This document shows positions 1-64,000 of a stretch of DNA of 64,000 nucleotides, piece by piece. How positions within the stretch are numbered: the stretch's first letter is position 1; every line of letters begins with the position of its first letter. The notes under the pieces were generated by a model. That model worked only from the letters and a program-made list of their open reading frames with translations, had not been told where the DNA came from and ran no database searches. This DNA is from a virus, in IMG/VR virus record IMGVR_UViG_3300034418_007971, positions 7,489 through 71,488 of that record; one strand, written 5' to 3'. Position numbers and translations under genes: made by a program.

Positions 1-315
1 AGAAATTTTGTAATAGTTTCTAACGATAGTTTAAGAGATTTAAACGTAAAATATACTGATTTTATCTCAGTTCCTTTAGTAAATTGTTTCTTAGATAAAG
101 AAAGAATTAAAAAAGAAATGATAGATATCTCAGAAAAATATGACAATGTGGTTTTTGGTATGTCTTCCTCTATGGCAACAAATGTTATAGTGGATGAGTT
201 ATATGATGTAATAGGTGATAAATGTAGTATGATAGATTTTGGTTCTATATGGGACCCGTTTGTCGGAAGAAATACAAGAGGATACCATAAAGATTATGTA
301 AAAATGAAGTTATGA
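1..315 (+). CDS. Putative glycosyltransferase (GT-D/DUF1792-like), 5'-truncated
   Basis: Frame is open from position 1. C-terminal '...ATNVIVDELY...MIDFGSIWD' resembles GT-D-fold ends. Lies next to other GT genes. Confidence 0.4.
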   Translation, partial: RNFVIVSNDSLRDLNVKYTDFISVPLVNCFLDKERIKKEMIDISEKYDNVVFGMSSSMATNVIVDELYDVIGDKCSMIDFGSIWDPFVGRNTRGYHKDYVKMKL

Positions 316-1022
316 TTAATTGTATACCCTATGGTGGTATATCTAATCGGATGAAATGTATAATTTCGTCAATCGCAGAATATGAAAAAATAAACCTACA
401 GTGGGACACTAAACCCTCCGTTGGTGGTGTAAGGTGTGAATTCTCAGATTTGTATGAGAATACTTTTAAATGTGACTATAATGAAAGTGTATCAGATTGT
501 CAGTTTATTCACCCTAATATGAACACTCACAACACCAACATTGGAAAGGACGATATAGACTTTAGTATACAACAAAAATACATCGAAGTAATAAATAATC
601 TACGTCCCATAGATTATATAAAAGAAAGAGTGTCTATTGAAAAAGATTATTTAGGTGAGTTTGATACTGTATCTGTTAGGACATTTAAAAGTTTTCCAAG
701 AGAATATAAATCATGGGGTCATAAATTTAAAATAGAAAAGTTATATAAATATATGGATAATATTAAACACAAAATATTATTAACTTGTGATGATGAGGAC
801 ACAGTATGTCATCTCAAAGAAAGATATGACGTATACACCACTATTAAAAGAACAAAATTTGGAGACTTCTCAAGTGTAGAAGGAATGCAAGATATATTAA
901 TTGATTTATATCTTGGTGGTTTATCTAAAAATATATATGGCACTAAGGAAAGTAGTTTTACAGAAATGCAGTGGTGGTTGGGCCAATGTAAATCTAATTA
1001 TATAAACATGGATTTACATTAA
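312..1022 (+). CDS. Putative fucosyltransferase-like glycosyltransferase (NodZ/GT11/GT23-like)
   Basis: N-terminal GGISNRM; SVR (HxR-like); 'LTCDD'; 'DLYL...IYGT..SSF' C-terminal motif of alpha-fucosyltransferase folds. Confidence 0.55.
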   Translation: MINCIPYGGISNRMKCIISSIAEYEKINLQWDTKPSVGGVRCEFSDLYENTFKCDYNESVSDCQFIHPNMNTHNTNIGKDDIDFSIQQKYIEVINNLRPIDYIKERVSIEKDYLGEFDTVSVRTFKSFPREYKSWGHKFKIEKLYKYMDNIKHKILLTCDDEDTVCHLKERYDVYTTIKRTKFGDFSSVEGMQDILIDLYLGGLSKNIYGTKESSFTEMQWWLGQCKSNYINMDLH

Positions 1023-1054
1023 CTGAAAAAAGATTAAATTTTAAAAAAAATTAC

Positions 1055-1738
1055 ATGCCATACAAAGTAGTTAAAAAAGAAGAGATAAAGAGTATAATTG
1101 GGAAAGTTTCAAGGAAGAAGTTTTTATCTGAAAATCAAAAAGTATATTATAATGAATTAATAGATAATGAAATAACAATATGCTCTGGTCCTGCAGGTGT
1201 AGGTAAATCATATGTCGCAATGAGGGCGGCTATAGATTTACTAATGGATGATACAAATTCATATGAAAAAATTATTATAGTTAGACCCGCTGTTGAAGCG
1301 GAAGAGAAACTAGGTTCTTTACCTGGTAATTTAGAAGAAAAATTAGACCCGTATATATTTCCATCATATTATCTTTTAAATAAAATAATAGGAAAAGAAT
1401 CAAGAGAAAAATTAAAACAAAATGATGTTATTGAGGTGTTCGCATTGGCATATATGAGAGGTATGAATATAGATAACTCAATATTAATTTTTGAAGAAGC
1501 TCAAAACTCAACACCGTCACAAATGAAATTGTTACTTACACGTATTGGGTTTAATTCTAAGTTTTTTATATCTGGTGATGTTGAACAAACTGATAGATAT
1601 AGAGATAAGACACAATCGGGTTTATATGATGCCTTAAATAGATTTCGCGAAATAGAAAGAATAGGTGTGTTTGAGTTTGAGAATAAGGATGTAATTAGAA
1701 ATCCTTTGATAAGTAAGATTTTAGATAAGTACGAGTAA
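1055..1738 (+). CDS. phoH: PhoH-family ATPase
   Basis: GPAGVGKS Walker A, RPAVEAEEKLGSLPG, LAYMRG, EEAQN, GDVEQTD, RNPLI motifs. Confidence 0.95.
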   Translation: MPYKVVKKEEIKSIIGKVSRKKFLSENQKVYYNELIDNEITICSGPAGVGKSYVAMRAAIDLLMDDTNSYEKIIIVRPAVEAEEKLGSLPGNLEEKLDPYIFPSYYLLNKIIGKESREKLKQNDVIEVFALAYMRGMNIDNSILIFEEAQNSTPSQMKLLLTRIGFNSKFFISGDVEQTDRYRDKTQSGLYDALNRFREIERIGVFEFENKDVIRNPLISKILDKYE

Positions 1739-2379
1739 TGAAAATTGCATTTGACTTAAATGGTGTAATTAGAGATGTTTTTCTAAAAACTGAGCAAGTT
1801 TATACTAAATTCTATTTAGAGGAAAAAGACGATGAGGTTGTGTCTAAGTACAACGAGGAAACTGAAAAATGGGAAGAAGAAACTAAATCTGATGGTTTCG
1901 AGTATGGATTAGAGTTACCTGTTACTTCCATGAATTTAATAGACCACTTTAAATTTGAGACTCCTGATGATTTATACAACTTTTTTTATGTGGATTTTCC
2001 GATGAACATTTTTGGTCACAGTCCTTCAATAAGCGGTAATACATTTAATATTTTAAACGACTTATATATTGATTATAGAGATGAAAATGAAATTTATATT
2101 ATATCAGATGAAATCGGTAAATCTAAACCAGCAACATTGTTTTTCTTATCCAAATATGGGTGTTTAGTAGAAAACATTAAATTTTATTCTAAGTCTACTT
2201 TAGAGCATACTTTTGATGAGTTTGATATTATTATTACATCAAATCCGGATTTTTTATCAAAAGATTCAAATAGTAAAAAAATTATAAAGGTTAATACAAC
2301 TTACAATCAGAATTATGAATCCGATTTTACGATTGATGATATTTCGGAGGTTAATGATATATTTAAAAAAATAATTTAA
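1738..2379 (+). CDS. HAD-superfamily 5'(3')-nucleotidase-like protein
   Basis: N-terminal KIAFDLNGVIRD (HAD motif I, DxD changed to DxN); C-terminal 'NTTYN'. Confidence 0.55.
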   Translation: MKIAFDLNGVIRDVFLKTEQVYTKFYLEEKDDEVVSKYNEETEKWEEETKSDGFEYGLELPVTSMNLIDHFKFETPDDLYNFFYVDFPMNIFGHSPSISGNTFNILNDLYIDYRDENEIYIISDEIGKSKPATLFFLSKYGCLVENIKFYSKSTLEHTFDEFDIIITSNPDFLSKDSNSKKIIKVNTTYNQNYESDFTIDDISEVNDIFKKII

Positions 2380-2381
2380 TA

Positions 2382-2651
2382 ATGTTAGAAGTTTTAGGTG
2401 AACTATATTATATAGATTTAGATAATGTTAGTAACACTATCGATATGTCTGATGACAATTTTTCAGGTGAAACTGAACAAACCATAAATTTGGTATCTTT
2501 TGAAGTTATAAAAATGATGTTAGAAATTATAATGACAGAAAGAGAAGAAATAGATAATAATTTGGGCGTACACAATACTAAAGATTTAAGTATTCCTTTT
2601 AGGATTGCTTTTAATACTTTATTAAAACATCAAATATTAAAACATTTATAA
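2382..2651 (+). CDS. Hypothetical protein
   Basis: 89-aa ORF tightly packed in the operon. Confidence 0.7.
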   Translation: MLEVLGELYYIDLDNVSNTIDMSDDNFSGETEQTINLVSFEVIKMMLEIIMTEREEIDNNLGVHNTKDLSIPFRIAFNTLLKHQILKHL

Positions 2652-2653
2652 AA

Positions 2654-3718
2654 ATGAATGAAGAAACAATATTAAAAGTAGAACAATCTGTTAAAAATTT
2701 ATCAGATAAAAGTTGTCGAATTTATTTTTTGTGTCAAGACACAAAAGGTAATGCAAAGGCAGGTGTTAAAATGATATATGATATGGCATTAACACTAAAG
2801 AATGATGGTTTTAATACCATAATAATGCACGAAAAAAATGACTATGCAGGTGTTGAATCTTGGTTAGGTGAGGAGTATATGAATATCCCTCATTCTTCTA
2901 TTGAAAATCAGGATTTGAAAGTGTCTCCTGAAGATTTTATAGTTATTCCTGAGATATATGGGCACGTTATGGAACAGATATCTAAATTATCTTGTGCAAA
3001 AATTGTTTTATGTCAGGCATACGACCACATGTTAGAAACATTACAACCTGGTACATCTTGGACCACACATGGATTTAATAAATGTATAACTACTAACGAA
3101 AAACAAAAAGAGTATGTTGCTGAAATTATGACAAATGTTAGTTTTGACGTAGTTGAGCCGTTAATTAGTGATGAGTTTTCACCTAAAGATTTACCGTCCA
3201 AACCAATAGTTTCGATACACACAAGAGAACAAAGAGATACGATGAAAATAATAAAAACTTTTTACCTAAAGTATCCACAATATAGGTGGATTACTTTTAG
3301 AGATATGAGAGGTTTGTCACCTAAAGAATTTTCAGAGTATTTAAAAGACTCATTTGTATCTGTGTGGGTTGATGATACTTCAGGTTTTGGTACATTCCCG
3401 TTAGAGTCTATGATTACTAGAACACCTGTTATTGGAAAAGTTCCTAATCTTAAACCTGAGTGGTTAAATGATGAGAATGGTGTTTGGACATATGAACAAA
3501 ACAACATTCACGATATTTTAGCAGAGTTCATTCAAAATTGGTTGGAAGATAATATTAATGAGGATTTATATGATAAAGGTGTTGAGACCTCTCAAAAATA
3601 TAATAACAAAGAGGATTTTGATAGTAAGGTTATATCTCTGTTTGATACATATATCTCTCAAAGAAAAGAGGTCTTTGAGAGTCAGTTAGAAAAAATAAAA
3701 GTTGAAGAAGAAGGATAA
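2654..3718 (+). CDS. GT-B (GT4-like) glycosyltransferase
   Basis: AGVKMIYD; VIPE; 'SGFGTFPLESM...PVIG' matches the GT4 EGFGLPxLEAM motif. Confidence 0.75.
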   Translation: MNEETILKVEQSVKNLSDKSCRIYFLCQDTKGNAKAGVKMIYDMALTLKNDGFNTIIMHEKNDYAGVESWLGEEYMNIPHSSIENQDLKVSPEDFIVIPEIYGHVMEQISKLSCAKIVLCQAYDHMLETLQPGTSWTTHGFNKCITTNEKQKEYVAEIMTNVSFDVVEPLISDEFSPKDLPSKPIVSIHTREQRDTMKIIKTFYLKYPQYRWITFRDMRGLSPKEFSEYLKDSFVSVWVDDTSGFGTFPLESMITRTPVIGKVPNLKPEWLNDENGVWTYEQNNIHDILAEFIQNWLEDNINEDLYDKGVETSQKYNNKEDFDSKVISLFDTYISQRKEVFESQLEKIKVEEEG

Positions 3719-3720
3719 AA

Positions 3721-4551
3721 ATGGAAAATTTAAATATATCTGTAGTATTACCAATAGAGTCGTCAAAACATAAAAATTTTGATTTACTTTTCAAATCTTG
3801 TATTACATCAATCAGTAATCAAGTTAAAGAATGCCCTAAAAGAGGAAAGTGTGTGGAGGATATTGAGTTAGTCCTTGTGCACTCAGGAGAAGAGTCCTTA
3901 GAGTCATATATAAGTAATTTTGATTTTAGTGGTATAACTACTAATATCATACATAATACAGGTGAAACCGACTTTTGTAGTCAAATAAACTTGGGTGTTG
4001 AAAAATCAACTCATGAATGGGTAAGTATTTTTGAATTTGATGATGAGTACTCAAGTATTTGGTTTAAGAATGTTTCTAGATATATCGATTCATACCCTGA
4101 GGTTAAAGCGTTTTTACCTTTAGTTGTTGATACCGATGAGAAAGGGGTGTTCGCTGGATTCACAAATGAAGCTACGTTTGCCGCCAACATGAATAGTGAG
4201 ATTGGATATCTAACAAACGAAGTTTTGTTAAACTATCAAAATTTTCAAACAAGTGGTATGGTATTTAAAAAGTCACTATTCGATGATTTTGGAGGGTTTA
4301 AAAAATCAATTAGGTTAACTTTTGTATATGAGTTATTATTAAGATTAACTTATAATTCAACAAAAATTATGACTATTCCAAGAATAGGGTATAAACATTC
4401 TAATATGAGAGAAGGTTCAGTATTTTGGAACTACAAATTTGGTTCTACTCCGCTTACAGAAGATGAGGTCGCTTTTTGGATTGATTCAGCTAAAAAAGAA
4501 CATTTCTTTAAAGAAGATAGAAATATAAAGTATGAATTAGGTGAAGTTTAA
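3721..4551 (+). CDS. GT-A (GT2-like) glycosyltransferase
   Basis: ISVVLP start, 'INLGV...EWVSIFEFDD' DxD-type motif, 'FDDFGGF'. Confidence 0.75.
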   Translation: MENLNISVVLPIESSKHKNFDLLFKSCITSISNQVKECPKRGKCVEDIELVLVHSGEESLESYISNFDFSGITTNIIHNTGETDFCSQINLGVEKSTHEWVSIFEFDDEYSSIWFKNVSRYIDSYPEVKAFLPLVVDTDEKGVFAGFTNEATFAANMNSEIGYLTNEVLLNYQNFQTSGMVFKKSLFDDFGGFKKSIRLTFVYELLLRLTYNSTKIMTIPRIGYKHSNMREGSVFWNYKFGSTPLTEDEVAFWIDSAKKEHFFKEDRNIKYELGEV

Positions 4552-5294
4552 TGACGATTTCTGGAGATAATAAAAATTCCGAAGTCAAAAAACGGGGGAG
4601 AAAGGCTAAGGCTCAAAATTATTTTGATGTGAGGGAAGAAAAAGCAGTAAGAATGTTTCTTACTGCTTCTACGTGGAATGAAAAAAATCAAATTTATAAT
4701 GAGTATTTAAGGGCTCCTTTAGACAAAATGATTGAGTCTATTATTAGGAGATATAAGTTATATCGAAAAAATATGGATTTTGTTGATATCCACAATGATA
4801 CTCATTCATTTTTAATGACTAAAGTTGAAAAGTTCAAACCCGACAAAAACAAAAAAGCCTATTCCTATTTTGGTACTATATGTAAAAATTATCTTATGGG
4901 TCAAATTATTAAAGACCAAAAAGAACAAAATAGAAAAATATCGTATGAGGATATTACAACTAAGTTAGAGAGTAGACCTGATATGATATATTATTTGGAG
5001 TACGAAAAAGTAACTGCGGAACAAGTAATAAAAGAGTTTTTAAAAGAACTAGAAAAATTTATAGAAGATTCTTCTTTAAATAATAATGAAATAAAATTAG
5101 GATATGCTCTATTAGAGTTATTTGATAATTATGAAGAAATTTTTATAGGTACTGACAATAATAAGTTTAATAAAAACATTATCTTACTTTCTTTGCGTGA
5201 AATGACTAATATGAGTACTAAAGAGATTAGAACTTCTATGAAAAAATTTAAAAATTTGTATTTTGATTTAACAGTTAAGCTTAATAATTTATAA
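4551..5294 (+). CDS. Phage late-transcription sigma factor (T4 gp55-like)
   Basis: Sigma region-2 pattern 'KVEKFKPDKNKKAYSYFGTICKNYL' (compare gp55 FDP..NPFAYFTQI). Confidence 0.75.
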   Translation: MTISGDNKNSEVKKRGRKAKAQNYFDVREEKAVRMFLTASTWNEKNQIYNEYLRAPLDKMIESIIRRYKLYRKNMDFVDIHNDTHSFLMTKVEKFKPDKNKKAYSYFGTICKNYLMGQIIKDQKEQNRKISYEDITTKLESRPDMIYYLEYEKVTAEQVIKEFLKELEKFIEDSSLNNNEIKLGYALLELFDNYEEIFIGTDNNKFNKNIILLSLREMTNMSTKEIRTSMKKFKNLYFDLTVKLNNL

Positions 5295-5321
5295 AACCCA
5301 TATTTAAATATTTATAGTATT

Positions 5322-5693
5322 ATGGGAAGACCTAAGAAAAAAGAAATTGTTTTAAGTAAAGACTCTGTGTTGAGTTTAATGCAAGAGATTTATAATGAAC
5401 TTGTTGAGCAAAGGGCCACGGCAATAAGGATACAGAATAAAATGTTAGGGTTGTTGAAAGGTGCTGAAGATATGGCAGTTATTGGTCCTGTTATTAAAGA
5501 ACAACAGAAAATCATAAACGACACTATCGAAAAAAAATTATCTTTATCTAAGTTACAATCATCTATATGGGAAAAATCGTCAAATACGTCTGAAGAGGAA
5601 TTTAATTTATCAGAGATGGATGACGATGTTTTACAAGCCCTAATACAAAAAGATTTAGACAAAGAAAATGATGATGGTTATAAAATGACTTAA
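5322..5693 (+). CDS. Hypothetical coiled-coil protein
   Basis: 123-aa ORF directly after a TATTTATA motif; first gene of a structural operon. Confidence 0.7.
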   Translation: MGRPKKKEIVLSKDSVLSLMQEIYNELVEQRATAIRIQNKMLGLLKGAEDMAVIGPVIKEQQKIINDTIEKKLSLSKLQSSIWEKSSNTSEEEFNLSEMDDDVLQALIQKDLDKENDDGYKMT

Positions 5694-5695
5694 TC

Positions 5696-7642
5696 ATGGC
5701 AATAGACGTAAAACAGGGTTATAGAGACGCCACAACAAAGATTAACTCATATAACACCACAATTTCAACGCAAGCGACAGAAAAAACTCTTAAAAAACTA
5801 TCTTTAGGAGATAATTTTGAATTATCTAAAAGTGAATCGTTAAAACAACTTAACGATATTGGGGACACCCAACAAAGACTTCAAGCTGAAATTAAAAATC
5901 AATATGAAGAGTTAATTGATTTAGTAAAAACATCATTACCTAGTAAGCCTACAAGTAATTCTAATACTATTAATTTTTTAGTAAAACAGGTTTTAACTGC
6001 GTCTCAAAATACTAAAAGTAGAATTTCTGAGGTCGTTGTTGAGGAAAGTTTAAAAGTTGCTGGTTGTTCTCAAGAACAAACGTTTGTTGGTAACGATGAT
6101 AATTCGGGACCTAATAAAATTTACGTTAGGTTAAATCAAATCGACTTATTTAAATTACTTAAGAAAGACCCCTCTGAAGGGTATAATAAAATTCTTTATG
6201 AAAAAGAAGACCCTGTAACAGGAATGATTCCATTTCCAATGGATAAAGAATTATATAATAGGTTACAAAATGAAGGAGTGTCATTAAGTGATGAGTTTGG
6301 AAGTGATTATATTGGAGCGTCTGGTAGACAAATAATGGACGTTAAATACGTTACAGAATATGTACAAAACGGAACAACCTATTATGGGGACTTTTACGAA
6401 ATTACTTTACGTAATAGACCAAACTTAAATAGAGTTTCAGACTTTCTTAGAGATTATTATAAATCAATCGATATGTTAAATTTTGATGGGTTAATGGTAA
6501 AAATTATGAATTCTTTAACTGAGTTTATTGACATATCAGGAGGACTAACCACCTCAGACAAAGAGGAACAATCTAAGTTTGAAAAGATAATACAAAGAAT
6601 TTTAGGTTTATGTTTTGATAGTAATAAGGAAATTGATGTTTCGGGTACCGCAAAATTGTCAACATTAGATAATTTAGATGATTCATTTTTTGAAATGACT
6701 ACTGCAGATTTACGTAATATTGAAAATCAAATTAATAATATGGTTTTAGGCGTTACTGAATTTGAAGATTGCGGAAATGTTAAATTACCTGTTAATACTC
6801 AAGCAATATTTGAAGATATAAATGAAATACGAGACTTACCTGAAAATGAAAAAGTTGACGCATTTATAGAAAAAATTGAAAAATTAGGTAAGGATGAGAA
6901 TTGGAAACTTCAATTACCTGATGGCATCAATATCGATATCGCGATTAAAGATGGTTTATTAAAGGTAATACCTAGAGCTGTTGCGATGACGATACTCTCT
7001 CCCAAAGTATTACTAGGTCTTATGATTATATTGAAGTCATTAGGTAGTGCCATAATAAATGAAATCGAAGATTTTGCGACCTTCATGAAAAATATGAAAA
7101 CTTATTTGGTAAATATGATAAGTAGAATCGCATCTATTTTTGTTGAGGAGTTATTTAAATTACTTAAGAAGAATATTAGACGGTTGGTTGAAACTCTGAT
7201 GGTAGAAATTATAAAGGAGTCTAAAAATGCTCAGTTAAAAGTAATAACAGGTATAGTTTATGTATTACTTCAATTGGCTTCTGCAGTTGTGGACTGGAGA
7301 CAATGTAAAAGTGTAGTTGATGAAATATTAAACCTTCTTAATTTAGCTATACCGGGAGGTAGTAGACCTCCAACATTTGCATTAGCGGCGGCAGGATTAT
7401 TACCTGGAGGTTCACCCACAAGAGCACAAGCTAACATCACTGAAAACATTCAAAAATTAGGACTCCCGACAGGGGATATGCCTGATGGTTCACCTAACTT
7501 ATCACTACCCTCCATATTCCAACAAATAAAAGGTAGTAAAGACGAAGATTTAGAAAATGGAGTGGTCCATAGTTGGTGTGCGCCAGTAGCTGTAGGCCTT
7601 GTAGTCACCGGACCGATAAGATGTACAGGAAAAAGTATGTAA
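5696..7642 (+). CDS. Large hypothetical protein, probable tail/baseplate component
   Basis: 648 aa, immediately upstream of the gp5-like gene. Function inferred from context only. Confidence 0.5.
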   Translation: MAIDVKQGYRDATTKINSYNTTISTQATEKTLKKLSLGDNFELSKSESLKQLNDIGDTQQRLQAEIKNQYEELIDLVKTSLPSKPTSNSNTINFLVKQVLTASQNTKSRISEVVVEESLKVAGCSQEQTFVGNDDNSGPNKIYVRLNQIDLFKLLKKDPSEGYNKILYEKEDPVTGMIPFPMDKELYNRLQNEGVSLSDEFGSDYIGASGRQIMDVKYVTEYVQNGTTYYGDFYEITLRNRPNLNRVSDFLRDYYKSIDMLNFDGLMVKIMNSLTEFIDISGGLTTSDKEEQSKFEKIIQRILGLCFDSNKEIDVSGTAKLSTLDNLDDSFFEMTTADLRNIENQINNMVLGVTEFEDCGNVKLPVNTQAIFEDINEIRDLPENEKVDAFIEKIEKLGKDENWKLQLPDGINIDIAIKDGLLKVIPRAVAMTILSPKVLLGLMIILKSLGSAIINEIEDFATFMKNMKTYLVNMISRIASIFVEELFKLLKKNIRRLVETLMVEIIKESKNAQLKVITGIVYVLLQLASAVVDWRQCKSVVDEILNLLNLAIPGGSRPPTFALAAAGLLPGGSPTRAQANITENIQKLGLPTGDMPDGSPNLSLPSIFQQIKGSKDEDLENGVVHSWCAPVAVGLVVTGPIRCTGKSM

Positions 7643-7643
7643 A

Positions 7644-7841
7644 ATGGATGATAAAATTAAAAATATAATTAATGATTATAAATCTCTACCAAATAAAGAT
7701 TTAGAATTTGGTTTAAATCAAATTAGTGAAGATTTTGAAGATACTAAAAAGTTGATAGTTAGATTAACACATCATTTAGATTCGTTAGAAAATAGTTATA
7801 ATAATATTTTAAAAGAGTATAAATCTCGTAATGCTAAATGA
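7644..7841 (+). CDS. Small coiled-coil hypothetical protein
   Basis: 65-aa ORF translationally coupled to its neighbours. Confidence 0.65.
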   Translation: MDDKIKNIINDYKSLPNKDLEFGLNQISEDFEDTKKLIVRLTHHLDSLENSYNNILKEYKSRNAK

Positions 7842-9424
7842 TTGGTAAAGAAGATAATAGTAGAGAACTCAGGAGGGGTCAAATAATTTACAAAGGTCAG
7901 TGTATTGACAGTAACGACCCTATGCGTTTAGGTCGTATTCGCGCCATATTAAAAACAGAAAACCAATCTGACAGGGAAATTGCAAATGAAAACTATGGTA
8001 AGAAGACTTATCGTAATTGGGATGAAAGAGACCCTTTTGTATTCAAACCATTATTACCTTTTTTTATTAATACTCCCCCTAAAAAAGATGAGTATGTCCA
8101 CTTGTTTTACAATAATATATCAAGAAAAGGGGATAAAGATAAATTTTACATAGGAGGAGTATATAGTTCACCAACAACATCTGAATATGAAAGATATGAT
8201 TCCGCAGTAACTAATTTTGATGAGGGTTCTAGAAATAAACCATTTACTAACTTACTTAATGATGACGGTGAATATTTCTATGAAGACGTTAAAGGTGTAT
8301 ACTCAGAACCTCAAGACGTTACATTATATGGTAGAGGTACCTGTGACATTGTAATTAAAGATGATACAGTATTATTAAGAGCCGGTAAAAACAAAGACTT
8401 TAAAAGAGGTCAAGTACCAAGAAGAAATGAAAAAAGGGCGTTTATACAACTGTCAAAATTTAATCAAAGAACTGTATATGGGGATGCTCAGAAAAAACTT
8501 ATCTTTAATTTCCAACACCAAAACATAAAAAAAATAGTCGAGTATAATATCATTAATCCTGAAAATTCTCAGAATGTTTTTACAGGTAATATATACATAT
8601 ACAACATAGCACAAAAAGATGGATTATCTTTAAGTACAGAAGTAGTTAATGTTGATACTCAAGTACCTGAAACCTCAAAGTCTTTACAAACCACAGTATC
8701 ATTTAGTAGTAAAAGCTTATCAGAGGTCATTAAATTAATTAATGACACATTAGAAGGGTTAATTAAAGGTAATATAGGAAGTATAGTAAACCAAGAGGTG
8801 TCTAATGTGAGTATAAGTGGGCCGCAAAGATTCGACCAGGGTAATACATTCCCATTTTATTTCAGACCCCAAAGTAGTCTATTTAACAAATATGGTGGAG
8901 TTTCCCCAACCACAAACATGCAAGAACAATATAATTTAGGTGTTCTTTTTAATGGAGTTAAAGTGGTTACTCTAGATTTAAGCCCTGGTTATGGATTGGT
9001 TTATGATAAAAATAAGACTGATAGTGTTCCATTTAAACCTACAAAACAAAATCTAATACCAAAAACTACAAAACCTTTTGATAAATCAGTTGGTTTAATC
9101 GGAGGTGATGAAATATACCTACTTTCTCACCTATCACAGAAAACAGATGGGGGTGGTAGAATTGATTTAACCAATACGTTATATGGTATAGATGAGAATA
9201 GAATTGCTGATGAGATAGAACCAAAAACATCCTCGTTAGTAAGGGGTGAAGAATTATTAGACTTAATAAACTTAATAATTAGATATTTGGTAGGTCACGT
9301 ACATGCATATCATGGTTTACCTCCTGTACCACAAAGTATTGATGGTGTTAAAGTGGATGATTTACTTAAAGAGCTATTAGATGCACAGGATAAGATATTG
9401 AATAAGAATATTCGAATTAACTGA
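7838..9424 (+). CDS. Baseplate hub/central spike protein (gp5/gpV-like)
   Basis: N-terminal OB-fold motif 'DPMRLGRIRA' and 'PLLP...PKKDEYV'; C-terminal 'LVRGEEL...HVHAYHG' metal-binding spike tip. Confidence 0.75.
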   Translation: MIGKEDNSRELRRGQIIYKGQCIDSNDPMRLGRIRAILKTENQSDREIANENYGKKTYRNWDERDPFVFKPLLPFFINTPPKKDEYVHLFYNNISRKGDKDKFYIGGVYSSPTTSEYERYDSAVTNFDEGSRNKPFTNLLNDDGEYFYEDVKGVYSEPQDVTLYGRGTCDIVIKDDTVLLRAGKNKDFKRGQVPRRNEKRAFIQLSKFNQRTVYGDAQKKLIFNFQHQNIKKIVEYNIINPENSQNVFTGNIYIYNIAQKDGLSLSTEVVNVDTQVPETSKSLQTTVSFSSKSLSEVIKLINDTLEGLIKGNIGSIVNQEVSNVSISGPQRFDQGNTFPFYFRPQSSLFNKYGGVSPTTNMQEQYNLGVLFNGVKVVTLDLSPGYGLVYDKNKTDSVPFKPTKQNLIPKTTKPFDKSVGLIGGDEIYLLSHLSQKTDGGGRIDLTNTLYGIDENRIADEIEPKTSSLVRGEELLDLINLIIRYLVGHVHAYHGLPPVPQSIDGVKVDDLLKELLDAQDKILNKNIRIN

Positions 9425-9446
9425 ATATTTATTATAAAAACTTAGT

Positions 9447-10955
9447 ATGTCTCTTTACAGGTCTTATTTTAGCAAGAACGATACCCTAATTTATAATTCG
9501 TATACTAATACTGCGAGAAACCCTGTTGTAGAACTATTCTACGGTAATGTAGATAATACAATATCAAGTAAAGGGTTCACAAGGTTTATTTTTGATTTAG
9601 ACCTTAATGATTTAGAAACTAAATTATCTAATGGTGAGATTTCTACTGGGTGTAGTTACAATCTTAAACATACTTTAAGAATGACCAACACATCGTCCTT
9701 TGATAAGGAGTTAATCAATACTAAGTGGTCGAATGGTAGACGGAGAGCGTCTTCATTTGATTTAGTTTTATTTAGAATACCTAAAACATCTGGTACAACA
9801 GGTAACCCCCAAACATGGGATGAAGGTGTAGGTCAAGACTATTATAAAGGGAGTCCGATAGGTACTTCAAATACTGTCGCAGTTAAAAATGTTGTTGAGA
9901 CTGACAACTCATACTCAGACAGACCCGTAAACTGGTTTCAAAGGTCCACAGTAAAAGATTGGACTGAAGATGGTATCTATGACAACTCAAACTCTTTAAC
10001 GTCCTTAACGGGTCTTAATTACAGTGCAATAACTATTGTAGACACTCAACACTTTGAGTTTGGTAATGAGGATATAGAATTTGATATGACAAATGAAATA
10101 AATGATATTTTAACAGGTGGTACTACGGGTTCTACAGGTTGGGGTATCGCTTTTGTCCCTGATGTAGAAAATATTACAGGGTTAACTGAGAACTACTCGG
10201 TTGGTTTCTTCTCAAGACACACCCAAACATTTTACGAGCCATTCTTGGAAACGTCATTTAATGATTTAATTCAAGATGATAGAAACACATTCTACGAAAA
10301 AAGAAACAATAAATTATATCTTTATTCTTTTAGGTATGGGGTACCTCAAAGTTTCGACAGTAACCCAACAGTCGATATATTAGATTCTAATGGTGATGCA
10401 GTTGCAGGATTTACAGGATTAACAACTTGTCAAATACAAAAAGGGGTCTATGAGGTTAGTGTAAGTGGTTTAACCTCATCTACTATACCTTGTGTGTTTT
10501 ATGATAACTGGAAAGGTATATCGATTAACGGTGTCTCATTGAACACTGTTGAAAATCAATTTATTGTTAACCCTCTTTCTGACTTATATCAGATTGGTAT
10601 GGAAGATAATGAGCCGAGTCTGTATGGTTTTGATTTCTACGGAATAAAACAGGACGAAAAAATATTAAATACTGACACTAGAAAAGTTAATGTCGTATTA
10701 AAGAAAGCATATACAACTAATGAAGTTTTAACTCAAGTAGACGCGTATTATAGAGTTTACGTTAGAGAAGGTCAAACAGAAGTTCAAGTTGAAGATTGGA
10801 CACCTATAAACAGAACCCCTAATGGTTATTACTTTATTTTTGAAACTAAAGACAAAATTCCGAATGAATATTTCATTGATATCAAGGTCATTACAGACCG
10901 GGAGGTTAATACCTATAAACGAGAGTTAAAGTTCCAAATAGTAAACAAAAAGTAA
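9447..10955 (+). CDS. Beta-rich virion structural protein
   Basis: Thr/Gly/Ser-rich 502 aa; late motif upstream; follows the spike gene. Confidence 0.55.
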   Translation: MSLYRSYFSKNDTLIYNSYTNTARNPVVELFYGNVDNTISSKGFTRFIFDLDLNDLETKLSNGEISTGCSYNLKHTLRMTNTSSFDKELINTKWSNGRRRASSFDLVLFRIPKTSGTTGNPQTWDEGVGQDYYKGSPIGTSNTVAVKNVVETDNSYSDRPVNWFQRSTVKDWTEDGIYDNSNSLTSLTGLNYSAITIVDTQHFEFGNEDIEFDMTNEINDILTGGTTGSTGWGIAFVPDVENITGLTENYSVGFFSRHTQTFYEPFLETSFNDLIQDDRNTFYEKRNNKLYLYSFRYGVPQSFDSNPTVDILDSNGDAVAGFTGLTTCQIQKGVYEVSVSGLTSSTIPCVFYDNWKGISINGVSLNTVENQFIVNPLSDLYQIGMEDNEPSLYGFDFYGIKQDEKILNTDTRKVNVVLKKAYTTNEVLTQVDAYYRVYVREGQTEVQVEDWTPINRTPNGYYFIFETKDKIPNEYFIDIKVITDREVNTYKRELKFQIVNKK

Positions 10956-10957
10956 CT

Positions 10958-11200
10958 ATGATAAGATTGACAGAAGACCAGTTAGTTGAAATGATACAAC
11001 AGATTATAACTGAAAAGAAGAAAAAAAAGAAAAAGAAAAATACTTTATGTGCTAGAGGAAAATCAGCAGCTAAGGCTAAATATGATGTATATCCATCAGC
11101 CTACGCCAATGGTTACGCTGTTCAAGTTTGTAAAGGTACTAAACCTGGTTTAGATGGTAAAAAAAGATGTTCAGGAAAATATTGTTCGGGTAAAAAATAA
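10958..11200 (+). CDS. Small basic Cys-containing protein with N-terminal LTE tag
   Basis: MIRLTEDQL...IITE, poly-Lys, 'YPSAYANG' motif seen in phage basic proteins. Confidence 0.7.
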   Translation: MIRLTEDQLVEMIQQIITEKKKKKKKKNTLCARGKSAAKAKYDVYPSAYANGYAVQVCKGTKPGLDGKKRCSGKYCSGKK

Positions 11201-11229
11201 ACCCTATATTTGTAACAAACTTCCTGAAA

Positions 11230-11403
11230 ATGAATCAAGTTAATTACTACACATATCAACTTTTTAAAGAAGATAGACTAATAGCGGAGACTGAAGCAGC
11301 CACATTTGATAGAGCAATCGATTATTTTTTCGATACTCACCCTAAGGCTTACAGCGACTCAACTTATTCTTTTAAAAAAGTTAAAATGTCTCACGAACGT
11401 TAA
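11230..11403 (+). CDS. Small hypothetical protein (57 aa, not in ORF track)
   Basis: MNQVNYYTYQLFKEDRLIAETEAATFDRAIDYFFDTHPKAYSDSTYSFKKVKMSHER, preceded by TATATTTG at 11205-11212. Confidence 0.6.
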   Translation: MNQVNYYTYQLFKEDRLIAETEAATFDRAIDYFFDTHPKAYSDSTYSFKKVKMSHER

Positions 11404-11669
11404 TACTCCTCTATAAGTATTACCAAGTCCGTAGTACCCTTTATAACTCTATGAAAGGTTTCTTTCGGTATATCAAAAGTCACACCCTTTTTTAAAGGTA
11501 TAGGTAATTTATTATCCATCTGAAAATACCAATCGGTATCTTCGAGAACTTCTACTAAACGATTCTCCTTATCTCTATGCCAAACGAGTTCTTTCTCAGG
11601 AATATCTTGAGAAAAAACTCGTTTGAATTTATTAGATGATATATTTTCTTGTGAGTATATCATCACCAA
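11400..11669 (-). CDS. Small cupin-like protein
   Basis: 'LVWHRDKENR...W.FQMD...IPKETFHRVIKG' has cupin His spacing. Confidence 0.65.
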   Translation of the reverse strand: MVMIYSQENISSNKFKRVFSQDIPEKELVWHRDKENRLVEVLEDTDWYFQMDNKLPIPLKKGVTFDIPKETFHRVIKGTTDLVILIEEY

Positions 11670-12574
11670 AATCTACCTGAAACATTTTTACCGAAATCTT
11701 TATGGGCTCTACACGCCCAATACCCCGCCTTTGTCTTATCTTTTTTCTTTGCACACTGATGTCGAGCCGCAAATGACTTTCTTGCATCAGGGTCATTCCA
11801 CTTAGCGGTCATTGTAGGTGAGCCATAACTAACTTTCTTTATTTTACCTGTTTTAGGATTTCTAACGTACACATACCACTTTTTAGAACCACCTGATTTA
11901 GGTTTATTAAGAGACACTTCTTTACCTTTATATTCGGCCTCATTTAAAGTTTCATATTCAAAAGGGAAATCTAACGCCACTGTTTTACCACTTGTTAATT
12001 TTACAAAAGTACCCGCATCAGAATTTAAAATCTCCTCATCAAAATTATTAAATCTATATCCTTCTTTATATAGTTCTCTAGCCTCATTAATAAGGTCAAA
12101 GTATTTTTCACTACCATGTCTAAATGCGTTATCTGTAATAGATAAATTATTATCAAAGTGATATTGTAGTTCTTCAGAGATTTGTATTTTATTTAATATA
12201 GACTTATTAATACTTTCTCTAATTATATCTTTTATATACATAGATTCATTCTTTTTTTTCTTTTTATAGTTTTTAACTTTAATACGAGTAGGTTTTTTAC
12301 CTTTGGTATCTTTTGAACGTCCTTTTTCTTTTTCCCTTTTTCTTCTACAAGCAGAATCTTTAGCTGATTGAGACATTTTACCAGCAACACCTGCCGCTCT
12401 ACATACAGGATAACCTCCTTTATCACTATCACTTCTACCACAAGAAGGGTGACCACCTCCTTTTTTCTTTTTACAGATATTAACCCATGGACCTTTAGGT
12501 TGTTTTGAACCCTTCTTTTTTTTCTTTTTACCAAACCATACGGCTAAATCTTCTGATAAAATATACTTATCCAT
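11663..12574 (-). CDS. Basic multidomain virion-associated protein
   Basis: Lys-rich, Cys-containing N- and C-terminal modules ('KSFAARHQC...AGYWACR'); IRE/LNE sites; late motif upstream. Confidence 0.65.
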   Translation of the reverse strand: MDKYILSEDLAVWFGKKKKKKGSKQPKGPWVNICKKKKGGGHPSCGRSDSDKGGYPVCRAAGVAGKMSQSAKDSACRRKREKEKGRSKDTKGKKPTRIKVKNYKKKKKNESMYIKDIIRESINKSILNKIQISEELQYHFDNNLSITDNAFRHGSEKYFDLINEARELYKEGYRFNNFDEEILNSDAGTFVKLTSGKTVALDFPFEYETLNEAEYKGKEVSLNKPKSGGSKKWYVYVRNPKTGKIKKVSYGSPTMTAKWNDPDARKSFAARHQCAKKKDKTKAGYWACRAHKDFGKNVSGRFW

Positions 12575-12622
12575 TTGACTTTATGTTACTTTTTTATAAA
12601 TATTAGGTAAAACTCATTTATC

Positions 12623-12871
12623 ATGGAAGAAAATAACGAAAACGTAAACACTCTATTTAATACTATTAATTACAAAGAACCACACGAACTAAATAAGTTT
12701 ATAGATGAAATGAATGTAGACCAAGCGTTATTTTGTTTGGTTCATGCCACTCGACATGCACACAACCGTGGTTTGTACAATATTGAAGAATCTGAAGTTG
12801 TGTCTAAAGCTATAAGAACTCTGACTACACCCCAACCTTTACCAAAGGAAGAGTCTAATGACGAAGGATGA
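12623..12871 (+). CDS. Hypothetical protein
   Basis: 82-aa ORF, divergent from the previous gene. Confidence 0.7.
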   Translation: MEENNENVNTLFNTINYKEPHELNKFIDEMNVDQALFCLVHATRHAHNRGLYNIEESEVVSKAIRTLTTPQPLPKEESNDEG

Positions 12872-13061
12872 ATTAACGAGTAGAATTATTATTCTACAGT
12901 CTGAAATAACAGATGCGATTTTAAGTGGTCACAAAGCACATGATGAAGATGAATTTAAATCACATAGAATCGAATTAATGATACTTCGTTGTATGTTATA
13001 TGGTGAAGATTCTAAAATCTGTAAAACTGAAAAGGCAAATTGTAGAAATTGTAAGAAATAA
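12858..13061 (+). CDS. Hypothetical protein
   Basis: 67-aa ORF ending at a terminator. Confidence 0.6.
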   Translation: MTKDELTSRIIILQSEITDAILSGHKAHDEDEFKSHRIELMILRCMLYGEDSKICKTEKANCRNCKK

Positions 13062-13093
13062 AAAAGGGAGACCGAAGTCTCCCTTTTCTTTTT
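13061..13093. terminator. Bidirectional intrinsic terminator
   Basis: AAAAAGGGAGAC-CGAA-GTCTCCCTTTT between convergent genes; terminates the MCP transcript. Confidence 0.85.
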
Positions 13094-13110
13094 ATGTTTA
13101 AGATATAATA

Positions 13111-14895
13111 TTATCTTAACTCTCTTAGGTCGAATGTTCTAACACCATCAACTGTAATCTTACCGTAGAAACGGTTGTTCACCATCTTCTTAGCGTATCT
13201 TGTCATGATACCCTTGATTGGTGTAAAGTTGAATGGGTTGTACATTGTTGGAGTCAACTGTAGAGGTACGTATGGAGCGTATACATATCCTGTGTCAAGT
13301 AATGATGAACCCTTGTGTCCCAACAATACTGTGTTTGGTGGGAAGTATGGGTCACGGTAAACTTGATATCTACCTGATAATGTACCAACTCTTTCGATAC
13401 CCATGTTGTAGTTGTCCTGGTCAGGAGCCGCGTTTGAAACGTGGAAGTACTCAAGGTCATCGAAGATTGCTGAAATCTCTGAAGATACAACAATCCAGTT
13501 AGCACCACCTCTTAGAGTTGATTTATGGATTTGTGCAGAAATCTGATTGATTGCAGTAATCAATGTCTGATTCCAATCCTTTTGGTTGTAGTTGACAGAA
13601 CCGTTAGATACTCTCTTCCAACCGTTGTAGTCCCATCTTAATGACCAAGCTGCACCTTTTCTTAAGTCTCTTAAAATCTCACGGTCAATCTCTGCAGCTA
13701 CCTGCTCTGACAACAATGCTGTCAATTCAGCTTCCGCGTCGATGTTGTGGAATGCAGAGACGTCTTGTGCGAGTTCTGGTGACCACTGAGCTCTTAACTT
13801 TCTTTCTGTAACAGAAACAGTAACAGCTTCTAAGTCGAATGAAACTTCACCGATAGCGTCTTCAAATTCTAATGTCTCATAAACTCTGTATGAACCAACG
13901 AAGGTATCTCCTGATGCAATTGTTGAACCTGTGTATCCGTCTAATGACTGTGTTCCAATCTCAACTGGAGTTGAGAAATCAACCTCCAAGTAGATTTTAC
14001 CTTCAACATCACATACATTGTCGTACTTTCCGCCAGGACCAGGGTAAGAACCACTATAGAAAGTAGTCTGTTGCTCGTTACCATAGTTAACGATACCCTT
14101 ACCGTACTTCTGAGTTACAACTCTAAAGTTATAATAAGTGTCAGTAGCGCCGGTTTTGTAAGTTTCTAATGATGCTAAGAAGTCCTCAGTATCCATTTCT
14201 TGTCCGTCAGGACCTATTAATTTACTAGCACCTGCTGATGAGAATCCTGTCATCATAAAGATTAATGACCTTACGTTTGCACTTGCTGCAGTACCTGTAC
14301 CACCAGACGCGTAACTTAAAGCAACATCTAGTGTAGTTGCGGTTAAAACACCGTTGTTCCATCTAACAGGAACTAATGTTGGTGTTTGCTCTGCGTAAGC
14401 ACCCTTCGAGTAATCGAACAACCCAGCTGGGTCTGAATTTGGTGTACTACCTTCGTAGAAACGGTCATATAAGTTAGTTGAATTTGTGTAACCTGAATCT
14501 GTTGTTGATGGACCGTTTGGTGCTCCGAATGGAGGAATGTGAGTTCCATCAGCGTTTCTGTTCTGAATCTTTGGAACAAAGTAGAACAACTTACCGATTG
14601 GTAGGTTCATAGCTTGAACTGAAACGATGTCGTTAGCCAATAACTTAGAGAAAACTCTTCTTACGATTGGGAAAACAACTGTTTCGAAAGAACCTGAACT
14701 GTCAGATGCCGCCGCTTCGTTTATCAAATATGATGCTTGGTTCTCATATAACTGAGCCATATTTTCTTTAGTGTGGCCTTTAAGACCATCGAGGAACCCT
14801 AATTTGTCCCACTTGTTAATTGTGTCCTCCTTGATAACCTTAAGGTGCTTAAGACCGATGTTACCAACTAGACCTGATTCTAATAATGCTCCCAT
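13111..14895 (-). CDS. Major capsid protein (T4 gp23-like)
   Basis: PIVRRVF, VSVQAM..P.G..F, RKLRAQWSPELAQD..AFH.IDAEAEL, EIDREI, YAPYVPL, F.P..GIMTRY. Confidence 0.97.
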   Translation of the reverse strand: MGALLESGLVGNIGLKHLKVIKEDTINKWDKLGFLDGLKGHTKENMAQLYENQASYLINEAAASDSSGSFETVVFPIVRRVFSKLLANDIVSVQAMNLPIGKLFYFVPKIQNRNADGTHIPPFGAPNGPSTTDSGYTNSTNLYDRFYEGSTPNSDPAGLFDYSKGAYAEQTPTLVPVRWNNGVLTATTLDVALSYASGGTGTAASANVRSLIFMMTGFSSAGASKLIGPDGQEMDTEDFLASLETYKTGATDTYYNFRVVTQKYGKGIVNYGNEQQTTFYSGSYPGPGGKYDNVCDVEGKIYLEVDFSTPVEIGTQSLDGYTGSTIASGDTFVGSYRVYETLEFEDAIGEVSFDLEAVTVSVTERKLRAQWSPELAQDVSAFHNIDAEAELTALLSEQVAAEIDREILRDLRKGAAWSLRWDYNGWKRVSNGSVNYNQKDWNQTLITAINQISAQIHKSTLRGGANWIVVSSEISAIFDDLEYFHVSNAAPDQDNYNMGIERVGTLSGRYQVYRDPYFPPNTVLLGHKGSSLLDTGYVYAPYVPLQLTPTMYNPFNFTPIKGIMTRYAKKMVNNRFYGKITVDGVRTFDLRELR

Positions 14896-14922
14896 TTTAA
14901 TATTTTTTAAGGAAATTTATTT

Positions 14923-16314
14923 TTATTTTAATTTACTCATTAAATCTCTCATTCTTAAGAACTGAGGATTTTCATAAGTTTTACTTTCGATAAGATTGTT
15001 TGCTGAACCTTTAGTTGGAGTTTTAGTAACTTTAGATTGTACTGATTCAGTAACAACGTTAGTTTCTTTTCCACCTAAATCTTCTTTAACTGTCTTATAT
15101 AAAGATTTTGATTCTTTAAGAGTCTCGACACCATCGAAACGTCTTAAAATATTTATTTTCTCTTGCTTCGTAGTAGAATGCTCAGTGAATAAACGAGTAG
15201 CGTAAGCTAAATTAGAGTTGAAAACAGCCACTTCGTTAAGCTTCTCTTTGAAAACATTAAGTGCCTTACGGTACTCTTCATTCTTTTCTCTAAGTTGTTT
15301 AACTTCTGCTTTTAATTCTTCATTTTCTCTTACCGCGGGTCTTAATCTACCCTTAGCATAAGTTCTCACCTCTTCAGGTGCAGATTTAGCGTTTGGGTAC
15401 TTTCGTAAAGACGCATTAGTTCTAGCAGTTTCAGTGGTTTCACCTTCGTTACTTTCGTAATCTCTGTGTGACTTAGACTCATCGCCTTTGTTCCCACCGT
15501 AATCACCTTCGTTAGTTTCGTAATCTCTGTGTGACTTAGACTCATCGCCTTTGTTCCCACCGTAATCACCTTCGTTAGTTTCGTAATCTCTGTGTGACCT
15601 AGACTCATCGCCTTTGTTCCCACCGTAATCACCTTCACTCATTTCTTCTTCGTCAGCTTCTTCTTCACCAATCTCGATTTCATATACCACTTCTTCTTCT
15701 TCTTCCATGTGGTCTTCTTCTGTGTACTCACCTTCATATGCTTCTTCTTCTGATTCACCTAACTGAATAACGTATTCAGCATCGGTCTCTTCGTCTGATA
15801 AATGAACGTCACCACCGTCTTGCTTTACAATGATACCGTCTTCTTCACCCATAGCTTTAAATACCTTTAGTATTTCGTCATCAGAAGCTGCGGTTAAATC
15901 GAGAGGTAAAAGAACCTCTTCTTCATCATCAACTTCCAAGTCGTCACCAGGTAAATCGGTCATTAACATTTCCTCATCACCCAAGTCTAACTCTTCGTCG
16001 TTATCAGATTCCATATCGTCACCCATATCAAGACCTAAGTCTTCAAGAGCGTCTTCCATGTCACCTTCTGCGTCATCAACTTCAACCTCATCTTCAACGT
16101 CAATTTCTTCCTGTTCGGACATTTCAACATTTTCTTCTTCAGTTTCTGTTTCAGACATTTCAACCTCTTCTTCACTAAGAGATTCTTTTACTAATTCACT
16201 GATTTCTTCCTTCATAGTAGAAGCAAGTATTCCTTTTGCATTATTAGTTATGGCTTCTTGTAGATTTTCCATCTGCAATAAAGCTTCTTCAACTAGGTTT
16301 TTTTTGTCTGCCAT
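14923..16314 (-). CDS. Prohead core scaffolding protein
   Basis: Very acidic coiled-coil protein between the protease and MCP. Start set at MADKK, downstream of the late motif at 16351. Confidence 0.8.
   Translation of the reverse strand: MADKKNLVEEALLQMENLQEAITNNAKGILASTMKEEISELVKESLSEEEVEMSETETEEENVEMSEQEEIDVEDEVEVDDAEGDMEDALEDLGLDMGDDMESDNDEELDLGDEEMLMTDLPGDDLEVDDEEEVLLPLDLTAASDDEILKVFKAMGEEDGIIVKQDGGDVHLSDEETDAEYVIQLGESEEEAYEGEYTEEDHMEEEEEVVYEIEIGEEEADEEEMSEGDYGGNKGDESRSHRDYETNEGDYGGNKGDESKSHRDYETNEGDYGGNKGDESKSHRDYESNEGETTETARTNASLRKYPNAKSAPEEVRTYAKGRLRPAVRENEELKAEVKQLREKNEEYRKALNVFKEKLNEVAVFNSNLAYATRLFTEHSTTKQEKINILRRFDGVETLKESKSLYKTVKEDLGGKETNVVTESVQSKVTKTPTKGSANNLIESKTYENPQFLRMRDLMSKLK
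15440..15636 (-). repeat. 63-nt tandem repeat x3 (EGDYGGNKGDESKSHRDYETN)
   Basis: CACCTTC recurs at 15441, 15504, 15567 and 15630; units are near-identical. Confidence 0.95.
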
Positions 16315-16396
16315 ATTATTTTTTTGCAAAAAAGTTTATTATAGTTATCATATAAATATGTTAAATATGAAAAAAGTGTTTTTTTAATAACTTTAA

Positions 16397-16430
16397 GCAA
16401 AAAAAAATCGGGGATAACCCCGATTCAAAA
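16397..16430 (-). terminator. Intrinsic terminator
   Basis: AATCGGGG-ATAA-CCCCGATT hairpin with an A-tract on its left (U-tract on the minus strand). Confidence 0.7.
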
Positions 16431-16448
16431 ATCTTTTTTTATTTTAAA

Positions 16449-16658
16449 TTACTCATACACCTCGTCGATTTTACTCTCAACACACGCTGTGATTCTCCAA
16501 TCGTAAACAAAATCCTTAAAGCTTTGAGTAACTTTAGCTTCAACGTCAGTTACGTTAAAACCCTTAACAAGTTTTTCTTCTCTAACTTTTTTAATTTTAC
16601 CTGAGTTTTCATCAGGGAGGTCATACTGAACTTTTGCCACAAAATACTTTTCGTCCAT
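16449..16658 (-). CDS. DUF4494-like small protein
   Basis: 'YFVAKVQY...GKIKKVREEKLV......VEAKV...I.E' resembles the N-half of the Bacteroidota DUF4494 family. Confidence 0.55.
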   Translation of the reverse strand: MDEKYFVAKVQYDLPDENSGKIKKVREEKLVKGFNVTDVEAKVTQSFKDFVYDWRITACVESKIDEVYE

Positions 16659-16677
16659 GTTTTTTTATTTAAAAGGT

Positions 16678-17400
16678 TTAATAACCTAAATAATCGGAAA
16701 GTCTTTTCATTAAGTCAACACTTTTACCTAAACCACCATCAATCTTTGGTTCTTGTGACCTTAACTGAGTCTCTTCCTCTAAACTTTCTTCATACTTACC
16801 CTTATCATTTTTATCTAAGAATAGATATGCACCTGGTGTAGATGGAGATGAAACTAAATCAAAACAGATTAATTCAAAATCGTCTTGTACTTCATTTCTT
16901 TCACCTTTCTTTACTAATGAGCCAACACCACGAGAAGAAACACCCATAGTGACTCCTTGTCTCATTAAATTAGCCGCTTGGTCACCTGGACACGAAACTA
17001 CACCCTCTGTATGAAATCCAGGTGATGTCAATAATTTAATCTTTCCCATAAGTGTGTTACCTTCCCACCATACGTCTGTGATTAAGTGTGAGACACGGTC
17101 CAAATCTATCAAAGATGATTCAGGGTGGTTAAGTTCAGATATTGATAATCCTTTTTCGATTGCTTTTTTATAAACGTCAGCTTCTCTACGTAAAATCTTT
17201 TCAGGATACACTCTACCGTTTCTATTGGGGGTATCGTATTTTTGTAACGTCGCGTAAAACTCAAATGGTTTTGAATGGTCTAATTGACCATAAGACTCTT
17301 TTATAACTTGTGAATTACGGCTATCGTTAGGATTTACAAATCCGGCATCCCACTCTACTAAGATACCTTTACCTGAATCGTTTGGTCCTAAAATCTTCAT
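16678..17400 (-). CDS. Prohead maturation protease (T4 gp21-like)
   Basis: NRNGRVYP, ELNHP, VSH, GVSSRGVGS, FDLVSSPSTPGAY. Confidence 0.95.
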   Translation of the reverse strand: MKILGPNDSGKGILVEWDAGFVNPNDSRNSQVIKESYGQLDHSKPFEFYATLQKYDTPNRNGRVYPEKILRREADVYKKAIEKGLSISELNHPESSLIDLDRVSHLITDVWWEGNTLMGKIKLLTSPGFHTEGVVSCPGDQAANLMRQGVTMGVSSRGVGSLVKKGERNEVQDDFELICFDLVSSPSTPGAYLFLDKNDKGKYEESLEEETQLRSQEPKIDGGLGKSVDLMKRLSDYLGY

Positions 17401-17420
17401 GTTTTTTCTTTATAAATATA

Positions 17421-17864
17421 TCAGACCACTTCTTTTGTCGTTTTACTCTTGTGTATTTCAAAATACTTCATACCTCTTAAGCAATCGGTATACACTGCTT
17501 GAATGACTTTTTTAATATTTTCTTTTAGTTTTGTTGATTTAAAATCTAAGTGATTTTTAAGATATAAGGTGATTTCTAAGTTCATAAAACTTCTTTTACC
17601 TCTTTGTATTCCACTACTTCTTAAATCTAAATCCACTATATTATGTTTTTCGAAAACTTCGGTATTTAAAACTTCTAATAAGACGTGTTTAATATTACGC
17701 TCCATAGTCCCTGTCGCTCTATCCCAATTCTCAAACTCTTTTATGGGTTCTACCCATGATTGTAAAACAATATAAACTGTTTTTAAATTTTTGGCATCTA
17801 CTGTACCGTAATAACATTTTGAGTCATTGAATATTTTTAATTGTGACGTTTTTCCTTTTTTCAT
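17421..17864 (-). CDS. Hypothetical protein
   Basis: 147-aa ORF within the head cluster. Confidence 0.7.
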   Translation of the reverse strand: MKKGKTSQLKIFNDSKCYYGTVDAKNLKTVYIVLQSWVEPIKEFENWDRATGTMERNIKHVLLEVLNTEVFEKHNIVDLDLRSSGIQRGKRSFMNLEITLYLKNHLDFKSTKLKENIKKVIQAVYTDCLRGMKYFEIHKSKTTKEVV

Positions 17865-17962
17865 ATAAATTCATACTTACAAAGTTTATTGATTTGTATT
17901 AAATATACTATATTTGTAGTTATATGTCAAAAACATATATTTATAGATAAACAAATTTATAT

Positions 17963-18148
17963 ATGCTAATTATTAAGGTGAAAAATAAGAATATAGAGGC
18001 GGCTCTTAAAAACTACAAATATAAAGTTTACAAGACTAAGCAACTTCAGAACCTTAATAAAAATAAGGAGTACACAAAGGATTCAGTGGAAAAAAGAGAA
18101 AAAATGAAAAAAGCAATTTATGTGAATAAGAAGAGAAACGACCTTTAA
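17963..18148 (+). CDS. rpsU: Phage-encoded ribosomal protein bS21
   Basis: MLIIKV...NIEAALK.YK.K....QL...YTKDSV.KR....KAIY matches Bacteroidota bS21. Lies opposite the head genes, as in described bS21 phages. Confidence 0.85.
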   Translation: MLIIKVKNKNIEAALKNYKYKVYKTKQLQNLNKNKEYTKDSVEKREKMKKAIYVNKKRNDL

Positions 18149-18161
18149 GAGTTAGAATACA

Positions 18162-18392
18162 TTATTCTTCAACTCCTTTACTTCTTGAAAATTTTTCAAG
18201 TGTGGTAAATCCTAACCCCGCACCTACAATATACATCATACCGTCCCACACATATTTTTGTAACGGTATATCCATAAAAATGTTAGCAACAAAGGCAATA
18301 CACATCATGAAAAATGCGATTATGGTAACAAACCTTTTTGATGACTTTTGACCATCAACGTCACCTAATAATGATGTAAAAAATCTTTTCAT
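18162..18392 (-). CDS. Two-TM membrane protein (holin-like)
   Basis: 'SSKRF' followed by two hydrophobic helices; 76 aa. Confidence 0.55.
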   Translation of the reverse strand: MKRFFTSLLGDVDGQKSSKRFVTIIAFFMMCIAFVANIFMDIPLQKYVWDGMMYIVGAGLGFTTLEKFSRSKGVEE

Positions 18393-19126
18393 TATAACCC
18401 CTTTTCTAATTGCTTAAGTCTATAAAGAGATGTAAGGGTATAATCAGTTTCGTTTATTTTATTTAAAGTTTTTTGAATCTTTTCTTTAAGTTCGTTATCG
18501 TTAGATTCATTTAAATTATTACTTAATTTACTATAGACAGATTTCTTAGACTTATCTATTTCCTCTATTAATTGGTTCTTATTTAGTGACGTAAAAAATT
18601 TAAACTCCTTTTTCTCTTCCTCATTAAGTGAAGAAAACTCTTTATTAAATGTTTTAGTGGCAATCTGTAACATAGAAGAAATAGGTATATTCAAACTAGA
18701 TTCATTTATTTCAACTATATCATTACTTAATAAATTTTTCTTAATTCTATTTTTAGATTCTAATAATGACTCTAGATTTTTAGTTACATTTTTAGTATAA
18801 ACTTGAATATCGATATCACTGTAATTGTTATTAGTTTCAATAACTAATTGGTTAATCCACTGACTAATCTTATTAATTTCATTTTGGTTATCATCAATTA
18901 AACTTCTTAGTTGTTCAAACGATTCAGAGATATACTCGTCTACAATAGTTTCGTTTAAACCTTTTTTAGATGATAATTCATCGTAAATAAAATATACTTC
19001 ACATAAGTCACTATTTTCAAGTATCATAGATTTAAATGACTTAATATGAGTTTTAAAATCTTGTTTTCCGTAAGTTGATTCGAATAACTTTTCAATCTTG
19101 GTTTTGATGATTCCGAATGATGTCAT
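18392..19126 (-). CDS. Hypothetical helical head-cluster protein
   Basis: 244 aa; late motif upstream; several LxE/IxE sites. Confidence 0.65.
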   Translation of the reverse strand: MTSFGIIKTKIEKLFESTYGKQDFKTHIKSFKSMILENSDLCEVYFIYDELSSKKGLNETIVDEYISESFEQLRSLIDDNQNEINKISQWINQLVIETNNNYSDIDIQVYTKNVTKNLESLLESKNRIKKNLLSNDIVEINESSLNIPISSMLQIATKTFNKEFSSLNEEEKKEFKFFTSLNKNQLIEEIDKSKKSVYSKLSNNLNESNDNELKEKIQKTLNKINETDYTLTSLYRLKQLEKGL

Positions 19127-19171
19127 GATATTTTTTTATATAAATATCATGTAAGTAGTATTATTCACAAT

Positions 19172-21052
19172 TTAGTCATTTAGAAGTGAATTCAACTTTT
19201 TTTCTATTTCACCTAAAGACTGTCTACCTTTAGATAAGTCTAATATACTTTTACCTTTTATTAAGTCGTCCTCGACTAATAAATCTAAGTCTTTATTTCT
19301 TACTAGTCTTTCGGTTGGAGTTTCTTCGGGCGCAGTGTCTCCCCCTCCTTCATCACCACCTAAATCACCACCTAAATCACCACCTAAATCACCACCTAAG
19401 TCACCACCTAAGTCACCACCTAAGTCACCACCTAAGTCACCACCTAAATCACCTGTACCTGAATCAGTTGTTTCATCACCTAATGGGTCACCTCCTTCAC
19501 CTGGTTTATTACCATATAGTTTATCTATATTTGCGAATACACCAGTTTTACTAATAACTTCGGATGTCTTTTCAAGTTCGGCAGCAACCGCTTTTTCGAT
19601 TCTTTGTTGTTGTAAGTCTAATTTAATTTCCTCGTCACTAAAACCAAGTATGTGCTTCTTAGCCCAAGATGAGGAAACGGGTAAGATACCAGTTCCTGGG
19701 TCAGTAACAGCATCTCTATATAATTGAATTTTTTGTTGCCATTGCTCAACTTTGAGTAAGTCCGCTTGTGTAGAAGGATTAGTAAGACCTAAAGTAAAAT
19801 TACCTAATTCATCTTCAAAACCTAAAAGGTAAAGGTGTATAATTGCAATTTTATTTAGTTCTTGAATCATCGACTTTTGAATTCTGTTTATAGTTCTAGC
19901 AAATCTTATATCCTGTAATGATAAGTTTTTACCGTCACCAACAACCTCTTCAAATCCTAAGAATGCTTTGGGTACTCTTAGAGATGTTAAAAGTTTCTTC
20001 TGAATGTATTCTATATCTGCAATTTCAGATAGGTTTTGTGCACCTGGCAATGTATCTATAGGGTTAGGTGCGTTAGGGTCTCTAACGGGAATAAAATAGT
20101 CTTGGTCGACCGCCATTTGATTGTATCTTAAATCGACATTTCCGTTACTCGAATCTACAACTTGGTCTCTCTTAAATTTGTTTGCCACTCTATTTACGTA
20201 TGGTTCAACATCCTTGTCGTCCATATTTCCAACAAATACTTTAAATACTCTTCTTTCAGGTGCTCGCGATGTTCTATAGATTAACATGGCATCTTCTGAT
20301 AGTATTAACTGTTTCCAAATTCTTCTACCTTTTTCCAACATAGATGTCCCGTATGGTAGTTTTCTATCGTCACCTAATAATCTAAAGTGAGCAATCTCCC
20401 AAGTATTAAATTCCATGTCTTTATTTTGCCATAAAAACTTTAGCGCATCATTCTCCGTATTTGTTGAGTTACGTTCAGGCTTCATTTTCATACCTCTCTC
20501 CTGTCTATTAATCTCAATATTAGGTAGTTGTTGTGCACCCATAATACCTTTTTCAGGGTCTAATTTCAGATAAACAAAATTGTCACCATACTTACATGTA
20601 TTTCTTGTCCACATAGGTAAGTTAGTATTAATATCTAATCTGTTATTAAACAAATCACCTAAAACAGATTTAATTCTTTTACTTTCCGAATATATCTGTA
20701 ACATATAACCGTCTTCATCGGGAGTAGTAGATTCTTCTGAGTATATATCTAAGGCGGCGGAAATTTCAGGAGTATACTCCATACTTTCATAATCATAAAA
20801 GGAGGCTAAACGAGTTGGTTCATAATAAACTGCTTGTGTATAAAGATTGTTTTCAATCTTTTGCCATTGTTGACCTAAATAAAGGGTTTGTTGTGCTTGT
20901 AACTTCTCTCTCTCATACTCTTGTTTATTAGTTGTCTTGAGTATTTGTTTTTTGTCGAAGTTATATACGGGTGGTTGTTGGTCCAAAGTTGAATCGGGAC
21001 CAAATACTCTTGTTAACCTTTGCCAAATCGTATAATTATTCTTTTCCGCCAT
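19172..21052 (-). CDS. Portal protein (T4 gp20-like)
   Basis: EDAMLIYRTSRAPERRVF, DYFIPVR, IDTLPGAQNL, DIEY.QKKL..SLRVP. Confidence 0.95.
   Translation of the reverse strand: MAEKNNYTIWQRLTRVFGPDSTLDQQPPVYNFDKKQILKTTNKQEYEREKLQAQQTLYLGQQWQKIENNLYTQAVYYEPTRLASFYDYESMEYTPEISAALDIYSEESTTPDEDGYMLQIYSESKRIKSVLGDLFNNRLDINTNLPMWTRNTCKYGDNFVYLKLDPEKGIMGAQQLPNIEINRQERGMKMKPERNSTNTENDALKFLWQNKDMEFNTWEIAHFRLLGDDRKLPYGTSMLEKGRRIWKQLILSEDAMLIYRTSRAPERRVFKVFVGNMDDKDVEPYVNRVANKFKRDQVVDSSNGNVDLRYNQMAVDQDYFIPVRDPNAPNPIDTLPGAQNLSEIADIEYIQKKLLTSLRVPKAFLGFEEVVGDGKNLSLQDIRFARTINRIQKSMIQELNKIAIIHLYLLGFEDELGNFTLGLTNPSTQADLLKVEQWQQKIQLYRDAVTDPGTGILPVSSSWAKKHILGFSDEEIKLDLQQQRIEKAVAAELEKTSEVISKTGVFANIDKLYGNKPGEGGDPLGDETTDSGTGDLGGDLGGDLGGDLGGDLGGDLGGDLGGDLGGDEGGGDTAPEETPTERLVRNKDLDLLVEDDLIKGKSILDLSKGRQSLGEIEKKLNSLLND
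19353..19453 (-). repeat. 12-nt tandem repeat x8 encoding (GGDL)n in the portal C-tail
   Basis: TCACCACCTAAR repeated 8 times. Confidence 0.95.
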
Positions 21053-21095
21053 AGTTTTTTAGATAAATATAAACTTTACCCGAATTAATTAAAGG

Positions 21096-22871
21096 TTATC
21101 TTCTTCTACCTCCAAATAACCAGTTATATTGTTCGTAATCTTGTTTTGTGATTCCATTTGGTCGGTAGTGATTGTTATTGTTTGGCATGACGGGTAAACC
21201 AGGATTAAAGTCTTTAGATGAATTTTTAACAGGAGTTTCATTGACCATCCAACTCTCCATCATCGCCTTGGTCTGTTCAGTAACCTTTTCAAGTTGTGTA
21301 AATGAGTTTTCACCAACATATATCGCCATAGCCATTGCCATGATAAGGTCGTCGTGTTGCCCTTTAATGTGGTCAGGTCTTCCGTTAATATATACAAACG
21401 TATTTAATTCATTCATTAAACGAGAAGAACGAACAATAAAGTTATGTCTTAAGGCTTCTTCAAATGACGCAACAATTTGAACACGTTTTGAATTAAAATT
21501 AAGACCTGGTATTTTTTCTATCGCTTTTGGGTTGTATTTCCATTTGTCAGCAGCATTTATACCATCAACATACAAATCCTTATAATTCATTTCCTGAAGT
21601 TTACGAGCGGTAGAAACTCCCATACCCCCAGTGATATCAATCACAACAAACGCAGAATACATAGTCGCCCATTTAAACGCGACTTCAGCGGCAACATCAG
21701 GTGGTACCTTACCCAAATACTCTAGTACCTGTTCTCTCTCATCAAAATCTATAATACAGAATGTTGTAAAGTCCTCACTATCACCACGAGAAACATCAAT
21801 ACCCATAATATATTTGTGACCCACCACAGGTTCTTTCCATTGCCATAACGCACCCCCCATAAATTTGTTTTCAGGTTCACGAATAAAGTTTTCCTTAATT
21901 TTTTCTACCGTATCAGAAGGAATAACATTGTCACCCGAACCCAAGAAATTACACTCTAATTCCTGTGCAATCTTACGTCTGTCAAACTTAAGTTTTTTAG
22001 CCATACCCTCAAACCATGATGAATATGGTTTGTACCCATCCAAGAAATGTGTTTTTATTTCTTCAAAATCCCTTTCCATGGGATTTATATGTGAATAATC
22101 TAATGTTATCTCTTCATCTTTATAGTCTTCTCTATTCAACATATAATGAACAATATCATTACACTTAATTAATTTTAAATCTCTTGCATATCGAGGGTCA
22201 CGGTACCAAAACATTTCGGTAATCTTAAAGTCATTCATACCTCGTAATGATTGGTCATAAATAGAGTAATATATACGGTCAAAACCGTTAGGTGTTGATA
22301 TCACAATCACTTTACCACCTGTAGAAAGTGATGCCATACACGCAGACCAAAAATCGTTATCCGCTTCAATAAACGCGGCCTCATCAAACACAAGTATCGT
22401 GGGGGTATATCCACGAAGTGCGTCTTTAGAAGTTGCCACTGACTTTACCTCACAACCATTAGTAAGTTTGTAATGCCTTTGTGAATTCTTTTCATTAGAA
22501 AAATCAACACCGAACCAAGAAGGCCATTGCTCTATAAACGCACGAATTTTACCCGCCATCTCGACAGAGGTATCAAGTTTGTTAGCGATTATAAGTATTT
22601 TCTCAGGTTTACTTTTAGATGCGGTTACTAATTTCTTTGATACCCATGCAGATGTTACTGTTGATACACCCGCTTGTCGATACTTTAATGCTATATTCTC
22701 TTCAAACTTATCATAATCCTTAATTAAACTTTCTTGGTCAGGAAATAATCTTAAAGGTACATATTTTGACTGTGTATTGTCATAAGTCTGTAGATATGTT
22801 CTTAACGCATACGAGGTGTCTTTAACACACCTCGCATACTCTAATAATACTTTTTCTCTAGTTAACGCCAT
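21096..22871 (-). CDS. Terminase large subunit
   Basis: KYRQAGVS Walker A, LVFDEAAF Walker B, ISTPNG, QELEC.F, GIDVSRG..DF, HDDLIMA nuclease motifs. Confidence 0.95.
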   Translation of the reverse strand: MALTREKVLLEYARCVKDTSYALRTYLQTYDNTQSKYVPLRLFPDQESLIKDYDKFEENIALKYRQAGVSTVTSAWVSKKLVTASKSKPEKILIIANKLDTSVEMAGKIRAFIEQWPSWFGVDFSNEKNSQRHYKLTNGCEVKSVATSKDALRGYTPTILVFDEAAFIEADNDFWSACMASLSTGGKVIVISTPNGFDRIYYSIYDQSLRGMNDFKITEMFWYRDPRYARDLKLIKCNDIVHYMLNREDYKDEEITLDYSHINPMERDFEEIKTHFLDGYKPYSSWFEGMAKKLKFDRRKIAQELECNFLGSGDNVIPSDTVEKIKENFIREPENKFMGGALWQWKEPVVGHKYIMGIDVSRGDSEDFTTFCIIDFDEREQVLEYLGKVPPDVAAEVAFKWATMYSAFVVIDITGGMGVSTARKLQEMNYKDLYVDGINAADKWKYNPKAIEKIPGLNFNSKRVQIVASFEEALRHNFIVRSSRLMNELNTFVYINGRPDHIKGQHDDLIMAMAMAIYVGENSFTQLEKVTEQTKAMMESWMVNETPVKNSSKDFNPGLPVMPNNNNHYRPNGITKQDYEQYNWLFGGRRR

Positions 22872-22891
22872 ATAGACATTTTAGTAAGAAT

Positions 22892-24190
22892 TTATGTTAA
22901 AGAAATACCTAAATCACCTAATAAGTCTGAAAGACCACTATCATCATCGTCATCGTCATCATCACTGTATTGTGACATCGCGTCTTCATATTCGTATCCC
23001 TTTAACTCGTCAATAATTTCATCGACCATTTTTGACACTAAGTTTTTACCTTCATCTGAACCTGATAGAATCATTTTAGCTACCTCAAAAAATTCATCAG
23101 TAGATAATGATGAAAATCTTGAGAATAAATAATTTTGTATTTCTCTCATATCATCCTCATATAATTTATCAGGATATGATTGTGTGAATTTATCCCATAT
23201 TACAGGACCTAACCTTAAATCCCAAACCTCATAAGGTAAAGTGTCTGTTTGACCCATAACCATTTCGGCAGCTTTAGGGTCATCTGGTAGACCTTGTGTA
23301 CCTAAAACCTCATAAACACCTTTTATAAGTTCGTGAACCAACACAGGAAAGAATAAACCTTTAGCCTTAATTGTTGGTGGGTCTGTAGTATCATCTACTT
23401 CTTCTGAGCCTTGTACTCCTTCTCCACTACTCGCGGCACCCATAATCATTTGGTCAGGCATAATCCAATATAAAAGGTCATTAATTGACATTAATACTCC
23501 ATAAAGATTCAATAGTCGAGGGTTAATAGTGTTTAATTGTTCCTCAACTAAATGAAACATATAATGACCTTTTTTAGACGCACCTTGTATTAAAGAATTA
23601 ATAAATCTTCTTTTAGCCTTTTCTAAATCGAATTTTTCAAAAGCTGCCATAAAATTTTCTAAATCATCTTCAGCTTCATCAGAACTTATACCAAACTGTT
23701 GTTGTACCTCTTCATCATCAATTTCTTCAGGTTCTGATATCATTTGTGAAGTATCTATTTGACCTGGCATCGATGTTAGTTCGACATCATATTGAAAAGC
23801 ATCGTCGGGTATAGATAATTCTTTCTTAACTAAATCAACAGCTAACTGTTCTAAAAATCCTTCATTATTGGATTCTATAGACTTTACCTCTTGTACTGAC
23901 TGCATCAACATCATCTGAAGTTGCATAAATGCGTTTTGACCTGATATGTCCTCCATACCAGTATAACGCTTTACCTTTTCAACTACCTGTTTAAATCTTT
24001 CTGAGGCTACCAATTCGGCAAACGAATTATCAAATTCATCTTCTTCTTTTCCTGGTAATGCAGGATTATCTGATAAAGGAGTTTCACCACTAGAAATCTT
24101 TCTTTCTATTTCTCTGTCCATTCTTTCAGGACCATCATATTCTATCTGTTCTTTGATAGAATTAATAATATTTTTTGTCAACTTACTCAT
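22892..24190 (-). CDS. Conserved-looking hypothetical head-cluster protein
   Basis: 432 aa, acidic, 'PVLVHELIKG'; N-terminal IKEQ tag. Confidence 0.7.
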   Translation of the reverse strand: MSKLTKNIINSIKEQIEYDGPERMDREIERKISSGETPLSDNPALPGKEEDEFDNSFAELVASERFKQVVEKVKRYTGMEDISGQNAFMQLQMMLMQSVQEVKSIESNNEGFLEQLAVDLVKKELSIPDDAFQYDVELTSMPGQIDTSQMISEPEEIDDEEVQQQFGISSDEAEDDLENFMAAFEKFDLEKAKRRFINSLIQGASKKGHYMFHLVEEQLNTINPRLLNLYGVLMSINDLLYWIMPDQMIMGAASSGEGVQGSEEVDDTTDPPTIKAKGLFFPVLVHELIKGVYEVLGTQGLPDDPKAAEMVMGQTDTLPYEVWDLRLGPVIWDKFTQSYPDKLYEDDMREIQNYLFSRFSSLSTDEFFEVAKMILSGSDEGKNLVSKMVDEIIDELKGYEYEDAMSQYSDDDDDDDDSGLSDLLGDLGISLT

Positions 24191-25046
24191 CTCTGAATTT
24201 AATATTTAAGTTGTTAAACTTAAGGAATTCAGGTAAACCTTGTTCCTCACCAGCCTTCGGTTTTGGACTGTGTTTTGGTTTGTATGGCGTACCTCTCTCC
24301 GGTTTAACTCCTGGTTTAACTGTTGGTCTTGCAGGTTTAACTTCCGTACCCGCTTTAGGTTTTGGACTGTGTTTTGGTTTGTACGGAGTACCTCTTTCAG
24401 GTCTAACTCCAGGTTTAACTGTTGGTTTCACAGGTGCAATGCTTGGTCCCTGCTCAAGAATATCTTTCTTAGTAAACATCTTACCTTGTGATTTATTAAT
24501 CAAAGATAAGATACTTTCTTCAATCTGTCTAACCTTTTCTTCTGTTTCTTCGAACATACCTAATGTAGTAATAGGTGTTTTCATTTTTTTCTTCGAACTA
24601 CCGAATAATTCTTCTAATACTTCATCTTCATTTATATCTCCAAAGAACTCTTCGTTAGACATCATTTTTCTATTATTATCAGAATCATCATCCATACCAT
24701 CAGGAGCCATATCATCCGCATCATGAGGCATTTCTTGACCTGTAGCTGTTTGCATCGCTAATTTACCTAATGCATTAGATGAGTCAATTTCTTCTTCCAT
24801 TTGTTTTGTTACAGTAACTGAACCATCCTCATTAGGTATAACTGTACCATTAACATTAAGACCCCCATCTCTTTTCAGTTTATCAATTTCAGTTTTACTA
24901 TACGTTGTCTTTTCTACAGTAGTAGTTTCCGCTTCTTCAATACTTTCGTATATCTTATTAATATGTAAATTAGACATCTTTTTAATAGTTTCATATGAGA
25001 AACCCTCCTCAAGAAGTCTTACGATTTTTTTTTCTTTATTCTTCAT
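24183..25046 (-). CDS. Hypothetical protein with Pro/Lys-rich repeats
   Basis: 287 aa; many LxE sites; duplicated PTVKPGV.PERGTPYKPKHSPKPKAG. Confidence 0.7.
   Translation of the reverse strand: MKNKEKKIVRLLEEGFSYETIKKMSNLHINKIYESIEEAETTTVEKTTYSKTEIDKLKRDGGLNVNGTVIPNEDGSVTVTKQMEEEIDSSNALGKLAMQTATGQEMPHDADDMAPDGMDDDSDNNRKMMSNEEFFGDINEDEVLEELFGSSKKKMKTPITTLGMFEETEEKVRQIEESILSLINKSQGKMFTKKDILEQGPSIAPVKPTVKPGVRPERGTPYKPKHSPKPKAGTEVKPARPTVKPGVKPERGTPYKPKHSPKPKAGEEQGLPEFLKFNNLNIKFRDE
24249..24426 (-). repeat. Imperfect direct repeat x2, 99-nt period
   Basis: TTTTGGACTGTGTTTTGGTTTGTA at 24261 and 24360. Confidence 0.85.
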
Positions 25047-25446
25047 GGTTTACAAAACTTTTCTCATATGAAAGGACAATATCTCTTTCATATAATTTAT
25101 CTTCTACGGATTTAATTGTATCTCCATACCTGAAGACCAATCTTTTATAGTTACTATCAACTACAAACTCAGAATCGGATTTTTCCCATCCTAAAGATAT
25201 AACACCTTCCACTGCGTCATAAACAGAAAAAAAGTCGGAGTTTTGAACTAGTTCCAACTCAATATCTGAGTTTCTCAAAACACCAACTTTTTTAATATAT
25301 TCAATATTGGGAGGTAAAGGTTTTCCTGAAGCTGGTTCAGAGTCCCAATCTTCACCCCACACTTCTTCTACGTCAGAGAATATAAACTCATAGATATTAT
25401 CCCCTTTATAGTTGGGACCCAATTCGTTGACGTAGACTAACCTCAT
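25036..25446 (-). CDS. Hypothetical protein
   Basis: 136 aa, translationally coupled. Confidence 0.7.
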   Translation of the reverse strand: MRLVYVNELGPNYKGDNIYEFIFSDVEEVWGEDWDSEPASGKPLPPNIEYIKKVGVLRNSDIELELVQNSDFFSVYDAVEGVISLGWEKSDSEFVVDSNYKRLVFRYGDTIKSVEDKLYERDIVLSYEKSFVNHEE

Positions 25447-26630
25447 AATAATTCCCCATTAGGTGATACTTTCAACTGTTTACCGTCAACCTCAAATACT
25501 AAGTTACTTTTGTTTGTTTTACCTAAAAACTTAGAATTTTTATTTTCTTTCATGATAAACTCTGAAGTTAATTCTTGCTCTAAAGTTTCAGACATTTCTT
25601 TAACTTCAGACTTAACTTTAACTTTATTTACTTTTTCTGTGATAAACTTTTTTATGTTTTTTGACTCAGTTTCTTTTTTTTCTTCTTCTGAAATTATGAA
25701 ATACTTTGATATTACCTTATCAATCTTAGATTCAGTAAAGACTTCGTCTAAAACATTATTAATTCCATGACCTTCGCCTAATTCTTCATCACCCACAGGT
25801 TCTTCTTCCATATCTAAGTCTAAATCTAACTCATCACCTTCTTCATCACCTGCTTCTATATCAAGTTCTCCCTCAACTCCGTAATCAATTTCCTCATCCT
25901 CAAAATTAGCTAAAACATCCTCCAAGTCTTCTTCTGATAAGTTTTCTAAATTCACGGCAGATATAACTGAATTTAAAACATACTTAATGTCTTCAGAAGA
26001 TAGTCCTTCTTGAGAATCTAATGTTCTTAACTTTTGACCTAACTTCCCTGTTAGTTTTTGAATTAATTTAAAAGAAATATCTTCTTCCTCTCCTTCAACG
26101 CCCTCAGGTTCTGACTCATCACCTAAATCCATATCTAAATCTAACTCTTCGTCACCTTCAGGAGTATCTAAATCCAAGTCTAAATCTAAATCTTCACCAC
26201 CCTCTTCAGGTGCGGGTAATGCCTCAGGTGCATCTCCCATGTCGCTCATTTCAGATTCAGGTGTTTTTAAAACAAACTTTTTTTGCTCACCGATTAAATT
26301 AATATTTTCACTATGTTCATGTAGTCTATTTAATTCACCAGCTAAAAGGTTTATTTGTTTCATTGCCTGAGAATATGACCTGTGGTATTTTCTGTTTTTC
26401 ATTGGTTCACGATAATCCATTTCGGATTCGTTAATTCCTGACTTTACAATGTATCCATTTTTTTCATTTACAATACCGTAATAATTACCGTCAGCTAATT
26501 GAATTGTATAGTCGGCTTTACTTTCATTTATATTTTGTGAAGGCTCGTTATAACGAGCAATTTCAAGGATACGGTTAATTTTCTCCATACCTTGTAATTT
26601 TTCACTTCCTAAAGGGTTTAAATCTGCCAT
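25443..26630 (-). CDS. Acidic hypothetical protein, probable prohead core/internal protein
   Basis: 'KINRILEI...INES' tag; DLDLD acidic stretches; scaffold-like composition. Confidence 0.65.
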   Translation of the reverse strand: MADLNPLGSEKLQGMEKINRILEIARYNEPSQNINESKADYTIQLADGNYYGIVNEKNGYIVKSGINESEMDYREPMKNRKYHRSYSQAMKQINLLAGELNRLHEHSENINLIGEQKKFVLKTPESEMSDMGDAPEALPAPEEGGEDLDLDLDLDTPEGDEELDLDMDLGDESEPEGVEGEEEDISFKLIQKLTGKLGQKLRTLDSQEGLSSEDIKYVLNSVISAVNLENLSEEDLEDVLANFEDEEIDYGVEGELDIEAGDEEGDELDLDLDMEEEPVGDEELGEGHGINNVLDEVFTESKIDKVISKYFIISEEEKKETESKNIKKFITEKVNKVKVKSEVKEMSETLEQELTSEFIMKENKNSKFLGKTNKSNLVFEVDGKQLKVSPNGELL

Positions 26631-26655
26631 ATTTTTGTTTTTTAAAATTCGTTAA

Positions 26656-26838
26656 TTACATAAAGACACCATTTCCTCCAAGTTTCACGCTTCCACATTG
26701 AATTCTTTCTTGAGTCTCCCAAGTATTACCTGAGACGTATACTTCCACAGTTGCCACTGAATGTACTGTGGGTGTACTACCTGAATATAAGTTATACGTT
26801 GTTGACGCGCTTTGGGTACATGCTGTAAAACCTGCCAT
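26656..26838 (-). CDS. Small hypothetical virion protein
   Basis: 60 aa, Thr/Ser/Gly-rich, late motif at 26850. Confidence 0.6.
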   Translation of the reverse strand: MAGFTACTQSASTTYNLYSGSTPTVHSVATVEVYVSGNTWETQERIQCGSVKLGGNGVFM

Positions 26839-26897
26839 GATGATATTTTTATAAATAAATATGTGATAAATTAGTATTTTCTAATATTTACTATCTA

Positions 26898-27638
26898 TTA
26901 CTTTAAATTTTCTTGTATTGATAGACTCTTATCTATCAAATTATTTTTATAATCAAAAAGTTTTTGGATATACCCGTTACGTCTTAAAAATTTAAAAACT
27001 AAATTTTCGTAAGAATATTCACCTCCTTTTTCAAGACCACTCGTCCTAAACTTTTTTATTTTATCTTTAACCGAGTCTAGTTTTTCAACAGAGTCGTCTA
27101 AATCACCAACTTCCAAATCTTCAATAGTATTATCGATAATTTCCATCCAATGATGTGATTTATCTTCTATTTTTTTTCTGTCTATTTTAACTTCTTTTGC
27201 TACTGGTTGTTTTAACCATTCATCATATAATACTGAATAGACACCTGTAGACATATGTGGTTCATTCATATCTTGAACATATAATTCAACTTCATAACCT
27301 TTTACTGTAATATCGTGTTGGGAATTAAAAACAGTTCTTTTTAAATTAAATAAGTCTTTAAATAGTTCTTCTTGTTCTCCCGACTCTTTAAAATCATAAA
27401 TTATGTGTAAGTCGATATCAGAATACTCTGACCAGTTAAAATTAGCTAAAGAACCCGTCATTGTTACGTCCTGTATAAAAATATCAAAACCTAAAAATTC
27501 TACGAATTTATTCGCAATATCTAATAACCCATCTCTTATTTCTGGTTTCATTTCTGATGACTCTACGTCAGCATAATTTTCCCAAATCTCAGGATTCAAA
27601 GTATCTTTAACAAAAAAACTACTAATTATATTATCCAT
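26898..27638 (-). CDS. Pol-beta superfamily nucleotidyltransferase
   Basis: TGSLANFNWSEYSDIDLH (GS...DxD) plus VELYVQD third carboxylate. Confidence 0.8.
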   Translation of the reverse strand: MDNIISSFFVKDTLNPEIWENYADVESSEMKPEIRDGLLDIANKFVEFLGFDIFIQDVTMTGSLANFNWSEYSDIDLHIIYDFKESGEQEELFKDLFNLKRTVFNSQHDITVKGYEVELYVQDMNEPHMSTGVYSVLYDEWLKQPVAKEVKIDRKKIEDKSHHWMEIIDNTIEDLEVGDLDDSVEKLDSVKDKIKKFRTSGLEKGGEYSYENLVFKFLRRNGYIQKLFDYKNNLIDKSLSIQENLK

Positions 27639-27885
27639 TTTTTTCTATTTTATTGTAAGTAAATTTTCTTGCAACTTCTTTATTAAAGAAACTACCTTGG
27701 GATTCTGCCATTCTAAACTTAGTAAAAACTGAGTGTGGAACATCCTCATATTCATACTGAATATCTCCTTTGAATGTTACTAGTAACTTCCTATTTGAGG
27801 TGTCGTACTCAACTTTTCTAAGTGTCGTCGAATCAATCTCACAGATTATTTTTTTACCTATTATTCTTTCCGTTTTTATACTCAT
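27631..27885 (-). CDS. KTSC-domain protein
   Basis: S.TL..V.YD.....L.V.F......Y.Y.DVP..V...F..AES.GSFFN. Confidence 0.85.
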   Translation of the reverse strand: MSIKTERIIGKKIICEIDSTTLRKVEYDTSNRKLLVTFKGDIQYEYEDVPHSVFTKFRMAESQGSFFNKEVARKFTYNKIEKNG

Positions 27886-27890
27886 AAATA

Positions 27891-28424
27891 TTATTTTCTA
27901 TCAGATTTATCATTATCATCCATCCACGCACCTATTATAGTATTATCAATTCTAAATTTACATACATATGCATCTTCTTCTGTACCCGAAGTGGTCATTA
28001 TTTTAGTACCATCCTTTTTACCATAACCATCCATAGTACCAAACTGTATTAACGTTTTAAATGTTGAACCTCCTTCTGGTCTACAATGTGATAGGGCGTG
28101 ATATAATGTACTACATGCTATGTTCGCGTCTATAGATTTTTTAGAAAAGACGGTTTCTTTCGGACCAATAAAATACTCCATCCCACACACCGTCGGTACA
28201 TTAATGTTCTCATTTTCAATCTCAACTTCTGTATTAACAGTGCTTGGTTCTTCTACCGTTTTAAATTTACTTAACCTGTCTTTAATAAATTCTTTACCTT
28301 TTTCAAAACCTTTTTTTATACCATCTCTTATTCCTCTTAAAAACCCTTGCTCATCAAGTTCCGATTCTGTAATACCCATTAACTCACGATTACGTCTTAC
28401 TTCATTTAAAATATGTTTGTTCAT
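27891..28424 (-). CDS. Hypothetical protein with N-terminal ILNEV.R.RELM tag
   Basis: 177 aa; late motif at 28438. Confidence 0.7.
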   Translation of the reverse strand: MNKHILNEVRRNRELMGITESELDEQGFLRGIRDGIKKGFEKGKEFIKDRLSKFKTVEEPSTVNTEVEIENENINVPTVCGMEYFIGPKETVFSKKSIDANIACSTLYHALSHCRPEGGSTFKTLIQFGTMDGYGKKDGTKIMTTSGTEEDAYVCKFRIDNTIIGAWMDDNDKSDRK

Positions 28425-28455
28425 AATAACATTTTACTATAAATACTTAGGAGAA

Positions 28456-28490
28456 TAAAAAACCCCTCAGTTTGTATGAGGGGTTATTTA
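28456..28490 (-). terminator. Intrinsic terminator
   Basis: AACCCCTCA-GTTTGTA-TGAGGGGTT with an A-tract on its left. Confidence 0.7.
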
Positions 28491-28931
28491 TTAGGAGTTA
28501 TACTTCTTAATTTTATCTCGAAGTTTGATTGCTTTTTCAAAATCTTGTTTAGAAACTGCTTCATCTAATTGTGATTGTAATTCCTGAATCTTTTCTTTAT
28601 TAGATTCGATAGAATTAATCTTATCTCTCAGTTGAGCTGCAGTTTCGTAGTCTTGTGATTCTACAGCTTTGTTCATTTTATCTTTTAATACTGAAACCTC
28701 ACTTGAATCTTTTTTAGGTGCTGTGTTACCATAACGGTAAATGGAAGTTACCTGATAGGTTCCATCTTCTGATGTAAATGTTTCTTTTGTCCAAGCACCA
28801 TTCTCATCTTCACCACTATCAACATCTTTTTTACCTCTTACGACCATAGGGTTGTTATAGGAACCGAATCCATCAAATAATGAGTCAAACTCAGAGAACA
28901 AGTCATTAAAATTAAATTTTCTACGTAACAT
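28491..28931 (-). CDS. Double UVR-domain protein, putative ClpC adaptor
   Basis: Two UvrB/C motifs (MNKAVESQDYETAAQLRDKI; LDEAVSKQDFEKAIKLRDKI); divergent from clpC. Confidence 0.75.
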   Translation of the reverse strand: MLRRKFNFNDLFSEFDSLFDGFGSYNNPMVVRGKKDVDSGEDENGAWTKETFTSEDGTYQVTSIYRYGNTAPKKDSSEVSVLKDKMNKAVESQDYETAAQLRDKINSIESNKEKIQELQSQLDEAVSKQDFEKAIKLRDKIKKYNS

Positions 28932-29012
28932 TTTTGGTTTTTTTATTTAAGTTTATTAATTTTACACTCATATTATGAATATCGTGCCAAACGATAAATT
29001 ATACCATTACAC

Positions 29013-29056
29013 TGACATTATGTCATACAAATTAAAAATGAACTGACAAAATGTCA
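29013..29056. promoter_or_regulatory. Paired palindromic operators TGACA-N3-TGTCA
   Basis: TGACATTATGTCA at 29013-29025 and TGACAAAATGTCA at 29044-29056, 31 bp apart, in the divergent intergenic region. Confidence 0.7.
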
Positions 29057-29111
29057 ATAGTTGATTTAGTGGTATAATCTTTACTATAATTGAACTAAAT
29101 AATTTTTAAAT

Positions 29112-31133
29112 ATGATAGAATCAGTAGACCCAAACGATAAAGGACCAAGAAAAAAGAAAGAACAACAAAGTTCATCTAAGACCCCTGTACTAGACAATTT
29201 TTCGAGGGACTTGGTGAAACTAGCTTCAGAAGGAAGACTTGACCCTGTAATTGGTAGGGACAGTGAGATTAAAAGAATCGCTCAAATTCTTTCTCGTAGG
29301 AAGAAGAATAACCCAATTATTATTGGTGAGCCAGGTTGTGGTAAAACCGCAATTGTAGAAGGTTTAGCTATGAAAATTTTTGAGGGTGATTGCCCTCAAA
29401 ATCTATGTGATAAACGACTCGTTTCTTTGGATATGACATCTATTGTTGCAGGTACTAAGTACCGTGGACAATTTGAGGAAAGACTTAAGGTAATTCTTGA
29501 TGAACTTCAAGATAATCATGATATTATTATTTTTATCGATGAAATTCACACAATTATTGGTGCAGGTAATACCTCAGGTTCTTTAGATGCATCCAACATC
29601 TTTAAACCCGCATTGGCTCGAGGTGAACTACAATGTGTAGGTGCAACCACCCTCGATGAATACCGTGAGAATATCGAGAAGGATGGTGCTTTGGAACGTA
29701 GATTTCAAAAGGTAATGGTTGACGGTTCAACTCCTGATGAGACTTTAGAAATTCTTCAGAACTTGAAGTCTCGTTATGAGGACCACCACAAGGTCGTGTA
29801 CACAGATAAGGCACTTCAGACGTGTGTAACACTTGCGGACCGTTATGTTACCGATAGGGAATTCCCTGACAAAGCAATCGATATTATGGATGAGGTTGGT
29901 GCTCGTGCACAAATCAACGTTAAACTTCCTGAAATCATCGAAGAACTTCGAGCAGAAGCCCTTGAAATTAAAGATAAGAAGATTCAGGTTGTAAAGAGTC
30001 AGAAGTACGAGGAAGCTGCTCAACTACGTGACCGAGAACGTAAGATTATCGAAAAACTTGAATATGAGAAAGAAAAGTTTGATTCAAGAAAAGATGAGGA
30101 GCGTAAAGAAATCACCGAAGAAATGATTTACGATGTAGTTTCACATATGACTAAGATTCCTTTATCTAAATTAAATGCAGACGATAAGGAGAGTCTGTTG
30201 GATTTGGAGAGTAACCTTAACTCATCTGTAATTGGTCAAGAAGCCGCGGTTAAGACGATTTCAAAAGCAATTCGTAGAAACCGTGTGGGTATTAAAGACC
30301 CAAGTCGTCCAATCGGTTCGTTTATCTTCTTGGGCTCCACAGGTATTGGTAAGACACACTTAGCCAAACAATTGGCAAAAGAAATTTTTGGTGATGAGGA
30401 TTCGTTAATCCGTGTTGACATGTCTGAATACCAAGAGAAATTCTCTATGAGTAGATTGATTGGTTCCCCTCCTGGTTATGTTGGATATGACCAAGGTGGT
30501 CAGTTGACCGAAGCAGTCAAAAACAAACCATACTCAGTAGTATTGTTTGATGAGATTGAAAAGGCAAATAAAGACATCTTCTCAATCCTCCTACAAATGA
30601 TGGATGACGGTCACCTAACAGACTCTTTCGGTAGAAAGATTAATTTCAGAAACTGTCTGATTATTATGACTTCCAATCTTGGTGTTAAGAAACTACAGGA
30701 CTTCGGTTCAGGTGTTGGATTCGACACTACAACACGAATCTCAAATAACGAAGCAATGAAGAAGGCTTTGTTGGAGAAAGAGTTGAAAAATCACTTCACT
30801 CCTGAGTTCTTGAATCGCGTAGATGAGGTAGTAATCTTCAACCCACTAAGAGAAAATGAAGTTGAGCAAATCGTAGAGATTGAATTGTCTAAACTAGACC
30901 GTAGACTCGACCGTCTCGGATATGAAGTGACCATCGACAATAAAGTTAAGAAGTTCTTATCAGAAGTAGGTTTTGATGAAAAATATGGGGCAAGACCAAT
31001 TAAACGAGCAATTCAAGAGAAAATCGAAGATTTGATTTCAGAAGAAGTTCTTAGAGGTAATATCACAGAAGGCGTACCTTGTAAACTGAAAATGAAAGGA
31101 AAAGAAGAAGTAGTTTTAGAAAAGGGGAAATAA
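29112..31133 (+). CDS. clpC: ClpC-type AAA+ unfoldase lacking the N-terminal Clp-repeat domain
   Basis: [24 protein letters not shown] middle domain ([11 protein letters not shown]), [20 protein letters not shown] ClpP-docking loop. Confidence 0.92.
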
Positions 31134-31148
31134 TTCCCCTTTTTTTTG
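31119..31148 (+). terminator. Intrinsic terminator
   Basis: AAAGGGGAA-ATAA-TTCCCCTTT followed by a T-tract. Confidence 0.75.
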
Positions 31149-31176
31149 TTTTTACGAAAAAAGTTTTTTATATTTG
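31145..31176 (+). promoter_or_regulatory. Bacteroidota sigma-A type promoter
   Basis: TTTG-N20-TATATTTG. Confidence 0.75.
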
Positions 31177-31195
31177 TATTCAAATCAACCACAAA

Positions 31196-32266
31196 ATGAA
31201 AAACGAACAGCTCAATCGTCTTAAAGAAGTTCTCTCAGTTCCCACAAAAACCTATAAGGAAGATGGGATGGTAGACTACATTATTAGTGTTCTTGAGACG
31301 ATTGATGGAGTGACGTATTACAATGACCCAATGAACAACGTTTATGCCACTAAAGGTACGCTACCTGATGGTGAGTTTTACCCGATGTTTGTTGCTCACA
31401 CAGATACGGTTCATGAGTTGGTTGATGACATTGTTGTAGAGGAGGAAAATCTCGAAAAACCCCCCACTTTTGGTCGAACGTTTACTGAAGAACTAAACTT
31501 ATCTCTAAAGGGATATACACCACAAGGGAATCCAACGGGAATCGGTGGTGACGATAAATGTGGTGTTTTTTTGGCACTCGAACTCCTTCGCACTTTGTCA
31601 CATGTAAAGGTCGGTCTTTTCGTATCAGAAGAGACTGGGTGTCACGGCTCGAAAGAGTGTGATGTTGAGTTCCTCAAGGATGTGGGATATGCGATTCAAT
31701 TTGACGCACCTGGAAATCATTTGGTTACCGAAGTTTGTTCGGGGGTTCGTTTGTTTGAAAGTAAAGGTGATTTTATTAATCGCATTATCCCCGTCTTTGA
31801 AAACTCTATGGGTGTGTCCCCATACCTTCAATCCCATCCATACACTGATGTATCTCAAATTAAGATGAAAGGAGATTTCTCTTGTATTAATTTCTCTTGT
31901 GGGTACTACAACATGCATACCTCTTCTGAGTTTGTTGTTGTGAAGGACGTAGAGGATGCGTTTAACTTGGCTGTCGGCGTTGTTAAGGAGCTTGGTAATA
32001 CGAAGTATGAGTACACTTATGTCCGTCCTACATATGACTACTACGGTCAAGGTAACTTGTTTACTAATTACGAAGACGAAGATGATGACTACAACTACAA
32101 GGAAACTGATTGGGTTGATGGTGATAACCACTACTTTCACATCAGTGAGGACGAGATTGAGATTGAATCTAAGTCGACTGGTGATGTAATCTCTCTGAGT
32201 CTAAAGGATATGGGTGATTTGTATCTCCTTATCCGTGAACGTTTGTTGGAAAACGAGGAGTTTTAA
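31196..32266 (+). CDS. M20/M28-family metallopeptidase
   Basis: AHTDTVH, GIGGDDKCG, SEETGCHGS, QFD, GYYNMHT. Confidence 0.85.
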   Translation: MKNEQLNRLKEVLSVPTKTYKEDGMVDYIISVLETIDGVTYYNDPMNNVYATKGTLPDGEFYPMFVAHTDTVHELVDDIVVEEENLEKPPTFGRTFTEELNLSLKGYTPQGNPTGIGGDDKCGVFLALELLRTLSHVKVGLFVSEETGCHGSKECDVEFLKDVGYAIQFDAPGNHLVTEVCSGVRLFESKGDFINRIIPVFENSMGVSPYLQSHPYTDVSQIKMKGDFSCINFSCGYYNMHTSSEFVVVKDVEDAFNLAVGVVKELGNTKYEYTYVRPTYDYYGQGNLFTNYEDEDDDYNYKETDWVDGDNHYFHISEDEIEIESKSTGDVISLSLKDMGDLYLLIRERLLENEEF

Positions 32267-34104
32267 AATGGGGAAAACAGTGTGTAGTTGTTCAACAGTT
32301 TAATTATTGTTGACAACTTCGCACTACCCATTTTTTTCTCACCATCTTTGTGGACTAAAATAAAATTAATTTTAGAATTTTTTGGGTTAACTCCTTTAAA
32401 TATAATTTCTGTACCATCATCTGATGTTTTAATCGGATATGGTTTATCTAACCCAAAATTCTTAGATATATAGTTTAGTATCCTTCTATACTCACTAGCA
32501 TCTGACACCACTTCGTCATCAGATTCCATTTCCTCTAAAACATTTTCCAAAAGATTAGTCATCTCACTATCAAACATTTCACTGAACACTTCATGGTCCT
32601 GATATTCGTGGTAGATTTCTAAAATATGTTCATTAAGGTCTATATTTCTATGTATATAATTCTCTAAGACTTGTTGTATAGATAAATCTTTATGATACTC
32701 CAAGTCATCTTCATACATTTCCAATAATCTATCTACACTTATTTTGTATTGGTCAAAACAACTACTATCATCTACACTTGTTAGTCCCACATCGTCATAA
32801 AGGTTACATACATTTTCATCAATATACTTTTTTACTCCCTCATGTATGGATGTATCTTCGGCTTGTGAGTATAAGTAACTAAATTCTTCATAAAATTTAG
32901 GAAGTCTTTCTTCTATAAACTTAGCCAATATCACATCTCCATCACCATTTCTAATTATTGTATCACCATCAAAGTACTTTAATAATTCTGGCTCCATAAT
33001 CTCAACGATAGAACGTAATAAACCAACGTGTTCCTCGTTTAGGGTATATAAAGGATAACCTTCTTTCATATCATCATCAAATCTATAAGTTTCATAAAAG
33101 AAATCACCGTTTGGATTTTCATAAGCCCAATTGTAATGACTTATAACGTCTTCACCTATCTCTTCCTCCATTAACTTTAAAAAGTTTGTCAATTCATCAC
33201 TAAAATTAAGTATTACATCTTCACCATCAAAACGGTCAAAGAAATCAGAATTTAAAGATTCATACATCGATAGTTTAGGATTACCCTTAACCTTTTTTAG
33301 GGTTTCATAATCATCACCCTTTTCAGTCAATTTTTGAATTTCATCTTTAATAGGTGCAAATCTTTCTAATAAGAACGTATATCTTTCACCACCGTCTTGT
33401 TGATTATATACTTCTGGTGTACCGTTACCAAACGGTATTAAAAGCGCCATCTTCCCATAAGTCCTATCTGAGGACTTTTTATCAATTATGTAATATAACT
33501 TACCTTTTGATGTATATCTGTTAAAGTAGTCTTCGTTATCTCGTGTAGTAGTACACCATTTGGTGTTTGCTCCGTAATAACAAGATGATGTATGTGATAA
33601 TGGTCTAATAATTAAAAATCTATCATCCTCATATAACTTTTCAGATTCCTTTTTACTTTTCTCTTCTTGGTCTGAAAGAAATTGAAATTTATCGTAAAAA
33701 TTTAAAAATTTCTGTAACTCATATACAGTATCGAAAGAGTTTATATCTTTTGGACTTCTTAAAACTTTATTTTTAGAATCTTCAGAGTAAAATATCGTTT
33801 CGCTCTCATCTTCGTCCATCATTTTTTCAACTTTTTCTTTAGAGAGTCTATCGACTATACTGTGATAATTTTTAACAATTTCACTAATTTCATCTGTGGT
33901 ATGTCGTAATGACGATACCCTATTACCTATAGTTATAAACTTTTTAATCGCCCACTCAGAGTACTTCTTAGTTACACTAGGGTCATTATCTATAATTTGT
34001 TCTGCAAGTGATATAGCATCATCAGACAGACCCTCAAGTTGTGGTCTGAACTTATCTATTATACGTTCCTTTTTACCTTCTATTAATAGAGTTATAAACT
34101 TCAT
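32263..34104 (-). CDS. Large hypothetical late protein
   Basis: 613 aa; 'SCYYGANTKWCTT' motif recurrent in jumbo phages; LIE tag; late motif at 34112. Confidence 0.7.
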   Translation of the reverse strand: MKFITLLIEGKKERIIDKFRPQLEGLSDDAISLAEQIIDNDPSVTKKYSEWAIKKFITIGNRVSSLRHTTDEISEIVKNYHSIVDRLSKEKVEKMMDEDESETIFYSEDSKNKVLRSPKDINSFDTVYELQKFLNFYDKFQFLSDQEEKSKKESEKLYEDDRFLIIRPLSHTSSCYYGANTKWCTTTRDNEDYFNRYTSKGKLYYIIDKKSSDRTYGKMALLIPFGNGTPEVYNQQDGGERYTFLLERFAPIKDEIQKLTEKGDDYETLKKVKGNPKLSMYESLNSDFFDRFDGEDVILNFSDELTNFLKLMEEEIGEDVISHYNWAYENPNGDFFYETYRFDDDMKEGYPLYTLNEEHVGLLRSIVEIMEPELLKYFDGDTIIRNGDGDVILAKFIEERLPKFYEEFSYLYSQAEDTSIHEGVKKYIDENVCNLYDDVGLTSVDDSSCFDQYKISVDRLLEMYEDDLEYHKDLSIQQVLENYIHRNIDLNEHILEIYHEYQDHEVFSEMFDSEMTNLLENVLEEMESDDEVVSDASEYRRILNYISKNFGLDKPYPIKTSDDGTEIIFKGVNPKNSKINFILVHKDGEKKMGSAKLSTIIKLLNNYTLFSPF

Positions 34105-34186
34105 GTTATTTTATAAATACTTTAGTTTGGAATAACTGTGATACTTTACTATAATAGTTATATTTATATGATATAAGTTTAAAATT

Positions 34187-35482
34187 ATGAATCAATTTAG
34201 TATAAATGATGAAGAAAGAAAAAGAATTTTAAATCTTCATGAAAATGCGACAAAAAGACAGTATTTAAAAGAACAATCTAATACTATTAAATACGGTAAT
34301 TGTGTTGGTAAAGTACCTGTTAGTGACGCATCGGGGATGATACGTACTATAGAAAAGTCTGGAAATCGATACACTGCAGAATTTAGTTTAACGGCATATT
34401 TCTCAGCTACAGAATCTACTGATGAAGGTTACAGGTCCGCATTAAGTAAACTTAAAAAAAGTATTGACGCACAAATCAAAAAAAGAGGATTAGAAAATGA
34501 AGGTTTACAGTTTGCTAAAATAATTAATATATCTGATATTGAAGGAAGTGCAAGTAACTATTTAGGAGGTTCTCTTAAACCAACTAACGATAAATACGGT
34601 AAACCATTTTCTACAGAAGCATTAGAACAACCACCTTATGACAGTTTACCAGGAAAAGGTAGTCCTGACTGGGATAAAAACTTAGGATATGCGAATAGTA
34701 GATGGAGTAGTATGGTTAATTTTATTATTAATAATGGGGATTCAGTAGGATTCAAAGTTAATCCTAATGTTAAACCAGAAAACATAATATCTATCATTAG
34801 AGATACTGGTGGTTGTATCGACGAAAAAAGAGACACTAAAAATTATCCTGCAGCAGGACAATATGTTAAAGTGCAGGGCACTGTACAATTAACAAAAGGT
34901 GAAGAAGAGGAACCCGAAGAAGACATAATTAGTTGTGCCGATGGTCTTAAAATAATTATTGGTTATTTCCCAGAATCAATTAACCTCGCAGGAATTGAGT
35001 TTAAAAATTCAAGGTCCAGCCACACATGTAACTATGCTACTTATGATATATTTTTAAATGGGGTTAAAATAGGTATTTCTAATATGAATAATGATAAAGG
35101 AAATCGTCGCATTTTTGATAGTCGTGAAGCTAGTTTAGGTAAAGATGAACCGGGATATCGTGGACCAATACGTAGCGGTGCTCGTGTATATACTATTTTT
35201 GATGTTCCATCTTCAGAAATAGAAGAAATTGCTAAAAGAAGTGAGTCAGGTGAGATAACAATATCCATGCAAGGTACTGATGGTGCACTTAGAAAAAATG
35301 GTGAAATGCATGGAGACGCTCCATTAGTTTGTGCTATTGTTGAAGAAGAAGATGGAAATAATAGAGTCGTATACGGACCTAAGGAACCATTTAAAAATAA
35401 TAGTGGTTTTAACAAACCGACATTTAGAGAATTAGGTACTTTTGACCCTTGTAATGAGGTTCGAGTAATACCTAAGATTTAA
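34187..35482 (+). CDS. Hypothetical late protein (possible OmpA-like segment)
   Basis: N-terminal 'INDEERKRILNLH...YLKEQ' tag; 'EGSAS...NLGYANSR' weakly OmpA-C-like. Confidence 0.65.
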   Translation: MNQFSINDEERKRILNLHENATKRQYLKEQSNTIKYGNCVGKVPVSDASGMIRTIEKSGNRYTAEFSLTAYFSATESTDEGYRSALSKLKKSIDAQIKKRGLENEGLQFAKIINISDIEGSASNYLGGSLKPTNDKYGKPFSTEALEQPPYDSLPGKGSPDWDKNLGYANSRWSSMVNFIINNGDSVGFKVNPNVKPENIISIIRDTGGCIDEKRDTKNYPAAGQYVKVQGTVQLTKGEEEEPEEDIISCADGLKIIIGYFPESINLAGIEFKNSRSSHTCNYATYDIFLNGVKIGISNMNNDKGNRRIFDSREASLGKDEPGYRGPIRSGARVYTIFDVPSSEIEEIAKRSESGEITISMQGTDGALRKNGEMHGDAPLVCAIVEEEDGNNRVVYGPKEPFKNNSGFNKPTFRELGTFDPCNEVRVIPKI

Positions 35483-35486
35483 GTTA

Positions 35487-35615
35487 TTAATTTTCTTCTA
35501 TTATTGTATCAGGAGGTGTTGTTAATAGTCTAATATCTTTTGACACGAGTTGACCATGGTACTTATCCATTAGTCGTTCCTTTTTATCCCCAAGTAGTAA
35601 ATTTAAGAATTTCAA
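35487..35615 (-). pseudogene. Truncated paralog of the N-terminus of the 32263-34104 gene
   Basis: TTG-start 42 aa MKFLNLLLGDKKERLMDKYHGQL... versus MKFITLLIEGKKERIIDKFRPQL; similar upstream motif (TATAAGTA on + at 35627). Confidence 0.6.
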
Positions 35616-35670
35616 AAAATATTTTTTATAAGTATTTGGTTTAACGAAAAAAAATTCATATATTCATAAT

Positions 35671-36225
35671 ATGAAAAAACTACTTACTATCCCATTATTT
35701 ATAATTTTTCTAACCGCATACTCCCAAGGATTTACATTAGTAGAAACTTGTTTTGTAGAAGACCTTAATGGGAACTTAATTGAAATTGATTGTAAAGATT
35801 TGATACCAAACATCAGTAACATTGATTCTATTTGTTGGGAAATGGAGAAACGTTTTGTAAATACATTAAATGAATGGAGACGAAATCATGGAATTAGTGA
35901 ATTAGAGTACGATTATGACATGCAATCACTATTGACAGTTCCTTGGAATGAAAGTCAAGTACAATCAGGTAAGATTAGTCACGGTGAAGGTTATAACAGT
36001 TTAAGAAATAGGAGTAATAGAGTCGGTATTGGTGGTGTAGGTGAGTGTTGTGCATATAATAGTAGGTCTGATATTGGAGAAGTGTCACAATTTTTTATTC
36101 AGTATAAGAATAGTCCTTTACACTGGAAAATTTTAACTGATGAAGACTACCACTATATTGCAGTCTCAGTACTATACAACCAAGAAAAAAATCGGTATTA
36201 TTCTGTAGTAAATGTTAGGTGGTGA
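35671..36225 (+). CDS. Secreted CAP/SCP-domain protein
   Basis: Signal peptide; 'LNEWRRNHG...ISH...GEC...SPLHWKIL'. Confidence 0.75.
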   Translation: MKKLLTIPLFIIFLTAYSQGFTLVETCFVEDLNGNLIEIDCKDLIPNISNIDSICWEMEKRFVNTLNEWRRNHGISELEYDYDMQSLLTVPWNESQVQSGKISHGEGYNSLRNRSNRVGIGGVGECCAYNSRSDIGEVSQFFIQYKNSPLHWKILTDEDYHYIAVSVLYNQEKNRYYSVVNVRW

Positions 36226-36257
36226 GTTGTTTATTTAAATAAAAGTATTTATCTTTG
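36226..36257 (+). promoter_or_regulatory. Bacteroidota-type promoter for tmRNA
   Basis: GTTG-N20-TATCTTTG upstream of ssrA. Confidence 0.7.
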
Positions 36258-36276
36258 TAGTGTTCTTTGAAAATAT

Positions 36277-36665
36277 GGGGGCGTTTTTGGATTTGACTGG
36301 TACAGTCAGGCACAGAGTGCACGTAGTGAGAGGTTACCTATCACTTTAATACATGGTTACAAAACACAAACGGCGAAACTTTCGCAAAACTTCAGGCAGT
36401 CGGTTTACTCCGCACTGAAGAGGTTTACGCAGCCTAAGGCTCCGTTTACCGCGGGTCGGTCAGGACATATACCTAGGAACAGAAGTCCGTTGTTGAGGTG
36501 GAAAGGTGACTAAACCCTAAATTGAGTCACACATCTGTTGGTGGTAGAGGATGTTAAAATTCAACCACATATTTCGGATTGTTGAGAATCAATAATGACC
36601 TAAACGTGTAGTACTCTCTGTTTGGGGTATACAGGACGGGAGTTCGAGTCTCCCCGCTTCCACTA
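36277..36665 (+). ncRNA. ssrA: tmRNA
   Basis: 5' GGGGGCG...GGATTTGAC; 3' T-arm GGGAGTTCGAGTCTCCC plus CGCTTCC-A acceptor with G3:U; tag ORF 36372-36437 GETFAKLQAVGLLRTEEVYAA*; CCA not encoded (CTA). Confidence 0.92.
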
Positions 36666-36669
36666 AAAT

Positions 36670-36704
36670 AAATCCTCGATTGTTTTGGCAGTCGAGGATT
36701 TTTT
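36670..36704 (+). terminator. tmRNA terminator overlapping the next promoter
   Basis: AAATCCTCGATTG-TTTTGG-CAGTCGAGGATTT followed by T's; TTTG at 36684 plus TATATTTG at 36707. Confidence 0.8.
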
Positions 36705-36744
36705 ATTATATTTGTACTGTAATCATCACATAAACATCATCACC

Positions 36745-37332
36745 ATGACACAAGAAGAAGTAACTAAAGAAGTTGAAAACTATAACGGAACTAATAGTTT
36801 CATGAATTCGCTCAAAAAAGGACTTAAGAAATACGGTTCCCTTACTGATAACCAAACTTCTGCAGCTATTCGTGTTATTGAAGGTGCTCGTCGACATGAA
36901 CAAGCGCAAAAACGGATGAATATCACTTTGGTTGGTGATACCATTAAGATTGGTCGTAAGATTGCTTTGGGTATTAAAGAAGAGTATGGTCTTGAGTTTC
37001 ACCCTATTCTTATCGATGTGACCGCAGTTACAGGTATGACGGACCGAGCACTTCGTATTAAAGGTAAGTTGACTAAAGAAAACGGAGGTATTTGCCGTTG
37101 TTGTGCTAAAACCCTTACGGATGATATTTCTAAAGTCACCGGTATCGGCCCTATTTGTTCTAAGTATGTCGGAGTACCCCATCCCCGTAACCTCTATGAC
37201 ACTAACGAAATTGAGACCTATAAGAAGAATATGTCTGAAAAGATTGATTCAATCGGGGAGTTTGAATTTTGGATTCCAAAGAAAGCAATTGTGAAATGGA
37301 ATGGTATGGGGGGAGTGATGGTTAAGATGTAA
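36745..37332 (+). CDS. DUF6011-like Zn-binding protein
   Basis: C..C.K.LTD..S...GIGP.C motif. Start reassigned to ATG 36745, downstream of the promoter. Confidence 0.7.
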   Translation: MTQEEVTKEVENYNGTNSFMNSLKKGLKKYGSLTDNQTSAAIRVIEGARRHEQAQKRMNITLVGDTIKIGRKIALGIKEEYGLEFHPILIDVTAVTGMTDRALRIKGKLTKENGGICRCCAKTLTDDISKVTGIGPICSKYVGVPHPRNLYDTNEIETYKKNMSEKIDSIGEFEFWIPKKAIVKWNGMGGVMVKM

Positions 37333-37363
37333 GAAAAGGGGGGTAATCCCCCTTTTCCCTTTT
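37333..37363 (+). terminator. Intrinsic terminator
   Basis: GAAAAGGGGG-GTAAT-CCCCCTTTTC. Confidence 0.7.
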
Positions 37364-37403
37364 AGGTGATATTTATAGTAATAAACTGTAAAAAATATTT
37401 ATT

Positions 37404-37631
37404 ATGGGAACAGCAGAAGTTAAAAGTTTAATTAGACACGCATTGACCGCTATTGGTACTTTATTAGTACTTACAGGTCTAAACACATGGATACCTTTGG
37501 TAGACTTATTAACGGAGAATTTAGATTCAGTGGTAAACGCTATCGAAGTCCTCGTAGGTTTAGGAGTGGCGGTATTTGGATTCTTCCGGAACAAAGAAAG
37601 ATTCAAATTAGTTGAAGAGGCCCAACAGTAA
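37404..37631 (+). CDS. Two-TM membrane protein (holin-like)
   Basis: 'IRHALTAIG' followed by two TM helices; late motif at 37370. Confidence 0.6.
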   Translation: MGTAEVKSLIRHALTAIGTLLVLTGLNTWIPLVDLLTENLDSVVNAIEVLVGLGVAVFGFFRNKERFKLVEEAQQ

Positions 37632-37645
37632 AACCCCCGAAATTA

Positions 37646-37677
37646 AAACCCCCGACCAAAAATCGGGGGTTTTTTTT
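37646..37677 (+). terminator. Intrinsic terminator
   Basis: AAAACCCCCGA-CCAAAAA-TCGGGGGTTTT followed by T's. Confidence 0.8.
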
Positions 37678-37717
37678 GACATGTAAAATAAAGTGTCTTA
37701 TAATTTAAAAAAAAAGA

Positions 37718-38215
37718 ATGAACAATGTGTTAGTACTAAATGCAGACTATTCACCTCTGAATATCACTAGTCTTCAGAGAGGGTTTGTTTTAGTAGATAA
37801 GGGAAAGGCTGAGATAATAAAAAGTGGAGAAAAAGACATTATCACAACTATAGGTAATTTTGTTAGACCAGTTATTATACGGTTACTAAACTTTATACGG
37901 TATAGACCAAAAAACATTAAAGTTAATCGAAGAAGAATTTTTAAAAGAGATAAATCAACTTGTCAGTACTGTGGGTCTAAAAAACACTTGACTATCGACC
38001 ACGTTATGCCTCGTTCTCGTGGTGGTGGTAATACATGGACAAATTTGGTTACATGTTGTTCAGGATGTAATGTTTATAAGGGTAATAAAACTCCAAAAGA
38101 GGCTGGTATGAAGTTAATTAATAGACCTTATGAGCCCTCTATTTTCTCTTCTGTTTTTTATGAAGAAGCTGAAGATATTTGGAACGATTTTAAGTTATCG
38201 TTTAAATCTTATTAA
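37718..38215 (+). CDS. HNH endonuclease (McrA-like)
   Basis: VLVLNADY; RD..TCQYCG....TIDHVMPRSRGG..TW.NLV.CC..CN..KG.KTP. Confidence 0.9.
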   Translation: MNNVLVLNADYSPLNITSLQRGFVLVDKGKAEIIKSGEKDIITTIGNFVRPVIIRLLNFIRYRPKNIKVNRRRIFKRDKSTCQYCGSKKHLTIDHVMPRSRGGGNTWTNLVTCCSGCNVYKGNKTPKEAGMKLINRPYEPSIFSSVFYEEAEDIWNDFKLSFKSY

Positions 38216-38273
38216 CCATTTTTAACTATTTATAGGTAGTAGTTCTTCAATAAACAAGTAAACCTATAAATGT

Positions 38274-41200
38274 ATGCTTTTAACTTTTTTAAGGAATTTA
38301 TTCCTTCTTACACTCCCCCTGTTCCTATTTAATGGTAACTTAGGGGCTCAATGTGACGTTTTTATAGAACAAGGTTCTGTAGTCGTTACTGATAATGGTA
38401 GTGGTGTCAAATTTCAGTTTGATGTTACTAACAATTCAGGTAGTGAATGGGAAGGGGATGTACTTAAAATGTATTGGTCACTTAATTCAAGTGCACCTAT
38501 ATGGACCATAGATTATACCTCAAACAACAATGTTGGACCCTTACCTCCTGGACAAACTAGGACAATAACCACCCCATGGTTCGACATTCCAAATCTCCCT
38601 TCATGGTTTCCTGAAGACCCCGGTCCGGGTGGTGACTTGGACGATTATTGGGTCGAGGCTTTAGAATGGCCTTATTGGTCTGCAAATCCAAACGGTTTTG
38701 ATGGGACGTGGTCGCAAATGAATCTACGTCTCGGAAGTTGTGGTTTGGGTGATGGTGCGTGGGTATATAACGATAACGGTGACCCTTATTATGGTCCTTT
38801 TAATAGTGATTGTCCCGATGTAAATAATGATGCGTTTTGTGATTGTGATGTTAATTTTCTTGGGTTTGACCCCGAAACGTATGATGTTAGTGTTGAGGTA
38901 GTATCTCACTGGAATTGTGGTACTTCTTTAAATACCAGTGGTTTTTCGAGTGAAATGGATTATGTCAATATGATTCAAATCGGTGCTCATGTACCTGGTT
39001 GGGATTATCCGTGGGGTTGTACTGCAGCTCAGTACCATTTAGGATGGACGTTTGATAATCCTGTAGCTTTTGAAGAGTTTTATGCTGGTGACACAATTAA
39101 TTATAATATGTTTTCAGACGATACATTCTATGATGATTGTTTTCAGGAAATATTAGAAAGTGATACTTTAACTTCATGTTTAGAGATTGTTTTATGGCAA
39201 ATTAATTATTCTGAAACCGCGATTGTCGGTGAGATAGATGGTGGATGGGCGGCAACATGTGGTACTTGCGCGAACCAAACTCAATTTTACCCTGATATGT
39301 CTATGGAGTTAAACTCAATGAATATTTGTAATGCACCACCTCCATTGTATCCTGGTTGTATGGATTCAGATGCTGAAAATTATAACCCTAATGCGGGATA
39401 TGATGATGGTTCGTGTACATATCCTCCCATTCTTGGGTGTATGAATCCAATTGCATGTAATTATGATGTTAATGCAACTGAAAACTATGGATGTATAACT
39501 TGTGAAACACCTTATGAAGAAGGTCTTGCGTGTAATGAGTTTCAAAATTCATCTAGCTATTGGGATTGGTATTTATCTGTTTTTAACTGTAACCAAGGAT
39601 GTACAGACCCTGAAGCAATTAATTATGATGAAAATGCTGAAAATGATGATGGGTCATGTGAGTACGATACGATAACTTCACCTGACGCAAGTGGATACGT
39701 ATCATTTTTAGGTACTATATGTAATAACGGTATACCATCTAACGAAGTTAATATATTGGTGATTAACCCCGATACGGGTAGTTTTGACGCTACTGATACC
39801 TTATTTAACTACTGTGTTGAAGTACCTGAATTAGGGTTGGATAGTTGTCTGTACGGTGATGTTAACGCTTCCGATTATATGTTACCAGGTGAAGGTCAGG
39901 TAGTATGGAATGTTATTGTACCTAACTATATAACACAATTAACAGTAAATGCGTATTATGCTGAAGGTGAGATTGATGAAAACTCTTCTAATAATACTTA
40001 CTTTTATTCAAATCTTATTCAAGACCCCGATGTATGTCCCGTATTAGGGTGTACTGACCCTATTGCTGAAAATTATAATCCGTTGGCAACTGAAGATAAT
40101 GGTAGCTGTGAATATATGGTCGACCTATCATTAGATAGTGTAACTATAAACGAATACTGTGACGGATTTACCCCATACTGGATTCCTACAATACATCTTA
40201 ACAATTTAACTAACCCTGCAATAAATGAGTACTGTATTAAAATTCAAGTCTTAGGACAAACAAACGATACTATCTGTTTTAATGCAATGGGTACAACAAT
40301 TAATTCATTCGGTGATATTTCATTAGAATGGCCCGAACCAATATACTCATATGGTACTGTTAGTATTCATGTTTTAGATGTTAATGGTGAAAGTCCTAAC
40401 TCATGGGAAGATTTCGGAGAAGATGATAACATCAGTAATAACATGTTAGTTTTGACTATCGGTAACCCTACTATTAATTGTGACGTTTTAGGATGTATAG
40501 ATGAAACCGCTAATAATTTTAATCCTAACGCAAATATAGATGATGGAAGTTGTACCTATGATATTACAGAATTAAATTATTTAGGGTCAGAATGTACGGT
40601 ATATTGTGACCAAACAGGTCCTTACTATTACGTCACCTCCACCTTTCAAAATACGGGTAATGTTACAATTACTGATTTTTGTGCTGAGTGGAATGTAATT
40701 GGGGGTGAGGAAGAGATAGAGTGTTTTAATGGAGTTTTAGAACCTAATCAAACAGTAACTTTAGAATATGGTCCTATATACACTGATGGTAGTGGTGTTG
40801 TATGGGTCTATTTACAAGAACTAAATGGTGTTGTTTTAAACCCTGAAATAGGATTTACAGAAACATTGTTCTGTTTATCAGAAGCTGAATCAATTTGTAT
40901 TTATGGTTGTACAGATAATGAAGCGAACAATTACAACCCTGATGCGGACTTGGATGATGGGTCTTGTCAATATGATGTCTTTGGTTGTACGGACCCTGAA
41001 GCTAACAATTACGACTCGACCGCTAACGTGGACGATGGCTCTTGTACTTATGACGTATTCGGTTGTACAGACCCAACCGCAAATAATTATAACCCCTTGG
41101 CTACGACCGATGATGGAAGTTGTACTTATGATATCTATGGGTGTACTGATTCAAATGCAAATAACTTTAACCCGAACGCAAACGTGGATGACGGTTCTTG

Positions 41201-41672
41201 TGAATATGATGTATTTGGGTGTACTGATGAAAGTGCTAATAATTATAATCCGTTGGCTAACGTAGATGATGGTTCATGTGAATATGACGTTTATGGATGT
41301 ACGGACATGAATGCTATTAACTACAACAGTGATGCAAATATAGATAACGGAACTTGTATTTATCCTGGTCCTTGTGATGAGTTCGATGGTCAAGCGTTCG
41401 CACCAAACGCATTTAGTCCGAATAATGATGGTTTGAACGATTCTTGGGGTGTCATTACAGATGAAGAGTGTTGGAACTCATGGGAAGTGTTAATCTTTAA
41501 CAGATGGGGTCAAATAATATATGAGATGAATAACCCATCTGATAGATGGGATGGTAGTTTTAGAAATGGTGAGTATTATGTTGAAGACGGTGTATATGCT
41601 TATACGTTACGAGCTGTGGCATGGAATTTGGAGACTATAGAAACTACAGGTTTCATAACCGTTCTCAGATAA
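38274..41672 (+). CDS. Large secreted adhesin-like protein with T9SS type-B (gliding-motility-associated) C-terminal domain
   Basis: Signal peptide ending ...LGAQ; 11 GCxDxxAxNYxxxAxxDDGSC repeats; Ig/CARDB-like blocks; CTD 'PNAFSPNNDGLND...IFNRWGQ.I...WDG...GVY.Y...G.IT.LR'. Confidence 0.9.
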   Translation: MLLTFLRNLFLLTLPLFLFNGNLGAQCDVFIEQGSVVVTDNGSGVKFQFDVTNNSGSEWEGDVLKMYWSLNSSAPIWTIDYTSNNNVGPLPPGQTRTITTPWFDIPNLPSWFPEDPGPGGDLDDYWVEALEWPYWSANPNGFDGTWSQMNLRLGSCGLGDGAWVYNDNGDPYYGPFNSDCPDVNNDAFCDCDVNFLGFDPETYDVSVEVVSHWNCGTSLNTSGFSSEMDYVNMIQIGAHVPGWDYPWGCTAAQYHLGWTFDNPVAFEEFYAGDTINYNMFSDDTFYDDCFQEILESDTLTSCLEIVLWQINYSETAIVGEIDGGWAATCGTCANQTQFYPDMSMELNSMNICNAPPPLYPGCMDSDAENYNPNAGYDDGSCTYPPILGCMNPIACNYDVNATENYGCITCETPYEEGLACNEFQNSSSYWDWYLSVFNCNQGCTDPEAINYDENAENDDGSCEYDTITSPDASGYVSFLGTICNNGIPSNEVNILVINPDTGSFDATDTLFNYCVEVPELGLDSCLYGDVNASDYMLPGEGQVVWNVIVPNYITQLTVNAYYAEGEIDENSSNNTYFYSNLIQDPDVCPVLGCTDPIAENYNPLATEDNGSCEYMVDLSLDSVTINEYCDGFTPYWIPTIHLNNLTNPAINEYCIKIQVLGQTNDTICFNAMGTTINSFGDISLEWPEPIYSYGTVSIHVLDVNGESPNSWEDFGEDDNISNNMLVLTIGNPTINCDVLGCIDETANNFNPNANIDDGSCTYDITELNYLGSECTVYCDQTGPYYYVTSTFQNTGNVTITDFCAEWNVIGGEEEIECFNGVLEPNQTVTLEYGPIYTDGSGVVWVYLQELNGVVLNPEIGFTETLFCLSEAESICIYGCTDNEANNYNPDADLDDGSCQYDVFGCTDPEANNYDSTANVDDGSCTYDVFGCTDPTANNYNPLATTDDGSCTYDIYGCTDSNANNFNPNANVDDGSCEYDVFGCTDESANNYNPLANVDDGSCEYDVYGCTDMNAINYNSDANIDNGTCIYPGPCDEFDGQAFAPNAFSPNNDGLNDSWGVITDEECWNSWEVLIFNRWGQIIYEMNNPSDRWDGSFRNGEYYVEDGVYAYTLRAVAWNLETIETTGFITVLR
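40905..41363 (+). repeat. Six tandem 78-nt (26-aa) Cys/Asp repeats
   Basis: GCTDxxAxNYxxxAxxDDGSCxYDxx; first unit at 40905, sixth at 41295. Confidence 0.9.
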
Positions 41673-41689
41673 ACAATCGATAAATAAAT

Positions 41690-41752
41690 TAGGTGACCTT
41701 CGGGTCACCTTTTTTATACAAGAAAAAAGGACTGACACCGTCAGTCCTTTTC
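41690..41752. terminator. Back-to-back terminators
   Basis: AGGTGACC-TTCG-GGTCACCT followed by T's (+ strand), and AAAGGGACTGAC-ACC-GTCAGTCCTTT (- strand). Confidence 0.85.
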
Positions 41753-41786
41753 GTAGATAATATTAACCCCCTTTTTTTAAAAAAGT

Positions 41787-42422
41787 TTATGAAAGTACAC
41801 TATCTCTAATGCCTTTCAGTTTCGAGTCCATGTTAGACTCTATTGAATCCAATAAGGAATCCAATGCTATTGTGAACTTATCCTCTAGTTCTCTTTTAAA
41901 ATCTTCGTTATCTATTCGGTTCATTAATAACTCCCTTGTCATGTCTGTTAAACCATTTAAATATTTCTCCCCAAATTCTCTTATGAATGTATCTGTGATA
42001 ATTCTGGCTAAAAATCTCTTATCTGAAAATACTTGTGGGAATTCATCTTCTTCTAATTCTAATATAGATTGTTTTAAGACTTCCTTTTCGAAAGAATCCA
42101 TATCTAATTTTGACTCTAAATAAGTTATTAATCTATCTTTAAGGGTATCTATCACTTGAGAGTTTTTATCTCCCATAAGACCCTTTAAAACCATTATAAG
42201 GTCCTCATTAATAGTGTTAGTAGATATACCCATATCCACTAAGTTCTTTGACTCCACAAAGAGTTTGTTAAAAAATTTAGTTGTTTGAATTCTTGAATTA
42301 AGGTTTACAGATTCAGAAATAATACCAAAACGTCCCTTAACAATTTTTGATTCTGTGAGTTTTGTAACCTTGACAGTCTTTGTGTCGTTTAGGTTCTTTT
42401 TTACTATCTTCTTTAGACTCAT
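41787..42422 (-). CDS. Hypothetical helical protein
   Basis: Start MSLKK; LTE/ISE/INE sites. Confidence 0.7.
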   Translation of the reverse strand: MSLKKIVKKNLNDTKTVKVTKLTESKIVKGRFGIISESVNLNSRIQTTKFFNKLFVESKNLVDMGISTNTINEDLIMVLKGLMGDKNSQVIDTLKDRLITYLESKLDMDSFEKEVLKQSILELEEDEFPQVFSDKRFLARIITDTFIREFGEKYLNGLTDMTRELLMNRIDNEDFKRELEDKFTIALDSLLDSIESNMDSKLKGIRDSVLS

Positions 42423-42423
42423 C

Positions 42424-43806
42424 TTAATTCTTTGGTCTCCACGCATTTATTGATTCGTTGAATTCCTTACTATTAATCCTCACTCTTTCATAAATATCTG
42501 CGTTTTCTGGTTTGTCAAACTTAAATCCTTTTTTTTTTAAATTTTCTAACATTTCCTTCTGACGCTTTGTGAGTTCATTTGTAAGACCTTCCCCGTCCAA
42601 TAATGATTGTAAACCTTTCTTCTCTTTTGTCTTCATAACCTCTTCAAATGGTTCATCTTTCTCCATTTCTTGATTATGTGTATTAACATAAGTATCAGTC
42701 TGTATTTCTTCCTTTTCTTTATCGTTAAAATCTACTTCAGGTATCTTGTCTCCACCGACTATCTTAAAGTCCCTGTAATCAGGTCCTTCGTTGTTTAAGA
42801 CAGTAAAGTATACTATACCACCGTCGAGTAATTTACCGAGACCATTCATTTGTGAGTTAAATGGTAATTCGATATTCGCGTTGTTATAGTATGAACCCAA
42901 TCTAACGATAGGTTCACCTGTCTTTTTATCTTCACCTTTTGCAATAACAACTGACCTGATGAATGCAATATCCTCAGGGTATTTTTTGATAAGGTCATCG
43001 AACTCTTTACTTATTTCTTCTCTATCTTCATCAGTAAAGACTACTTTTTGTTTCCCTTTGTCATTGGCTGTGTAAAAGTTAAATTCCTTTAACTTATCAT
43101 CTATCATCTCAGGTAAAGAGTTATTCATTTCTTCTTCTTTTATTATATTCATTAATCCTTTAGATTCGTTTAATTTTTTATACGCATCAAATTCAGTCCA
43201 CCGACCATTAGGGTCAATTTCATCGTCTATCCATCCCCATGGTCCACTTGTTCCATTTTTTCTTTCTACTTTATACATTCTTGGTTTATTTTCTGATAAG
43301 TTTCTACCCCATAAAACAATTCTTTCTTTACCGTCAGGGGCACCTCCACTACCTGTATCCGGCCATTGTATTCTTAACATTTTAGCAACATATCTATTTT
43401 GAGGTTGCTCTGTTGTACCTGTTCTTAAATCATCATACAATTGTTTAAATTCTTTTTCTACCTCAGAGTTACTACTTTTACTATTAACATGTAAATTTAG
43501 GTTGTGATACATGTCTTTAATTTGACTTTGGAAGTCTCCTGTAAGTACTACTCCACCGGCTGAACCTGTAGAAGGTGTAGGTGCAGGTGTGGGTGCGGGT
43601 GCGGGTGCAGGAGTTGGTGTCGCAGTAATGGGACATTTATAATATTCCTTAGGGGGCGTTCCAAGAGTAACAGACTCTAACTCACTTTCTGAACATCCAC
43701 CACTACTGGCAGCAGCACTTTTATTGTGTTTCCATCCATTATTTCTAGCATCAATAGGGCTAGTGGGTGTAGGATTTGTATTACTCTGTTCGTTTAATAA
43801 ATTCAT
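42424..43806 (-). CDS. Hypothetical protein with Pro/Thr linker
   Basis: 460 aa; MNLLNEQ start; internal LNES and IIKEE. Confidence 0.7.
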   Translation of the reverse strand: MNLLNEQSNTNPTPTSPIDARNNGWKHNKSAAASSGGCSESELESVTLGTPPKEYYKCPITATPTPAPAPAPTPAPTPSTGSAGGVVLTGDFQSQIKDMYHNLNLHVNSKSSNSEVEKEFKQLYDDLRTGTTEQPQNRYVAKMLRIQWPDTGSGGAPDGKERIVLWGRNLSENKPRMYKVERKNGTSGPWGWIDDEIDPNGRWTEFDAYKKLNESKGLMNIIKEEEMNNSLPEMIDDKLKEFNFYTANDKGKQKVVFTDEDREEISKEFDDLIKKYPEDIAFIRSVVIAKGEDKKTGEPIVRLGSYYNNANIELPFNSQMNGLGKLLDGGIVYFTVLNNEGPDYRDFKIVGGDKIPEVDFNDKEKEEIQTDTYVNTHNQEMEKDEPFEEVMKTKEKKGLQSLLDGEGLTNELTKRQKEMLENLKKKGFKFDKPENADIYERVRINSKEFNESINAWRPKN

Positions 43807-45146
43807 TAGTCTAATCCAATTTTTTCCAAAAACTTATTAATTACACTCTCTTTATCATCATTTTCAACTGGACTTGCGTGTATGGTATTTGTCATTTTCA
43901 TTATTACATAATCACTATCTCTATTTTCGTCTTCACTGAAATTAATCATATCTACATAGTTTTGATTTTCATCCTCTTTAGTAAAAATATATTCGTTTTT
44001 TGAGTCTTTAAGTTGATTCGACAAATTTTCTTCCGCCCATTTTTCCGCGTCTTCCACACTAATATAAGTTAATTCTCGTTTTGTTTGAGAAACCAAAGTT
44101 CCTCCAACCGAAAGTACAGTAGAAACGAACCACGGAACTACACCGAGGTAGTATTCTGATTGAGGGTCATCATATTCACCCATTAACCAATTGGAAAAAT
44201 TACCCAAAACGATATCAACAAGAGCGGCATTAAGAAATGCACCTCCAGGACCATATAATACGGATTGAGCCTTGTTGTAACCTTTGTCGCGCTTTACTGA
44301 ATATCCGTATTTACCTTTGTACCAATCTCTTAATCTTTTTAAATTTGCAAGAACCTTAGGGTCATCAGCATATTTTTCACGAGAGGCAATTTTTTCGGCT
44401 AAAACATCACTTTTAGCCAATACATCGTCTATACTTTTTTGTAACTGTTCCTCTATCTCTTTTTCGGTTTTACCCCTACTACTTCTAATAAAATTTTTCA
44501 TTCTACTTTCAAAGTTAGGTAATCGGGTCAACATTTTTCTAGACTTCTCATCTTTTACTACCAAAGTTAATAACGCGTTTACGTCCAATGATTTAGTTAT
44601 CCCATGTTCTAAATTATACTTACCTCTACTAGCGGATTCGGCCATGTCATCAATTTGGTTGTACATATTATCTTTAAGTCCAGGTATATCATCTAAACCT
44701 TCAATCTCATCTAACTGTCCTTTTAAGTCAGTAACTAATGAATCAACATCTACTTTTTTACCGCTTGCTATTAAATTATCTACCTTAGTAAATAATGTAT
44801 CGATACTTTCACCTATTTTTGTTGCCCTTATAACAAATCCTGCAAATGCATCTGGGTCCTTAGCTCTTAAAAGAAGTTCAATTTCTTCATCAGTCATGTT
44901 TTTTACAGCATCATCACCAAATTTTGAAATATCATCTTTTAAATTACTCAATTTATTTTTAGTTTGTGGATTACTTCTAAATATGGTATCGAATTCATCT
45001 AAAAATCTTTCACCACCCATTTTTTGAATGCCACTTCTAATATATTCTCGACCGTATCTAACCCCTTTCGCCGTTATTCCCCCATGTTCTTTTAACAACA
45101 TTATTTCTTTAATCCTGTTAACTTCTGTTATTAACTTATTATTCAT
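43806..45146 (-). CDS. Hypothetical protein with N-terminal tag and hydrophobic C-terminal segments
   Basis: MNNKLITEVNRIKEIMLLKE; late motif at 45160. Confidence 0.7.
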   Translation of the reverse strand: MNNKLITEVNRIKEIMLLKEHGGITAKGVRYGREYIRSGIQKMGGERFLDEFDTIFRSNPQTKNKLSNLKDDISKFGDDAVKNMTDEEIELLLRAKDPDAFAGFVIRATKIGESIDTLFTKVDNLIASGKKVDVDSLVTDLKGQLDEIEGLDDIPGLKDNMYNQIDDMAESASRGKYNLEHGITKSLDVNALLTLVVKDEKSRKMLTRLPNFESRMKNFIRSSRGKTEKEIEEQLQKSIDDVLAKSDVLAEKIASREKYADDPKVLANLKRLRDWYKGKYGYSVKRDKGYNKAQSVLYGPGGAFLNAALVDIVLGNFSNWLMGEYDDPQSEYYLGVVPWFVSTVLSVGGTLVSQTKRELTYISVEDAEKWAEENLSNQLKDSKNEYIFTKEDENQNYVDMINFSEDENRDSDYVIMKMTNTIHASPVENDDKESVINKFLEKIGLD

Positions 45147-45200
45147 AGATTATTTTTTATATAAATATAGTGTTTATTATTAAATGGTATATTAGTTTTT

Positions 45201-46484
45201 TTACTTAATCACATAATCGTTTATATCAATAGAATTAAGTACCTTCTCGACTTCTTTTATCGTCGCTTCTTCACTTTCATTTATAGTTTTTATCTGAACT
45301 GTTGCTCTTTCGGTCAATTCTGCGTTAGCCTCTTTTACCAATACGTCATCAGGAACAGCTAACTGTTCTTCAGTTAATGTCGGTTTAGGTCCCCATTGTT
45401 CTTCCCACTTTATATCATAATACTGAGTTAGTCTATATAATAGTTCATCTCCCATAAATAATACACCACCTATTCTAATAGACCATTTTAATGTAAAAAT
45501 AGATAACCTAGATAGGTTAAGTAATAATATTGTAATACCTCTTAAACCCATTGACATTAAGGTTGCTGCATTTTTAGCGATAGTAGTATATCTAACTGAT
45601 AATTTATACAATTCATCTTGTTGTTCGGCAATTTCATTAACCACCTTTGTTTCGGCAGCATTTAAAGGAAGTCCATCATATACCTTCTTAAGTAAATTAC
45701 CAATTGCACCTTCACCAGCTTCTTTGATTAGTCTTTTTACTCCCGGAATTCTACTTATTAACACCCCACCAGGAATAGCCATAAAAATCGTAGCTAATGC
45801 GGCTGTTGTAGTATCACCTTCTCTGTAATACATATATGCATCTGCAGCTTCTAACACACCAGCAAGAACAATACCTGCCACACCACCTGTAGCTATACTA
45901 ACAATTATAGCAGCTATCGGTAAAAAATAATGATGAAAACCCTCTAAATCATATGTTTGTCTATCTTCCCATTCTTTCAAATCTTTTTCATAAATGTCCC
46001 ATACATCTTGTTTATATTTACCTTTTAAAAGTATGAATGGAGGTATTCCTGATGAGGAGGGGTTTTCGGTTTCCCTTTTATTAAGGTCGAGATAAGGTTT
46101 GATAATATTTTTGTAATATTTTTCATATCTTGGAGAATCATATGTTATGAACCAGTAACCATTTGGGTTTTTGTGATTTCCATTTCCATCTAAGTAGTAA
46201 CCCTCTCCTCGTTTTGGTGTGGGTTCTGTAGGTTTTGTATTTCCTGTGTATCTCATAGCCTCCGATTCATATTGCGTTTTCACCCAATCATCTATTCCCA
46301 TTTTATCTATATCATTTTTTATGGGATTATATCGGTTATTTGCAAAATGGTCTTGATAACCATGTTGTGAATAATCAATATTAGACAAATCATAGTCATT
46401 TGTCTGTTCTAACAGAGTTTTAGACCTATCATAGTTCATAAGTCTATTAACTTCGTTTAAACTAATTATTAATTTATTATCCAT
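45201..46484 (-). CDS. Tagged late protein with Gly/Ala-rich membrane-inserting helices
   Basis: LNEVNRLM...LLEQ; FLPIAAIIVSIATGGVAGIVLAGV; late motif at 46500. Confidence 0.7.
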   Translation of the reverse strand: MDNKLIISLNEVNRLMNYDRSKTLLEQTNDYDLSNIDYSQHGYQDHFANNRYNPIKNDIDKMGIDDWVKTQYESEAMRYTGNTKPTEPTPKRGEGYYLDGNGNHKNPNGYWFITYDSPRYEKYYKNIIKPYLDLNKRETENPSSSGIPPFILLKGKYKQDVWDIYEKDLKEWEDRQTYDLEGFHHYFLPIAAIIVSIATGGVAGIVLAGVLEAADAYMYYREGDTTTAALATIFMAIPGGVLISRIPGVKRLIKEAGEGAIGNLLKKVYDGLPLNAAETKVVNEIAEQQDELYKLSVRYTTIAKNAATLMSMGLRGITILLLNLSRLSIFTLKWSIRIGGVLFMGDELLYRLTQYYDIKWEEQWGPKPTLTEEQLAVPDDVLVKEANAELTERATVQIKTINESEEATIKEVEKVLNSIDINDYVIK

Positions 46485-46507
46485 GATAATAGTTTTTATT
46501 ATAAATA

Positions 46508-46539
46508 TTTGTTTAATTAAAAAATTGCGCCTATATTTG
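46508..46539 (+). promoter_or_regulatory. Bacteroidota-type promoter (near-leaderless)
   Basis: TTTG-N20-TATATTTG with ATG 4 nt downstream. Confidence 0.7.
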
Positions 46540-46543
46540 TGTC

Positions 46544-46777
46544 ATGGATAAATCAAATACACATTGGGATTTTTATAATTCAATTGAGAATAAAGTATTA
46601 CTTAGTAGTAATACGACAGATGAGTTTTTACTAAGAATGAAAAAGGTTGATTTATTCTTTGGTGATTTTGAACGTATAGTTGATGATATTAGTGTAACTA
46701 TTAAAAATATTGACGTTAATCAATACATTATCAAAGAAACTATTTTTGAAAAGATTAAATCTTATTTTTTACGTTAA
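46544..46777 (+). CDS. Hypothetical protein
   Basis: 77 aa after a host-type promoter. Confidence 0.6.
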   Translation: MDKSNTHWDFYNSIENKVLLSSNTTDEFLLRMKKVDLFFGDFERIVDDISVTIKNIDVNQYIIKETIFEKIKSYFLR

Positions 46778-47470
46778 AGTGTTAGCTTTACCTCTACTAA
46801 TACCTGATTCCCATTTACTATTTTGGTCAATCATGTTTCCCTTACCTCTATTAACATTATCTGTCCACACGGTTATGGTTATTTGATTGGCTGGTCCGCG
46901 AGTTAATCCTGTTTCCCATGTAGTAACACCCGCATTTGTGGATGATGAGTCACCTCCTGCATCTCCACCTGTGTCTCCACCACCTTCTTCTTGTTCTGTT
47001 ACTTCTTCATCCGCCGGAAATCCTTCTTCACCATATATTTCAGGATGTTGCAATCCGTACTTCTTAAGTAATTCACCTGCAACTGCATTTGCTTCATCTT
47101 CTATAGGACCACCAACATTTTGTATTTTACCTTTCAATTCACCTTCTTCATTTTGATGATGATGTACTAACTCATGAGCCACTGACCTCATAATGTCTTG
47201 TAACGCCCTTTCTTTGGTATAGACGGTGACCTCCGCATTTTCTATATCTGCATTTTCACCATCTTCGTACCTATAAACTGCTGTTGTATCTACTTTAGAC
47301 TTGTCTTCCGTGTAGTCAATATTAACCTCATTTTCTATACCTAACTCTTTTACAACTAAATCAACAAAATTTTCCAAATGTCTTTTATCCTCTGAAGGAA
47401 ATAAAGATTCACCTTCAGTAATGTTCATAAGGGTTTTAATACGATTAATATTTTCGTGTAATAGACTCAT
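46769..47470 (-). CDS. HExxH zinc metalloprotease-like late protein
   Basis: MRSVAHELVHHHQ...EDEANA.AG; N-terminal LHENINRIKTLM tag. Confidence 0.7.
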   Translation of the reverse strand: MSLLHENINRIKTLMNITEGESLFPSEDKRHLENFVDLVVKELGIENEVNIDYTEDKSKVDTTAVYRYEDGENADIENAEVTVYTKERALQDIMRSVAHELVHHHQNEEGELKGKIQNVGGPIEDEANAVAGELLKKYGLQHPEIYGEEGFPADEEVTEQEEGGGDTGGDAGGDSSSTNAGVTTWETGLTRGPANQITITVWTDNVNRGKGNMIDQNSKWESGISRGKANTLT

Positions 47471-47494
47471 ATATCATAAGTATCATCAAAAATA

Positions 47495-48487
47495 TTATTG
47501 GAACGTACAAGATGGTGGATAAGTACACGGAGGTGGAGTAATACTACTTTTTCTTTCTCTTTGTCTTACTCTTATTATTGTCGATATTTCATGTGCACCA
47601 CCCGAACCAGGTCCTAATTGTGATGTGGTTAAATCATATGAGTAGTGAAATACCAAATCACCCGTATCAACCCCAAAGTTAAATATCACAACATCTCTAT
47701 ATGAGTATCCTTCAACAAACCTAAACCCTGCACCAAATAAAAACTTATCTAAATTAATGTTATTATTTACCGTTAATTGTGAAAATTCACCTTGTTTTAA
47801 AAAAGAAAACGAAGGCATATAAGTTACATTTCTTCTAACATACGCGTATTTGTTTTTACTTATATGACCCCCACCATGTAGTCCATATTTTACTGGTAAA
47901 TAACTTTCACCGAAAATTAATGATTGGTTGGGTGTATTAACGTGATTTGAGGCAAACCCAAAAAACCATTTATCGGAAAATAATAATAAACCAGAACTTA
48001 AGTCAAAATAATGAACTTTCAAACCATTCATAAAAGGCTCATTAGTAATTAATGAGAATGATGTTCCGTTAAATGAGTCTTCAAAAAATAGTTTGTTATT
48101 ATCGATAAAGTTTTGCTTATACCCTAACTCCAATCCGAATTTAATATTTAGTTTTGGAGAAAGACGTTGTTGATTACTATAAAATGTCGATATTGAGTTA
48201 AGTGAGTATATACCGTTACCTGACCTATCATTCATTAGTGTGACGCCGAATCCACTATTTAAAGATGGGTCATATTCTTCGTAACTCAAAAAACTTGTGA
48301 CAAATTGATTTCCTAACGCCGGCCATTGGTTTCTATATGACATCGTTAATTCGGGATTACTGGTTGAACCCGCAAAGGCAGGATTCAAATACAACTTATT
48401 GTTGTTAATTTGCGAAAAAGATACGTCCTGAGATATTCCAATAAATGAAAACAGGAGAAATAAGACTGATAATGTGTACTTAATCAT
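47495..48487 (-). CDS. PorP/SprF-family type IX secretion outer-membrane protein
   Basis: Signal peptide plus QD..FSQ......LNPAFAG, YRNQWP, HV.TPN, YSYD.T.S.L....GAHEIS; late motif at 48491. Confidence 0.9.
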   Translation of the reverse strand: MIKYTLSVLFLLFSFIGISQDVSFSQINNNKLYLNPAFAGSTSNPELTMSYRNQWPALGNQFVTSFLSYEEYDPSLNSGFGVTLMNDRSGNGIYSLNSISTFYSNQQRLSPKLNIKFGLELGYKQNFIDNNKLFFEDSFNGTSFSLITNEPFMNGLKVHYFDLSSGLLLFSDKWFFGFASNHVNTPNQSLIFGESYLPVKYGLHGGGHISKNKYAYVRRNVTYMPSFSFLKQGEFSQLTVNNNINLDKFLFGAGFRFVEGYSYRDVVIFNFGVDTGDLVFHYSYDLTTSQLGPGSGGAHEISTIIRVRQRERKSSITPPPCTYPPSCTFQ

Positions 48488-48517
48488 ACTTATAAATATA
48501 AATTTTAACCATTAAAA

Positions 48518-48549
48518 TTTGTGCAATTAACAAAAATAGATTATATTTG
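48518..48549 (+). promoter_or_regulatory. Bacteroidota-type promoter (near-leaderless)
   Basis: TTTG-N20-TATATTTG; ATG at 48554. Confidence 0.7.
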
Positions 48550-48553
48550 TTAT

Positions 48554-49078
48554 ATGAAAAATCTTCTTTACCTCCTCACCCTAACTATCTTTACTACAGG
48601 ATGTTATCAATACTCAGAACCATCTTACCCGACATTGGATGGCACATATATTCTTCGTAGTATTACGGTTAACTCAACAGATATCCTTGGCTCCGAACTT
48701 ACAGATGAAACACACGATGACCCAATGACCGTTGTCTACCCAAACCCAATCGGTCCTTTGGATACCATGAAAGTAGGTAAAACACGTATTAGTATTAGTG
48801 GTAATCGTCTATATGTTGGGTATTATTTGGAAAATGGTGGTGACCACTGGAGAGAAAATTATGATATTAACATTACACAGGATTTTATTACGGGTCGATG
48901 GATAAACATGAACGTAACATATACACCTGAAGGTATTGATTGGCAGACATACCGTCATTATCTAATTATTGAGGATGGTCTTGAGTATATGGTACTTGAA
49001 TGTCCTAAACAATATGAAGATGGTGTATATGGTAATGAGTATAGTTACTCTCTAACTTTTTATCGAGAAGGTCCATAA
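48554..49078 (+). CDS. Lipoprotein (lipocalin-like)
   Basis: MKNLLYLLTLTIFTTG-C lipobox; 'LDGTYIL' lipocalin-like start. Confidence 0.65.
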   Translation: MKNLLYLLTLTIFTTGCYQYSEPSYPTLDGTYILRSITVNSTDILGSELTDETHDDPMTVVYPNPIGPLDTMKVGKTRISISGNRLYVGYYLENGGDHWRENYDINITQDFITGRWINMNVTYTPEGIDWQTYRHYLIIEDGLEYMVLECPKQYEDGVYGNEYSYSLTFYREGP

Positions 49079-49105
49079 AAAAAGAGGTCTTATGACCTCT
49101 TTTTA
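49077..49105. terminator. Bidirectional terminator
   Basis: AAAAAGAGGTC-TTAT-GACCTCTTTTT. Confidence 0.8.
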
Positions 49106-49624
49106 TTTTAAAAGTTTTTTTATCCGTTCTATATTTTCCATAAATTTCTCAGGATTATCTTTTGCCCAATCTTTAACAAAATCAGGTAAACCTGAGTTAA
49201 CTATTTCTTCATTAACGTTAACTTTAACCTTTTTTGATTCAGTCATAACGTCAGTTACCATAACATCACCAAAACTTATATGTAATCTTGATTTAAGTTG
49301 TGGTGTCGGTGCAACAAAAGTTATTTCAAACCCGTTATCTTTAGCCCATTGTTTAGCTATCTCAGGGTCTAAAATATCTTGTCTTTTTTGTGGATATCTT
49401 TCAGACCATTTTTTAGGTGAAGAAATTACTGAAGCTATTTTATAAGATGGGGTCACAATAATTACCATTTTTTGTACATCCAATCCGAAAAAACTTTCTT
49501 TTCTAAAAATAACTTTACCAAGTAACTTTGTGATAAACTCTTCAAAGTTACTTTTTTCTCTTTCTTTTTTATCTGGTAGATTAAAAGAAGCCGATTCGTT
49601 ATTTATGTGTTTGTTTTTCCCCAT
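49103..49624 (-). CDS. Hypothetical late protein
   Basis: Start MGKNK, just after the late motif at 49628; C-terminal 'ENIERIKKLLK' tag-like motif. Confidence 0.65.
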   Translation of the reverse strand: MGKNKHINNESASFNLPDKKEREKSNFEEFITKLLGKVIFRKESFFGLDVQKMVIIVTPSYKIASVISSPKKWSERYPQKRQDILDPEIAKQWAKDNGFEITFVAPTPQLKSRLHISFGDVMVTDVMTESKKVKVNVNEEIVNSGLPDFVKDWAKDNPEKFMENIERIKKLLK

Positions 49625-49638
49625 ATCTATAAATAGTA

Positions 49639-49941
49639 TCATCTATAATCTGCGTCAGGTAATCTACCCTCATAAATTAAATAATATTCATTTAAAAAAG
49701 ACATCATGTCTTCTTCATCGATAAAAAAATCTTCATCATCAAAATCAAATCCAAAATCGTCACTATCCTCAAATAAATCAGACGGAATAAAATGACTACC
49801 ATAACCAAAATCATTCAGATGGTGAAATTCTATGGTATCTATTCTAACCATATCCTCATCGTCCTGTCTAAGTCTAAACTCTACTTCAACAACATTGTTG
49901 TCTTTATTGATAAAGTTTGATATTATTTCTATAACTTCCAT
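49639..49941 (-). CDS. Acidic hypothetical protein
   Basis: 100-aa ORF. Confidence 0.65.
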   Translation of the reverse strand: MEVIEIISNFINKDNNVVEVEFRLRQDDEDMVRIDTIEFHHLNDFGYGSHFIPSDLFEDSDDFGFDFDDEDFFIDEEDMMSFLNEYYLIYEGRLPDADYR

Positions 49942-49991
49942 GTAATTATACTAAAATTTTATTTATATTACATACAGATATCTAAAAAACA

Positions 49992-50303
49992 ATGAAAAGA
50001 CAAATTTTATTAGATGAATACGAGTTTTCTGACGGAGAACTTAGAGTTGTATTTACCTTTGATAGAAAAGAATACATCGAGGATTATATAGATGAAAATA
50101 CTTTTGAAGATTATATTAATGATTCAGGTCGTTTGGAGTTTTTTGAAGATAGATGGGATGGTTATAGTGAATCTCATTATACTAAAGAATATATAATCGA
50201 TTATTCAGATTGGAGAAATGAATATTGTGAAAATAGTGACATTTTAAATTTTCTTGATTATTATTATAAGACGAATAAAGTTCCTGAACCGATAGAAGAG
50301 TGA
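49992..50303 (+). CDS. Acidic hypothetical protein
   Basis: 103-aa ORF; C-terminus FLDYYY..VP resembles the neighbour's FLNEYY..LP. Confidence 0.65.
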   Translation: MKRQILLDEYEFSDGELRVVFTFDRKEYIEDYIDENTFEDYINDSGRLEFFEDRWDGYSESHYTKEYIIDYSDWRNEYCENSDILNFLDYYYKTNKVPEPIEE

Positions 50304-50941
50304 AATTAATATCTACATCCTTTGATAACGTTTATCTAATTGAAGAACCTTCTTTTGAAGATGAAAGAGGTTACTTTATGGAAACGTGGAATGAATTAGC
50401 GTATTCTAATAAGAAACTACTTAATGATATTCCGTCCCTTAAAGCCATACAAAACGATAATTCGTTATTCTCTACTTTGTTTGTACAAGATAATTTATCT
50501 GTCAGTAAAAAAGGAGTATTTAGAGGATTACACTACCAAGTGGGTAACTTTTCTCAAGCCAAACTTGTTAGAGTGTTGAGAGGTTCCGTTGTTGATTTCA
50601 TAGTTGACCTAAGAGAGCAATCAAAAACTTATGGTAAGTTTGAGTTTTTTGAATTAAACGAAAAAAATAAATTATCCTTGTTCGTTCCACCATATTTTGC
50701 ACATGGTTTTCTATCTTTAGAGGACGATACAATTTTTACATATAAATGTGGTAACTATTATCACAAAGAAAGTGAAGGAAGTGTTAACTATTCCGACAAC
50801 GTAATTAGACACATTCAAAACAATAAAGATACAATATCCGATGTTATTCAACTATTTATACCCTATGAAACCGAAATGGACCTCATTATTTCTGAAAAAG
50901 ACAGGAATGCGCCGAAATTCTTACATAGACGACATGGATGA
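50300..50941 (+). CDS. rmlC: dTDP-4-dehydrorhamnose 3,5-epimerase
   Basis: DERGYFMETW, VQDN.S.S.KGV.RGLHYQ, QAKLVRV..G...D..VDLR, AHGF. Confidence 0.93.
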   Translation: MKLISTSFDNVYLIEEPSFEDERGYFMETWNELAYSNKKLLNDIPSLKAIQNDNSLFSTLFVQDNLSVSKKGVFRGLHYQVGNFSQAKLVRVLRGSVVDFIVDLREQSKTYGKFEFFELNEKNKLSLFVPPYFAHGFLSLEDDTIFTYKCGNYYHKESEGSVNYSDNVIRHIQNNKDTISDVIQLFIPYETEMDLIISEKDRNAPKFLHRRHG

Positions 50942-51110
50942 ATATGAATTATTTTGTCACTGTGAAAAAATAATAGATTCTGTAACTGAAGAAAAACAAT
51001 ATAATTCTACTTTACGTTATATAGAATTATATTATAATAAAACTGAAAACTTTGTCTTATACAATACGTTATTGAGGAAGCTTAATAACAAAAAACCCCT
51101 CTTAAACTGA
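50934..51110 (+). CDS. Small hypothetical protein
   Basis: MDEYELFCHC..., coupled to rmlC and ending at a terminator. Confidence 0.55.
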   Translation: MDEYELFCHCEKIIDSVTEEKQYNSTLRYIELYYNKTENFVLYNTLLRKLNNKKPLLN

Positions 51111-51124
51111 GGGGTTTTGTTTTT
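51090..51124. terminator. Bidirectional terminator
   Basis: AAAACCCCTC-TTAAACT-GAGGGGTTTT. Confidence 0.75.
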
Positions 51125-52139
51125 ATAGGAATTTTTTAAACCTATTAAACATTTCTGTTATTCGTTCTTTATCTTCAATAAATGATTCTTTTAAATCTTC
51201 GTCTATTTCTTCATACATAGAACCTGAACCACATTCTAAACATTCACCTTCCCTCATTTCGCTACCACACTGTTCACAGGTTTCTTTTTCCATAACTTCA
51301 CCTTCATACATAGAACCTGAACCACATTCTAAACATTCACCTTCCCTCATTTCGCTACCACACTGTTCACAGGTTTCTTTCTCATCTAAATGACTTTTTA
51401 TATGGTCATCATACTCGTCGGGAGTTACTTTACCATCTCCATCTTCGTCAAAATGTTTATGTAATTCGTTTTTTGAAATTGTTCCGTTATCATTTTCATC
51501 CGCACCTTCATATAAATCGGTGTCCATAGCACCTTCTGAGTCAAATTGGTAAGCCGGTACCTCATCATCATAATCTGCAGTTATACTACCATCAAACATA
51601 GACATTATTGAGTCAATATCCATTCCGTATGAATCTTCTGAGTATGTCATGTCTTCGTCACCGAATTGGTCTGGACCTCCTGATTCAAAGTCATAAGCAG
51701 CTTCTACATCTGATACATCCATATCATCGGCAGCATATTCTTTAACTTCTTCACTAACACTTGCGTGGTATGCATCTAAAGCTTCTTCTGCGTCCTTTTC
51801 ACTTTTAAAACCATCTCTGAAAATTCCACCTTTTTTGTTATTCATGATTACCCACTCATCACCTTCTTTCTTAATACACCCTGAACCACCTTCAGATTTT
51901 GCACATCCTTTACCTTTCTGTTTGCTGACTACAGACTCATTAACCAAATGATTTCTGTATTGACCCACTTCACCTCTGTTGTTCACAGTAATACCTTGTG
52001 AGTCTGATGGACCTTCGTCCTGTAATAATGGTTGTGGACCTGATGGAATATTACCGGTAGCATATCCGTTGTAGAATGCTGAGTGTTGTTGAAGGATTGA
52101 ATTTTTCTCTTCGTCTGACATTGTAGAATAACCTCTCAT
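51123..52139 (-). CDS. Acidic late protein with EF-hand-like pair and duplicated Zn ribbons
   Basis: DENDNGTISKNE and DEDGDGKVTPDE; CEQCG..M.EGECLECG twice; start MRGYS after the late motif at 52153. Confidence 0.7.
   Translation of the reverse strand: MRGYSTMSDEEKNSILQQHSAFYNGYATGNIPSGPQPLLQDEGPSDSQGITVNNRGEVGQYRNHLVNESVVSKQKGKGCAKSEGGSGCIKKEGDEWVIMNNKKGGIFRDGFKSEKDAEEALDAYHASVSEEVKEYAADDMDVSDVEAAYDFESGGPDQFGDEDMTYSEDSYGMDIDSIMSMFDGSITADYDDEVPAYQFDSEGAMDTDLYEGADENDNGTISKNELHKHFDEDGDGKVTPDEYDDHIKSHLDEKETCEQCGSEMREGECLECGSGSMYEGEVMEKETCEQCGSEMREGECLECGSGSMYEEIDEDLKESFIEDKERITEMFNRFKKFL
51209..51380 (-). repeat. Perfect 79-nt direct repeat x2 (93-nt period)
   Basis: 51209-51287 is identical to 51302-51380; encodes the Zn ribbon. 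Confidence 0.9.
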
Positions 52140-52204
52140 GACTGTTTTTTTATATAAATATGTTTTAGTTACCAAATAATTTGACATTCTAAATAAACAT
52201 TAAT

Positions 52205-52468
52205 ATGTTTAAAACAAAAATGGATAAAACTAAATACTTCGATTTTGCGGAAGGAGCAGTAATGTTAGACGGTTTTGATGACTGTGTAGTCGGTGTCTCT
52301 GAATCTTTCGGAGAAGAACCTCGTCTGATATACTCTAAAATACAAATAATAAAAAAGTTAATGGAGGATATGACAGAAGACGATGCTGTTGAATATTACT
52401 ATTACAATATAGTCGGAGGTTATTTCGGAACACAGAACCCGATTTTTATTCAAGATAATTTGGATTGA
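52205..52468 (+). CDS. Conserved phage hypothetical protein
   Basis: DGFDDC.VG...Y...M...DA.EY..YNI.G...G...PIF. Confidence 0.75.
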   Translation: MFKTKMDKTKYFDFAEGAVMLDGFDDCVVGVSESFGEEPRLIYSKIQIIKKLMEDMTEDDAVEYYYYNIVGGYFGTQNPIFIQDNLD

Positions 52469-52490
52469 TTGATATAAAATCGTATATTTG
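52459..52490 (+). promoter_or_regulatory. Bacteroidota-type promoter
   Basis: TTTG-N20-TATATTTG. Confidence 0.75.
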
Positions 52491-52510
52491 TTTTCACAAA
52501 AGAGAACATT

Positions 52511-52924
52511 ATGACCGTACACGAAATCAGTAACTACTTCAATCAGTGCCCAAACATGGAAAAGGCTTATAAAGAGCACAAAAACATTGGTCGGTTGATT
52601 CGTAGTAACGTATTTAAGCACACTAGCAATCGTCACTGGGATAATATGGACTTACTTTACAAAATCACATATATTAAGGTCAGTCGTAATGATGACTTGT
52701 TGGTCAACATCAAAGTCTCAGGTACTATGGGTCGTTCTTCTTGGCGTAGTAAGGAAAATACTTGTGTTACTGATTACGTTAAAATTAATCACTCAACCTC
52801 TCGTCGTCGTAATGACGATATTCGTCGGGCAGTTCGAGACGATGTTCAAAAGTTTTTCCGTCTTTTCGGTATGGATACTTACAAGATTGAGATTGGTAAA
52901 GTTAAAGTGTGTAAGGAACTTTAA
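52511..52924 (+). CDS. Basic hypothetical early protein
   Basis: 137 aa; CGT-rich codon usage. Confidence 0.7.
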   Translation: MTVHEISNYFNQCPNMEKAYKEHKNIGRLIRSNVFKHTSNRHWDNMDLLYKITYIKVSRNDDLLVNIKVSGTMGRSSWRSKENTCVTDYVKINHSTSRRRNDDIRRAVRDDVQKFFRLFGMDTYKIEIGKVKVCKEL

Positions 52925-55482
52925 AGTTTCATCATAAAGTACCTCAGTGCTAATGGACCTAATTTCCTTAATTCTCGATTAATATTATTAGTACTTAGTT
53001 CTTGTTCCTTATCCTGTAGGTTTCTAAACGCCGCAGATATCATAACCTGTTGTGACTTCTCCGCAAGTTGTAACAGGTTTTCTTTTTCATCTTCATCTTC
53101 AATCTGTTGGTAACTATCCTGTAGTTCTTGTATCTTTAAGTATTTTTCCAAGAAGTCTCTACCACTCCAAGTAAAATCAGGCGATTGCATCATATTAACA
53201 ATACCACTGTCTCTTAACGCTATTAAGAAATTAAAGATGTGACCACCATCATCGGATTGTAAAATCGGTAATAATGGTTTCATATCGTCAATAAAATTTT
53301 CATTAATAGTTGTAATAGATTCAGGGTATGTATCACCTATAGTACCCTCATTCTTATCAGGGTAATCTGAATTTTTTAATATATGTCTCAGTAAGTTCAA
53401 AGAACCAATTCTTTTGTCGTTAGTGTCTACAACTGTCCATGGAACTTCACCTTTAGCTAAATCAAAAACTTTTTCTTTATACTCAGTGTAATCATCCCAT
53501 TTCTCTAAAGACTTTTCATCGTTAGGTGAGAACTTCCAATATTTTAGTGGAGATGACTTCCTTAAGTCAAATCTTTTTTCTTGAGTTCTGGGAGTTATTG
53601 ACAACCAAAATTTATATAAATCCACACCTTTACTAACCAATGACTTCTCAAAATCGTTTACAGTGTTCATAAACTCTTCATATTCCCCTTCTTCACTATA
53701 ACCCATAACAGGTTCCACAATTCCTCTATTATACCAACTACGGTCAAAGAATGTGATTTTACCGGGTTCTATATGTTGTGAATATCTACCAAACCAATCT
53801 TTTCTCTCTTCGGGAGTTGGAATCCCTAATGCAACCACATTGTAGTATTTTGGGTCTAAGTATTTTGTAATGGTTCTAATAGTTGAACCCTTACCTGCGG
53901 TGTCTCTACCTTCAAAAACTACTGCAATAGATTTACCAGTTTCTTTAATATGTTCTTGTAGTTTTAATAACTCAACCTGTAAGGGTAACAATTCTTTTTT
54001 AAATTGTTTTCTACCAATCGAAGATACTTCAGGTTCTTCACCCCCATATACCAACTCGTCTTCAACACTATAATCGTCATCTTCAAATTCTGAGGATTGT
54101 CTTTTACCAATAGAGTTAATTAATATTTCTAAGTATTCTCTGGCGTTCGTCCTTGGGTTACCTGACTTTAGAAATTTTCTTTCTAAGTTTCTTATCACTA
54201 ATTCGTTTATATCCTCGTCTTTTAATTGTGATAATAAATCTTCCATTTCTGAGGGGTCTATGTCGTTACTTCTAAGAACGTCTGATAAGTCTTTTTTAGA
54301 TTCATCCATTTGACCGGGTAAATCAATCAATCCTTTTTCTTTCATAATTCTGGCCAATCTGTCCCCATATAAATCAATAACTCTTTTTAAGAACAGGTCA
54401 GGATTTTTTCTAATATATTGAATTATATCGAATCTAATATTTTTAGCATAACTACCAAATAAATCAGATATTCTATCATCTTTTCGTGAGGAATCTTTTC
54501 TATAATGTAAGTTTTTAATTTCTTTATTAGTTACCTTTGGAAAAGTAATTCTATTGCAGAGTCCCCCTACTTTGTCTTGTGGTATTGAAATAGTATAATT
54601 ACCCTTACCTGATTTGTAATTTTCAATAATTCTATTTATTAGACTGTCAGTGTCAATAACACAATATGAAATATCATCCTCATTTAAAACCGAAAAAACC
54701 CAATTAAGTGACTTAGAGGGGTCTTCTCCAACTACAAAAGAAGTTTTTAACATTAAAATTTTATACTCATCAAACTCACTACCCATATTCATTAAATCTA
54801 TAGGTCTTTTTAAATCATCTATCTCATACCCATCTTCAATAAGTTCTATCTTAGCCGCTTCAAAACCGTTTGATAACGAACCTAAGTCAAATCTTTCTCC
54901 TGGTTGTGTTAATTTAACCGAATAATAGTCTTCACCTATTTTTATATCTTCTTTCCTTTGTGATATTATTGGCTTTCCTCCTGTTAATCCCGCCAATAAA
55001 CCTTCAAAATTAAAACCTCTACCATCTTTATCTCTTTTAAAAGATATGAAATACTCGTAAAATCTAATTTTATCTACTAATCTTTTTAGTGTACTATTTA
55101 AATCAATTCCGTCATTTAAGTTAAAAAATGGAATCCCCTCACTTCTAAGAATTCTTTTTATTACGTTACTTGATGACATCTTTGTTTTAGGAATAGGTCC
55201 GATAGTCGACATTATTTTACTTAATGATGTGGATGTTGCACCAACCTCCTCTTTTATTATGGATTCGTCATCTTTTACCCAAACATCGGTATCACCAATA
55301 AGATTCATAAATCGGTTATTATCCCAGTCAACATAATATATGGGCTCAACACTCCATGGGTCACTACCAACACCTTTTACTGTTCCTTTAGTACCTACAG
55401 TAACCGGTGAGTATGGGTCACTCATAACGATTAGAATGATTCTATCACCAACTTCAAGTTTAGGATTGATTTTTGAATTCAT
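52921..55482 (-). CDS. ppk2: Multidomain protein containing polyphosphate kinase 2 (PPK2)
   Basis: VFEGRDTAGKG, FFDRSWYNR..VEPVMG, K.WL.I, WKFSP.D, PW.VV..NDKR. Also an N-terminal SH3/DUF4314-like domain, a PD-(D/E)xK-like middle region and a C-terminal 'LRDSGIVNM' domain. Confidence 0.85.
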   Translation of the reverse strand: MNSKINPKLEVGDRIILIVMSDPYSPVTVGTKGTVKGVGSDPWSVEPIYYVDWDNNRFMNLIGDTDVWVKDDESIIKEEVGATSTSLSKIMSTIGPIPKTKMSSSNVIKRILRSEGIPFFNLNDGIDLNSTLKRLVDKIRFYEYFISFKRDKDGRGFNFEGLLAGLTGGKPIISQRKEDIKIGEDYYSVKLTQPGERFDLGSLSNGFEAAKIELIEDGYEIDDLKRPIDLMNMGSEFDEYKILMLKTSFVVGEDPSKSLNWVFSVLNEDDISYCVIDTDSLINRIIENYKSGKGNYTISIPQDKVGGLCNRITFPKVTNKEIKNLHYRKDSSRKDDRISDLFGSYAKNIRFDIIQYIRKNPDLFLKRVIDLYGDRLARIMKEKGLIDLPGQMDESKKDLSDVLRSNDIDPSEMEDLLSQLKDEDINELVIRNLERKFLKSGNPRTNAREYLEILINSIGKRQSSEFEDDDYSVEDELVYGGEEPEVSSIGRKQFKKELLPLQVELLKLQEHIKETGKSIAVVFEGRDTAGKGSTIRTITKYLDPKYYNVVALGIPTPEERKDWFGRYSQHIEPGKITFFDRSWYNRGIVEPVMGYSEEGEYEEFMNTVNDFEKSLVSKGVDLYKFWLSITPRTQEKRFDLRKSSPLKYWKFSPNDEKSLEKWDDYTEYKEKVFDLAKGEVPWTVVDTNDKRIGSLNLLRHILKNSDYPDKNEGTIGDTYPESITTINENFIDDMKPLLPILQSDDGGHIFNFLIALRDSGIVNMMQSPDFTWSGRDFLEKYLKIQELQDSYQQIEDEDEKENLLQLAEKSQQVMISAAFRNLQDKEQELSTNNINRELRKLGPLALRYFMMKL

Positions 55483-55547
55483 AAAAAAATACTATTTACC
55501 ATAAATATACTAACAATCCTAATATTTATTGTTGTAATATTAGTTTA

Positions 55548-56174
55548 ATGAAAGTTATCTTAACGGAAAGTCAATATAAGAAATTATTAAAGGAACAATA
55601 CAAGGATAGTGTAAGTAATACCCTATCAAAAATTAGTGATTTTACTTTTAATGTAATTAAAGATGCTTCCAATCAACTAAAGTTCGATTTTAGATTCTTA
55701 TTAACTTATGGTGCAGGAATCGGAGCTATTCTACAATCAGTTTTTGACTATCTACAGGGTACGTTTACTAATTTAGATACTAACCAGATTGCAGGTCTTA
55801 CTGTTATGGCAATAGCAGTTGTATTTTATGAAAATAAAGACTTAAAAGAATTATTAAATAAAATGAGAGGTAATGAATTGTCTAACGCAATTTCATATAC
55901 CGAAAAAATTAAAAATAAATTTTCACATTTATTAAAAGTTTTAGGATTATCAATCCATAGAACATCTAATATAGTATCATATAGCTTCTTAGTACCTGTT
56001 TTGTCTATCCTTATTGATGTTGTGACTAAACATGGTATTGACTCAGAACAATTTGAAATGTTGTTAGAGGCTTTATCTACCTCAGCATTAATTGCAATAC
56101 CAGGTGTTGCGATAAGAGATGTTTTAATTAAAGCGGCTGAGATGGTCGAGTCTAAAAAAATCAGTCAAACGTAA
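55548..56174 (+). CDS. Membrane protein with N-terminal LTESQ tag
   Basis: MKVILTESQYKKLLKEQ plus several hydrophobic helices; late motif at 55523. Confidence 0.7.
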   Translation: MKVILTESQYKKLLKEQYKDSVSNTLSKISDFTFNVIKDASNQLKFDFRFLLTYGAGIGAILQSVFDYLQGTFTNLDTNQIAGLTVMAIAVVFYENKDLKELLNKMRGNELSNAISYTEKIKNKFSHLLKVLGLSIHRTSNIVSYSFLVPVLSILIDVVTKHGIDSEQFEMLLEALSTSALIAIPGVAIRDVLIKAAEMVESKKISQT

Positions 56175-56469
56175 AACTACTATCAACCAGATAGTAATGG
56201 ACATCCATTGCCCAATACATAAATTTTACTTTTCCTTTCTCTCTTTCTTTACCAATTTTTTGTGATTTTTCTTTATCACCCATAACTACACCTACAATTT
56301 TTTTACCTTTAGGAAGGTCTAAGTGTTTGTGAGTATTAATTGATATGGGGGTTGGTTTTTCAAAATCCTCTAATCTTTTGAGTAGTTGTTTCTTACTTCC
56401 ACTGTAAGGTAGTCTACGGTTTTTACAGATGTTTTTTAATTCTACAAGTGATAGTTTATCGTAATCCAT
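56161..56469 (-). CDS. SAP-domain DNA-binding protein
   Basis: LSLVELKNICKNRRLPYSGSKKQLLKRL. Confidence 0.75.
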   Translation of the reverse strand: MDYDKLSLVELKNICKNRRLPYSGSKKQLLKRLEDFEKPTPISINTHKHLDLPKGKKIVGVVMGDKEKSQKIGKEREKGKVKFMYWAMDVHYYLVDSSFTFD

Positions 56470-56492
56470 AAAGCTAATTTAAGGATTTAATA

Positions 56493-56867
56493 TTACAAAT
56501 CCAAATCCTTTCTTAACTGTTCTAAATCACTTTTTAACTTTTCATCTCTCTCTAATGAGTCCGCCGCCTTTTCTAAATCCCTGTCTTTTTTGTTTTTAGC
56601 AGAGTAATCCGTTCCTGTTGAATATGCTTTATTGTGTGAACCTCCACTATCTAAACCTTTCTCTAAACGAATTAATCTTTTATGTAATTCCTTTAAAGAT
56701 TTTTCTACATCAGACCAATCATTAATACTTTGGAGTATAATTGTATCTGATAAGAATTCAGGTAGGTCGTAATCAACAACGTCTGAGGTATTTCCGTATA
56801 AACCTTGCTCAGTAATTAAATTTTTAATCACTTTATTAAACTGAGTTTCTGTTAATTTAATCTTCAT
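56493..56867 (-). CDS. Hypothetical late protein with KIKLTETQ tag
   Basis: Late motif at 56872, only 4 nt from ATG. Confidence 0.7.
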   Translation of the reverse strand: MKIKLTETQFNKVIKNLITEQGLYGNTSDVVDYDLPEFLSDTIILQSINDWSDVEKSLKELHKRLIRLEKGLDSGGSHNKAYSTGTDYSAKNKKDRDLEKAADSLERDEKLKSDLEQLRKDLDL

Positions 56868-56882
56868 TATATATAAATATAT

Positions 56883-57719
56883 TTAATTGTTCTTTACGTA
56901 CCTTTCATTGTATTTTTGAGTCAAGAAATCGGTTAACTCATCAATATCCTCATCACTAAGATTATGTGTATTTCTATTTCTATTAAACCAATCTCTAATT
57001 GTTTTACTAATTGGTTCTTTCCTAAGTTTGTTTACTCTTCTAAATCCTACTAACTCGGCGGGTACCTCATGGGGTTGTTTGTAATATTCTTTACCTTTAG
57101 GTTGTTCTCCACCATCATGTCTTTCTTCTTTTGGTCTTTTCCAGTCCTCTTGATAAATGTGTTCTATCTCATGAGCAACAATATCATTTAAATCTCCAAT
57201 TACGTCATACATAACACCAGGGTAAAAATTAGGATTAATAAGTAGGTCTATCTGAATTGTATATCCCTCATCAACAGTTCTACCGTCAATTTTATATTCT
57301 TCTTCGGACATCGGGTCTAGGTCATAATTAAACTCAATACTAAAGTACGGTATGTTTTTAAATTCATACTCAAACGTATCACCATCTTCTGAAATTTCTT
57401 CAGGTAAATAGTATGTTCTAGTTTCTTTTGTTTTAATAATATTAGTTAATGTTCTAACTATTTCACGAACAGGTGCATCTATAACACTACTCTCAAGAAT
57501 AACACCTTCTAAAAGTAATCTACCTCTTTCTTTTAAATGTTCTTTAATTTGAAATACTAATTCCTCAACTATAGTATTTGGGTTTTCGTCTTCATAGAAT
57601 CCCGTTTTAATTCTAAAATAGTTTTTATTTACTAAAGTTTCAGCATAAGGTATGTTGTTGGTTTTCACAACAACCATTTCCATTATACCGTCATAATAAT
57701 CTTTAAATTCTTCACTCAT
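56883..57719 (-). CDS. HExxH metalloprotease-like protein
   Basis: IVAHEIEHIYQ...YY.QPHEVPA; start MSEEF. Confidence 0.7.
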   Translation of the reverse strand: MSEEFKDYYDGIMEMVVVKTNNIPYAETLVNKNYFRIKTGFYEDENPNTIVEELVFQIKEHLKERGRLLLEGVILESSVIDAPVREIVRTLTNIIKTKETRTYYLPEEISEDGDTFEYEFKNIPYFSIEFNYDLDPMSEEEYKIDGRTVDEGYTIQIDLLINPNFYPGVMYDVIGDLNDIVAHEIEHIYQEDWKRPKEERHDGGEQPKGKEYYKQPHEVPAELVGFRRVNKLRKEPISKTIRDWFNRNRNTHNLSDEDIDELTDFLTQKYNERYVKNN

Positions 57720-58209
57720 CAAATTCAAATATAATATCGTCAACTTTTAAATCATAGTCTTCCATACCGATTAATTTTGCAATTTTTTCAAATTCCCTAC
57801 CCCATTTACCTCTACTACTTTTGAATTTTTGTTTAAAAATCTTGGTAAAACCTTCATATTGTGGGTCTTTAAAAAGTTTAGAAAATTCAGAACCACCCTC
57901 ACCAAAGGTTACGTTTTTTAGTACAACATCACAAGTTAACGCCTTATAAATTCTACCCATACTATTCATAACTGAAAACTTTTTAGGTATAAATTTAATT
58001 TCACCTTTTAACGGCATCGGGTCAGAAAACAGTACAATTTCAGTATTTATAGGTCTAAAAGTTGATAATAGAGGTAACCTATCTTTAAGAATCTCAGAGT
58101 CTTTTTTTAACCCTTCAATAGTTTCATCTCTATTTTTAATTACGTCATCGGCATAATAACCATCAGGTTTATTATAAAGATAGTTAGGTAAATCGATATC
58201 TAATTCCAT
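57712..58209 (-). CDS. Hypothetical protein
   Basis: 165 aa; late-like motif at 58214. Confidence 0.65.
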   Translation of the reverse strand: MELDIDLPNYLYNKPDGYYADDVIKNRDETIEGLKKDSEILKDRLPLLSTFRPINTEIVLFSDPMPLKGEIKFIPKKFSVMNSMGRIYKALTCDVVLKNVTFGEGGSEFSKLFKDPQYEGFTKIFKQKFKSSRGKWGREFEKIAKLIGMEDYDLKVDDIIFEFDE

Positions 58210-58221
58210 AACAAATAAATA

Positions 58222-59067
58222 TTACAAACTTTGTAACATTTCAATAAGTTTTGGATGTGGATATACGTCAAACTTATCTTTTCTAAAATTTGTGTGTGAC
58301 CATATACCTCCAGCCCCTTCATTTGCTAGTGGTTGATATTCAAAAGGTTTCCATTTTCCTCTCTTAGCATCAGTATATAATCTGAGTGCATAATTTGTAT
58401 TTCTACCGGGTAATCCATCTTCTATTAGTGGTTTTCCGTTCATACCTAAGTATCCTTTACTGTTTAAGAATTGTTGTTGTACTAAAATTGGTTTATTTTT
58501 TAGAGTTTCGTCAAAATCTTCAAATAACTCATTTATACCTTTACAAACATCTATTCCATATTTCTCAGATAAAGAATAAATTAGATATTTTGTCGACTCT
58601 ATTTGTTTATCAGTATAATTGTGATAATACCTATATCCTCTCCAATTTTTACCTAAATCTATTACATCTTCTTCAGGCACTAATGAGTTTACATAAGTAA
58701 AATATTCCCCATTTTGTGATTTTATAAGTGGACCATAATTACATATTTCAATACCGACTGATTGTTTATTTAATTGTGAGTTATTCGTGTTTTTAGTTCC
58801 TAAGTGGTGTGCCCAATATTTTAGGTCTAAAGCTTCAACAATAACACCATCCCATGTAGTGTCATTATCTCTAGTTGATTTGTTACCTATTATAAAATGA
58901 GTAGCTACCCTTAAAGATTTACCGCCCTTAGTCTTATCTCTATCCCAGCTAGAAACCACCCAATCAGGTCTGTGACTTCCTGCTGTATGATGTAAGACTA
59001 TAGAGTTTTTTTTGGTTTCCTCAGGAAAGTATTCATCTTCAGGTAGGTGTAGTTTCTTTATTTTCAT
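58222..59067 (-). CDS. N-acetylmuramoyl-L-alanine amidase (endolysin) with PG-binding insert
   Basis: IVLHHTAG, WAHHLG, SVGIEIC, YTDKQI, SH...RKDK.D; 'QQFLN...DGLPGRNT' PG-binding motif. Confidence 0.85.
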   Translation of the reverse strand: MKIKKLHLPEDEYFPEETKKNSIVLHHTAGSHRPDWVVSSWDRDKTKGGKSLRVATHFIIGNKSTRDNDTTWDGVIVEALDLKYWAHHLGTKNTNNSQLNKQSVGIEICNYGPLIKSQNGEYFTYVNSLVPEEDVIDLGKNWRGYRYYHNYTDKQIESTKYLIYSLSEKYGIDVCKGINELFEDFDETLKNKPILVQQQFLNSKGYLGMNGKPLIEDGLPGRNTNYALRLYTDAKRGKWKPFEYQPLANEGAGGIWSHTNFRKDKFDVYPHPKLIEMLQSL

Positions 59068-59092
59068 ACTTATATTATTATATTATATAAAT

Positions 59093-59674
59093 ATGAAAAA
59101 AGTCACTTTAATTATTCTGTCATTCCTTTTTGTTAACACATTATATTGTCAAGAAATTAGGAATATTTCAACTAAAACATTCATTGTTAAATACTCAGAA
59201 GAATTAGAACAACCTTTATATGTATTTTACAAAGTATTGTGCCCAAACGGAGAGGCGTCAAGAAGCGGATTAGACTTTGTATTATATGAAGGTGTTAATA
59301 CATCTAATGATGAGGACTATATTAATAACATATGGGATAAAGGTCACTTAGCGCCCGCAGGTGCGTTTAATTGTGATAGAGAAACTTTAAAAAGTACATT
59401 TAATTATTTAAATTGTGCTTTACAACATCAGTCATTAAATAGAGGACCATGGAGAGAACTTGAGGAATTTGAGAAAAATCTGTCAAAATTTTACGATTCT
59501 GTGATAGTATCTGTTGAATGTCATTTTAGTAAAAATTCTATAAAGTTACCTACAGGAGCAACAGTTCCTGATGGTTTTACAAAAATAATTAAGTGGGATG
59601 GAAGAGAAGAGTGTTTTTACTTCCCTAATGATGATGTTAAAGGTATTAATTGGATTGAATTTAGAATAAATTGA
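59093..59674 (+). CDS. Secreted DNA/RNA non-specific endonuclease
   Basis: Signal peptide MKKVTLII...; WDKGHLAPA, TF.Y.N..LQ..LNRGPW..LE, VP.GFTK. Confidence 0.88.
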   Translation: MKKVTLIILSFLFVNTLYCQEIRNISTKTFIVKYSEELEQPLYVFYKVLCPNGEASRSGLDFVLYEGVNTSNDEDYINNIWDKGHLAPAGAFNCDRETLKSTFNYLNCALQHQSLNRGPWRELEEFEKNLSKFYDSVIVSVECHFSKNSIKLPTGATVPDGFTKIIKWDGREECFYFPNDDVKGINWIEFRIN

Positions 59675-59726
59675 GTTGTCTATTGTCTAATAAGATATTT
59701 ATTACTAAATTTATAAAAAAATATTT

Positions 59727-60155
59727 ATGAAAGTTAAACAAGGAGATAGTGTAAAGGTCCATTACGTAGGCACTTTAAATGATGGAAATGAATTTGATAA
59801 TTCATATAAAAGAGGTTCTACTTTGGATTTTCAGGTTGGTGCAGGTCAAATGATTAAGGGTTTTGATAACGCACTTGTAGAAATGACTGTGGGTGACAAA
59901 AAAACAATAAACATTAAACCTGAAGATGCTTATGGCGACAGAAAAGAAGAAGCCATTATGTCAGTATCTAAAGAAAACTTTCCACCTGACTTTGTTGCTG
60001 TCGAGGGTGAGATGGTCCAAGGACGTACTGAGGGTGGACAACCTATTAACGCACTTATTATCGAAGTTCAAGATAACGATATTATTTTAGATATGAATCA
60101 CCCATTAGCAGGTGAAGAGTTGAATTTTGAAATTGAACTTGTAGAAATTTCTTAA
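59727..60155 (+). CDS. FKBP-type peptidyl-prolyl isomerase (SlyD/SlpA-like)
   Basis: V.VHY.G.L.DG..FD.S, G.GQMI.GFD, PEDAYG, DMNHPLAG..LNF. Confidence 0.92.
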   Translation: MKVKQGDSVKVHYVGTLNDGNEFDNSYKRGSTLDFQVGAGQMIKGFDNALVEMTVGDKKTINIKPEDAYGDRKEEAIMSVSKENFPPDFVAVEGEMVQGRTEGGQPINALIIEVQDNDIILDMNHPLAGEELNFEIELVEIS

Positions 60156-60202
60156 TTCAAAAAATATTGTTATCTTTATCATAAAGATTCTAATATCAAA
60201 AC

Positions 60203-60412
60203 ATGAGCAAAATTTCTTATGACGACTACTTGGGTGATGACCCGTTTTTCTCACCTTGTATTCATTGTGGATGTCCTGAATTTCATATGGATTGGGATGA
60301 AATGATTTACAAGTGTTCTGACTGTCATGAACCTATTGACGCAGATACGAGTAACTATGGAAAAGAAAAAAAGACCAAAGAAGGAGTTAAAAAATTTAAA
60401 GGAGAAGAGTAA
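60203..60412 (+). CDS. Small Zn-ribbon protein
   Basis: CIHCGC...YKCSDC. Confidence 0.6.
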   Translation: MSKISYDDYLGDDPFFSPCIHCGCPEFHMDWDEMIYKCSDCHEPIDADTSNYGKEKKTKEGVKKFKGEE

Positions 60413-60497
60413 GTCATACGACTGGAAAATAGATTACTACAATACCTCAGATATTGGTTATCCTGAGAATGATACCTATTTATCTGAAAATAAGTAA
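60357..60497 (+). CDS. Possible small hypothetical protein (46 aa)
   Basis: MEKKKRPKKELKNLKEKSKSYDWKIDYYNTSDIGYPENDTYLSENK; overlaps the previous ORF. Confidence 0.35.
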   Translation: MEKKKRPKKELKNLKEKSKSYDWKIDYYNTSDIGYPENDTYLSENK

Positions 60498-60621
60498 GTG
60501 AAGTTTGATAGTGTAGTAAGAAAGAAAATAATATTTTTTATTTTCTTTTTTATGCCCGGAGGGTTTTTATTACTATCTATTATGCTTTTTTGTGACGAAT
60601 TTATTTTAAAAAAAAATCAAA

Positions 60622-61110
60622 ATGAAAATAATACTAAATAAAACAATTCTATTATGTGTGACTGTTTTTTTAATTCCACTAACACCTCGTTTGTTTCATC
60701 CAAATGAAGTTATAAAGGTTTTTCATCTTAAACCTATCGAACCAATTACACCCAAAGAAGTTCAACGAGTACCACAAGATATTGTTATGAGTATGATACA
60801 AGTAGAAAGTAATGGTAACGATAGTGCATACAATAAATCAGAAGAAGCTGCAGGTTGTTTACAAATTAGACCTATTATGGTTAGGGAAGTCAATCGAATT
60901 TTAAGAAAAAATGGTGATATACGTAGGTTTAAATTGAAAGACCGTTGGGATAGAGAAAAGTCTTTACAGATGTTTTGGGTGTGGAGAGACTACCATCATC
61001 CAAATAGTACTGATGAGGTAATCGCTCGAAATTGGAATGGTGGACCTAATGGTTATAAGAAAAAATCTACAGAAAAGTATTGGGAAAAAGTTAGTAGTTG
61101 TTTGGAATAA
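60622..61110 (+). CDS. Lysozyme-like/lytic transglycosylase with N-terminal anchor
   Basis: IQVESNG...A.GCLQI...ARNWNGGP.G...T.KYW.KV; hydrophobic N-terminus. Confidence 0.75.
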   Translation: MKIILNKTILLCVTVFLIPLTPRLFHPNEVIKVFHLKPIEPITPKEVQRVPQDIVMSMIQVESNGNDSAYNKSEEAAGCLQIRPIMVREVNRILRKNGDIRRFKLKDRWDREKSLQMFWVWRDYHHPNSTDEVIARNWNGGPNGYKKKSTEKYWEKVSSCLE

Positions 61111-61132
61111 AGATAATTTTTTTGTATATTTG
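61101..61132 (+). promoter_or_regulatory. Bacteroidota-type promoter
   Basis: TTTG-N20-TATATTTG. Confidence 0.75.
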
Positions 61133-61150
61133 TAAGACAAAACGGAATTA

Positions 61151-61486
61151 ATGATTGTAGAAAAACTAACAACACGTCAGTACGGTAAACTGTTTAAACA
61201 ATTAGTGGGTGAAATCAAACCAGATAGTAGTGATTTTGATGGGGTAATAGAGATTACTCGTCTTCGTAAATATGAAGATATCAATGTTCGGTATCATGGT
61301 GGTGAAGTTGACGTTGTGTATCGTGGTAATATCTTAGCAGCTAATGGTAAATGGTATAACGGCAGTTCTTTTGGTCGAGGAAAAATTCGTAACTATTTTC
61401 GTCGCGAGTTGGGTAGTCGTATCGACATGTACACTCGTCCGTTTGGTATTGATAAAGTAAAAATTTGTAAAATCACATTTGAATAA
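61151..61486 (+). CDS. Basic hypothetical early protein
   Basis: 111 aa after a host-type promoter. Confidence 0.7.
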   Translation: MIVEKLTTRQYGKLFKQLVGEIKPDSSDFDGVIEITRLRKYEDINVRYHGGEVDVVYRGNILAANGKWYNGSSFGRGKIRNYFRRELGSRIDMYTRPFGIDKVKICKITFE

Positions 61487-62133
61487 TGGGTAAATATATT
61501 GTAAGATTTTATGGTTGGGAAGAAGAAATGCAAGGTTATAATCTCTCCCAAGAACAAGCAGATAAACTTGATGAAGCACTTAACAGTGGTGAATACGATT
61601 CATTGGATAGTATCGGAATGGATATTGAAGAAATTTTAGGAGTCGATTTCTTTGAAGGTGATGCGTTTTCTATGAGTAAGGCAAATTATCTACCAGATAA
61701 TACATATATTTTTGTTTATGATGAGAATGAAAATGAGTTGTTTTCATTTGGTTTAAATGATATGAGTGATATTGAAGACCATAATGAAGAATACGATTAT
61801 GAGGACGTAACTCAGATTGATTTTGTACCTGAAAAGGGTGGTGTTGAAAATGTACTCTTTACTTCGTCGTCAAATAAAGGAGGTCTTTATGAATTTCATA
61901 TTGAAAGTGACGAAGTACCTAAACCTGAAGATTTCTCAATTGTGACAGGTATGGTTGATATGATAGGATTGTATTATGAATTTATTGATGACGTTTTCTT
62001 TAAGGGTGAAAAACTTGAAATTGAGGAGTGGTTGGATAATCGTGGTAAAGGAATTTATCTACATTACACAAAACTTCAAGACCTTTATTATTATTGGGAA
62101 AAATATGGGATTAAAAACCCATACGTAGATTGA
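61486..62133 (+). CDS. Acidic hypothetical protein
   Basis: 215 aa, translationally coupled. Confidence 0.7.
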   Translation: MGKYIVRFYGWEEEMQGYNLSQEQADKLDEALNSGEYDSLDSIGMDIEEILGVDFFEGDAFSMSKANYLPDNTYIFVYDENENELFSFGLNDMSDIEDHNEEYDYEDVTQIDFVPEKGGVENVLFTSSSNKGGLYEFHIESDEVPKPEDFSIVTGMVDMIGLYYEFIDDVFFKGEKLEIEEWLDNRGKGIYLHYTKLQDLYYYWEKYGIKNPYVD

Positions 62134-62167
62134 CAATTAATTTTTAATGTTGTATCATTATACAACA

Positions 62168-62250
62168 GGAGAGATGCCAGAGTGGTTAATGGAGCAGTTT
62201 GCTAAACTGTCGTCGGTTTCGACGCGTGGGTTCGAATCCCACTCTCTCCG
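62168..62250 (+). tRNA. tRNA-Ser(GCT)
   Basis: GGAGAGA/TCTCTCC acceptor, G discriminator, anticodon loop TTGCTAA, long variable arm, GGTTCGAATCC; CCA not encoded. Confidence 0.93.
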
Positions 62251-62263
62251 CAAAATATAAGTT

Positions 62264-62395
62264 ATGGAAATTATATATAACTACATAGGTAAAGAACATC
62301 ATACGACATATGAAATATATGTTTCAGAAGATTTAATTAAGTCAATTACATATACAAAACCTTTTTATACCTATGGAAGCGACATTGAAATTTAA
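62264..62395 (+). CDS. Possible small hypothetical protein (43 aa)
   Basis: MEIIYNYIGKEHHTTYEIYVSEDLIKSITYTKPFYTYGSDIEI fills the gap after the tRNA. Confidence 0.4.
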   Translation: MEIIYNYIGKEHHTTYEIYVSEDLIKSITYTKPFYTYGSDIEI

Positions 62396-62630
62396 CTTGG
62401 ATGATTTTGACGACCGAATGGCACACCTTCGTTGTGTTAAGTCGTTGGATATGTGTCTCGTTTTGTTGGAACTTAGAAATTCATTTTCTGAAATGGAAAA
62501 CAAAGTTAATGTAACGGAACTACAAGGGAAACCTCCAATGACTCCTTATGAACTTATTGAGGAATTTAGGGTTAACTTTTATGAAACTATGTTATCCCAT
62601 AATGTTGATTTGGACGAGCTAATTACATGA
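62373..62630 (+). CDS. Hypothetical phage protein
   Basis: MEATLKFNL start is typical of small phage early proteins. Confidence 0.7.
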   Translation: MEATLKFNLDDFDDRMAHLRCVKSLDMCLVLLELRNSFSEMENKVNVTELQGKPPMTPYELIEEFRVNFYETMLSHNVDLDELIT

Positions 62631-62633
62631 ACT

Positions 62634-62900
62634 ATGAAAAATAAACTTACAACTCCCTTGCGAGAAATTATTGAGTTTGAGACATCTTGCAGTTATATGT
62701 TTGACTCAGACCACAGAATTGCCATGGCTCTTTTGGATTATGTGAGAAAGAACAAAACAGAATTTCTTGAAAAAGAAAGGAAATCATATTGTGACTTTTT
62801 TTACTTGGTATATGATGAAGATGAAAAATTTTCTGACTCAACCCACGAAGTTGTGGGAAAAGAATATGATAAGTTGTTTAACTCAAAAAATACTCATTAA
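62634..62900 (+). CDS. Hypothetical phage protein
   Basis: 88 aa; TP...L.KE...F.. pattern similar to the 63482 ORF. Confidence 0.65.
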   Translation: MKNKLTTPLREIIEFETSCSYMFDSDHRIAMALLDYVRKNKTEFLEKERKSYCDFFYLVYDEDEKFSDSTHEVVGKEYDKLFNSKNTH

Positions 62901-63000
62901 TGATGTAAATAATAGTGGTTTTGCGTGATTAATGATGCATTAAACATCAAAGAGAGTGGTTTTGCATGATTAATGATACATTATAACATAGAGAGACTTA

Positions 63001-63036
63001 AAGTTTGGAAAAACGAAAACTTTACACTATCTTTGT
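63001..63036 (+). promoter_or_regulatory. Bacteroidota-type promoter, copy 1 of a duplicated cassette
   Basis: AAGTTTGGAAAAACGAAAACTTTACACTATCTTTGT (TTTG-N20-TATCTTTG). Confidence 0.85.
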
Positions 63037-63065
63037 ACTGTTAAACAAATAAACAAACACACACC

Positions 63066-63425
63066 ATGAAAAACCCAATCATCAACCCCCAACACCGTAT
63101 TGACCAAGTTGTTTACCACTTTGACTTCAATACCGTATCAAAGGTTATTACGGCTCTCGGTCGTGAAAGTCTATACACCTCACTTACAGGTCATGAAACC
63201 TTCTCTGTTGAAACCTTGAAGGACTTCGTTACGATGGTCATGAACGAGGCGTTCAACTCATATGAAGATAGTCAATATGAATCGTTCCGGTATGAGAAGG
63301 GTTGGTTCTGTGTTACCATCCGCAACTACGGAGATGAGGCGATGGTCAACGTATCCTTCGTAATCGATGAGATGGATACTGTCACCAACGACGAAGAACT
63401 GAGTGAAGAACTGATGTCTCTTTAA
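63066..63425 (+). CDS. Hypothetical early protein
   Basis: 119 aa after a promoter. Confidence 0.7.
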   Translation: MKNPIINPQHRIDQVVYHFDFNTVSKVITALGRESLYTSLTGHETFSVETLKDFVTMVMNEAFNSYEDSQYESFRYEKGWFCVTIRNYGDEAMVNVSFVIDEMDTVTNDEELSEELMSL

Positions 63426-63481
63426 TGAGACATCTTTCTTCGGTTTTGCATCATTAATGATACATTAAACACCAAAGAGAG

Positions 63482-63694
63482 ATGAAAACACCAATGCAAC
63501 AGATGTTAGAACTCCTTGAAGAGTTGTTGGATAGCAAACCAACCCGAGCCGACCGCACTCGGTTTGAAACAGCGATTGCAAAAGCTAAAGAGTTGATTCA
63601 GGATGAGAAGAAGGTAATTATGAATGCTTATTGGGATGGAGGAAGATACCTAAATGCGGATGATTACTACAAAGAAACCTTTAACACCAAATAG
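63482..63694 (+). CDS. Hypothetical phage protein ending KETFNTK
   Basis: MKTPMQ...EK..I.NAY....A.DYY.ETFNTK. Confidence 0.7.
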   Translation: MKTPMQQMLELLEELLDSKPTRADRTRFETAIAKAKELIQDEKKVIMNAYWDGGRYLNADDYYKETFNTK

Positions 63695-63696
63695 AA

Positions 63697-63921
63697 ATGA
63701 ACGAAGTACAAATCTTTATTAATAGACTCAAAAAAATAGGGATTGAACTTGAACTAATGGGTAATGTACCTTGGATTTATTTATCTAAGGTAAATGGTAA
63801 TACCATACAACCTGAAGATTACAATGCTAATCACGGTTATACTATCGCATGGAATAGGGACAAGATTGAATTGGATTCTGATACCAAACGAATATTCCAA
63901 GTGATTAGGAAATACAAATAA
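63697..63921 (+). CDS. Hypothetical phage protein
   Basis: RLKKIGIELEL.GN.PWIYL..VNG. Confidence 0.7.
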   Translation: MNEVQIFINRLKKIGIELELMGNVPWIYLSKVNGNTIQPEDYNANHGYTIAWNRDKIELDSDTKRIFQVIRKYK

Positions 63922-63956
63922 AGTTTGGAAAAACGAAAACTTTACCCTATCTTTGT
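63921..63956 (+). promoter_or_regulatory. Bacteroidota-type promoter, copy 2
   Basis: 35/36 identical to 63001-63036. Confidence 0.85.
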
Positions 63957-63975
63957 GAAACAATAAACAAAACAC

Positions 63976-64000
63976 ATGGCAAAAGAAAAACTCTATCGTA
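63976..64000 (+). CDS. Start of a CDS truncated by the window end
   Basis: ATG GCA AAA GAA AAA CTC TAT CGT after the promoter. Confidence 0.5.

Follow-up and report, generated by a model that had tools for sequence, protein, structure and literature searches.

The closest described system is that of phage T4, in which the capsid-targeting sequence (CTS), the propeptide of IPI, IPII, IPIII, and Alt, is removed by gp21. The passages on T4 in PMC9026906 give the specificity of gp21 as L/I-X-E and the length of the IP protein propeptides as 10–19 residues. Reviews of T4 have suggested that the CTS allows T4-like phages to load varied proteins (passages in PMC9026906 and PMC3012670). In phages phiKZ, 201phi2-1, and SPN3US, a diverged homolog of gp21 cuts numerous head proteins behind a Glu, and the propeptides are described as long, varied regions with several cut sites (passages in PMC9026906), unlike the tags of this study. 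These phages also package large sets of proteins that are ejected into the host (PMC9026906, PMC7411985, and PMC10052503). In the parts of the literature consulted here, a report of a common short address peptide in phiKZ, 201phi2-1, or SPN3US was not found. The cut-site motif of the phiKZ group is S/A/G-x-E, not L/I-x-E. A short terminal helix is sufficient for placement inside a forming HK97-fold shell, as in the cargo-loading peptides of encapsulins and the C-terminal docking peptides of scaffold and protease, all of which sit at the C-terminus and stay on the protein.

The DNA analysed in this study, called the window, is a 64-kb stretch of a 71.5-kb contig (GC approximately 32%). It is part of the genome of a T4-like giant phage of Bacteroidota, and it is the source of a set of tagged late proteins. 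Like the T4 CTS, the tags are short N-terminal peptides on unrelated proteins; they end in L/I-x-E, and the window also encodes a protease of the gp21 family, a scaffold like gp22, and a capsid protein of the gp23 type. This likeness is meant as "works like" and not as a claim of descent. T4 has one CTS type of 10–19 residues, whereas the phage of the window has at least three tag classes of 14–29 residues, with at least nine tagged genes in 64 kb and putative payloads, among them a zincin-like enzyme and hydrophobic-segment proteins. The docking peptides of encapsulins and scaffolds are C-terminal, whereas the window tags lie at the N-terminus with a protease-type site behind them; the likeness here is that the scaffold and the protease of the window both close with a short tail under strong conservation. 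Our literature search found no publication describing these tags, and a search with the motif strings gave unrelated papers only. It likewise turned up no virion proteome, N-terminome, or expression data on the phage or its relatives. By analogy with T4, we believe that the tags are probably capsid-targeting propeptides of the T4 kind, in a multi-class and much enlarged version of that system, and that the tagged proteins would be packaged, cleaved, and injected.

Tagged Late Genes of the Window

The sequence-only reading of this DNA had proposed about 18 tagged late genes. Its observation holds, and every peptide that it quoted was found in place, including the one at the start at 52139, but the number is too high: nine genes make up the strict set, and approximately six further candidates are weaker. 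The three tag classes are real. Profile scans of the contig above 10 bits returned three class A genes (consensus M..LTExQ....[IL][IL].E), four class B genes (E.NRIK.LM.[IL].E), and two class C genes (DEEK..IL..H...YL.E), and nothing more. The strict set is as follows (gene starts in the window are predicted):

10958..11200, plus strand: class A, 80 aa; tag residues 1–19, ending IITE; 34 bits
55548..56174, plus strand: class A, 208 aa; tag MKVILTESQYKKLLKE, residues 1–16; 31 bits
56493..56867, minus strand: class A, 124 aa; tag residues 1–20, ending LITE; 33.6 bits; own late motif at -12
43806..45146, minus strand: class B, 446 aa; tag residues 1–20, ending LLKE; 35 bits; late motif at -21
45201..46484, minus strand: class B, 427 aa; shortened variant LNEVNRLMNYDRSKTLLE; 33.5 bits; late motif at -23
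46769..47470, minus strand: class B, zincin-like protein, 233 aa; tag helix at residues 2–14
27891..28424, minus strand: class B, 177 aa; tag residues 1–20, ending GITE; 37 bits; late motif at -21
34187..35482, plus strand: class C, 431 aa; tag residues 1–29, ending YLKE; 49.8 bits; late motif at -26
51123..52139, minus strand: class C, very acidic, 338 aa from the corrected start; 53 bits

The start at 52139 is Met17 of the long ORF 51123..52187, and the late motif TATTTATA lies 21 nt upstream of it. This motif has 24 copies in the window, 17 of them no more than 60 nt upstream of a start. The tags are linked to it: a copy of their own was found for six of the nine strict tagged genes versus 12 of the 71 other genes (Fisher p = 0.003). 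As had been proposed, the tags are N-terminal, are late-expressed to judge by the promoter motif, and have the L/I-x-E motif of T4 gp21 at their end.

Behind the tag of the 80-aa class A protein come a poly-Lys run and a small basic Cys-rich domain (21 K+R, 6 D+E). The orthologs keep this basic domain behind 22 distinct N-termini, 20 of which have a class A leader or a short leader of the IIKKVLKE type ending in [ILV]-x-E. The tag is likewise retained in orthologs of 55548..56174 (61% identity), in the ortholog of 56493..56867, and in the G001 ortholog of 27891..28424 (L089), and the variant tag of 45201..46484 also occurs in one relative (L096). For the class B protein 43806..45146, the related-locus search found no relatives. 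The acidic class C protein 51123..52139 also has a C-terminal basic helix, EMFNRFKKFL, and its C-terminus is conserved in three relatives. The "membrane proteins" named among the payloads rest on hydrophobic 19-mers in three tagged proteins: 55548..56174 (residues 142–160 and 171–189), 43806..45146 (one, residues 334–352), and 45201..46484 (residues 190–208 and 225–243).

In having hydrophobic segments, these three tagged proteins differ from the T4 internal proteins, a counterpoint to the T4-type reading. A reading of the tags as Sec/lipoprotein or T9SS signal peptides was rejected: the first 30 residues of all tagged proteins are free of hydrophobic 19-mers, and the true signal-peptide and CHU_C/PorP genes of the window are other genes than the tagged ones.

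The weaker candidates are as follows:

25443..26630, minus strand: conserved acidic head-module protein, 395 aa; class-B-like motif at residues 17–24
49103..49642, minus strand: 179-aa protein; last 10 residues class-B-like (NIERIKKLLK)
22892..24190, minus strand: conserved acidic protein, 432 aa; leader ending x-[KN]-E
24183..25046, minus strand: 287-aa protein; class-A-like stretch at residues 22–40 in orthologs
32263..34104, minus strand: acidic protein, 613 aa; starts MKFITLLIEG; late motif at -15
42424..43806, minus strand: 460-aa protein; starts MNLLNEQ; shares a late operon with class B genes

The KINRILEI at 26630, taken earlier for a tag, is a conserved N-terminal motif of a single orthologous family. 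The same protein has a class-C-like stretch, YFIISEEEK, near residue 310, and both stretches are conserved in 24 orthologs; with 8.2 bits it was the best non-tag match in the profile scan, and it could belong to the core or be of scaffold type instead of being cargo. In the gene at 49103 the quoted motif is present, but at the C-terminus, where it ranked fifth of about 21,800 positions in the class B scan; this C-terminus is a candidate docking helix, and the gene was counted among the weaker cases. The genes starting at 24190, 25046, 34104, and 43806 do have a short leader ending in x-E, but nothing beyond it. The leader of 22892..24190 has 10–15 residues and is followed by the conserved IEYDGPERM, and the class-A-like stretch in the orthologs of 24183..25046 reads L[SN]ESQI..LY.KL..E. 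PPK2 (52921..55482), which had been listed as a payload, is untagged, its N-terminus being a DUF4314 domain. The M42-type peptidase 31196..32266 was tried as a tagged protein and rejected, with its class-B-like start inside a family match that runs from residue 6.

Recurrence of the Tags in the Contig and in Related Phages

Internal windows and shuffled N-termini from the 71.5-kb contig were used as controls for tag enrichment. Seventeen four-residue gapped patterns were common to at least three N-termini (residues 2–26 of 90 contig proteins), versus a mean of 4.7 and a maximum of 11 in internal windows and a mean of 6.5 and a maximum of 15 in shuffled N-termini (30 draws each), so that recurrent N-terminal patterns exceed both controls. 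All-against-all local alignment of N-terminal 35-mers, a cruder test, gave 50 pairs at a score of at least 30 versus a control mean of 34 and maximum of 48; this global excess is small, and the highest-scoring pairs are class A and class B genes. Composition alone gives [ILV]-x-E in 34 ± 4.4% of random internal 25-mers (200 draws, maximum 44%), which is a counterpoint to the cut-site reading; residues 6–30 contain it in 53% of the 90 proteins.

Profiles built solely from the window tags were searched in five related viral records of 78–270 kb and gave 41 matches, 38 of them at or near a start Met. All 13 class B matches were directly behind a Met, 12 of them at the ORF start (binomial p = 8e-14). 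All nine class C matches lay within seven residues of a Met (binomial p = 3e-6). Sixteen of 19 class A matches were behind a start Met (binomial p = 6e-14); the other three were the C-terminal ends of 48–49-residue ORFs, a counterpoint to the N-terminal rule. The background for these tests is that 9.9% of ORF positions are within four residues after any Met. Across 80 loci around the protease gene, all 24 class A matches of at least 10 bits were no more than 17 residues from the ORF start, and the largest relative (270 kb) has four to five N-terminal matches per class by the window-derived profiles alone. The class A and class C tags of relatives likewise end in [ILV]-x-E. When the first 30 residues were removed and the payloads of window and relatives were pooled, 47 tagged ORFs fell into 36 BLAST-unrelated clusters. 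The claimed portability of the tags is supported at the sequence level, the same class being found on many unrelated payloads.

These results bear on the idea that the tags have no shared function and reflect AT-rich composition, with helical N-termini rich in Lys, Ile, Asn, and Glu, or an old paralogy in which the N-terminus alone is recognisable. The low GC content, the small global excess of N-terminal similarity, and the M42-type peptidase, whose native family start scores high for class B, all agree with it. We nevertheless regard it as very improbable, given the pattern recurrence above shuffled and internal controls, the position of nearly all matches in relatives at start codons, payloads that differ in size (80 to more than 500 residues), charge (opposite), and fold, and one payload domain that occurs with different tags or none. 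BLAST among 80 proteins gave two pairs at E < 0.01, neither with a tagged gene, so the tagged proteins are not BLAST paralogs. Synonymous codon positions vary between the tags, so that conservation lies in the peptide and not in the RNA.

Zincin-Like Payload and the Signature at the Tag End

The zincin-like protein 46769..47470 has a folded domain at residues 26–146 with HELVH at 99–103. For the "metalloproteases" of the sequence-only reading, the invariant HExxH stands, while the fold matches SprT-like zincins only weakly; the best Foldseek match in PDB (SPRTN) had an E-value of 3.7e-3, which makes the fold assignment weak. The AlphaFold2 model has a separate tag helix at residues 2–14, a disordered stretch at 16–21 (pLDDT < 50) that holds ITE/G, and then the fold, and the protein is predicted to be cut after ITE19. 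Among 120 homologs examined, 103 are tagged. Their tag ends have I (86), L (16), or V (1) at P3, that is, one of these three in 103 of 103, and E (102) or Q (1) at P1; P2 is free, with eight different residues, and P1' is mostly G (89) or S (10). This alignment indicates that the tag end is selected as [ILV]-x-E, at P3 and P1, in agreement with the specificity of T4 gp21.

The zincin domain was found in 2,920 representative proteins of a 50%-clustered library, in which the matches mostly start at profile positions 17–31, just behind the tag. The same profile gave close relatives only in a 90%-clustered database, and the other architectures needed the 50%-clustered library. Among 40 sequences examined, P0127 has a class B leader, P0142, P0159, and P0253 have class A leaders, P0147, P0204, and P0213 have short leaders of the IRKILKE type, and others have none. 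As a counterexample, some zincin relatives match from profile positions 3–9, far inside long proteins. Since the tags are found on 36 unrelated payloads, and the zincin domain occurs with a class B, class A, or short leader or with none, we consider the tags to be portable modules. This natural exchange on the zincin domain would give indirect support to a tag that is by itself enough to load a foreign protein.

The tags could also target the prohead but stay on all or some of the proteins, the payloads then remaining tethered, as decoration or minor structural proteins, instead of being injected. For example, T4 IPIII that carries Asp at position 10 is packaged without processing (passage in PMC9026906), so targeting and cutting are separable. 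No obvious cut site follows the C-terminal tag-like helices (49103..49642, 51123..52139, and the tails of scaffold and protease), which would fit such tethering. We think this quite unlikely, however, since it is difficult without cleavage to account for P3 and P1 being conserved in 102 of 103 zincin tags, and class A and class C tag ends conserve P3 and P1 too.

Head Machinery and the Scaffold Tail

The window holds a T4-type head set of Gp23, Portal_T4 (E 9.1e-78), Peptidase_S77, and TerL. The genes that concern the tags most directly are as follows:

16678..17400, minus strand: gp21-family prohead serine protease (Pfam Peptidase_S77, E 2.5e-22; phrog_207, E 6.6e-42)
14923..16329, minus strand: acidic scaffold, gp22-like by position and composition; 16 [ILV]-x-E sites
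13111..14895, minus strand: gp23-type major capsid protein (Pfam Gp23, E 6.5e-73)

The tags coexist with a gp21-family protease encoded in the same window, which is presumed to be the tag-removing enzyme. The candidate maturation sites of the capsid protein, LYE51 and INE60/A, are invariant in 31 aligned sequences. The protease ends in a conserved tail, S[VIL]DLM[KR][KR]L[ST]DYL (60 distinct ortholog C-termini), the scaffold in a conserved PQF[LM]RM[KR]DLM.K[IL]K, and both tails contain DLM.[KR][LI]. Some relatives have additional class A tagged genes between the core genes and the protease.

In Flavobacterium phage immuto, the last 22 residues of the scaffold retrieved two N-terminal tags as best non-self matches, with scores of 49 and 42, whereas 30 shuffled queries reached 40 at most. 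The scaffold tail of the window did not retrieve tags from its own contig (best non-self score 31, shuffled up to 40), and a profile of 27 scaffold-tail variants retrieved no tag from the ORFs. A regular expression joining three class B tags with the window scaffold tail was written after seeing them. By these sequence scores, the scaffold-tail copy is significant in immuto, and the class B likeness in the window is not. For LR756508, an uncultured phage whose scaffold tail is ...SRMQKLADIS, the peptide search matched itself only, a degenerate DNA pattern was no commoner than its control, and a joint profile gave one weak match, at an internal Met. In at least one relative, the scaffold tail seems to change along with the tags.

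It is also conceivable that the tags are docking or oligomerisation modules for sites outside the head, such as the tail or baseplate, a membrane-associated assembly site, or the phage ClpB/ClpC-like ATPase with a UVR-motif (McsA-like) protein, and that the terminal x-E is a helix cap and not a cut site. In its favour, a two-ring AAA+ protein of the Clp type is encoded in the window (29112..31133), a UVR-motif protein (28491..28931) adjoins a class B gene, three tagged proteins have hydrophobic segments, and the tagged genes are scattered, some of them outside the head module. Such docking would leave unexplained the near-invariant Glu with I/L/V two residues earlier and a free middle position, the disordered linker at [ILV]-x-E, the tagged genes that are inserted next to the gene of the protease, and the likeness of tags to the immuto scaffold tail, and we consider it unlikely.

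Proposed Route of the Cargo and Its Meaning

Returning to capsid-targeting propeptides, we infer docking, packaging, cleavage, and delivery of the tagged proteins from the likeness to T4. The amphipathic N-terminal helix of 14–29 residues would dock a late protein on the prohead core or the inner capsid surface, and a flexible linker behind it would carry the [ILV]-x-E site, which the phage's own gp21-type protease would cut during head maturation. The cut payload would then be free within the head and able to exit with the DNA. The cargo of the window would comprise the small basic Cys-rich protein, the zincin-like protease, the hydrophobic-segment proteins, and several acidic proteins.

More tentatively, T4-like giants of Bacteroidota might use an address code of interchangeable clip-off tags, some of them copied from scaffold or protease helices, to fill the capsid with dozens of rapidly changing proteins that would be delivered along with the DNA; we hold this broader reading to be possible but doubtful. 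The cargo would then include the zincin protease and small basic DNA-binding and membrane-inserting proteins. If it is true, the phages would have in this code an effector-delivery system that is natural and programmable and that far exceeds the few internal proteins of T4. If the tags load heads, the binding target of the T4 targeting peptide, an old question, could be tested by cross-lineage comparison, the N-terminal helix class together with the [ILV]-x-E rule would predict the set of injected proteins, which is the expected place of anti-defence and host-takeover functions, in a large, abundant, and uncultured group of phages of lake and sea, and ready-to-use natural tags would be at hand to package foreign proteins in Bacteroidota phages.

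Genome context and head module

The window (bases 7489–71488 of a 71,488-base viral record) has a GC content of approximately 32%. Searches against Pfam and PHROGs placed a T4-type head module on its minus strand, and a ribosomal protein gene lies within this module on the opposite strand:

13111..14895, minus strand, major capsid protein Gp23 (Pfam Gp23, E 6.5e-73)
14923..16329, minus strand, acidic scaffold
16678..17400, minus strand, prohead protease Peptidase_S77 (Pfam E 2.5e-22; phrog_207 E 6.6e-42)
17963..18148, plus strand, ribosomal protein bS21
19172..21052, minus strand, portal
21096..22871, minus strand, large terminase

According to PMC9723584, bS21 phages of freshwater Bacteroidetes have their bS21 gene in the same position within the head module. 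The layout appears to point to a Bacteroidota host, which the PorP/SprF and CHU_C genes in the window also favour. The nearest cultured capsid protein was that of Flavobacterium phage immuto, with 42% identity across 56% of the query. Because related IMG/VR records reach 270 kb (estimated completeness 88%), we regard the window as part of a giant phage genome.

The capsid protein has 594 residues, the Pfam Gp23 model aligns to it in two stretches, and residues ~100–340 resemble a lineage-specific insertion that is variable among relatives. In the acidic middle part of the scaffold, a ~21-residue unit (NEGDYGGNKGDES.SHRDYE.) occurs three times in tandem.

Census of the tagged genes

The sequence-only reading had proposed that about 18 late genes share N-terminal tags and (L/I)-x-E sites as a capsid-cargo system, and all of the peptides that it quoted were found at their coordinates. 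For the census, profiles made from relatives were searched back against the contig that contains the window. The three class A genes (M..LTExQ....[IL][IL].E; 10958..11200, 55548..56174 and 56493..56867) scored 31–34 bits, the four class B genes (E.NRIK.LM.[IL].E; 27891..28424, 43806..45146, 45201..46484 and the zincin-like 46769..47470) scored 33–39 bits, and the two class C genes (DEEK..IL..H...YL.E; 34187..35482 and 51123..52139) scored 50–53 bits. No further gene on the contig exceeded 10 bits, which leaves a strict set of nine genes. The remainder of the 18 consists of short x-E leaders, a family motif (26630) and a C-terminal motif (49103), and PPK2, previously counted among the tagged payloads, has no tag. 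For the class C gene at 52139, a start at this position (Met17 of the longest open frame) seems likelier, because the motif TATTTATA precedes it by 21 nt and falls within the longer frame.

The tagged proteins had no detectable paralogy; BLAST at E<0.01 joined only two pairs among 80 proteins, neither of which included a tagged gene. The tags differ at synonymous codon positions, for example TTG ACA GAA versus TTA ACG GAA, so the conserved feature is the peptide. The PPK2 gene, 52921–55482 (minus strand), encodes 853 residues, in which a DUF4314 domain at the N-terminus is fused to polyphosphate kinase 2. One distant relative (database protein P0147) has a DUF4314-like stretch ahead of its zincin domain as well.

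The tags were compared with chance in several ways. In an all-against-all local alignment of N-terminal 35-mers, 50 of 3,081 pairs scored at least 30, whereas 20 sets of internal windows averaged 34 such pairs and never exceeded 48; this excess is only small, and the best-scoring pairs were class A and class B genes. Gapped patterns recurred more often than in either control: 17 four-residue patterns were common to at least three N-termini, against a mean of 4.7 (max 11) for internal windows and 6.5 (max 15) for shuffled N-termini, with 30 draws each. Within residues 6–30, [ILV]-x-E occurred in 53% of 90 contig proteins versus 34 ± 4.4% of internal 25-mers (max 44%, 200 draws), and [ILVMF][ILV]-x-E in 21% versus 11.3 ± 3.1%.

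Tags in related phages

The class A profile, applied to 80 IMG/VR loci taken around the protease gene, gave 24 matches of 10 bits or more beyond the window itself, and every one of them lay no more than 17 residues from an open-frame start. Five larger related records were then searched with alignments of the window's own tags only.

Placement of tag matches in five larger related records (E <0.05 per record)
Class A: 19 matches; 16 follow a start Met, 3 close 48–49-residue frames at the C-terminus
Class B: 13 matches; 13/13 directly behind a Met, which opens the frame in 12 and lies 179 residues into it in 1
Class C: 9 matches; 9/9 within 7 residues of a Met

Of all ORF positions, 9.9% lie up to 4 residues behind some Met; tested against this background, the binomial p values were 6e-14 for class A (16/19), 8e-14 for class B (13/13) and 3e-6 for class C (7/9 within 4 residues). 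Judged from these sequences, the tags are real in nine genes, divided among three classes, with strong replication in relatives. The three short frames (L114, L105 and L106 of related records G001, G004 and G005) end in a class-A-like peptide (V.VTESQLEKLLEKL..), that is, a tag-like helix at the C-terminus.

Orthologs of 10958 keep a small basic Cys-rich domain behind a variable leader. Among their 22 distinct N-termini, 9 show the class A tag in full and 2 are truncated, whereas 11 begin with a short leader of the IIKKVLKE type, mostly together with an additional middle domain; the leaders end in [ILV]-x-E in 20/20. In some relatives, an extra class A tagged gene of 126–132 residues is inserted immediately before the protease gene. 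The products of 10958–11200 (plus strand) and 11663–12574 (minus strand) are very basic and Cys-rich, with long poly-Lys runs (AAG/AAA tracts) just behind their N-terminal leaders, and the run length in relatives varies from 8 to 13 or more Lys. Phage immuto (L001–L004, NC_055915) has a tag of the same kind, MKKQILSEQF.RMQ.LAGIITE, and also carries further recurrent leaders on unrelated proteins, namely MKKSQLR.II..EL (4 genes) and MENFDLKKFLVENKLT.NS (4–5 genes), and several of these genes adjoin head genes.

Portability of the tags

After removal of the first 30 residues, 47 tagged ORFs from the window and its relatives fell into 36 BLAST clusters at E<1e-3, and none of these payload clusters mixed tag classes. 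In the close family of the zincin-like protein 46769..47470, the class B tag was present in 103 of 120 listed homologs (the best 120 of 327 found); the other 17 are shorter, with 16 beginning at the internal Met that immediately precedes the predicted cut and 1 further in. A profile search of 1.84 billion representatives found the zincin domain in 2,920 proteins, and most of the 150 matches listed begin at profile positions 17–31, just after the tag.

Leaders of zincin-domain database proteins, judged from 40 sequences
Class B: P0127
Class A: P0142, P0159, P0253
Short IRKILKE-type: P0147, P0204, P0213
Other short leader ending in LKE: P0129, P0130, P0132
No leader, large C-terminal extensions: P0180 and similar

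The proposal of a portable tag holds at the sequence level, with unrelated payload clusters in each class and one zincin domain that occurs with different leaders or none. The different leaders on one domain indicate that tag and payload are separate modules recombined in nature.

Tag end as a candidate protease site

Four positions, P3 to P1', follow the helix in the 103 zincin homologs that carry the tag. Position P3 was I in 86, L in 16 and V in 1, P2 was occupied by eight different residues, P1 was E in 102 and Q in 1, and P1' was G in 89, S in 10 and others in 4. The invariant tag columns in 65 aligned family members were L4, E6, I8, R10, I11 and E19. The tag end therefore looks like a putative protease site. 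In the AlphaFold2 model of the zincin-like protein (mean pLDDT 61.7), a helix at 2–14 is followed by residues 16–21 with pLDDT <50, spanning ITE|G, and by a fold at 26–146, for which the closest PDB match was the SprT-like protease SPRTN (weak, E 3.7e-3).

According to PMC9026906 and PMC3012670, T4 gp21 cleaves after L/I-X-E, T4 internal proteins carry N-terminal targeting propeptides of 10–19 residues, and IPIII uses positions 4 and 7 for targeting and positions 8 and 10 for processing. The capsid protein of the window has two candidate sites that are invariant in 31 aligned sequences, LYE51 and INE60, the latter followed by Ala. Its alignment to mature T4 gp23 is weak (11 bits) and favours neither site. 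The scaffold has 16 [ILV]-x-E sites.

Possible docking partners

The C-terminal tails of the scaffold (PQF[LM]RM[KR]DLM.K[IL]K, 27 variants) and protease (S[VIL]DLM[KR][KR]L[ST]DYL, 60 distinct C-termini) are nearly invariant and have DLM.[KR][LI] in common. When the last 22 scaffold residues of phage immuto were aligned with 1,178 open frames, two N-terminal tags were the two best non-self matches; they scored 49 and 42, whereas none of 30 shuffled queries scored above 40. With the scaffold tail of the window, the best non-self score was 31 and shuffled queries reached 40, and the scaffold-tail profile retrieved no tag for the window. The pattern R[ILMVN][KR][EDTQ][ILV]M, written after seeing its matches, is confined within 49,745 residues to the scaffold tail and three of the class B tags. 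In a third lineage, the uncultured phage LR756508, a joint profile gave a single weak match, located at an internal Met.

In the conserved acidic protein 25443..26630, the N-terminal region holds a class-B-like motif and an internal stretch resembles class C; 24 orthologs keep both, and a similar basic helix ends three proteins (49103..49642, 51123..52139 and one encoded upstream of the window). We treat these apparent likenesses to the tags as leads only.

Late motif and neighbouring genes

The window contains 24 copies of TATTTATA, 17 of which lie <60 nt upstream of predicted starts, at 11–47 nt. Scaffold, protease and bS21 (25 nt upstream) are among the genes that follow such a copy, as is a core-region gene. 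The motif behaves as a late promoter-like element, with a likeness to that of T4. An own copy precedes 6/9 strict tagged genes versus 12/71 others (Fisher p=0.003), and 10958 and 46769..47470 are each downstream of a gene bearing one. The copy ahead of bS21 fits the late expression reported for bS21 phages in PMC9723584.

The gene 47495–48487 (minus strand), which has the late motif and is first in an operon of class B genes, encodes a PorP/SprF-type type IX secretion membrane protein; near it, the product of 38274–41672 (plus strand) is 1,132 residues long and bears a CHU_C sorting domain. Both are phage-borne T9SS-related genes. Adjoining a class B tagged gene are two divergent genes, 28491–28931 (minus strand) with a UVR motif (McsA-like) and 29112–31133 (plus strand) for a two-ring ClpB/ClpC-type AAA+ ATPase; phage immuto is likewise annotated with a McsA-like gene.

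Functional reading

Among the papers listed, our literature search found work on T4 and the phiKZ group and none on shared tags in Bacteroidota phages. We infer, for every functional step, that the tags are most likely capsid targeting peptides that would be removed by the prohead protease, as in T4. Compared with T4 capsid targeting, the tag system here would be multi-class and much larger.

What the first reader, a model, noticed from the sequence alone, without database searches (positions are those of the whole stretch)
38274..48487. Phage-encoded T9SS type-B cargo plus a PorP/SprF adaptor: possible hijack of the host type IX secretion system
Seen: 38274-41672 encodes a 1132-aa signal-peptide protein with 11 Cys/Asp repeats, Ig-like blocks and a type-B T9SS CTD. 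47495-48487 encodes a full PorP/SprF beta-barrel. Both sit among phage late genes, and both are preceded by the phage (A)TATTTAT motif (38227, 48491). Established: type-B CTD proteins such as SprB need a cognate PorP/SprF protein for T9SS export and surface anchoring. Inference: the phage brings a minimal two-gene kit to display its own adhesin on infected cells through the host T9SS. Possible roles are aggregating infected cells with new hosts or particles before lysis, masking receptors, or jamming gliding. I do not know of a described phage system like this.
Basis: partly seen in the sequence, partly recalled or inferred. Interest (0 to 1): 0.92.

Follow-up and report, generated by a model that had tools for sequence, protein, structure and literature searches.

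The report
Phage-encoded T9SS cargo and carrier
A lineage of giant viruses of aquatic Flavobacteria-like bacteria carries both a large secreted surface protein and the outer-membrane carrier that the host's type IX secretion system needs to export and hold it, which suggests that the virus redecorates the surface of the cells it infects.

Summary
ORF 38274-41672 (+) encodes a 1132-aa protein with a signal peptide and a type-B T9SS C-terminal domain (CTD). ORF 47495-48487 (-) encodes a full-length PorP/SprF barrel. Both pass the curated HMM cut-offs. The contig is an IMG/VR virus record, about 23% of a roughly 300-kb T4-like jumbo phage.

The pair is not a chimera. Both genes are syntenic in 5 of 5 viral records and in 14 of 14 clade metagenome loci. 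The phage PorP/SprF proteins form one clade, at most 40% identical to any of the 80 best bacterial matches. Both genes are under purifying selection. The barrel keeps the C-tail cysteine that links SprF to the gliding track (PMC12635249). A complex model scored 0.82 against 0.00 for the best control. No core T9SS gene was found in the phage.

Best reading: the phage supplies a cognate cargo-carrier pair that the host T9SS exports onto the infected cell. What this achieves is unknown.

It is not wholly new. Phage type-A T9SS cargo is published (PMC7468147), and other huge phages carry type-B cargo without a carrier. I found no paper describing a phage-borne carrier.

The parts
38227..38234 (+). 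TATTTATA promoter-like motif, 39 nt upstream of the cargo start
   Evidence: It is conserved as CTATTTATAGG upstream of the cargo gene in L001, L003 and L004.
38274..41672 (+). T9SS type-B cargo gene, 1132 aa (P0001)
   Evidence: dN/dS is 0.15 against the relatives. Homologs carry PF13585 in more than 100 clusters, on contigs up to 309 kb.
38274..38348 (+). Sec signal peptide of the cargo (aa 1-25, cleavage LGA|Q inferred)
   Evidence: Read from the translation. Q26 is nearly invariant in A2. No signal-peptide predictor was run.
38349..40907 (+). Passenger: a conserved Cys/Trp-rich N-terminal region (aa 26 to about 345), four dispersed Cys/Asp repeats (aa 362-383, 443-464, 593-614, 741-762) and three beta-sandwich modules
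   Evidence: No Pfam family passes the cut-off. Foldseek gives only generic Ig/FN3-like arrays.
40908..41363 (+). Six tandem 26-aa Cys/Asp repeats (aa 879-1030)
   Evidence: The same repeat matches Synechococcus phage S-CAM3 'virion structural protein' at 54% identity.
41379..41669 (+). Type-B C-terminal sorting domain (aa 1036-1132)
   Evidence: PF13585 and TIGR04131. dN/dS is 0.06-0.07. It is predicted to dock on the phage barrel. It has a weak sequence match to the C-terminus of the Aureispira protein GhpA, 9flp_A, E 2.8e-4.
41787..43806 (-). Two conserved ORFs of unknown function (219 aa and 460 aa) between cargo and carrier, with no signal peptide
   Evidence: Syntenic in L001-L004 and L125. 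Whether they belong to the system is not known.
43806..46484 (-). Variable cassette: 446-aa and 427-aa ORFs, each preceded by the TATTTATA motif and replaced by other sequence in the relatives
   Evidence: No family hits.
46769..47470 (-). Conserved 233-aa ORF directly downstream of the carrier gene, with a HELVH (HExxH) motif and no signal peptide
   Evidence: Peptidase_M78, E 0.0087, below the cut-off. It lies next to PorP/SprF in every clade locus that reaches it. dN/dS is 0.05-0.19.
47495..48487 (-). PorP/SprF-family outer-membrane carrier gene, 330 aa (P0002)
   Evidence: PF11751 and TIGR03519. 14-strand barrel model. Nearest solved folds are FadL, OmpG and PorV. dN/dS is 0.08-0.16.
47498..47569 (-). 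Unstructured periplasmic C-tail of the carrier (aa 307-330) with Cys321 and Cys327
   Evidence: 26 of 29 clade members have a Cys in the last 8 residues, consensus P-S-C-x-F. In F. johnsoniae SprF the C-tail cysteines form a disulfide bond to GldK (PMC12635249).
48431..48487 (-). Sec signal peptide of the carrier (aa 1-19, cleavage GIS|Q inferred)
   Evidence: Read from the translation. Q20 is invariant in A1.
48491..48498 (-). TATTTATA motif, 3 nt upstream of the carrier start
   Evidence: Conserved as GATATTTATAGG in L001, L003 and L004.

Best explanation

Proposed sequence of events:
1. During infection both genes are transcribed, probably from a shared phage promoter motif.
2. Both proteins cross the inner membrane by Sec.
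3. The 14-strand PorP/SprF barrel is inserted into the host outer membrane.
4. The CTD of the 1132-aa protein is taken through the host's SprA translocon and handed to the phage's own carrier. The carrier keeps the beta-sandwich and Cys-repeat passenger on the surface of the infected cell.
5. The carrier's conserved C-tail cysteine may tie it to the host GldK/PorK track, as shown for SprF.

Shown here: family membership, the phage context, conservation of the pair, purifying selection, and a passing in-silico complex.
Inferred: the host, the expression timing, export, anchoring and the track link.

The purpose is unknown. The options I rank highest are changing the T9SS-dependent surface that flavobacterial phages use as receptors (superinfection exclusion), or sticking infected cells to particles or neighbouring cells.
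For: Family membership:
- HMM hits for both proteins pass the curated cut-offs and cover the full models.
- Both N-termini read as signal peptides with Gln at +1. Q20 is invariant and Q26 nearly invariant.

Phage context:
- Major head protein, portal and large terminase are in the window.
- G000 is an IMG/VR virus record, 23% complete by CheckV. The relative G001 is 270 kb and 88% complete.

Conservation of the pair:
- PF13585 and PF11751 are each found in 5 of 5 records.
- All 14 of 14 clade loci from metagenomes show the same phage synteny. The cargo is present in all 3 that reach far enough, 2 of which duplicate IMG/VR records.

A phage-specific lineage:
- 33 rows form one clade, SH-aLRT 100, stem length 1.25.
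- The best 80 matches kept from a pattern scan of the species-genome collection (185,579 species by the tool's description) are at most 40% identical.

Selection: dN/dS is 0.08-0.16 for the carrier, 0.15 for the cargo and 0.06-0.07 for the CTD. dS is saturated, so these ratios are approximate.

Carrier tail: 26 of 29 clade members have a Cys in the last 8 residues, and 89 of 91 other listed homologs have one in the last 12. The role of SprF's tail cysteines comes from PMC12635249 (passages read).

Complex model:
- ipSAE 0.82 against 0.00 for the best of 3 controls. That mark was reached by 58 of 80 solved complexes and 2 of 110 mismatched pairs.
- The three runs share at least 91% of contacts, and partner pLDDT is at least 82.
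- Conserved carrier columns are enriched in the predicted interface: 27 of 55 against 71 of 256, Fisher p = 0.002.

Dependence on the host machine: no SprA_N, GldK or PorV in G000 or G001.

Regulation: the promoter-like motif is conserved upstream of both genes in the relatives.

Presence in RNA libraries: contigs from 4 runs of 3 studies carry near-identical pieces of both genes. Examples are 38591-38867 with 0 differences and 47863-48088 with 2.

Published biology of the families:
- Type-B substrates need cognate PorP/SprF-like shuttles (PMC12618676: abstract and section 10).
- They bind those shuttles for surface anchorage (PMC9143113: abstract).
Against: - No experiment. The host is unknown, and its T9SS is assumed from the Flavobacteriales affinity of the nearest homologs.
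- The two genes are 5.8 kb apart and convergent, not tandem as in the four bacterial loci where a CTD lies just upstream of the carrier.
- The ORFs between them have no signal peptide and no known family.
- The tail has one Cys, or C-x5-C, rather than SprF's C-x-C. 3 of 29 clade members lack a Cys in the last 8 residues.
- Cargo and carrier do not strictly co-evolve. Between L001 and L004 the cargo is 99.8% identical but the carrier only 82%.
- The complex pass may lean on solved PorV-CTD complexes. The carrier model resembles PorV chains 8gl6_F and 6h3i_F, TM 0.53-0.57. No PDB sequence matches the PorP profile, though.
- Conserved CTD columns are not significantly enriched in the interface (11 of 36 against 15 of 66, p = 0.26).
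- RNA-library contigs cannot exclude carried-over DNA.
- Two huge phages carry 4 and 3 type-B CTD ORFs above the family cut-off but no PorP/SprF. A phage-borne carrier is therefore not a general requirement.
- The repeat module also occurs in a cyanophage protein annotated as a virion structural protein.
Confidence: 0.65

Rival explanations
1. Host-takeover or exclusion device rather than display. The phage carrier and its CTD protein occupy the host translocon, the shuttle pathway or the GldK attachment sites. This blocks export or movement of host type-B adhesins. The result would be arrested gliding, or removal of the T9SS-dependent receptors used by competing phages. The passenger itself would be secondary.
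For: - T9SS and gliding mutations give broad phage resistance in Flavobacterium, and SprB and RemA are thought to be phage receptors (PMC9804748, passages read).
- The carrier keeps the tail Cys that targets GldK in SprF.
- The relative G001 and two huge phages also encode proteins or reading frames of 121-127 aa that are little more than a type-B CTD (shown to be signal peptide plus CTD for G001's 125-aa ORF only). These look more like competitors or plugs than passengers.
Against: - The 1000-aa passenger is itself under purifying selection: dN/dS is 0.15 in the N-terminal region. That is unexpected if only the CTD mattered.
- In F. johnsoniae GldK is reported to be in large molar excess over SprF and PorG, so competition for it is unlikely (PMC12635249).
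Confidence: 0.15
2. The large protein is a virion or virion-associated protein, for example a decoration or fibre module. The CTD-like fold and the barrel would then serve some role other than T9SS export.
For: - The Cys/Asp repeats match a Synechococcus phage S-CAM3 protein annotated 'virion structural protein', 54% identity over residues 874-1034.
- The gene carries the same upstream motif as genes in the structural block.
- Foldseek finds phage tail and fibronectin-like proteins among the matches.
Against: - A cleavable Sec signal peptide and a full T9SS sorting domain under the strongest constraint of the whole protein do not fit cytoplasmic virion assembly.
- An outer-membrane beta-barrel has no place in a tailed-phage virion.
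- The cyanophage match covers the repeats only.
Confidence: 0.07
3. Functionless passenger genes captured from a host chromosome (a neutral moron).
For: Both families are otherwise bacterial, and neighbouring genes such as RmlC and PPK2 look like acquired host-type genes.
Against: - One deep, diversified phage clade on a long stem.
- At most 40% identity to any of the 80 best bacterial matches kept by the scan.
- dN/dS of 0.06-0.16.
- A phage promoter-like motif conserved at both genes.
- The pair is retained in all records that cover the region.
Confidence: 0.04
4. Assembly chimera or host contamination: the T9SS genes belong to a bacterial contig wrongly joined to phage DNA.
For: The record is a single metagenome-derived contig without terminal repeats.
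Against: - The same gene order, with phage genes on both sides, is seen in four other IMG/VR contigs from different assemblies. It is also seen in all 14 clade metagenome loci, 2 of which duplicate those IMG/VR contigs.
- Near-identical DNA sits in 14 runs, 4 of them (X8-X11) from study codes not flagged as a possible source.
- GC content is even across the region.
Confidence: 0.01

Closest known systems
SprB-SprF of Flavobacterium johnsoniae (gliding adhesin and its PorP/SprF carrier)
   Same: A type-B CTD surface protein paired with a PorP/SprF-family barrel. The barrel's periplasmic C-tail carries conserved cysteine (PMC12635249; PMC9143113).
   Different: - Encoded by a lytic-type jumbo phage, not by the cell.
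- The cargo is 1132 aa with an unrelated passenger.
- The genes are convergent and 5.8 kb apart.
- The tail has a single Cys, or C-x5-C, rather than C-x-C.
- No other gliding genes were found in the phage: SprA_N, GldK and PorV are absent.
Other cognate type-B substrate and PorP/SprF-like shuttle pairs of F. johnsoniae (e.g. Fjoh_3952/Fjoh_3951; orphan CTDs with Fjoh_1677)
   Same: A dedicated shuttle is encoded near its substrate, and the CTD is required for secretion and targeting (PMC12618676: abstract and section 10). This is the functional model that fits best.
   Different: - The context is viral.
- I could not compare the five CTD motifs A-E, because their sequences are given only in a figure.
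- The phage carriers form a clade of their own.
PorP-PorE-PG1035 complex of Porphyromonas gingivalis
   Same: A PorP barrel binds a type-B CTD protein at the cell surface (PMC9143113, abstract).
   Different: No PorE-like partner was identified next to the phage genes. PorP in P. gingivalis is a core T9SS component, whereas here the barrel is an accessory brought by a virus.
'Cryophage' T9SS cargo genes (Bellas et al. 2020, Nat Commun, PMC7468147)
   Same: Phage-encoded proteins carry T9SS sorting domains and are presumed to hijack the host system. The cargo region varies between phage variants (passages read).
   Different: Those are type-A CTDs, which use the host's PorV, and no phage carrier was reported. 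Here the type-A domain PF18962 is absent in 0 of 5 records, the CTD is type B, and the phage brings the carrier.
Type-B CTD ORFs in huge phages LR745206.1 and LR756502.1, and in UniProt viral entries (e.g. Virus NIOZ-UU157)
   Same: Phage genomes carry CHU_C / 'gliding motility-associated C-terminal domain' proteins.
   Different: No PorP/SprF was found in the two huge-phage records (0 of 2). I did not check the genomes behind the UniProt entries.
PorV bound to a type-A CTD in the SprA translocon (PDB 8gl6, 6h3i)
   Same: A 14-strand FadL-like shuttle barrel. The carrier model superposes on it with TM 0.53-0.57.
   Different: Only about 12% identity and a different family. PorV serves type-A CTDs.

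Membership tests
PorP/SprF family (TIGR03519 / PF11751) | Full-length match to the family HMMs above the curated cut-offs | tested here: met
   TIGR03519 scores 180.3 bits against a cut-off of 90.55, covering positions 2-291 of 292. PF11751 scores 156.2 bits against 22.3.
PorP/SprF family (TIGR03519 / PF11751) | Signal peptide and an outer-membrane beta-barrel | tested here: met
   The N-terminal hydrophobic leader was read. AlphaFold2 gives 14 strands between residues 46 and 306, pTM 0.69. The nearest folds are FadL, OmpG and PorV.
PorP/SprF family (TIGR03519 / PF11751) | Genetic linkage to a type-B CTD gene | tested here: met
   The cargo lies 5.8 kb away on the opposite strand. Both genes are present in 5 of 5 viral records and in L125. 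The arrangement is not the tandem one seen in bacteria.
PorP/SprF family (TIGR03519 / PF11751) | Direct contact with the cognate type-B CTD (in-silico test only) | tested here: met
   ipSAE 0.82 against 0.00 for the best control. The mark was reached by 58 of 80 solved complexes and 2 of 110 mismatched pairs. The runs share at least 91% of contacts, and partner pLDDT is at least 82. This is a model, not a measurement, and an analogous PorV-CTD complex has been solved.
PorP/SprF family (TIGR03519 / PF11751) | Required for secretion and surface anchoring of its substrate | not testable with these tools
   This needs genetics in a Flavobacterium host.
SprF proper (gliding adhesin carrier) | Cys-Xaa-Cys motif in the periplasmic C-tail that forms a disulfide bond to GldK Cys343 (PMC12635249) | tested here: not met
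   The tail reads ...PPPCTYPPSCTFQ, which is C-x5-C. Most clade members have a single Cys in P-S-C-x-F. The tail cysteine is conserved (26 of 29), so a link to the track remains possible, but the defining C-x-C is absent.
T9SS type-B substrate (TIGR04131 / PF13585 CHU_C) | Type-B CTD at the extreme C-terminus, above the curated cut-offs | tested here: met
   PF13585 scores 63 bits against a cut-off of 27, at residues 1043-1130 of 1132. TIGR04131 scores 48.8 bits against 35.
T9SS type-B substrate (TIGR04131 / PF13585 CHU_C) | N-terminal Sec signal peptide | tested here: met
   The leader MLLTFLRNLFLLTLPLFLFNGNLGA|Q was read, and a leader is also present in the L001 homolog. No predictor tool was available.
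T9SS type-B substrate (TIGR04131 / PF13585 CHU_C) | The five conserved CTD motifs A-E needed for secretion (PMC12618676) | not tested
   The motif sequences appear only in a figure that I could not see.
T9SS type-B substrate (TIGR04131 / PF13585 CHU_C) | Export depends on a T9SS in the producing cell | not testable with these tools
   The host is unknown. The phage itself lacks SprA_N, GldK and PorV.
Phage-encoded type-A T9SS cargo (as in 'Cryophage') | Type-A CTD (PF18962 Por_Secre_tail) | tested here: not met
   0 of 5 records have a PF18962 match.

The most novel reading that the evidence does not exclude
The phage re-tools the host's gliding machine. Its SprF-like carrier would become disulfide-linked through the conserved C-tail cysteine to the host GldK track, and would carry a phage-specified surface protein along it. 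An infected cell would then change what it sticks to or how it moves. It might be parked on particles or next to uninfected hosts before lysis, or it might lose the T9SS-displayed receptors that rival phages need. This would be a virus taking over a bacterial motility or secretion track with its own outer-membrane component.
Probability: 0.2. Interest if true: 0.9.

Novelty: new variant of a known kind. Interest (0 to 1): 0.72.

Why it matters
Type-B T9SS substrates need a matching PorP/SprF carrier. Until now, such carriers have been described only as bacterial genes in the papers I could find. Here a widespread lineage of jumbo phages has kept its own carrier together with its own substrate over deep divergence. 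Relatives are found in fresh, marsh and marine metagenome runs and in Tara-derived proteins.

If the pair works as inferred, it would matter in three ways:
- It would be the first viral component of the T9SS outer-membrane pathway.
- It would be a natural orthogonal cargo-carrier pair for studying how CTD-shuttle specificity is set.
- It would be a concrete case of a lytic virus remodelling the surface of its 'virocell'. Flavobacteriales surface adhesion, gliding and phage receptors all run through the T9SS.

It also offers a host-range marker, because any host must have a compatible T9SS.

Tried and rejected
Searches that found nothing:
- Megablast of the region against deposited phages: no match.
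- tblastn of the carrier against deposited phages: no match.
- Single-protein IMG/VR scan: no relative. The profile scan then found four.
- PHROGs, Pfam, NCBIfam and PADLOC gave nothing above threshold for the five ORFs between the two genes.
- Relaxed Pfam scan of the passenger: only sub-threshold noise.
- ESM Atlas on residues 27-350: no usable hit.
- Earlier notes of this scan hold nothing on this genome, sequence or a phage T9SS kit. The word search returned bacterial T9SS clusters only.

Results that told little:
- Foldseek on the cargo model: generic Ig/FN3 arrays only, with no specific function.
- The N-terminal 'NRIK..M' motif shared by neighbouring ORFs: 3 of 196 ORFs matched the pattern, one of them (31196-32266) outside this gene cluster. 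It is not a genome-wide signal, and I did not pursue it.
- Nearest bacterial carriers: 0 of 80 loci have the passenger nearby, and only 5 of 80 show a CTD by tblastn. The origin of the cargo therefore stays open.
- Source names of cluster members gave no organism.
- Broad PorP/SprF profile on IMG/VR: beyond this lineage it found only L110 (28% identity, a 2024-aa ORF followed by the carrier at the very edge of a provirus record, so probably host flank), L111 (29%) and a fragment, L113. I did not examine these further.
- Conserved CTD columns are not significantly enriched in the predicted interface (p = 0.26).
- RNA-library contigs leave much of 43.6-46.6 kb (the variable cassette) with little or no cover. 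The tool's own rules do not allow a conclusion from that.

Rejected outright: the chimera or host-contamination reading.

Full report
WHAT IS THERE

The window is bases 7489-71488 of a single 71,488-bp contig with no terminal repeat and 33% G+C. It is an IMG/VR virus record that CheckV rates 23% complete. The window holds a T4-type major head protein (phrog_138, E 1.8e-66), a portal (phrog_213) and a large terminase (phrog_2) at 13-23 kb. The head protein's nearest deposited relatives are a 484-kb uncultured phage, Microcystis phage Mel-JY01 and Flavobacterium phage immuto, all at 42-45% identity. A relative contig of 270,383 bp is rated 88% complete. Homologs of both focal proteins sit on contigs of 301-310 kb. 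The window is therefore a fragment of a jumbo phage of roughly 300 kb.

THE TWO GENES

ORF 38274-41672 (+) encodes 1132 aa. It has a hydrophobic leader ending LGA|Q, 54 cysteines and ten strict copies of a 22-residue Cys/Asp motif (six of them in tandem at residues 879-1030), plus one degenerate copy. At the extreme C-terminus is a type-B T9SS sorting domain: PF13585 at 63 bits against a cut-off of 27, and TIGR04131 at 48.8 against 35. AlphaFold2 with a 32-sequence alignment (mean pLDDT 70.5, pTM 0.33) shows a beta-rich N-terminal region, three beta-sandwich modules, the repeat array and a beta-sandwich CTD. Foldseek returns only generic Ig/FN3 arrays from the PDB. No Pfam family describes the passenger even at relaxed thresholds.

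ORF 47495-48487 (-) encodes 330 aa that match PorP/SprF end to end: TIGR03519 at 180 bits against a cut-off of 90.55, and PF11751 at E 1.6e-45. It has a leader ending GIS|Q. It models as a 14-strand barrel (pTM 0.69) followed by an unstructured 24-residue tail. The nearest solved folds are FadL, OmpG and PorV, the type-A T9SS shuttle (8gl6_F, 6h3i_F; TM 0.53-0.57). Gln at position +1 of both leaders fits what I recall as the Bacteroidota preference for N-terminal glutamine after signal-peptide cleavage. That point is recalled and comes from no call.

NOT A CHIMERA, AND NOT A ONE-OFF

A profile of the carrier clade found four other IMG/VR contigs, of 270, 115, 83 and 55 kb. All four share the gene order across about 20 kb, in this sequence:
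- a PPK2 fusion, RmlC and small ORFs;
- the carrier;
- a conserved 233-aa ORF;
- a variable segment;
- conserved 460-aa and 219-aa ORFs;
- the cargo on the opposite strand;
- an HNH endonuclease.

PF13585 and PF11751 each hit 5 of 5 records, and the type-A domain PF18962 hits 0 of 5. A metagenome scan added 14 clade loci (at least 60% identity). All 14 have the same phage neighbours. The three that extend far enough (L115, L124, L125; the first two duplicate IMG/VR contigs) carry the cargo. Near-identical DNA occurs in 14 sequencing runs. Seven are flagged as possible sources. Four others (X8-X11), each under a study code of its own that is not flagged, hold 0.87-0.97 of the sampled words.

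A PHAGE LINEAGE OF THE CARRIER

Among 2921 homologs, the listing shows about 30 clusters at 47-98% identity, followed by a drop to 39% or less. P0033 is a 195-aa fragment of the clade. I left it out of the alignment and the tree, and I left the truncated P0028 out of alignment A1 only.

In a tree of 123 rows, the 33 clade rows form one side of a branch with SH-aLRT 100 and length 1.25. Their sister is a small group (P0032, P0034, P0038, P0039) of unknown origin. 596 of them encode a relative, and the best 80 were kept. Those 80 are 32-40% identical, and most are titled Flavobacteriales, Crocinitomicaceae or Cryomorphaceae. None of those 80 loci has the phage passenger nearby. Only 5 show a CTD by tblastn, and in 4 of these it lies directly upstream of the carrier in the classical tandem arrangement.

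SELECTION AND REGULATION

Against L001, L003 and L004, Nei-Gojobori dN/dS values are as follows:

| Gene or region | dN/dS |
|---|---|
| Carrier | 0.08-0.16 |
| Cargo, whole | 0.15 |
| Cargo, CTD only | 0.06-0.07 |
| 233-aa neighbour | 0.05-0.19 |

dS is above 1, so the ratios are approximate. L001 and L004 share a 99.8%-identical cargo but only an 82%-identical carrier. The locus is therefore mosaic, and one CTD can evidently serve with diverged carriers.

TATTTATA occurs 24 times against 13.2 +/- 3.5 expected, and 1 of 100 shuffles reaches 24. 15 of the 24 copies lie within 45 nt upstream of a same-strand ORF start. These include the cargo, the carrier, both variable ORFs, and genes of the structural block such as the ORF preceding the head gene. 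The motif is conserved upstream of both genes in the relatives although the flanks have diverged. That it is a late promoter is inference.

DO THE TWO PROTEINS FIT EACH OTHER AND THE HOST MACHINE?

A complex model of the mature carrier with the last 102 residues of the cargo, both given as alignments, scored ipSAE 0.82 in three runs. The best of three controls scored 0.00. The runs agree in at least 91% of contacts, and partner pLDDT is at least 82. In the tool's calibration, 58 of 80 solved complexes and 2 of 110 mismatched pairs reached that mark.

No PDB sequence matches the carrier profile (0 at E <= 0.01). A structurally analogous PorV-CTD complex has been solved, however, so part of the confidence may reflect that likeness. 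Conserved carrier columns are enriched in the predicted interface (27 of 55 against 71 of 256, p = 0.002). Conserved CTD columns are not (11 of 36 against 15 of 66, p = 0.26).

Liu et al. 2025 (PMC12635249; outline and passages read) showed that the C-x-C motif in the periplasmic C-tail of SprF forms a disulfide bond to GldK Cys343, which ties the adhesin carrier to the moving track. The phage carrier ends ...PPPCTYPPSCTFQ. 26 of 29 clade members have a Cys in the last 8 residues (consensus P-S-C-x-F), and the other 3 have one about 17 residues from the end. 89 of 91 other listed homologs end in a similar ...C-P-x-F. The tail cysteine is thus kept, but the strict C-x-C of SprF is not.

SprA_N, GldK and PorV were not found in this record or in the 88%-complete relative. 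The phage must therefore rely on the host's translocon and motor.

EXPRESSION

Contigs from four metatranscriptome runs of three studies contain pieces that are identical or nearly identical to both genes. Examples are 38591-38867 and 41142-41395 with 0 differences, and 47863-48088 with 2. Contigs cannot show strand or level, and DNA carry-over is not excluded. This is consistent with transcription but does not prove it.

WHAT IS KNOWN

- Type-B substrates depend on cognate PorP/SprF-like shuttles (Paillat et al. 2025, PMC12618676; abstract and section 10 read).
- They bind those shuttles for surface anchorage (Gorasia et al. 2022, PMC9143113; abstract read).
- Bellas et al. 2020 (PMC7468147; passages read) described a 'Cryophage' with three type-A CTD genes. 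[quoted passage not shown]
- Here I also found 4 and 3 type-B CTD ORFs above the family cut-off, plus one weak match, in the 635-kb and 642-kb phage records LR745206.1 and LR756502.1. Neither record has a PorP/SprF.
- Several UniProt viral entries are auto-named 'gliding motility-associated C-terminal domain'.

Phage-borne T9SS cargo is therefore a known kind. Seven full-text searches turned up no paper describing a phage-encoded PorP/SprF carrier. That library omits most subscription journals, so this is a bounded negative.

MECHANISM AND ROLE

The best-supported reading is a self-contained cargo-carrier pair exported by the host T9SS onto the infected cell. I give it a confidence of 0.65. 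What it is for is open.

T9SS and gliding mutations give broad phage resistance in Flavobacterium, and SprB and RemA are thought to be phage receptors (PMC9804748; passages read). Changing the T9SS-dependent surface could therefore exclude other phages, or spare progeny from adsorbing to doomed cells. Alternatively, the beta-sandwich and Cys-repeat passenger may be a binding module that holds infected cells on particles or next to new hosts. Its repeat also occurs in a cyanophage protein annotated as a virion structural protein. A jamming role for the pair is the main rival, at 0.15.

VERDICT

The feature is a new variant of a known kind: the first phage-borne T9SS carrier I could find, paired with its own type-B substrate. 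It is conserved across a widespread jumbo-phage lineage and can be tested directly in Flavobacterium genetics.

Noticed in passing
window 36277-36665 (+): A phage-encoded tmRNA. Rfam RF00023 scores 99.4 bits against a cut-off of 47. ARAGORN gives the tag peptide GETFAKLQAVGLLRTEEVYAA. RNA-library contigs cover it at high depth, but with many differences, so they may come from relatives.
   Followed up: partly
L010 1396-1773 (+), in the 270-kb relative G001; also L104 and L105 in LR756502.1 and LR745206.1: Mini type-B CTD genes. In G001 a 125-aa ORF is just a signal peptide plus a CTD. The two huge phages have CHU_C hits in frames of 121 and 127 aa. They could be plugs or competitors for host carriers, or anchors for partner proteins as earlier scan notes proposed for bacteria. 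The part of this phage that would hold the G001 gene lies outside the contig.
   Followed up: partly
window 43806-46484 (-): A variable two-gene cassette (446 aa and 427 aa, with hydrophobic segments) between conserved neighbours. Each gene has its own TATTTATA motif. The cassette is replaced by unrelated sequence in L001-L004. No family hit.
   Followed up: partly
window 46769-47470 (-), 43806-45146 (-), 45201-46484 (-): Three neighbouring ORFs begin with a similar N-terminal peptide (..L..E.NRIK..M..). The 233-aa one also has a HELVH motif and a C-terminal W-x-[TS]-G-[LI]-[TS]-R-G-x-A-N repeat. Three of 196 ORFs match a strict pattern: the 233-aa and 446-aa ORFs, plus an unrelated ORF at 31196-32266. 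The 427-aa ORF resembles it only by eye.
   Followed up: partly
L001 versus L004 (IMG/VR relatives): Mosaicism inside the locus. The cargo is 99.8% identical, but the carrier only 82% and the 233-aa ORF only 78%. This implies recombination between the two T9SS genes.
   Followed up: no
window 40908-41363 (+); NC_031906.1 36382-37932: The 26-aa Cys/Asp repeat (G-C-T-D..A-N-N-Y-N..D-D-G-S-C-x-Y) also occurs in Synechococcus phage S-CAM3 'virion structural protein', in S-CAM4 'OmpA/MotB domain protein' and in a marine single-cell virus record. It has no Pfam model.
   Followed up: partly
window 29112-31133 (+) and 31196-32266 (+): An FtsH-like ATP-dependent protease (phrog_4871, E 9e-246) followed by a peptidase-like ORF (phrog_4191).
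   Followed up: no
window 50300-50941 (+), 52921-55482 (-), 35671-36225 (+): Host-type auxiliary genes near the T9SS pair: a dTDP-4-dehydrorhamnose 3,5-epimerase (PF00908, E 3e-53), an 853-aa DUF4314 + PPK2 polyphosphate-kinase fusion (E 7e-70), and a CAP/cysteine-rich secretory family protein.
   Followed up: no
window 37718-38215 (+): An HNH endonuclease (HNH_5, E 1.9e-16) directly upstream of the cargo gene. It is conserved at that position in L003 and L004.
   Followed up: no
L110 343-7494 (IMG/VR provirus record from an isolate genome): A 2024-aa ORF immediately followed by a PorP/SprF gene (28% identical to the phage's), at the very start of a predicted provirus. This is probably host flank rather than a second viral case.
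   Followed up: no
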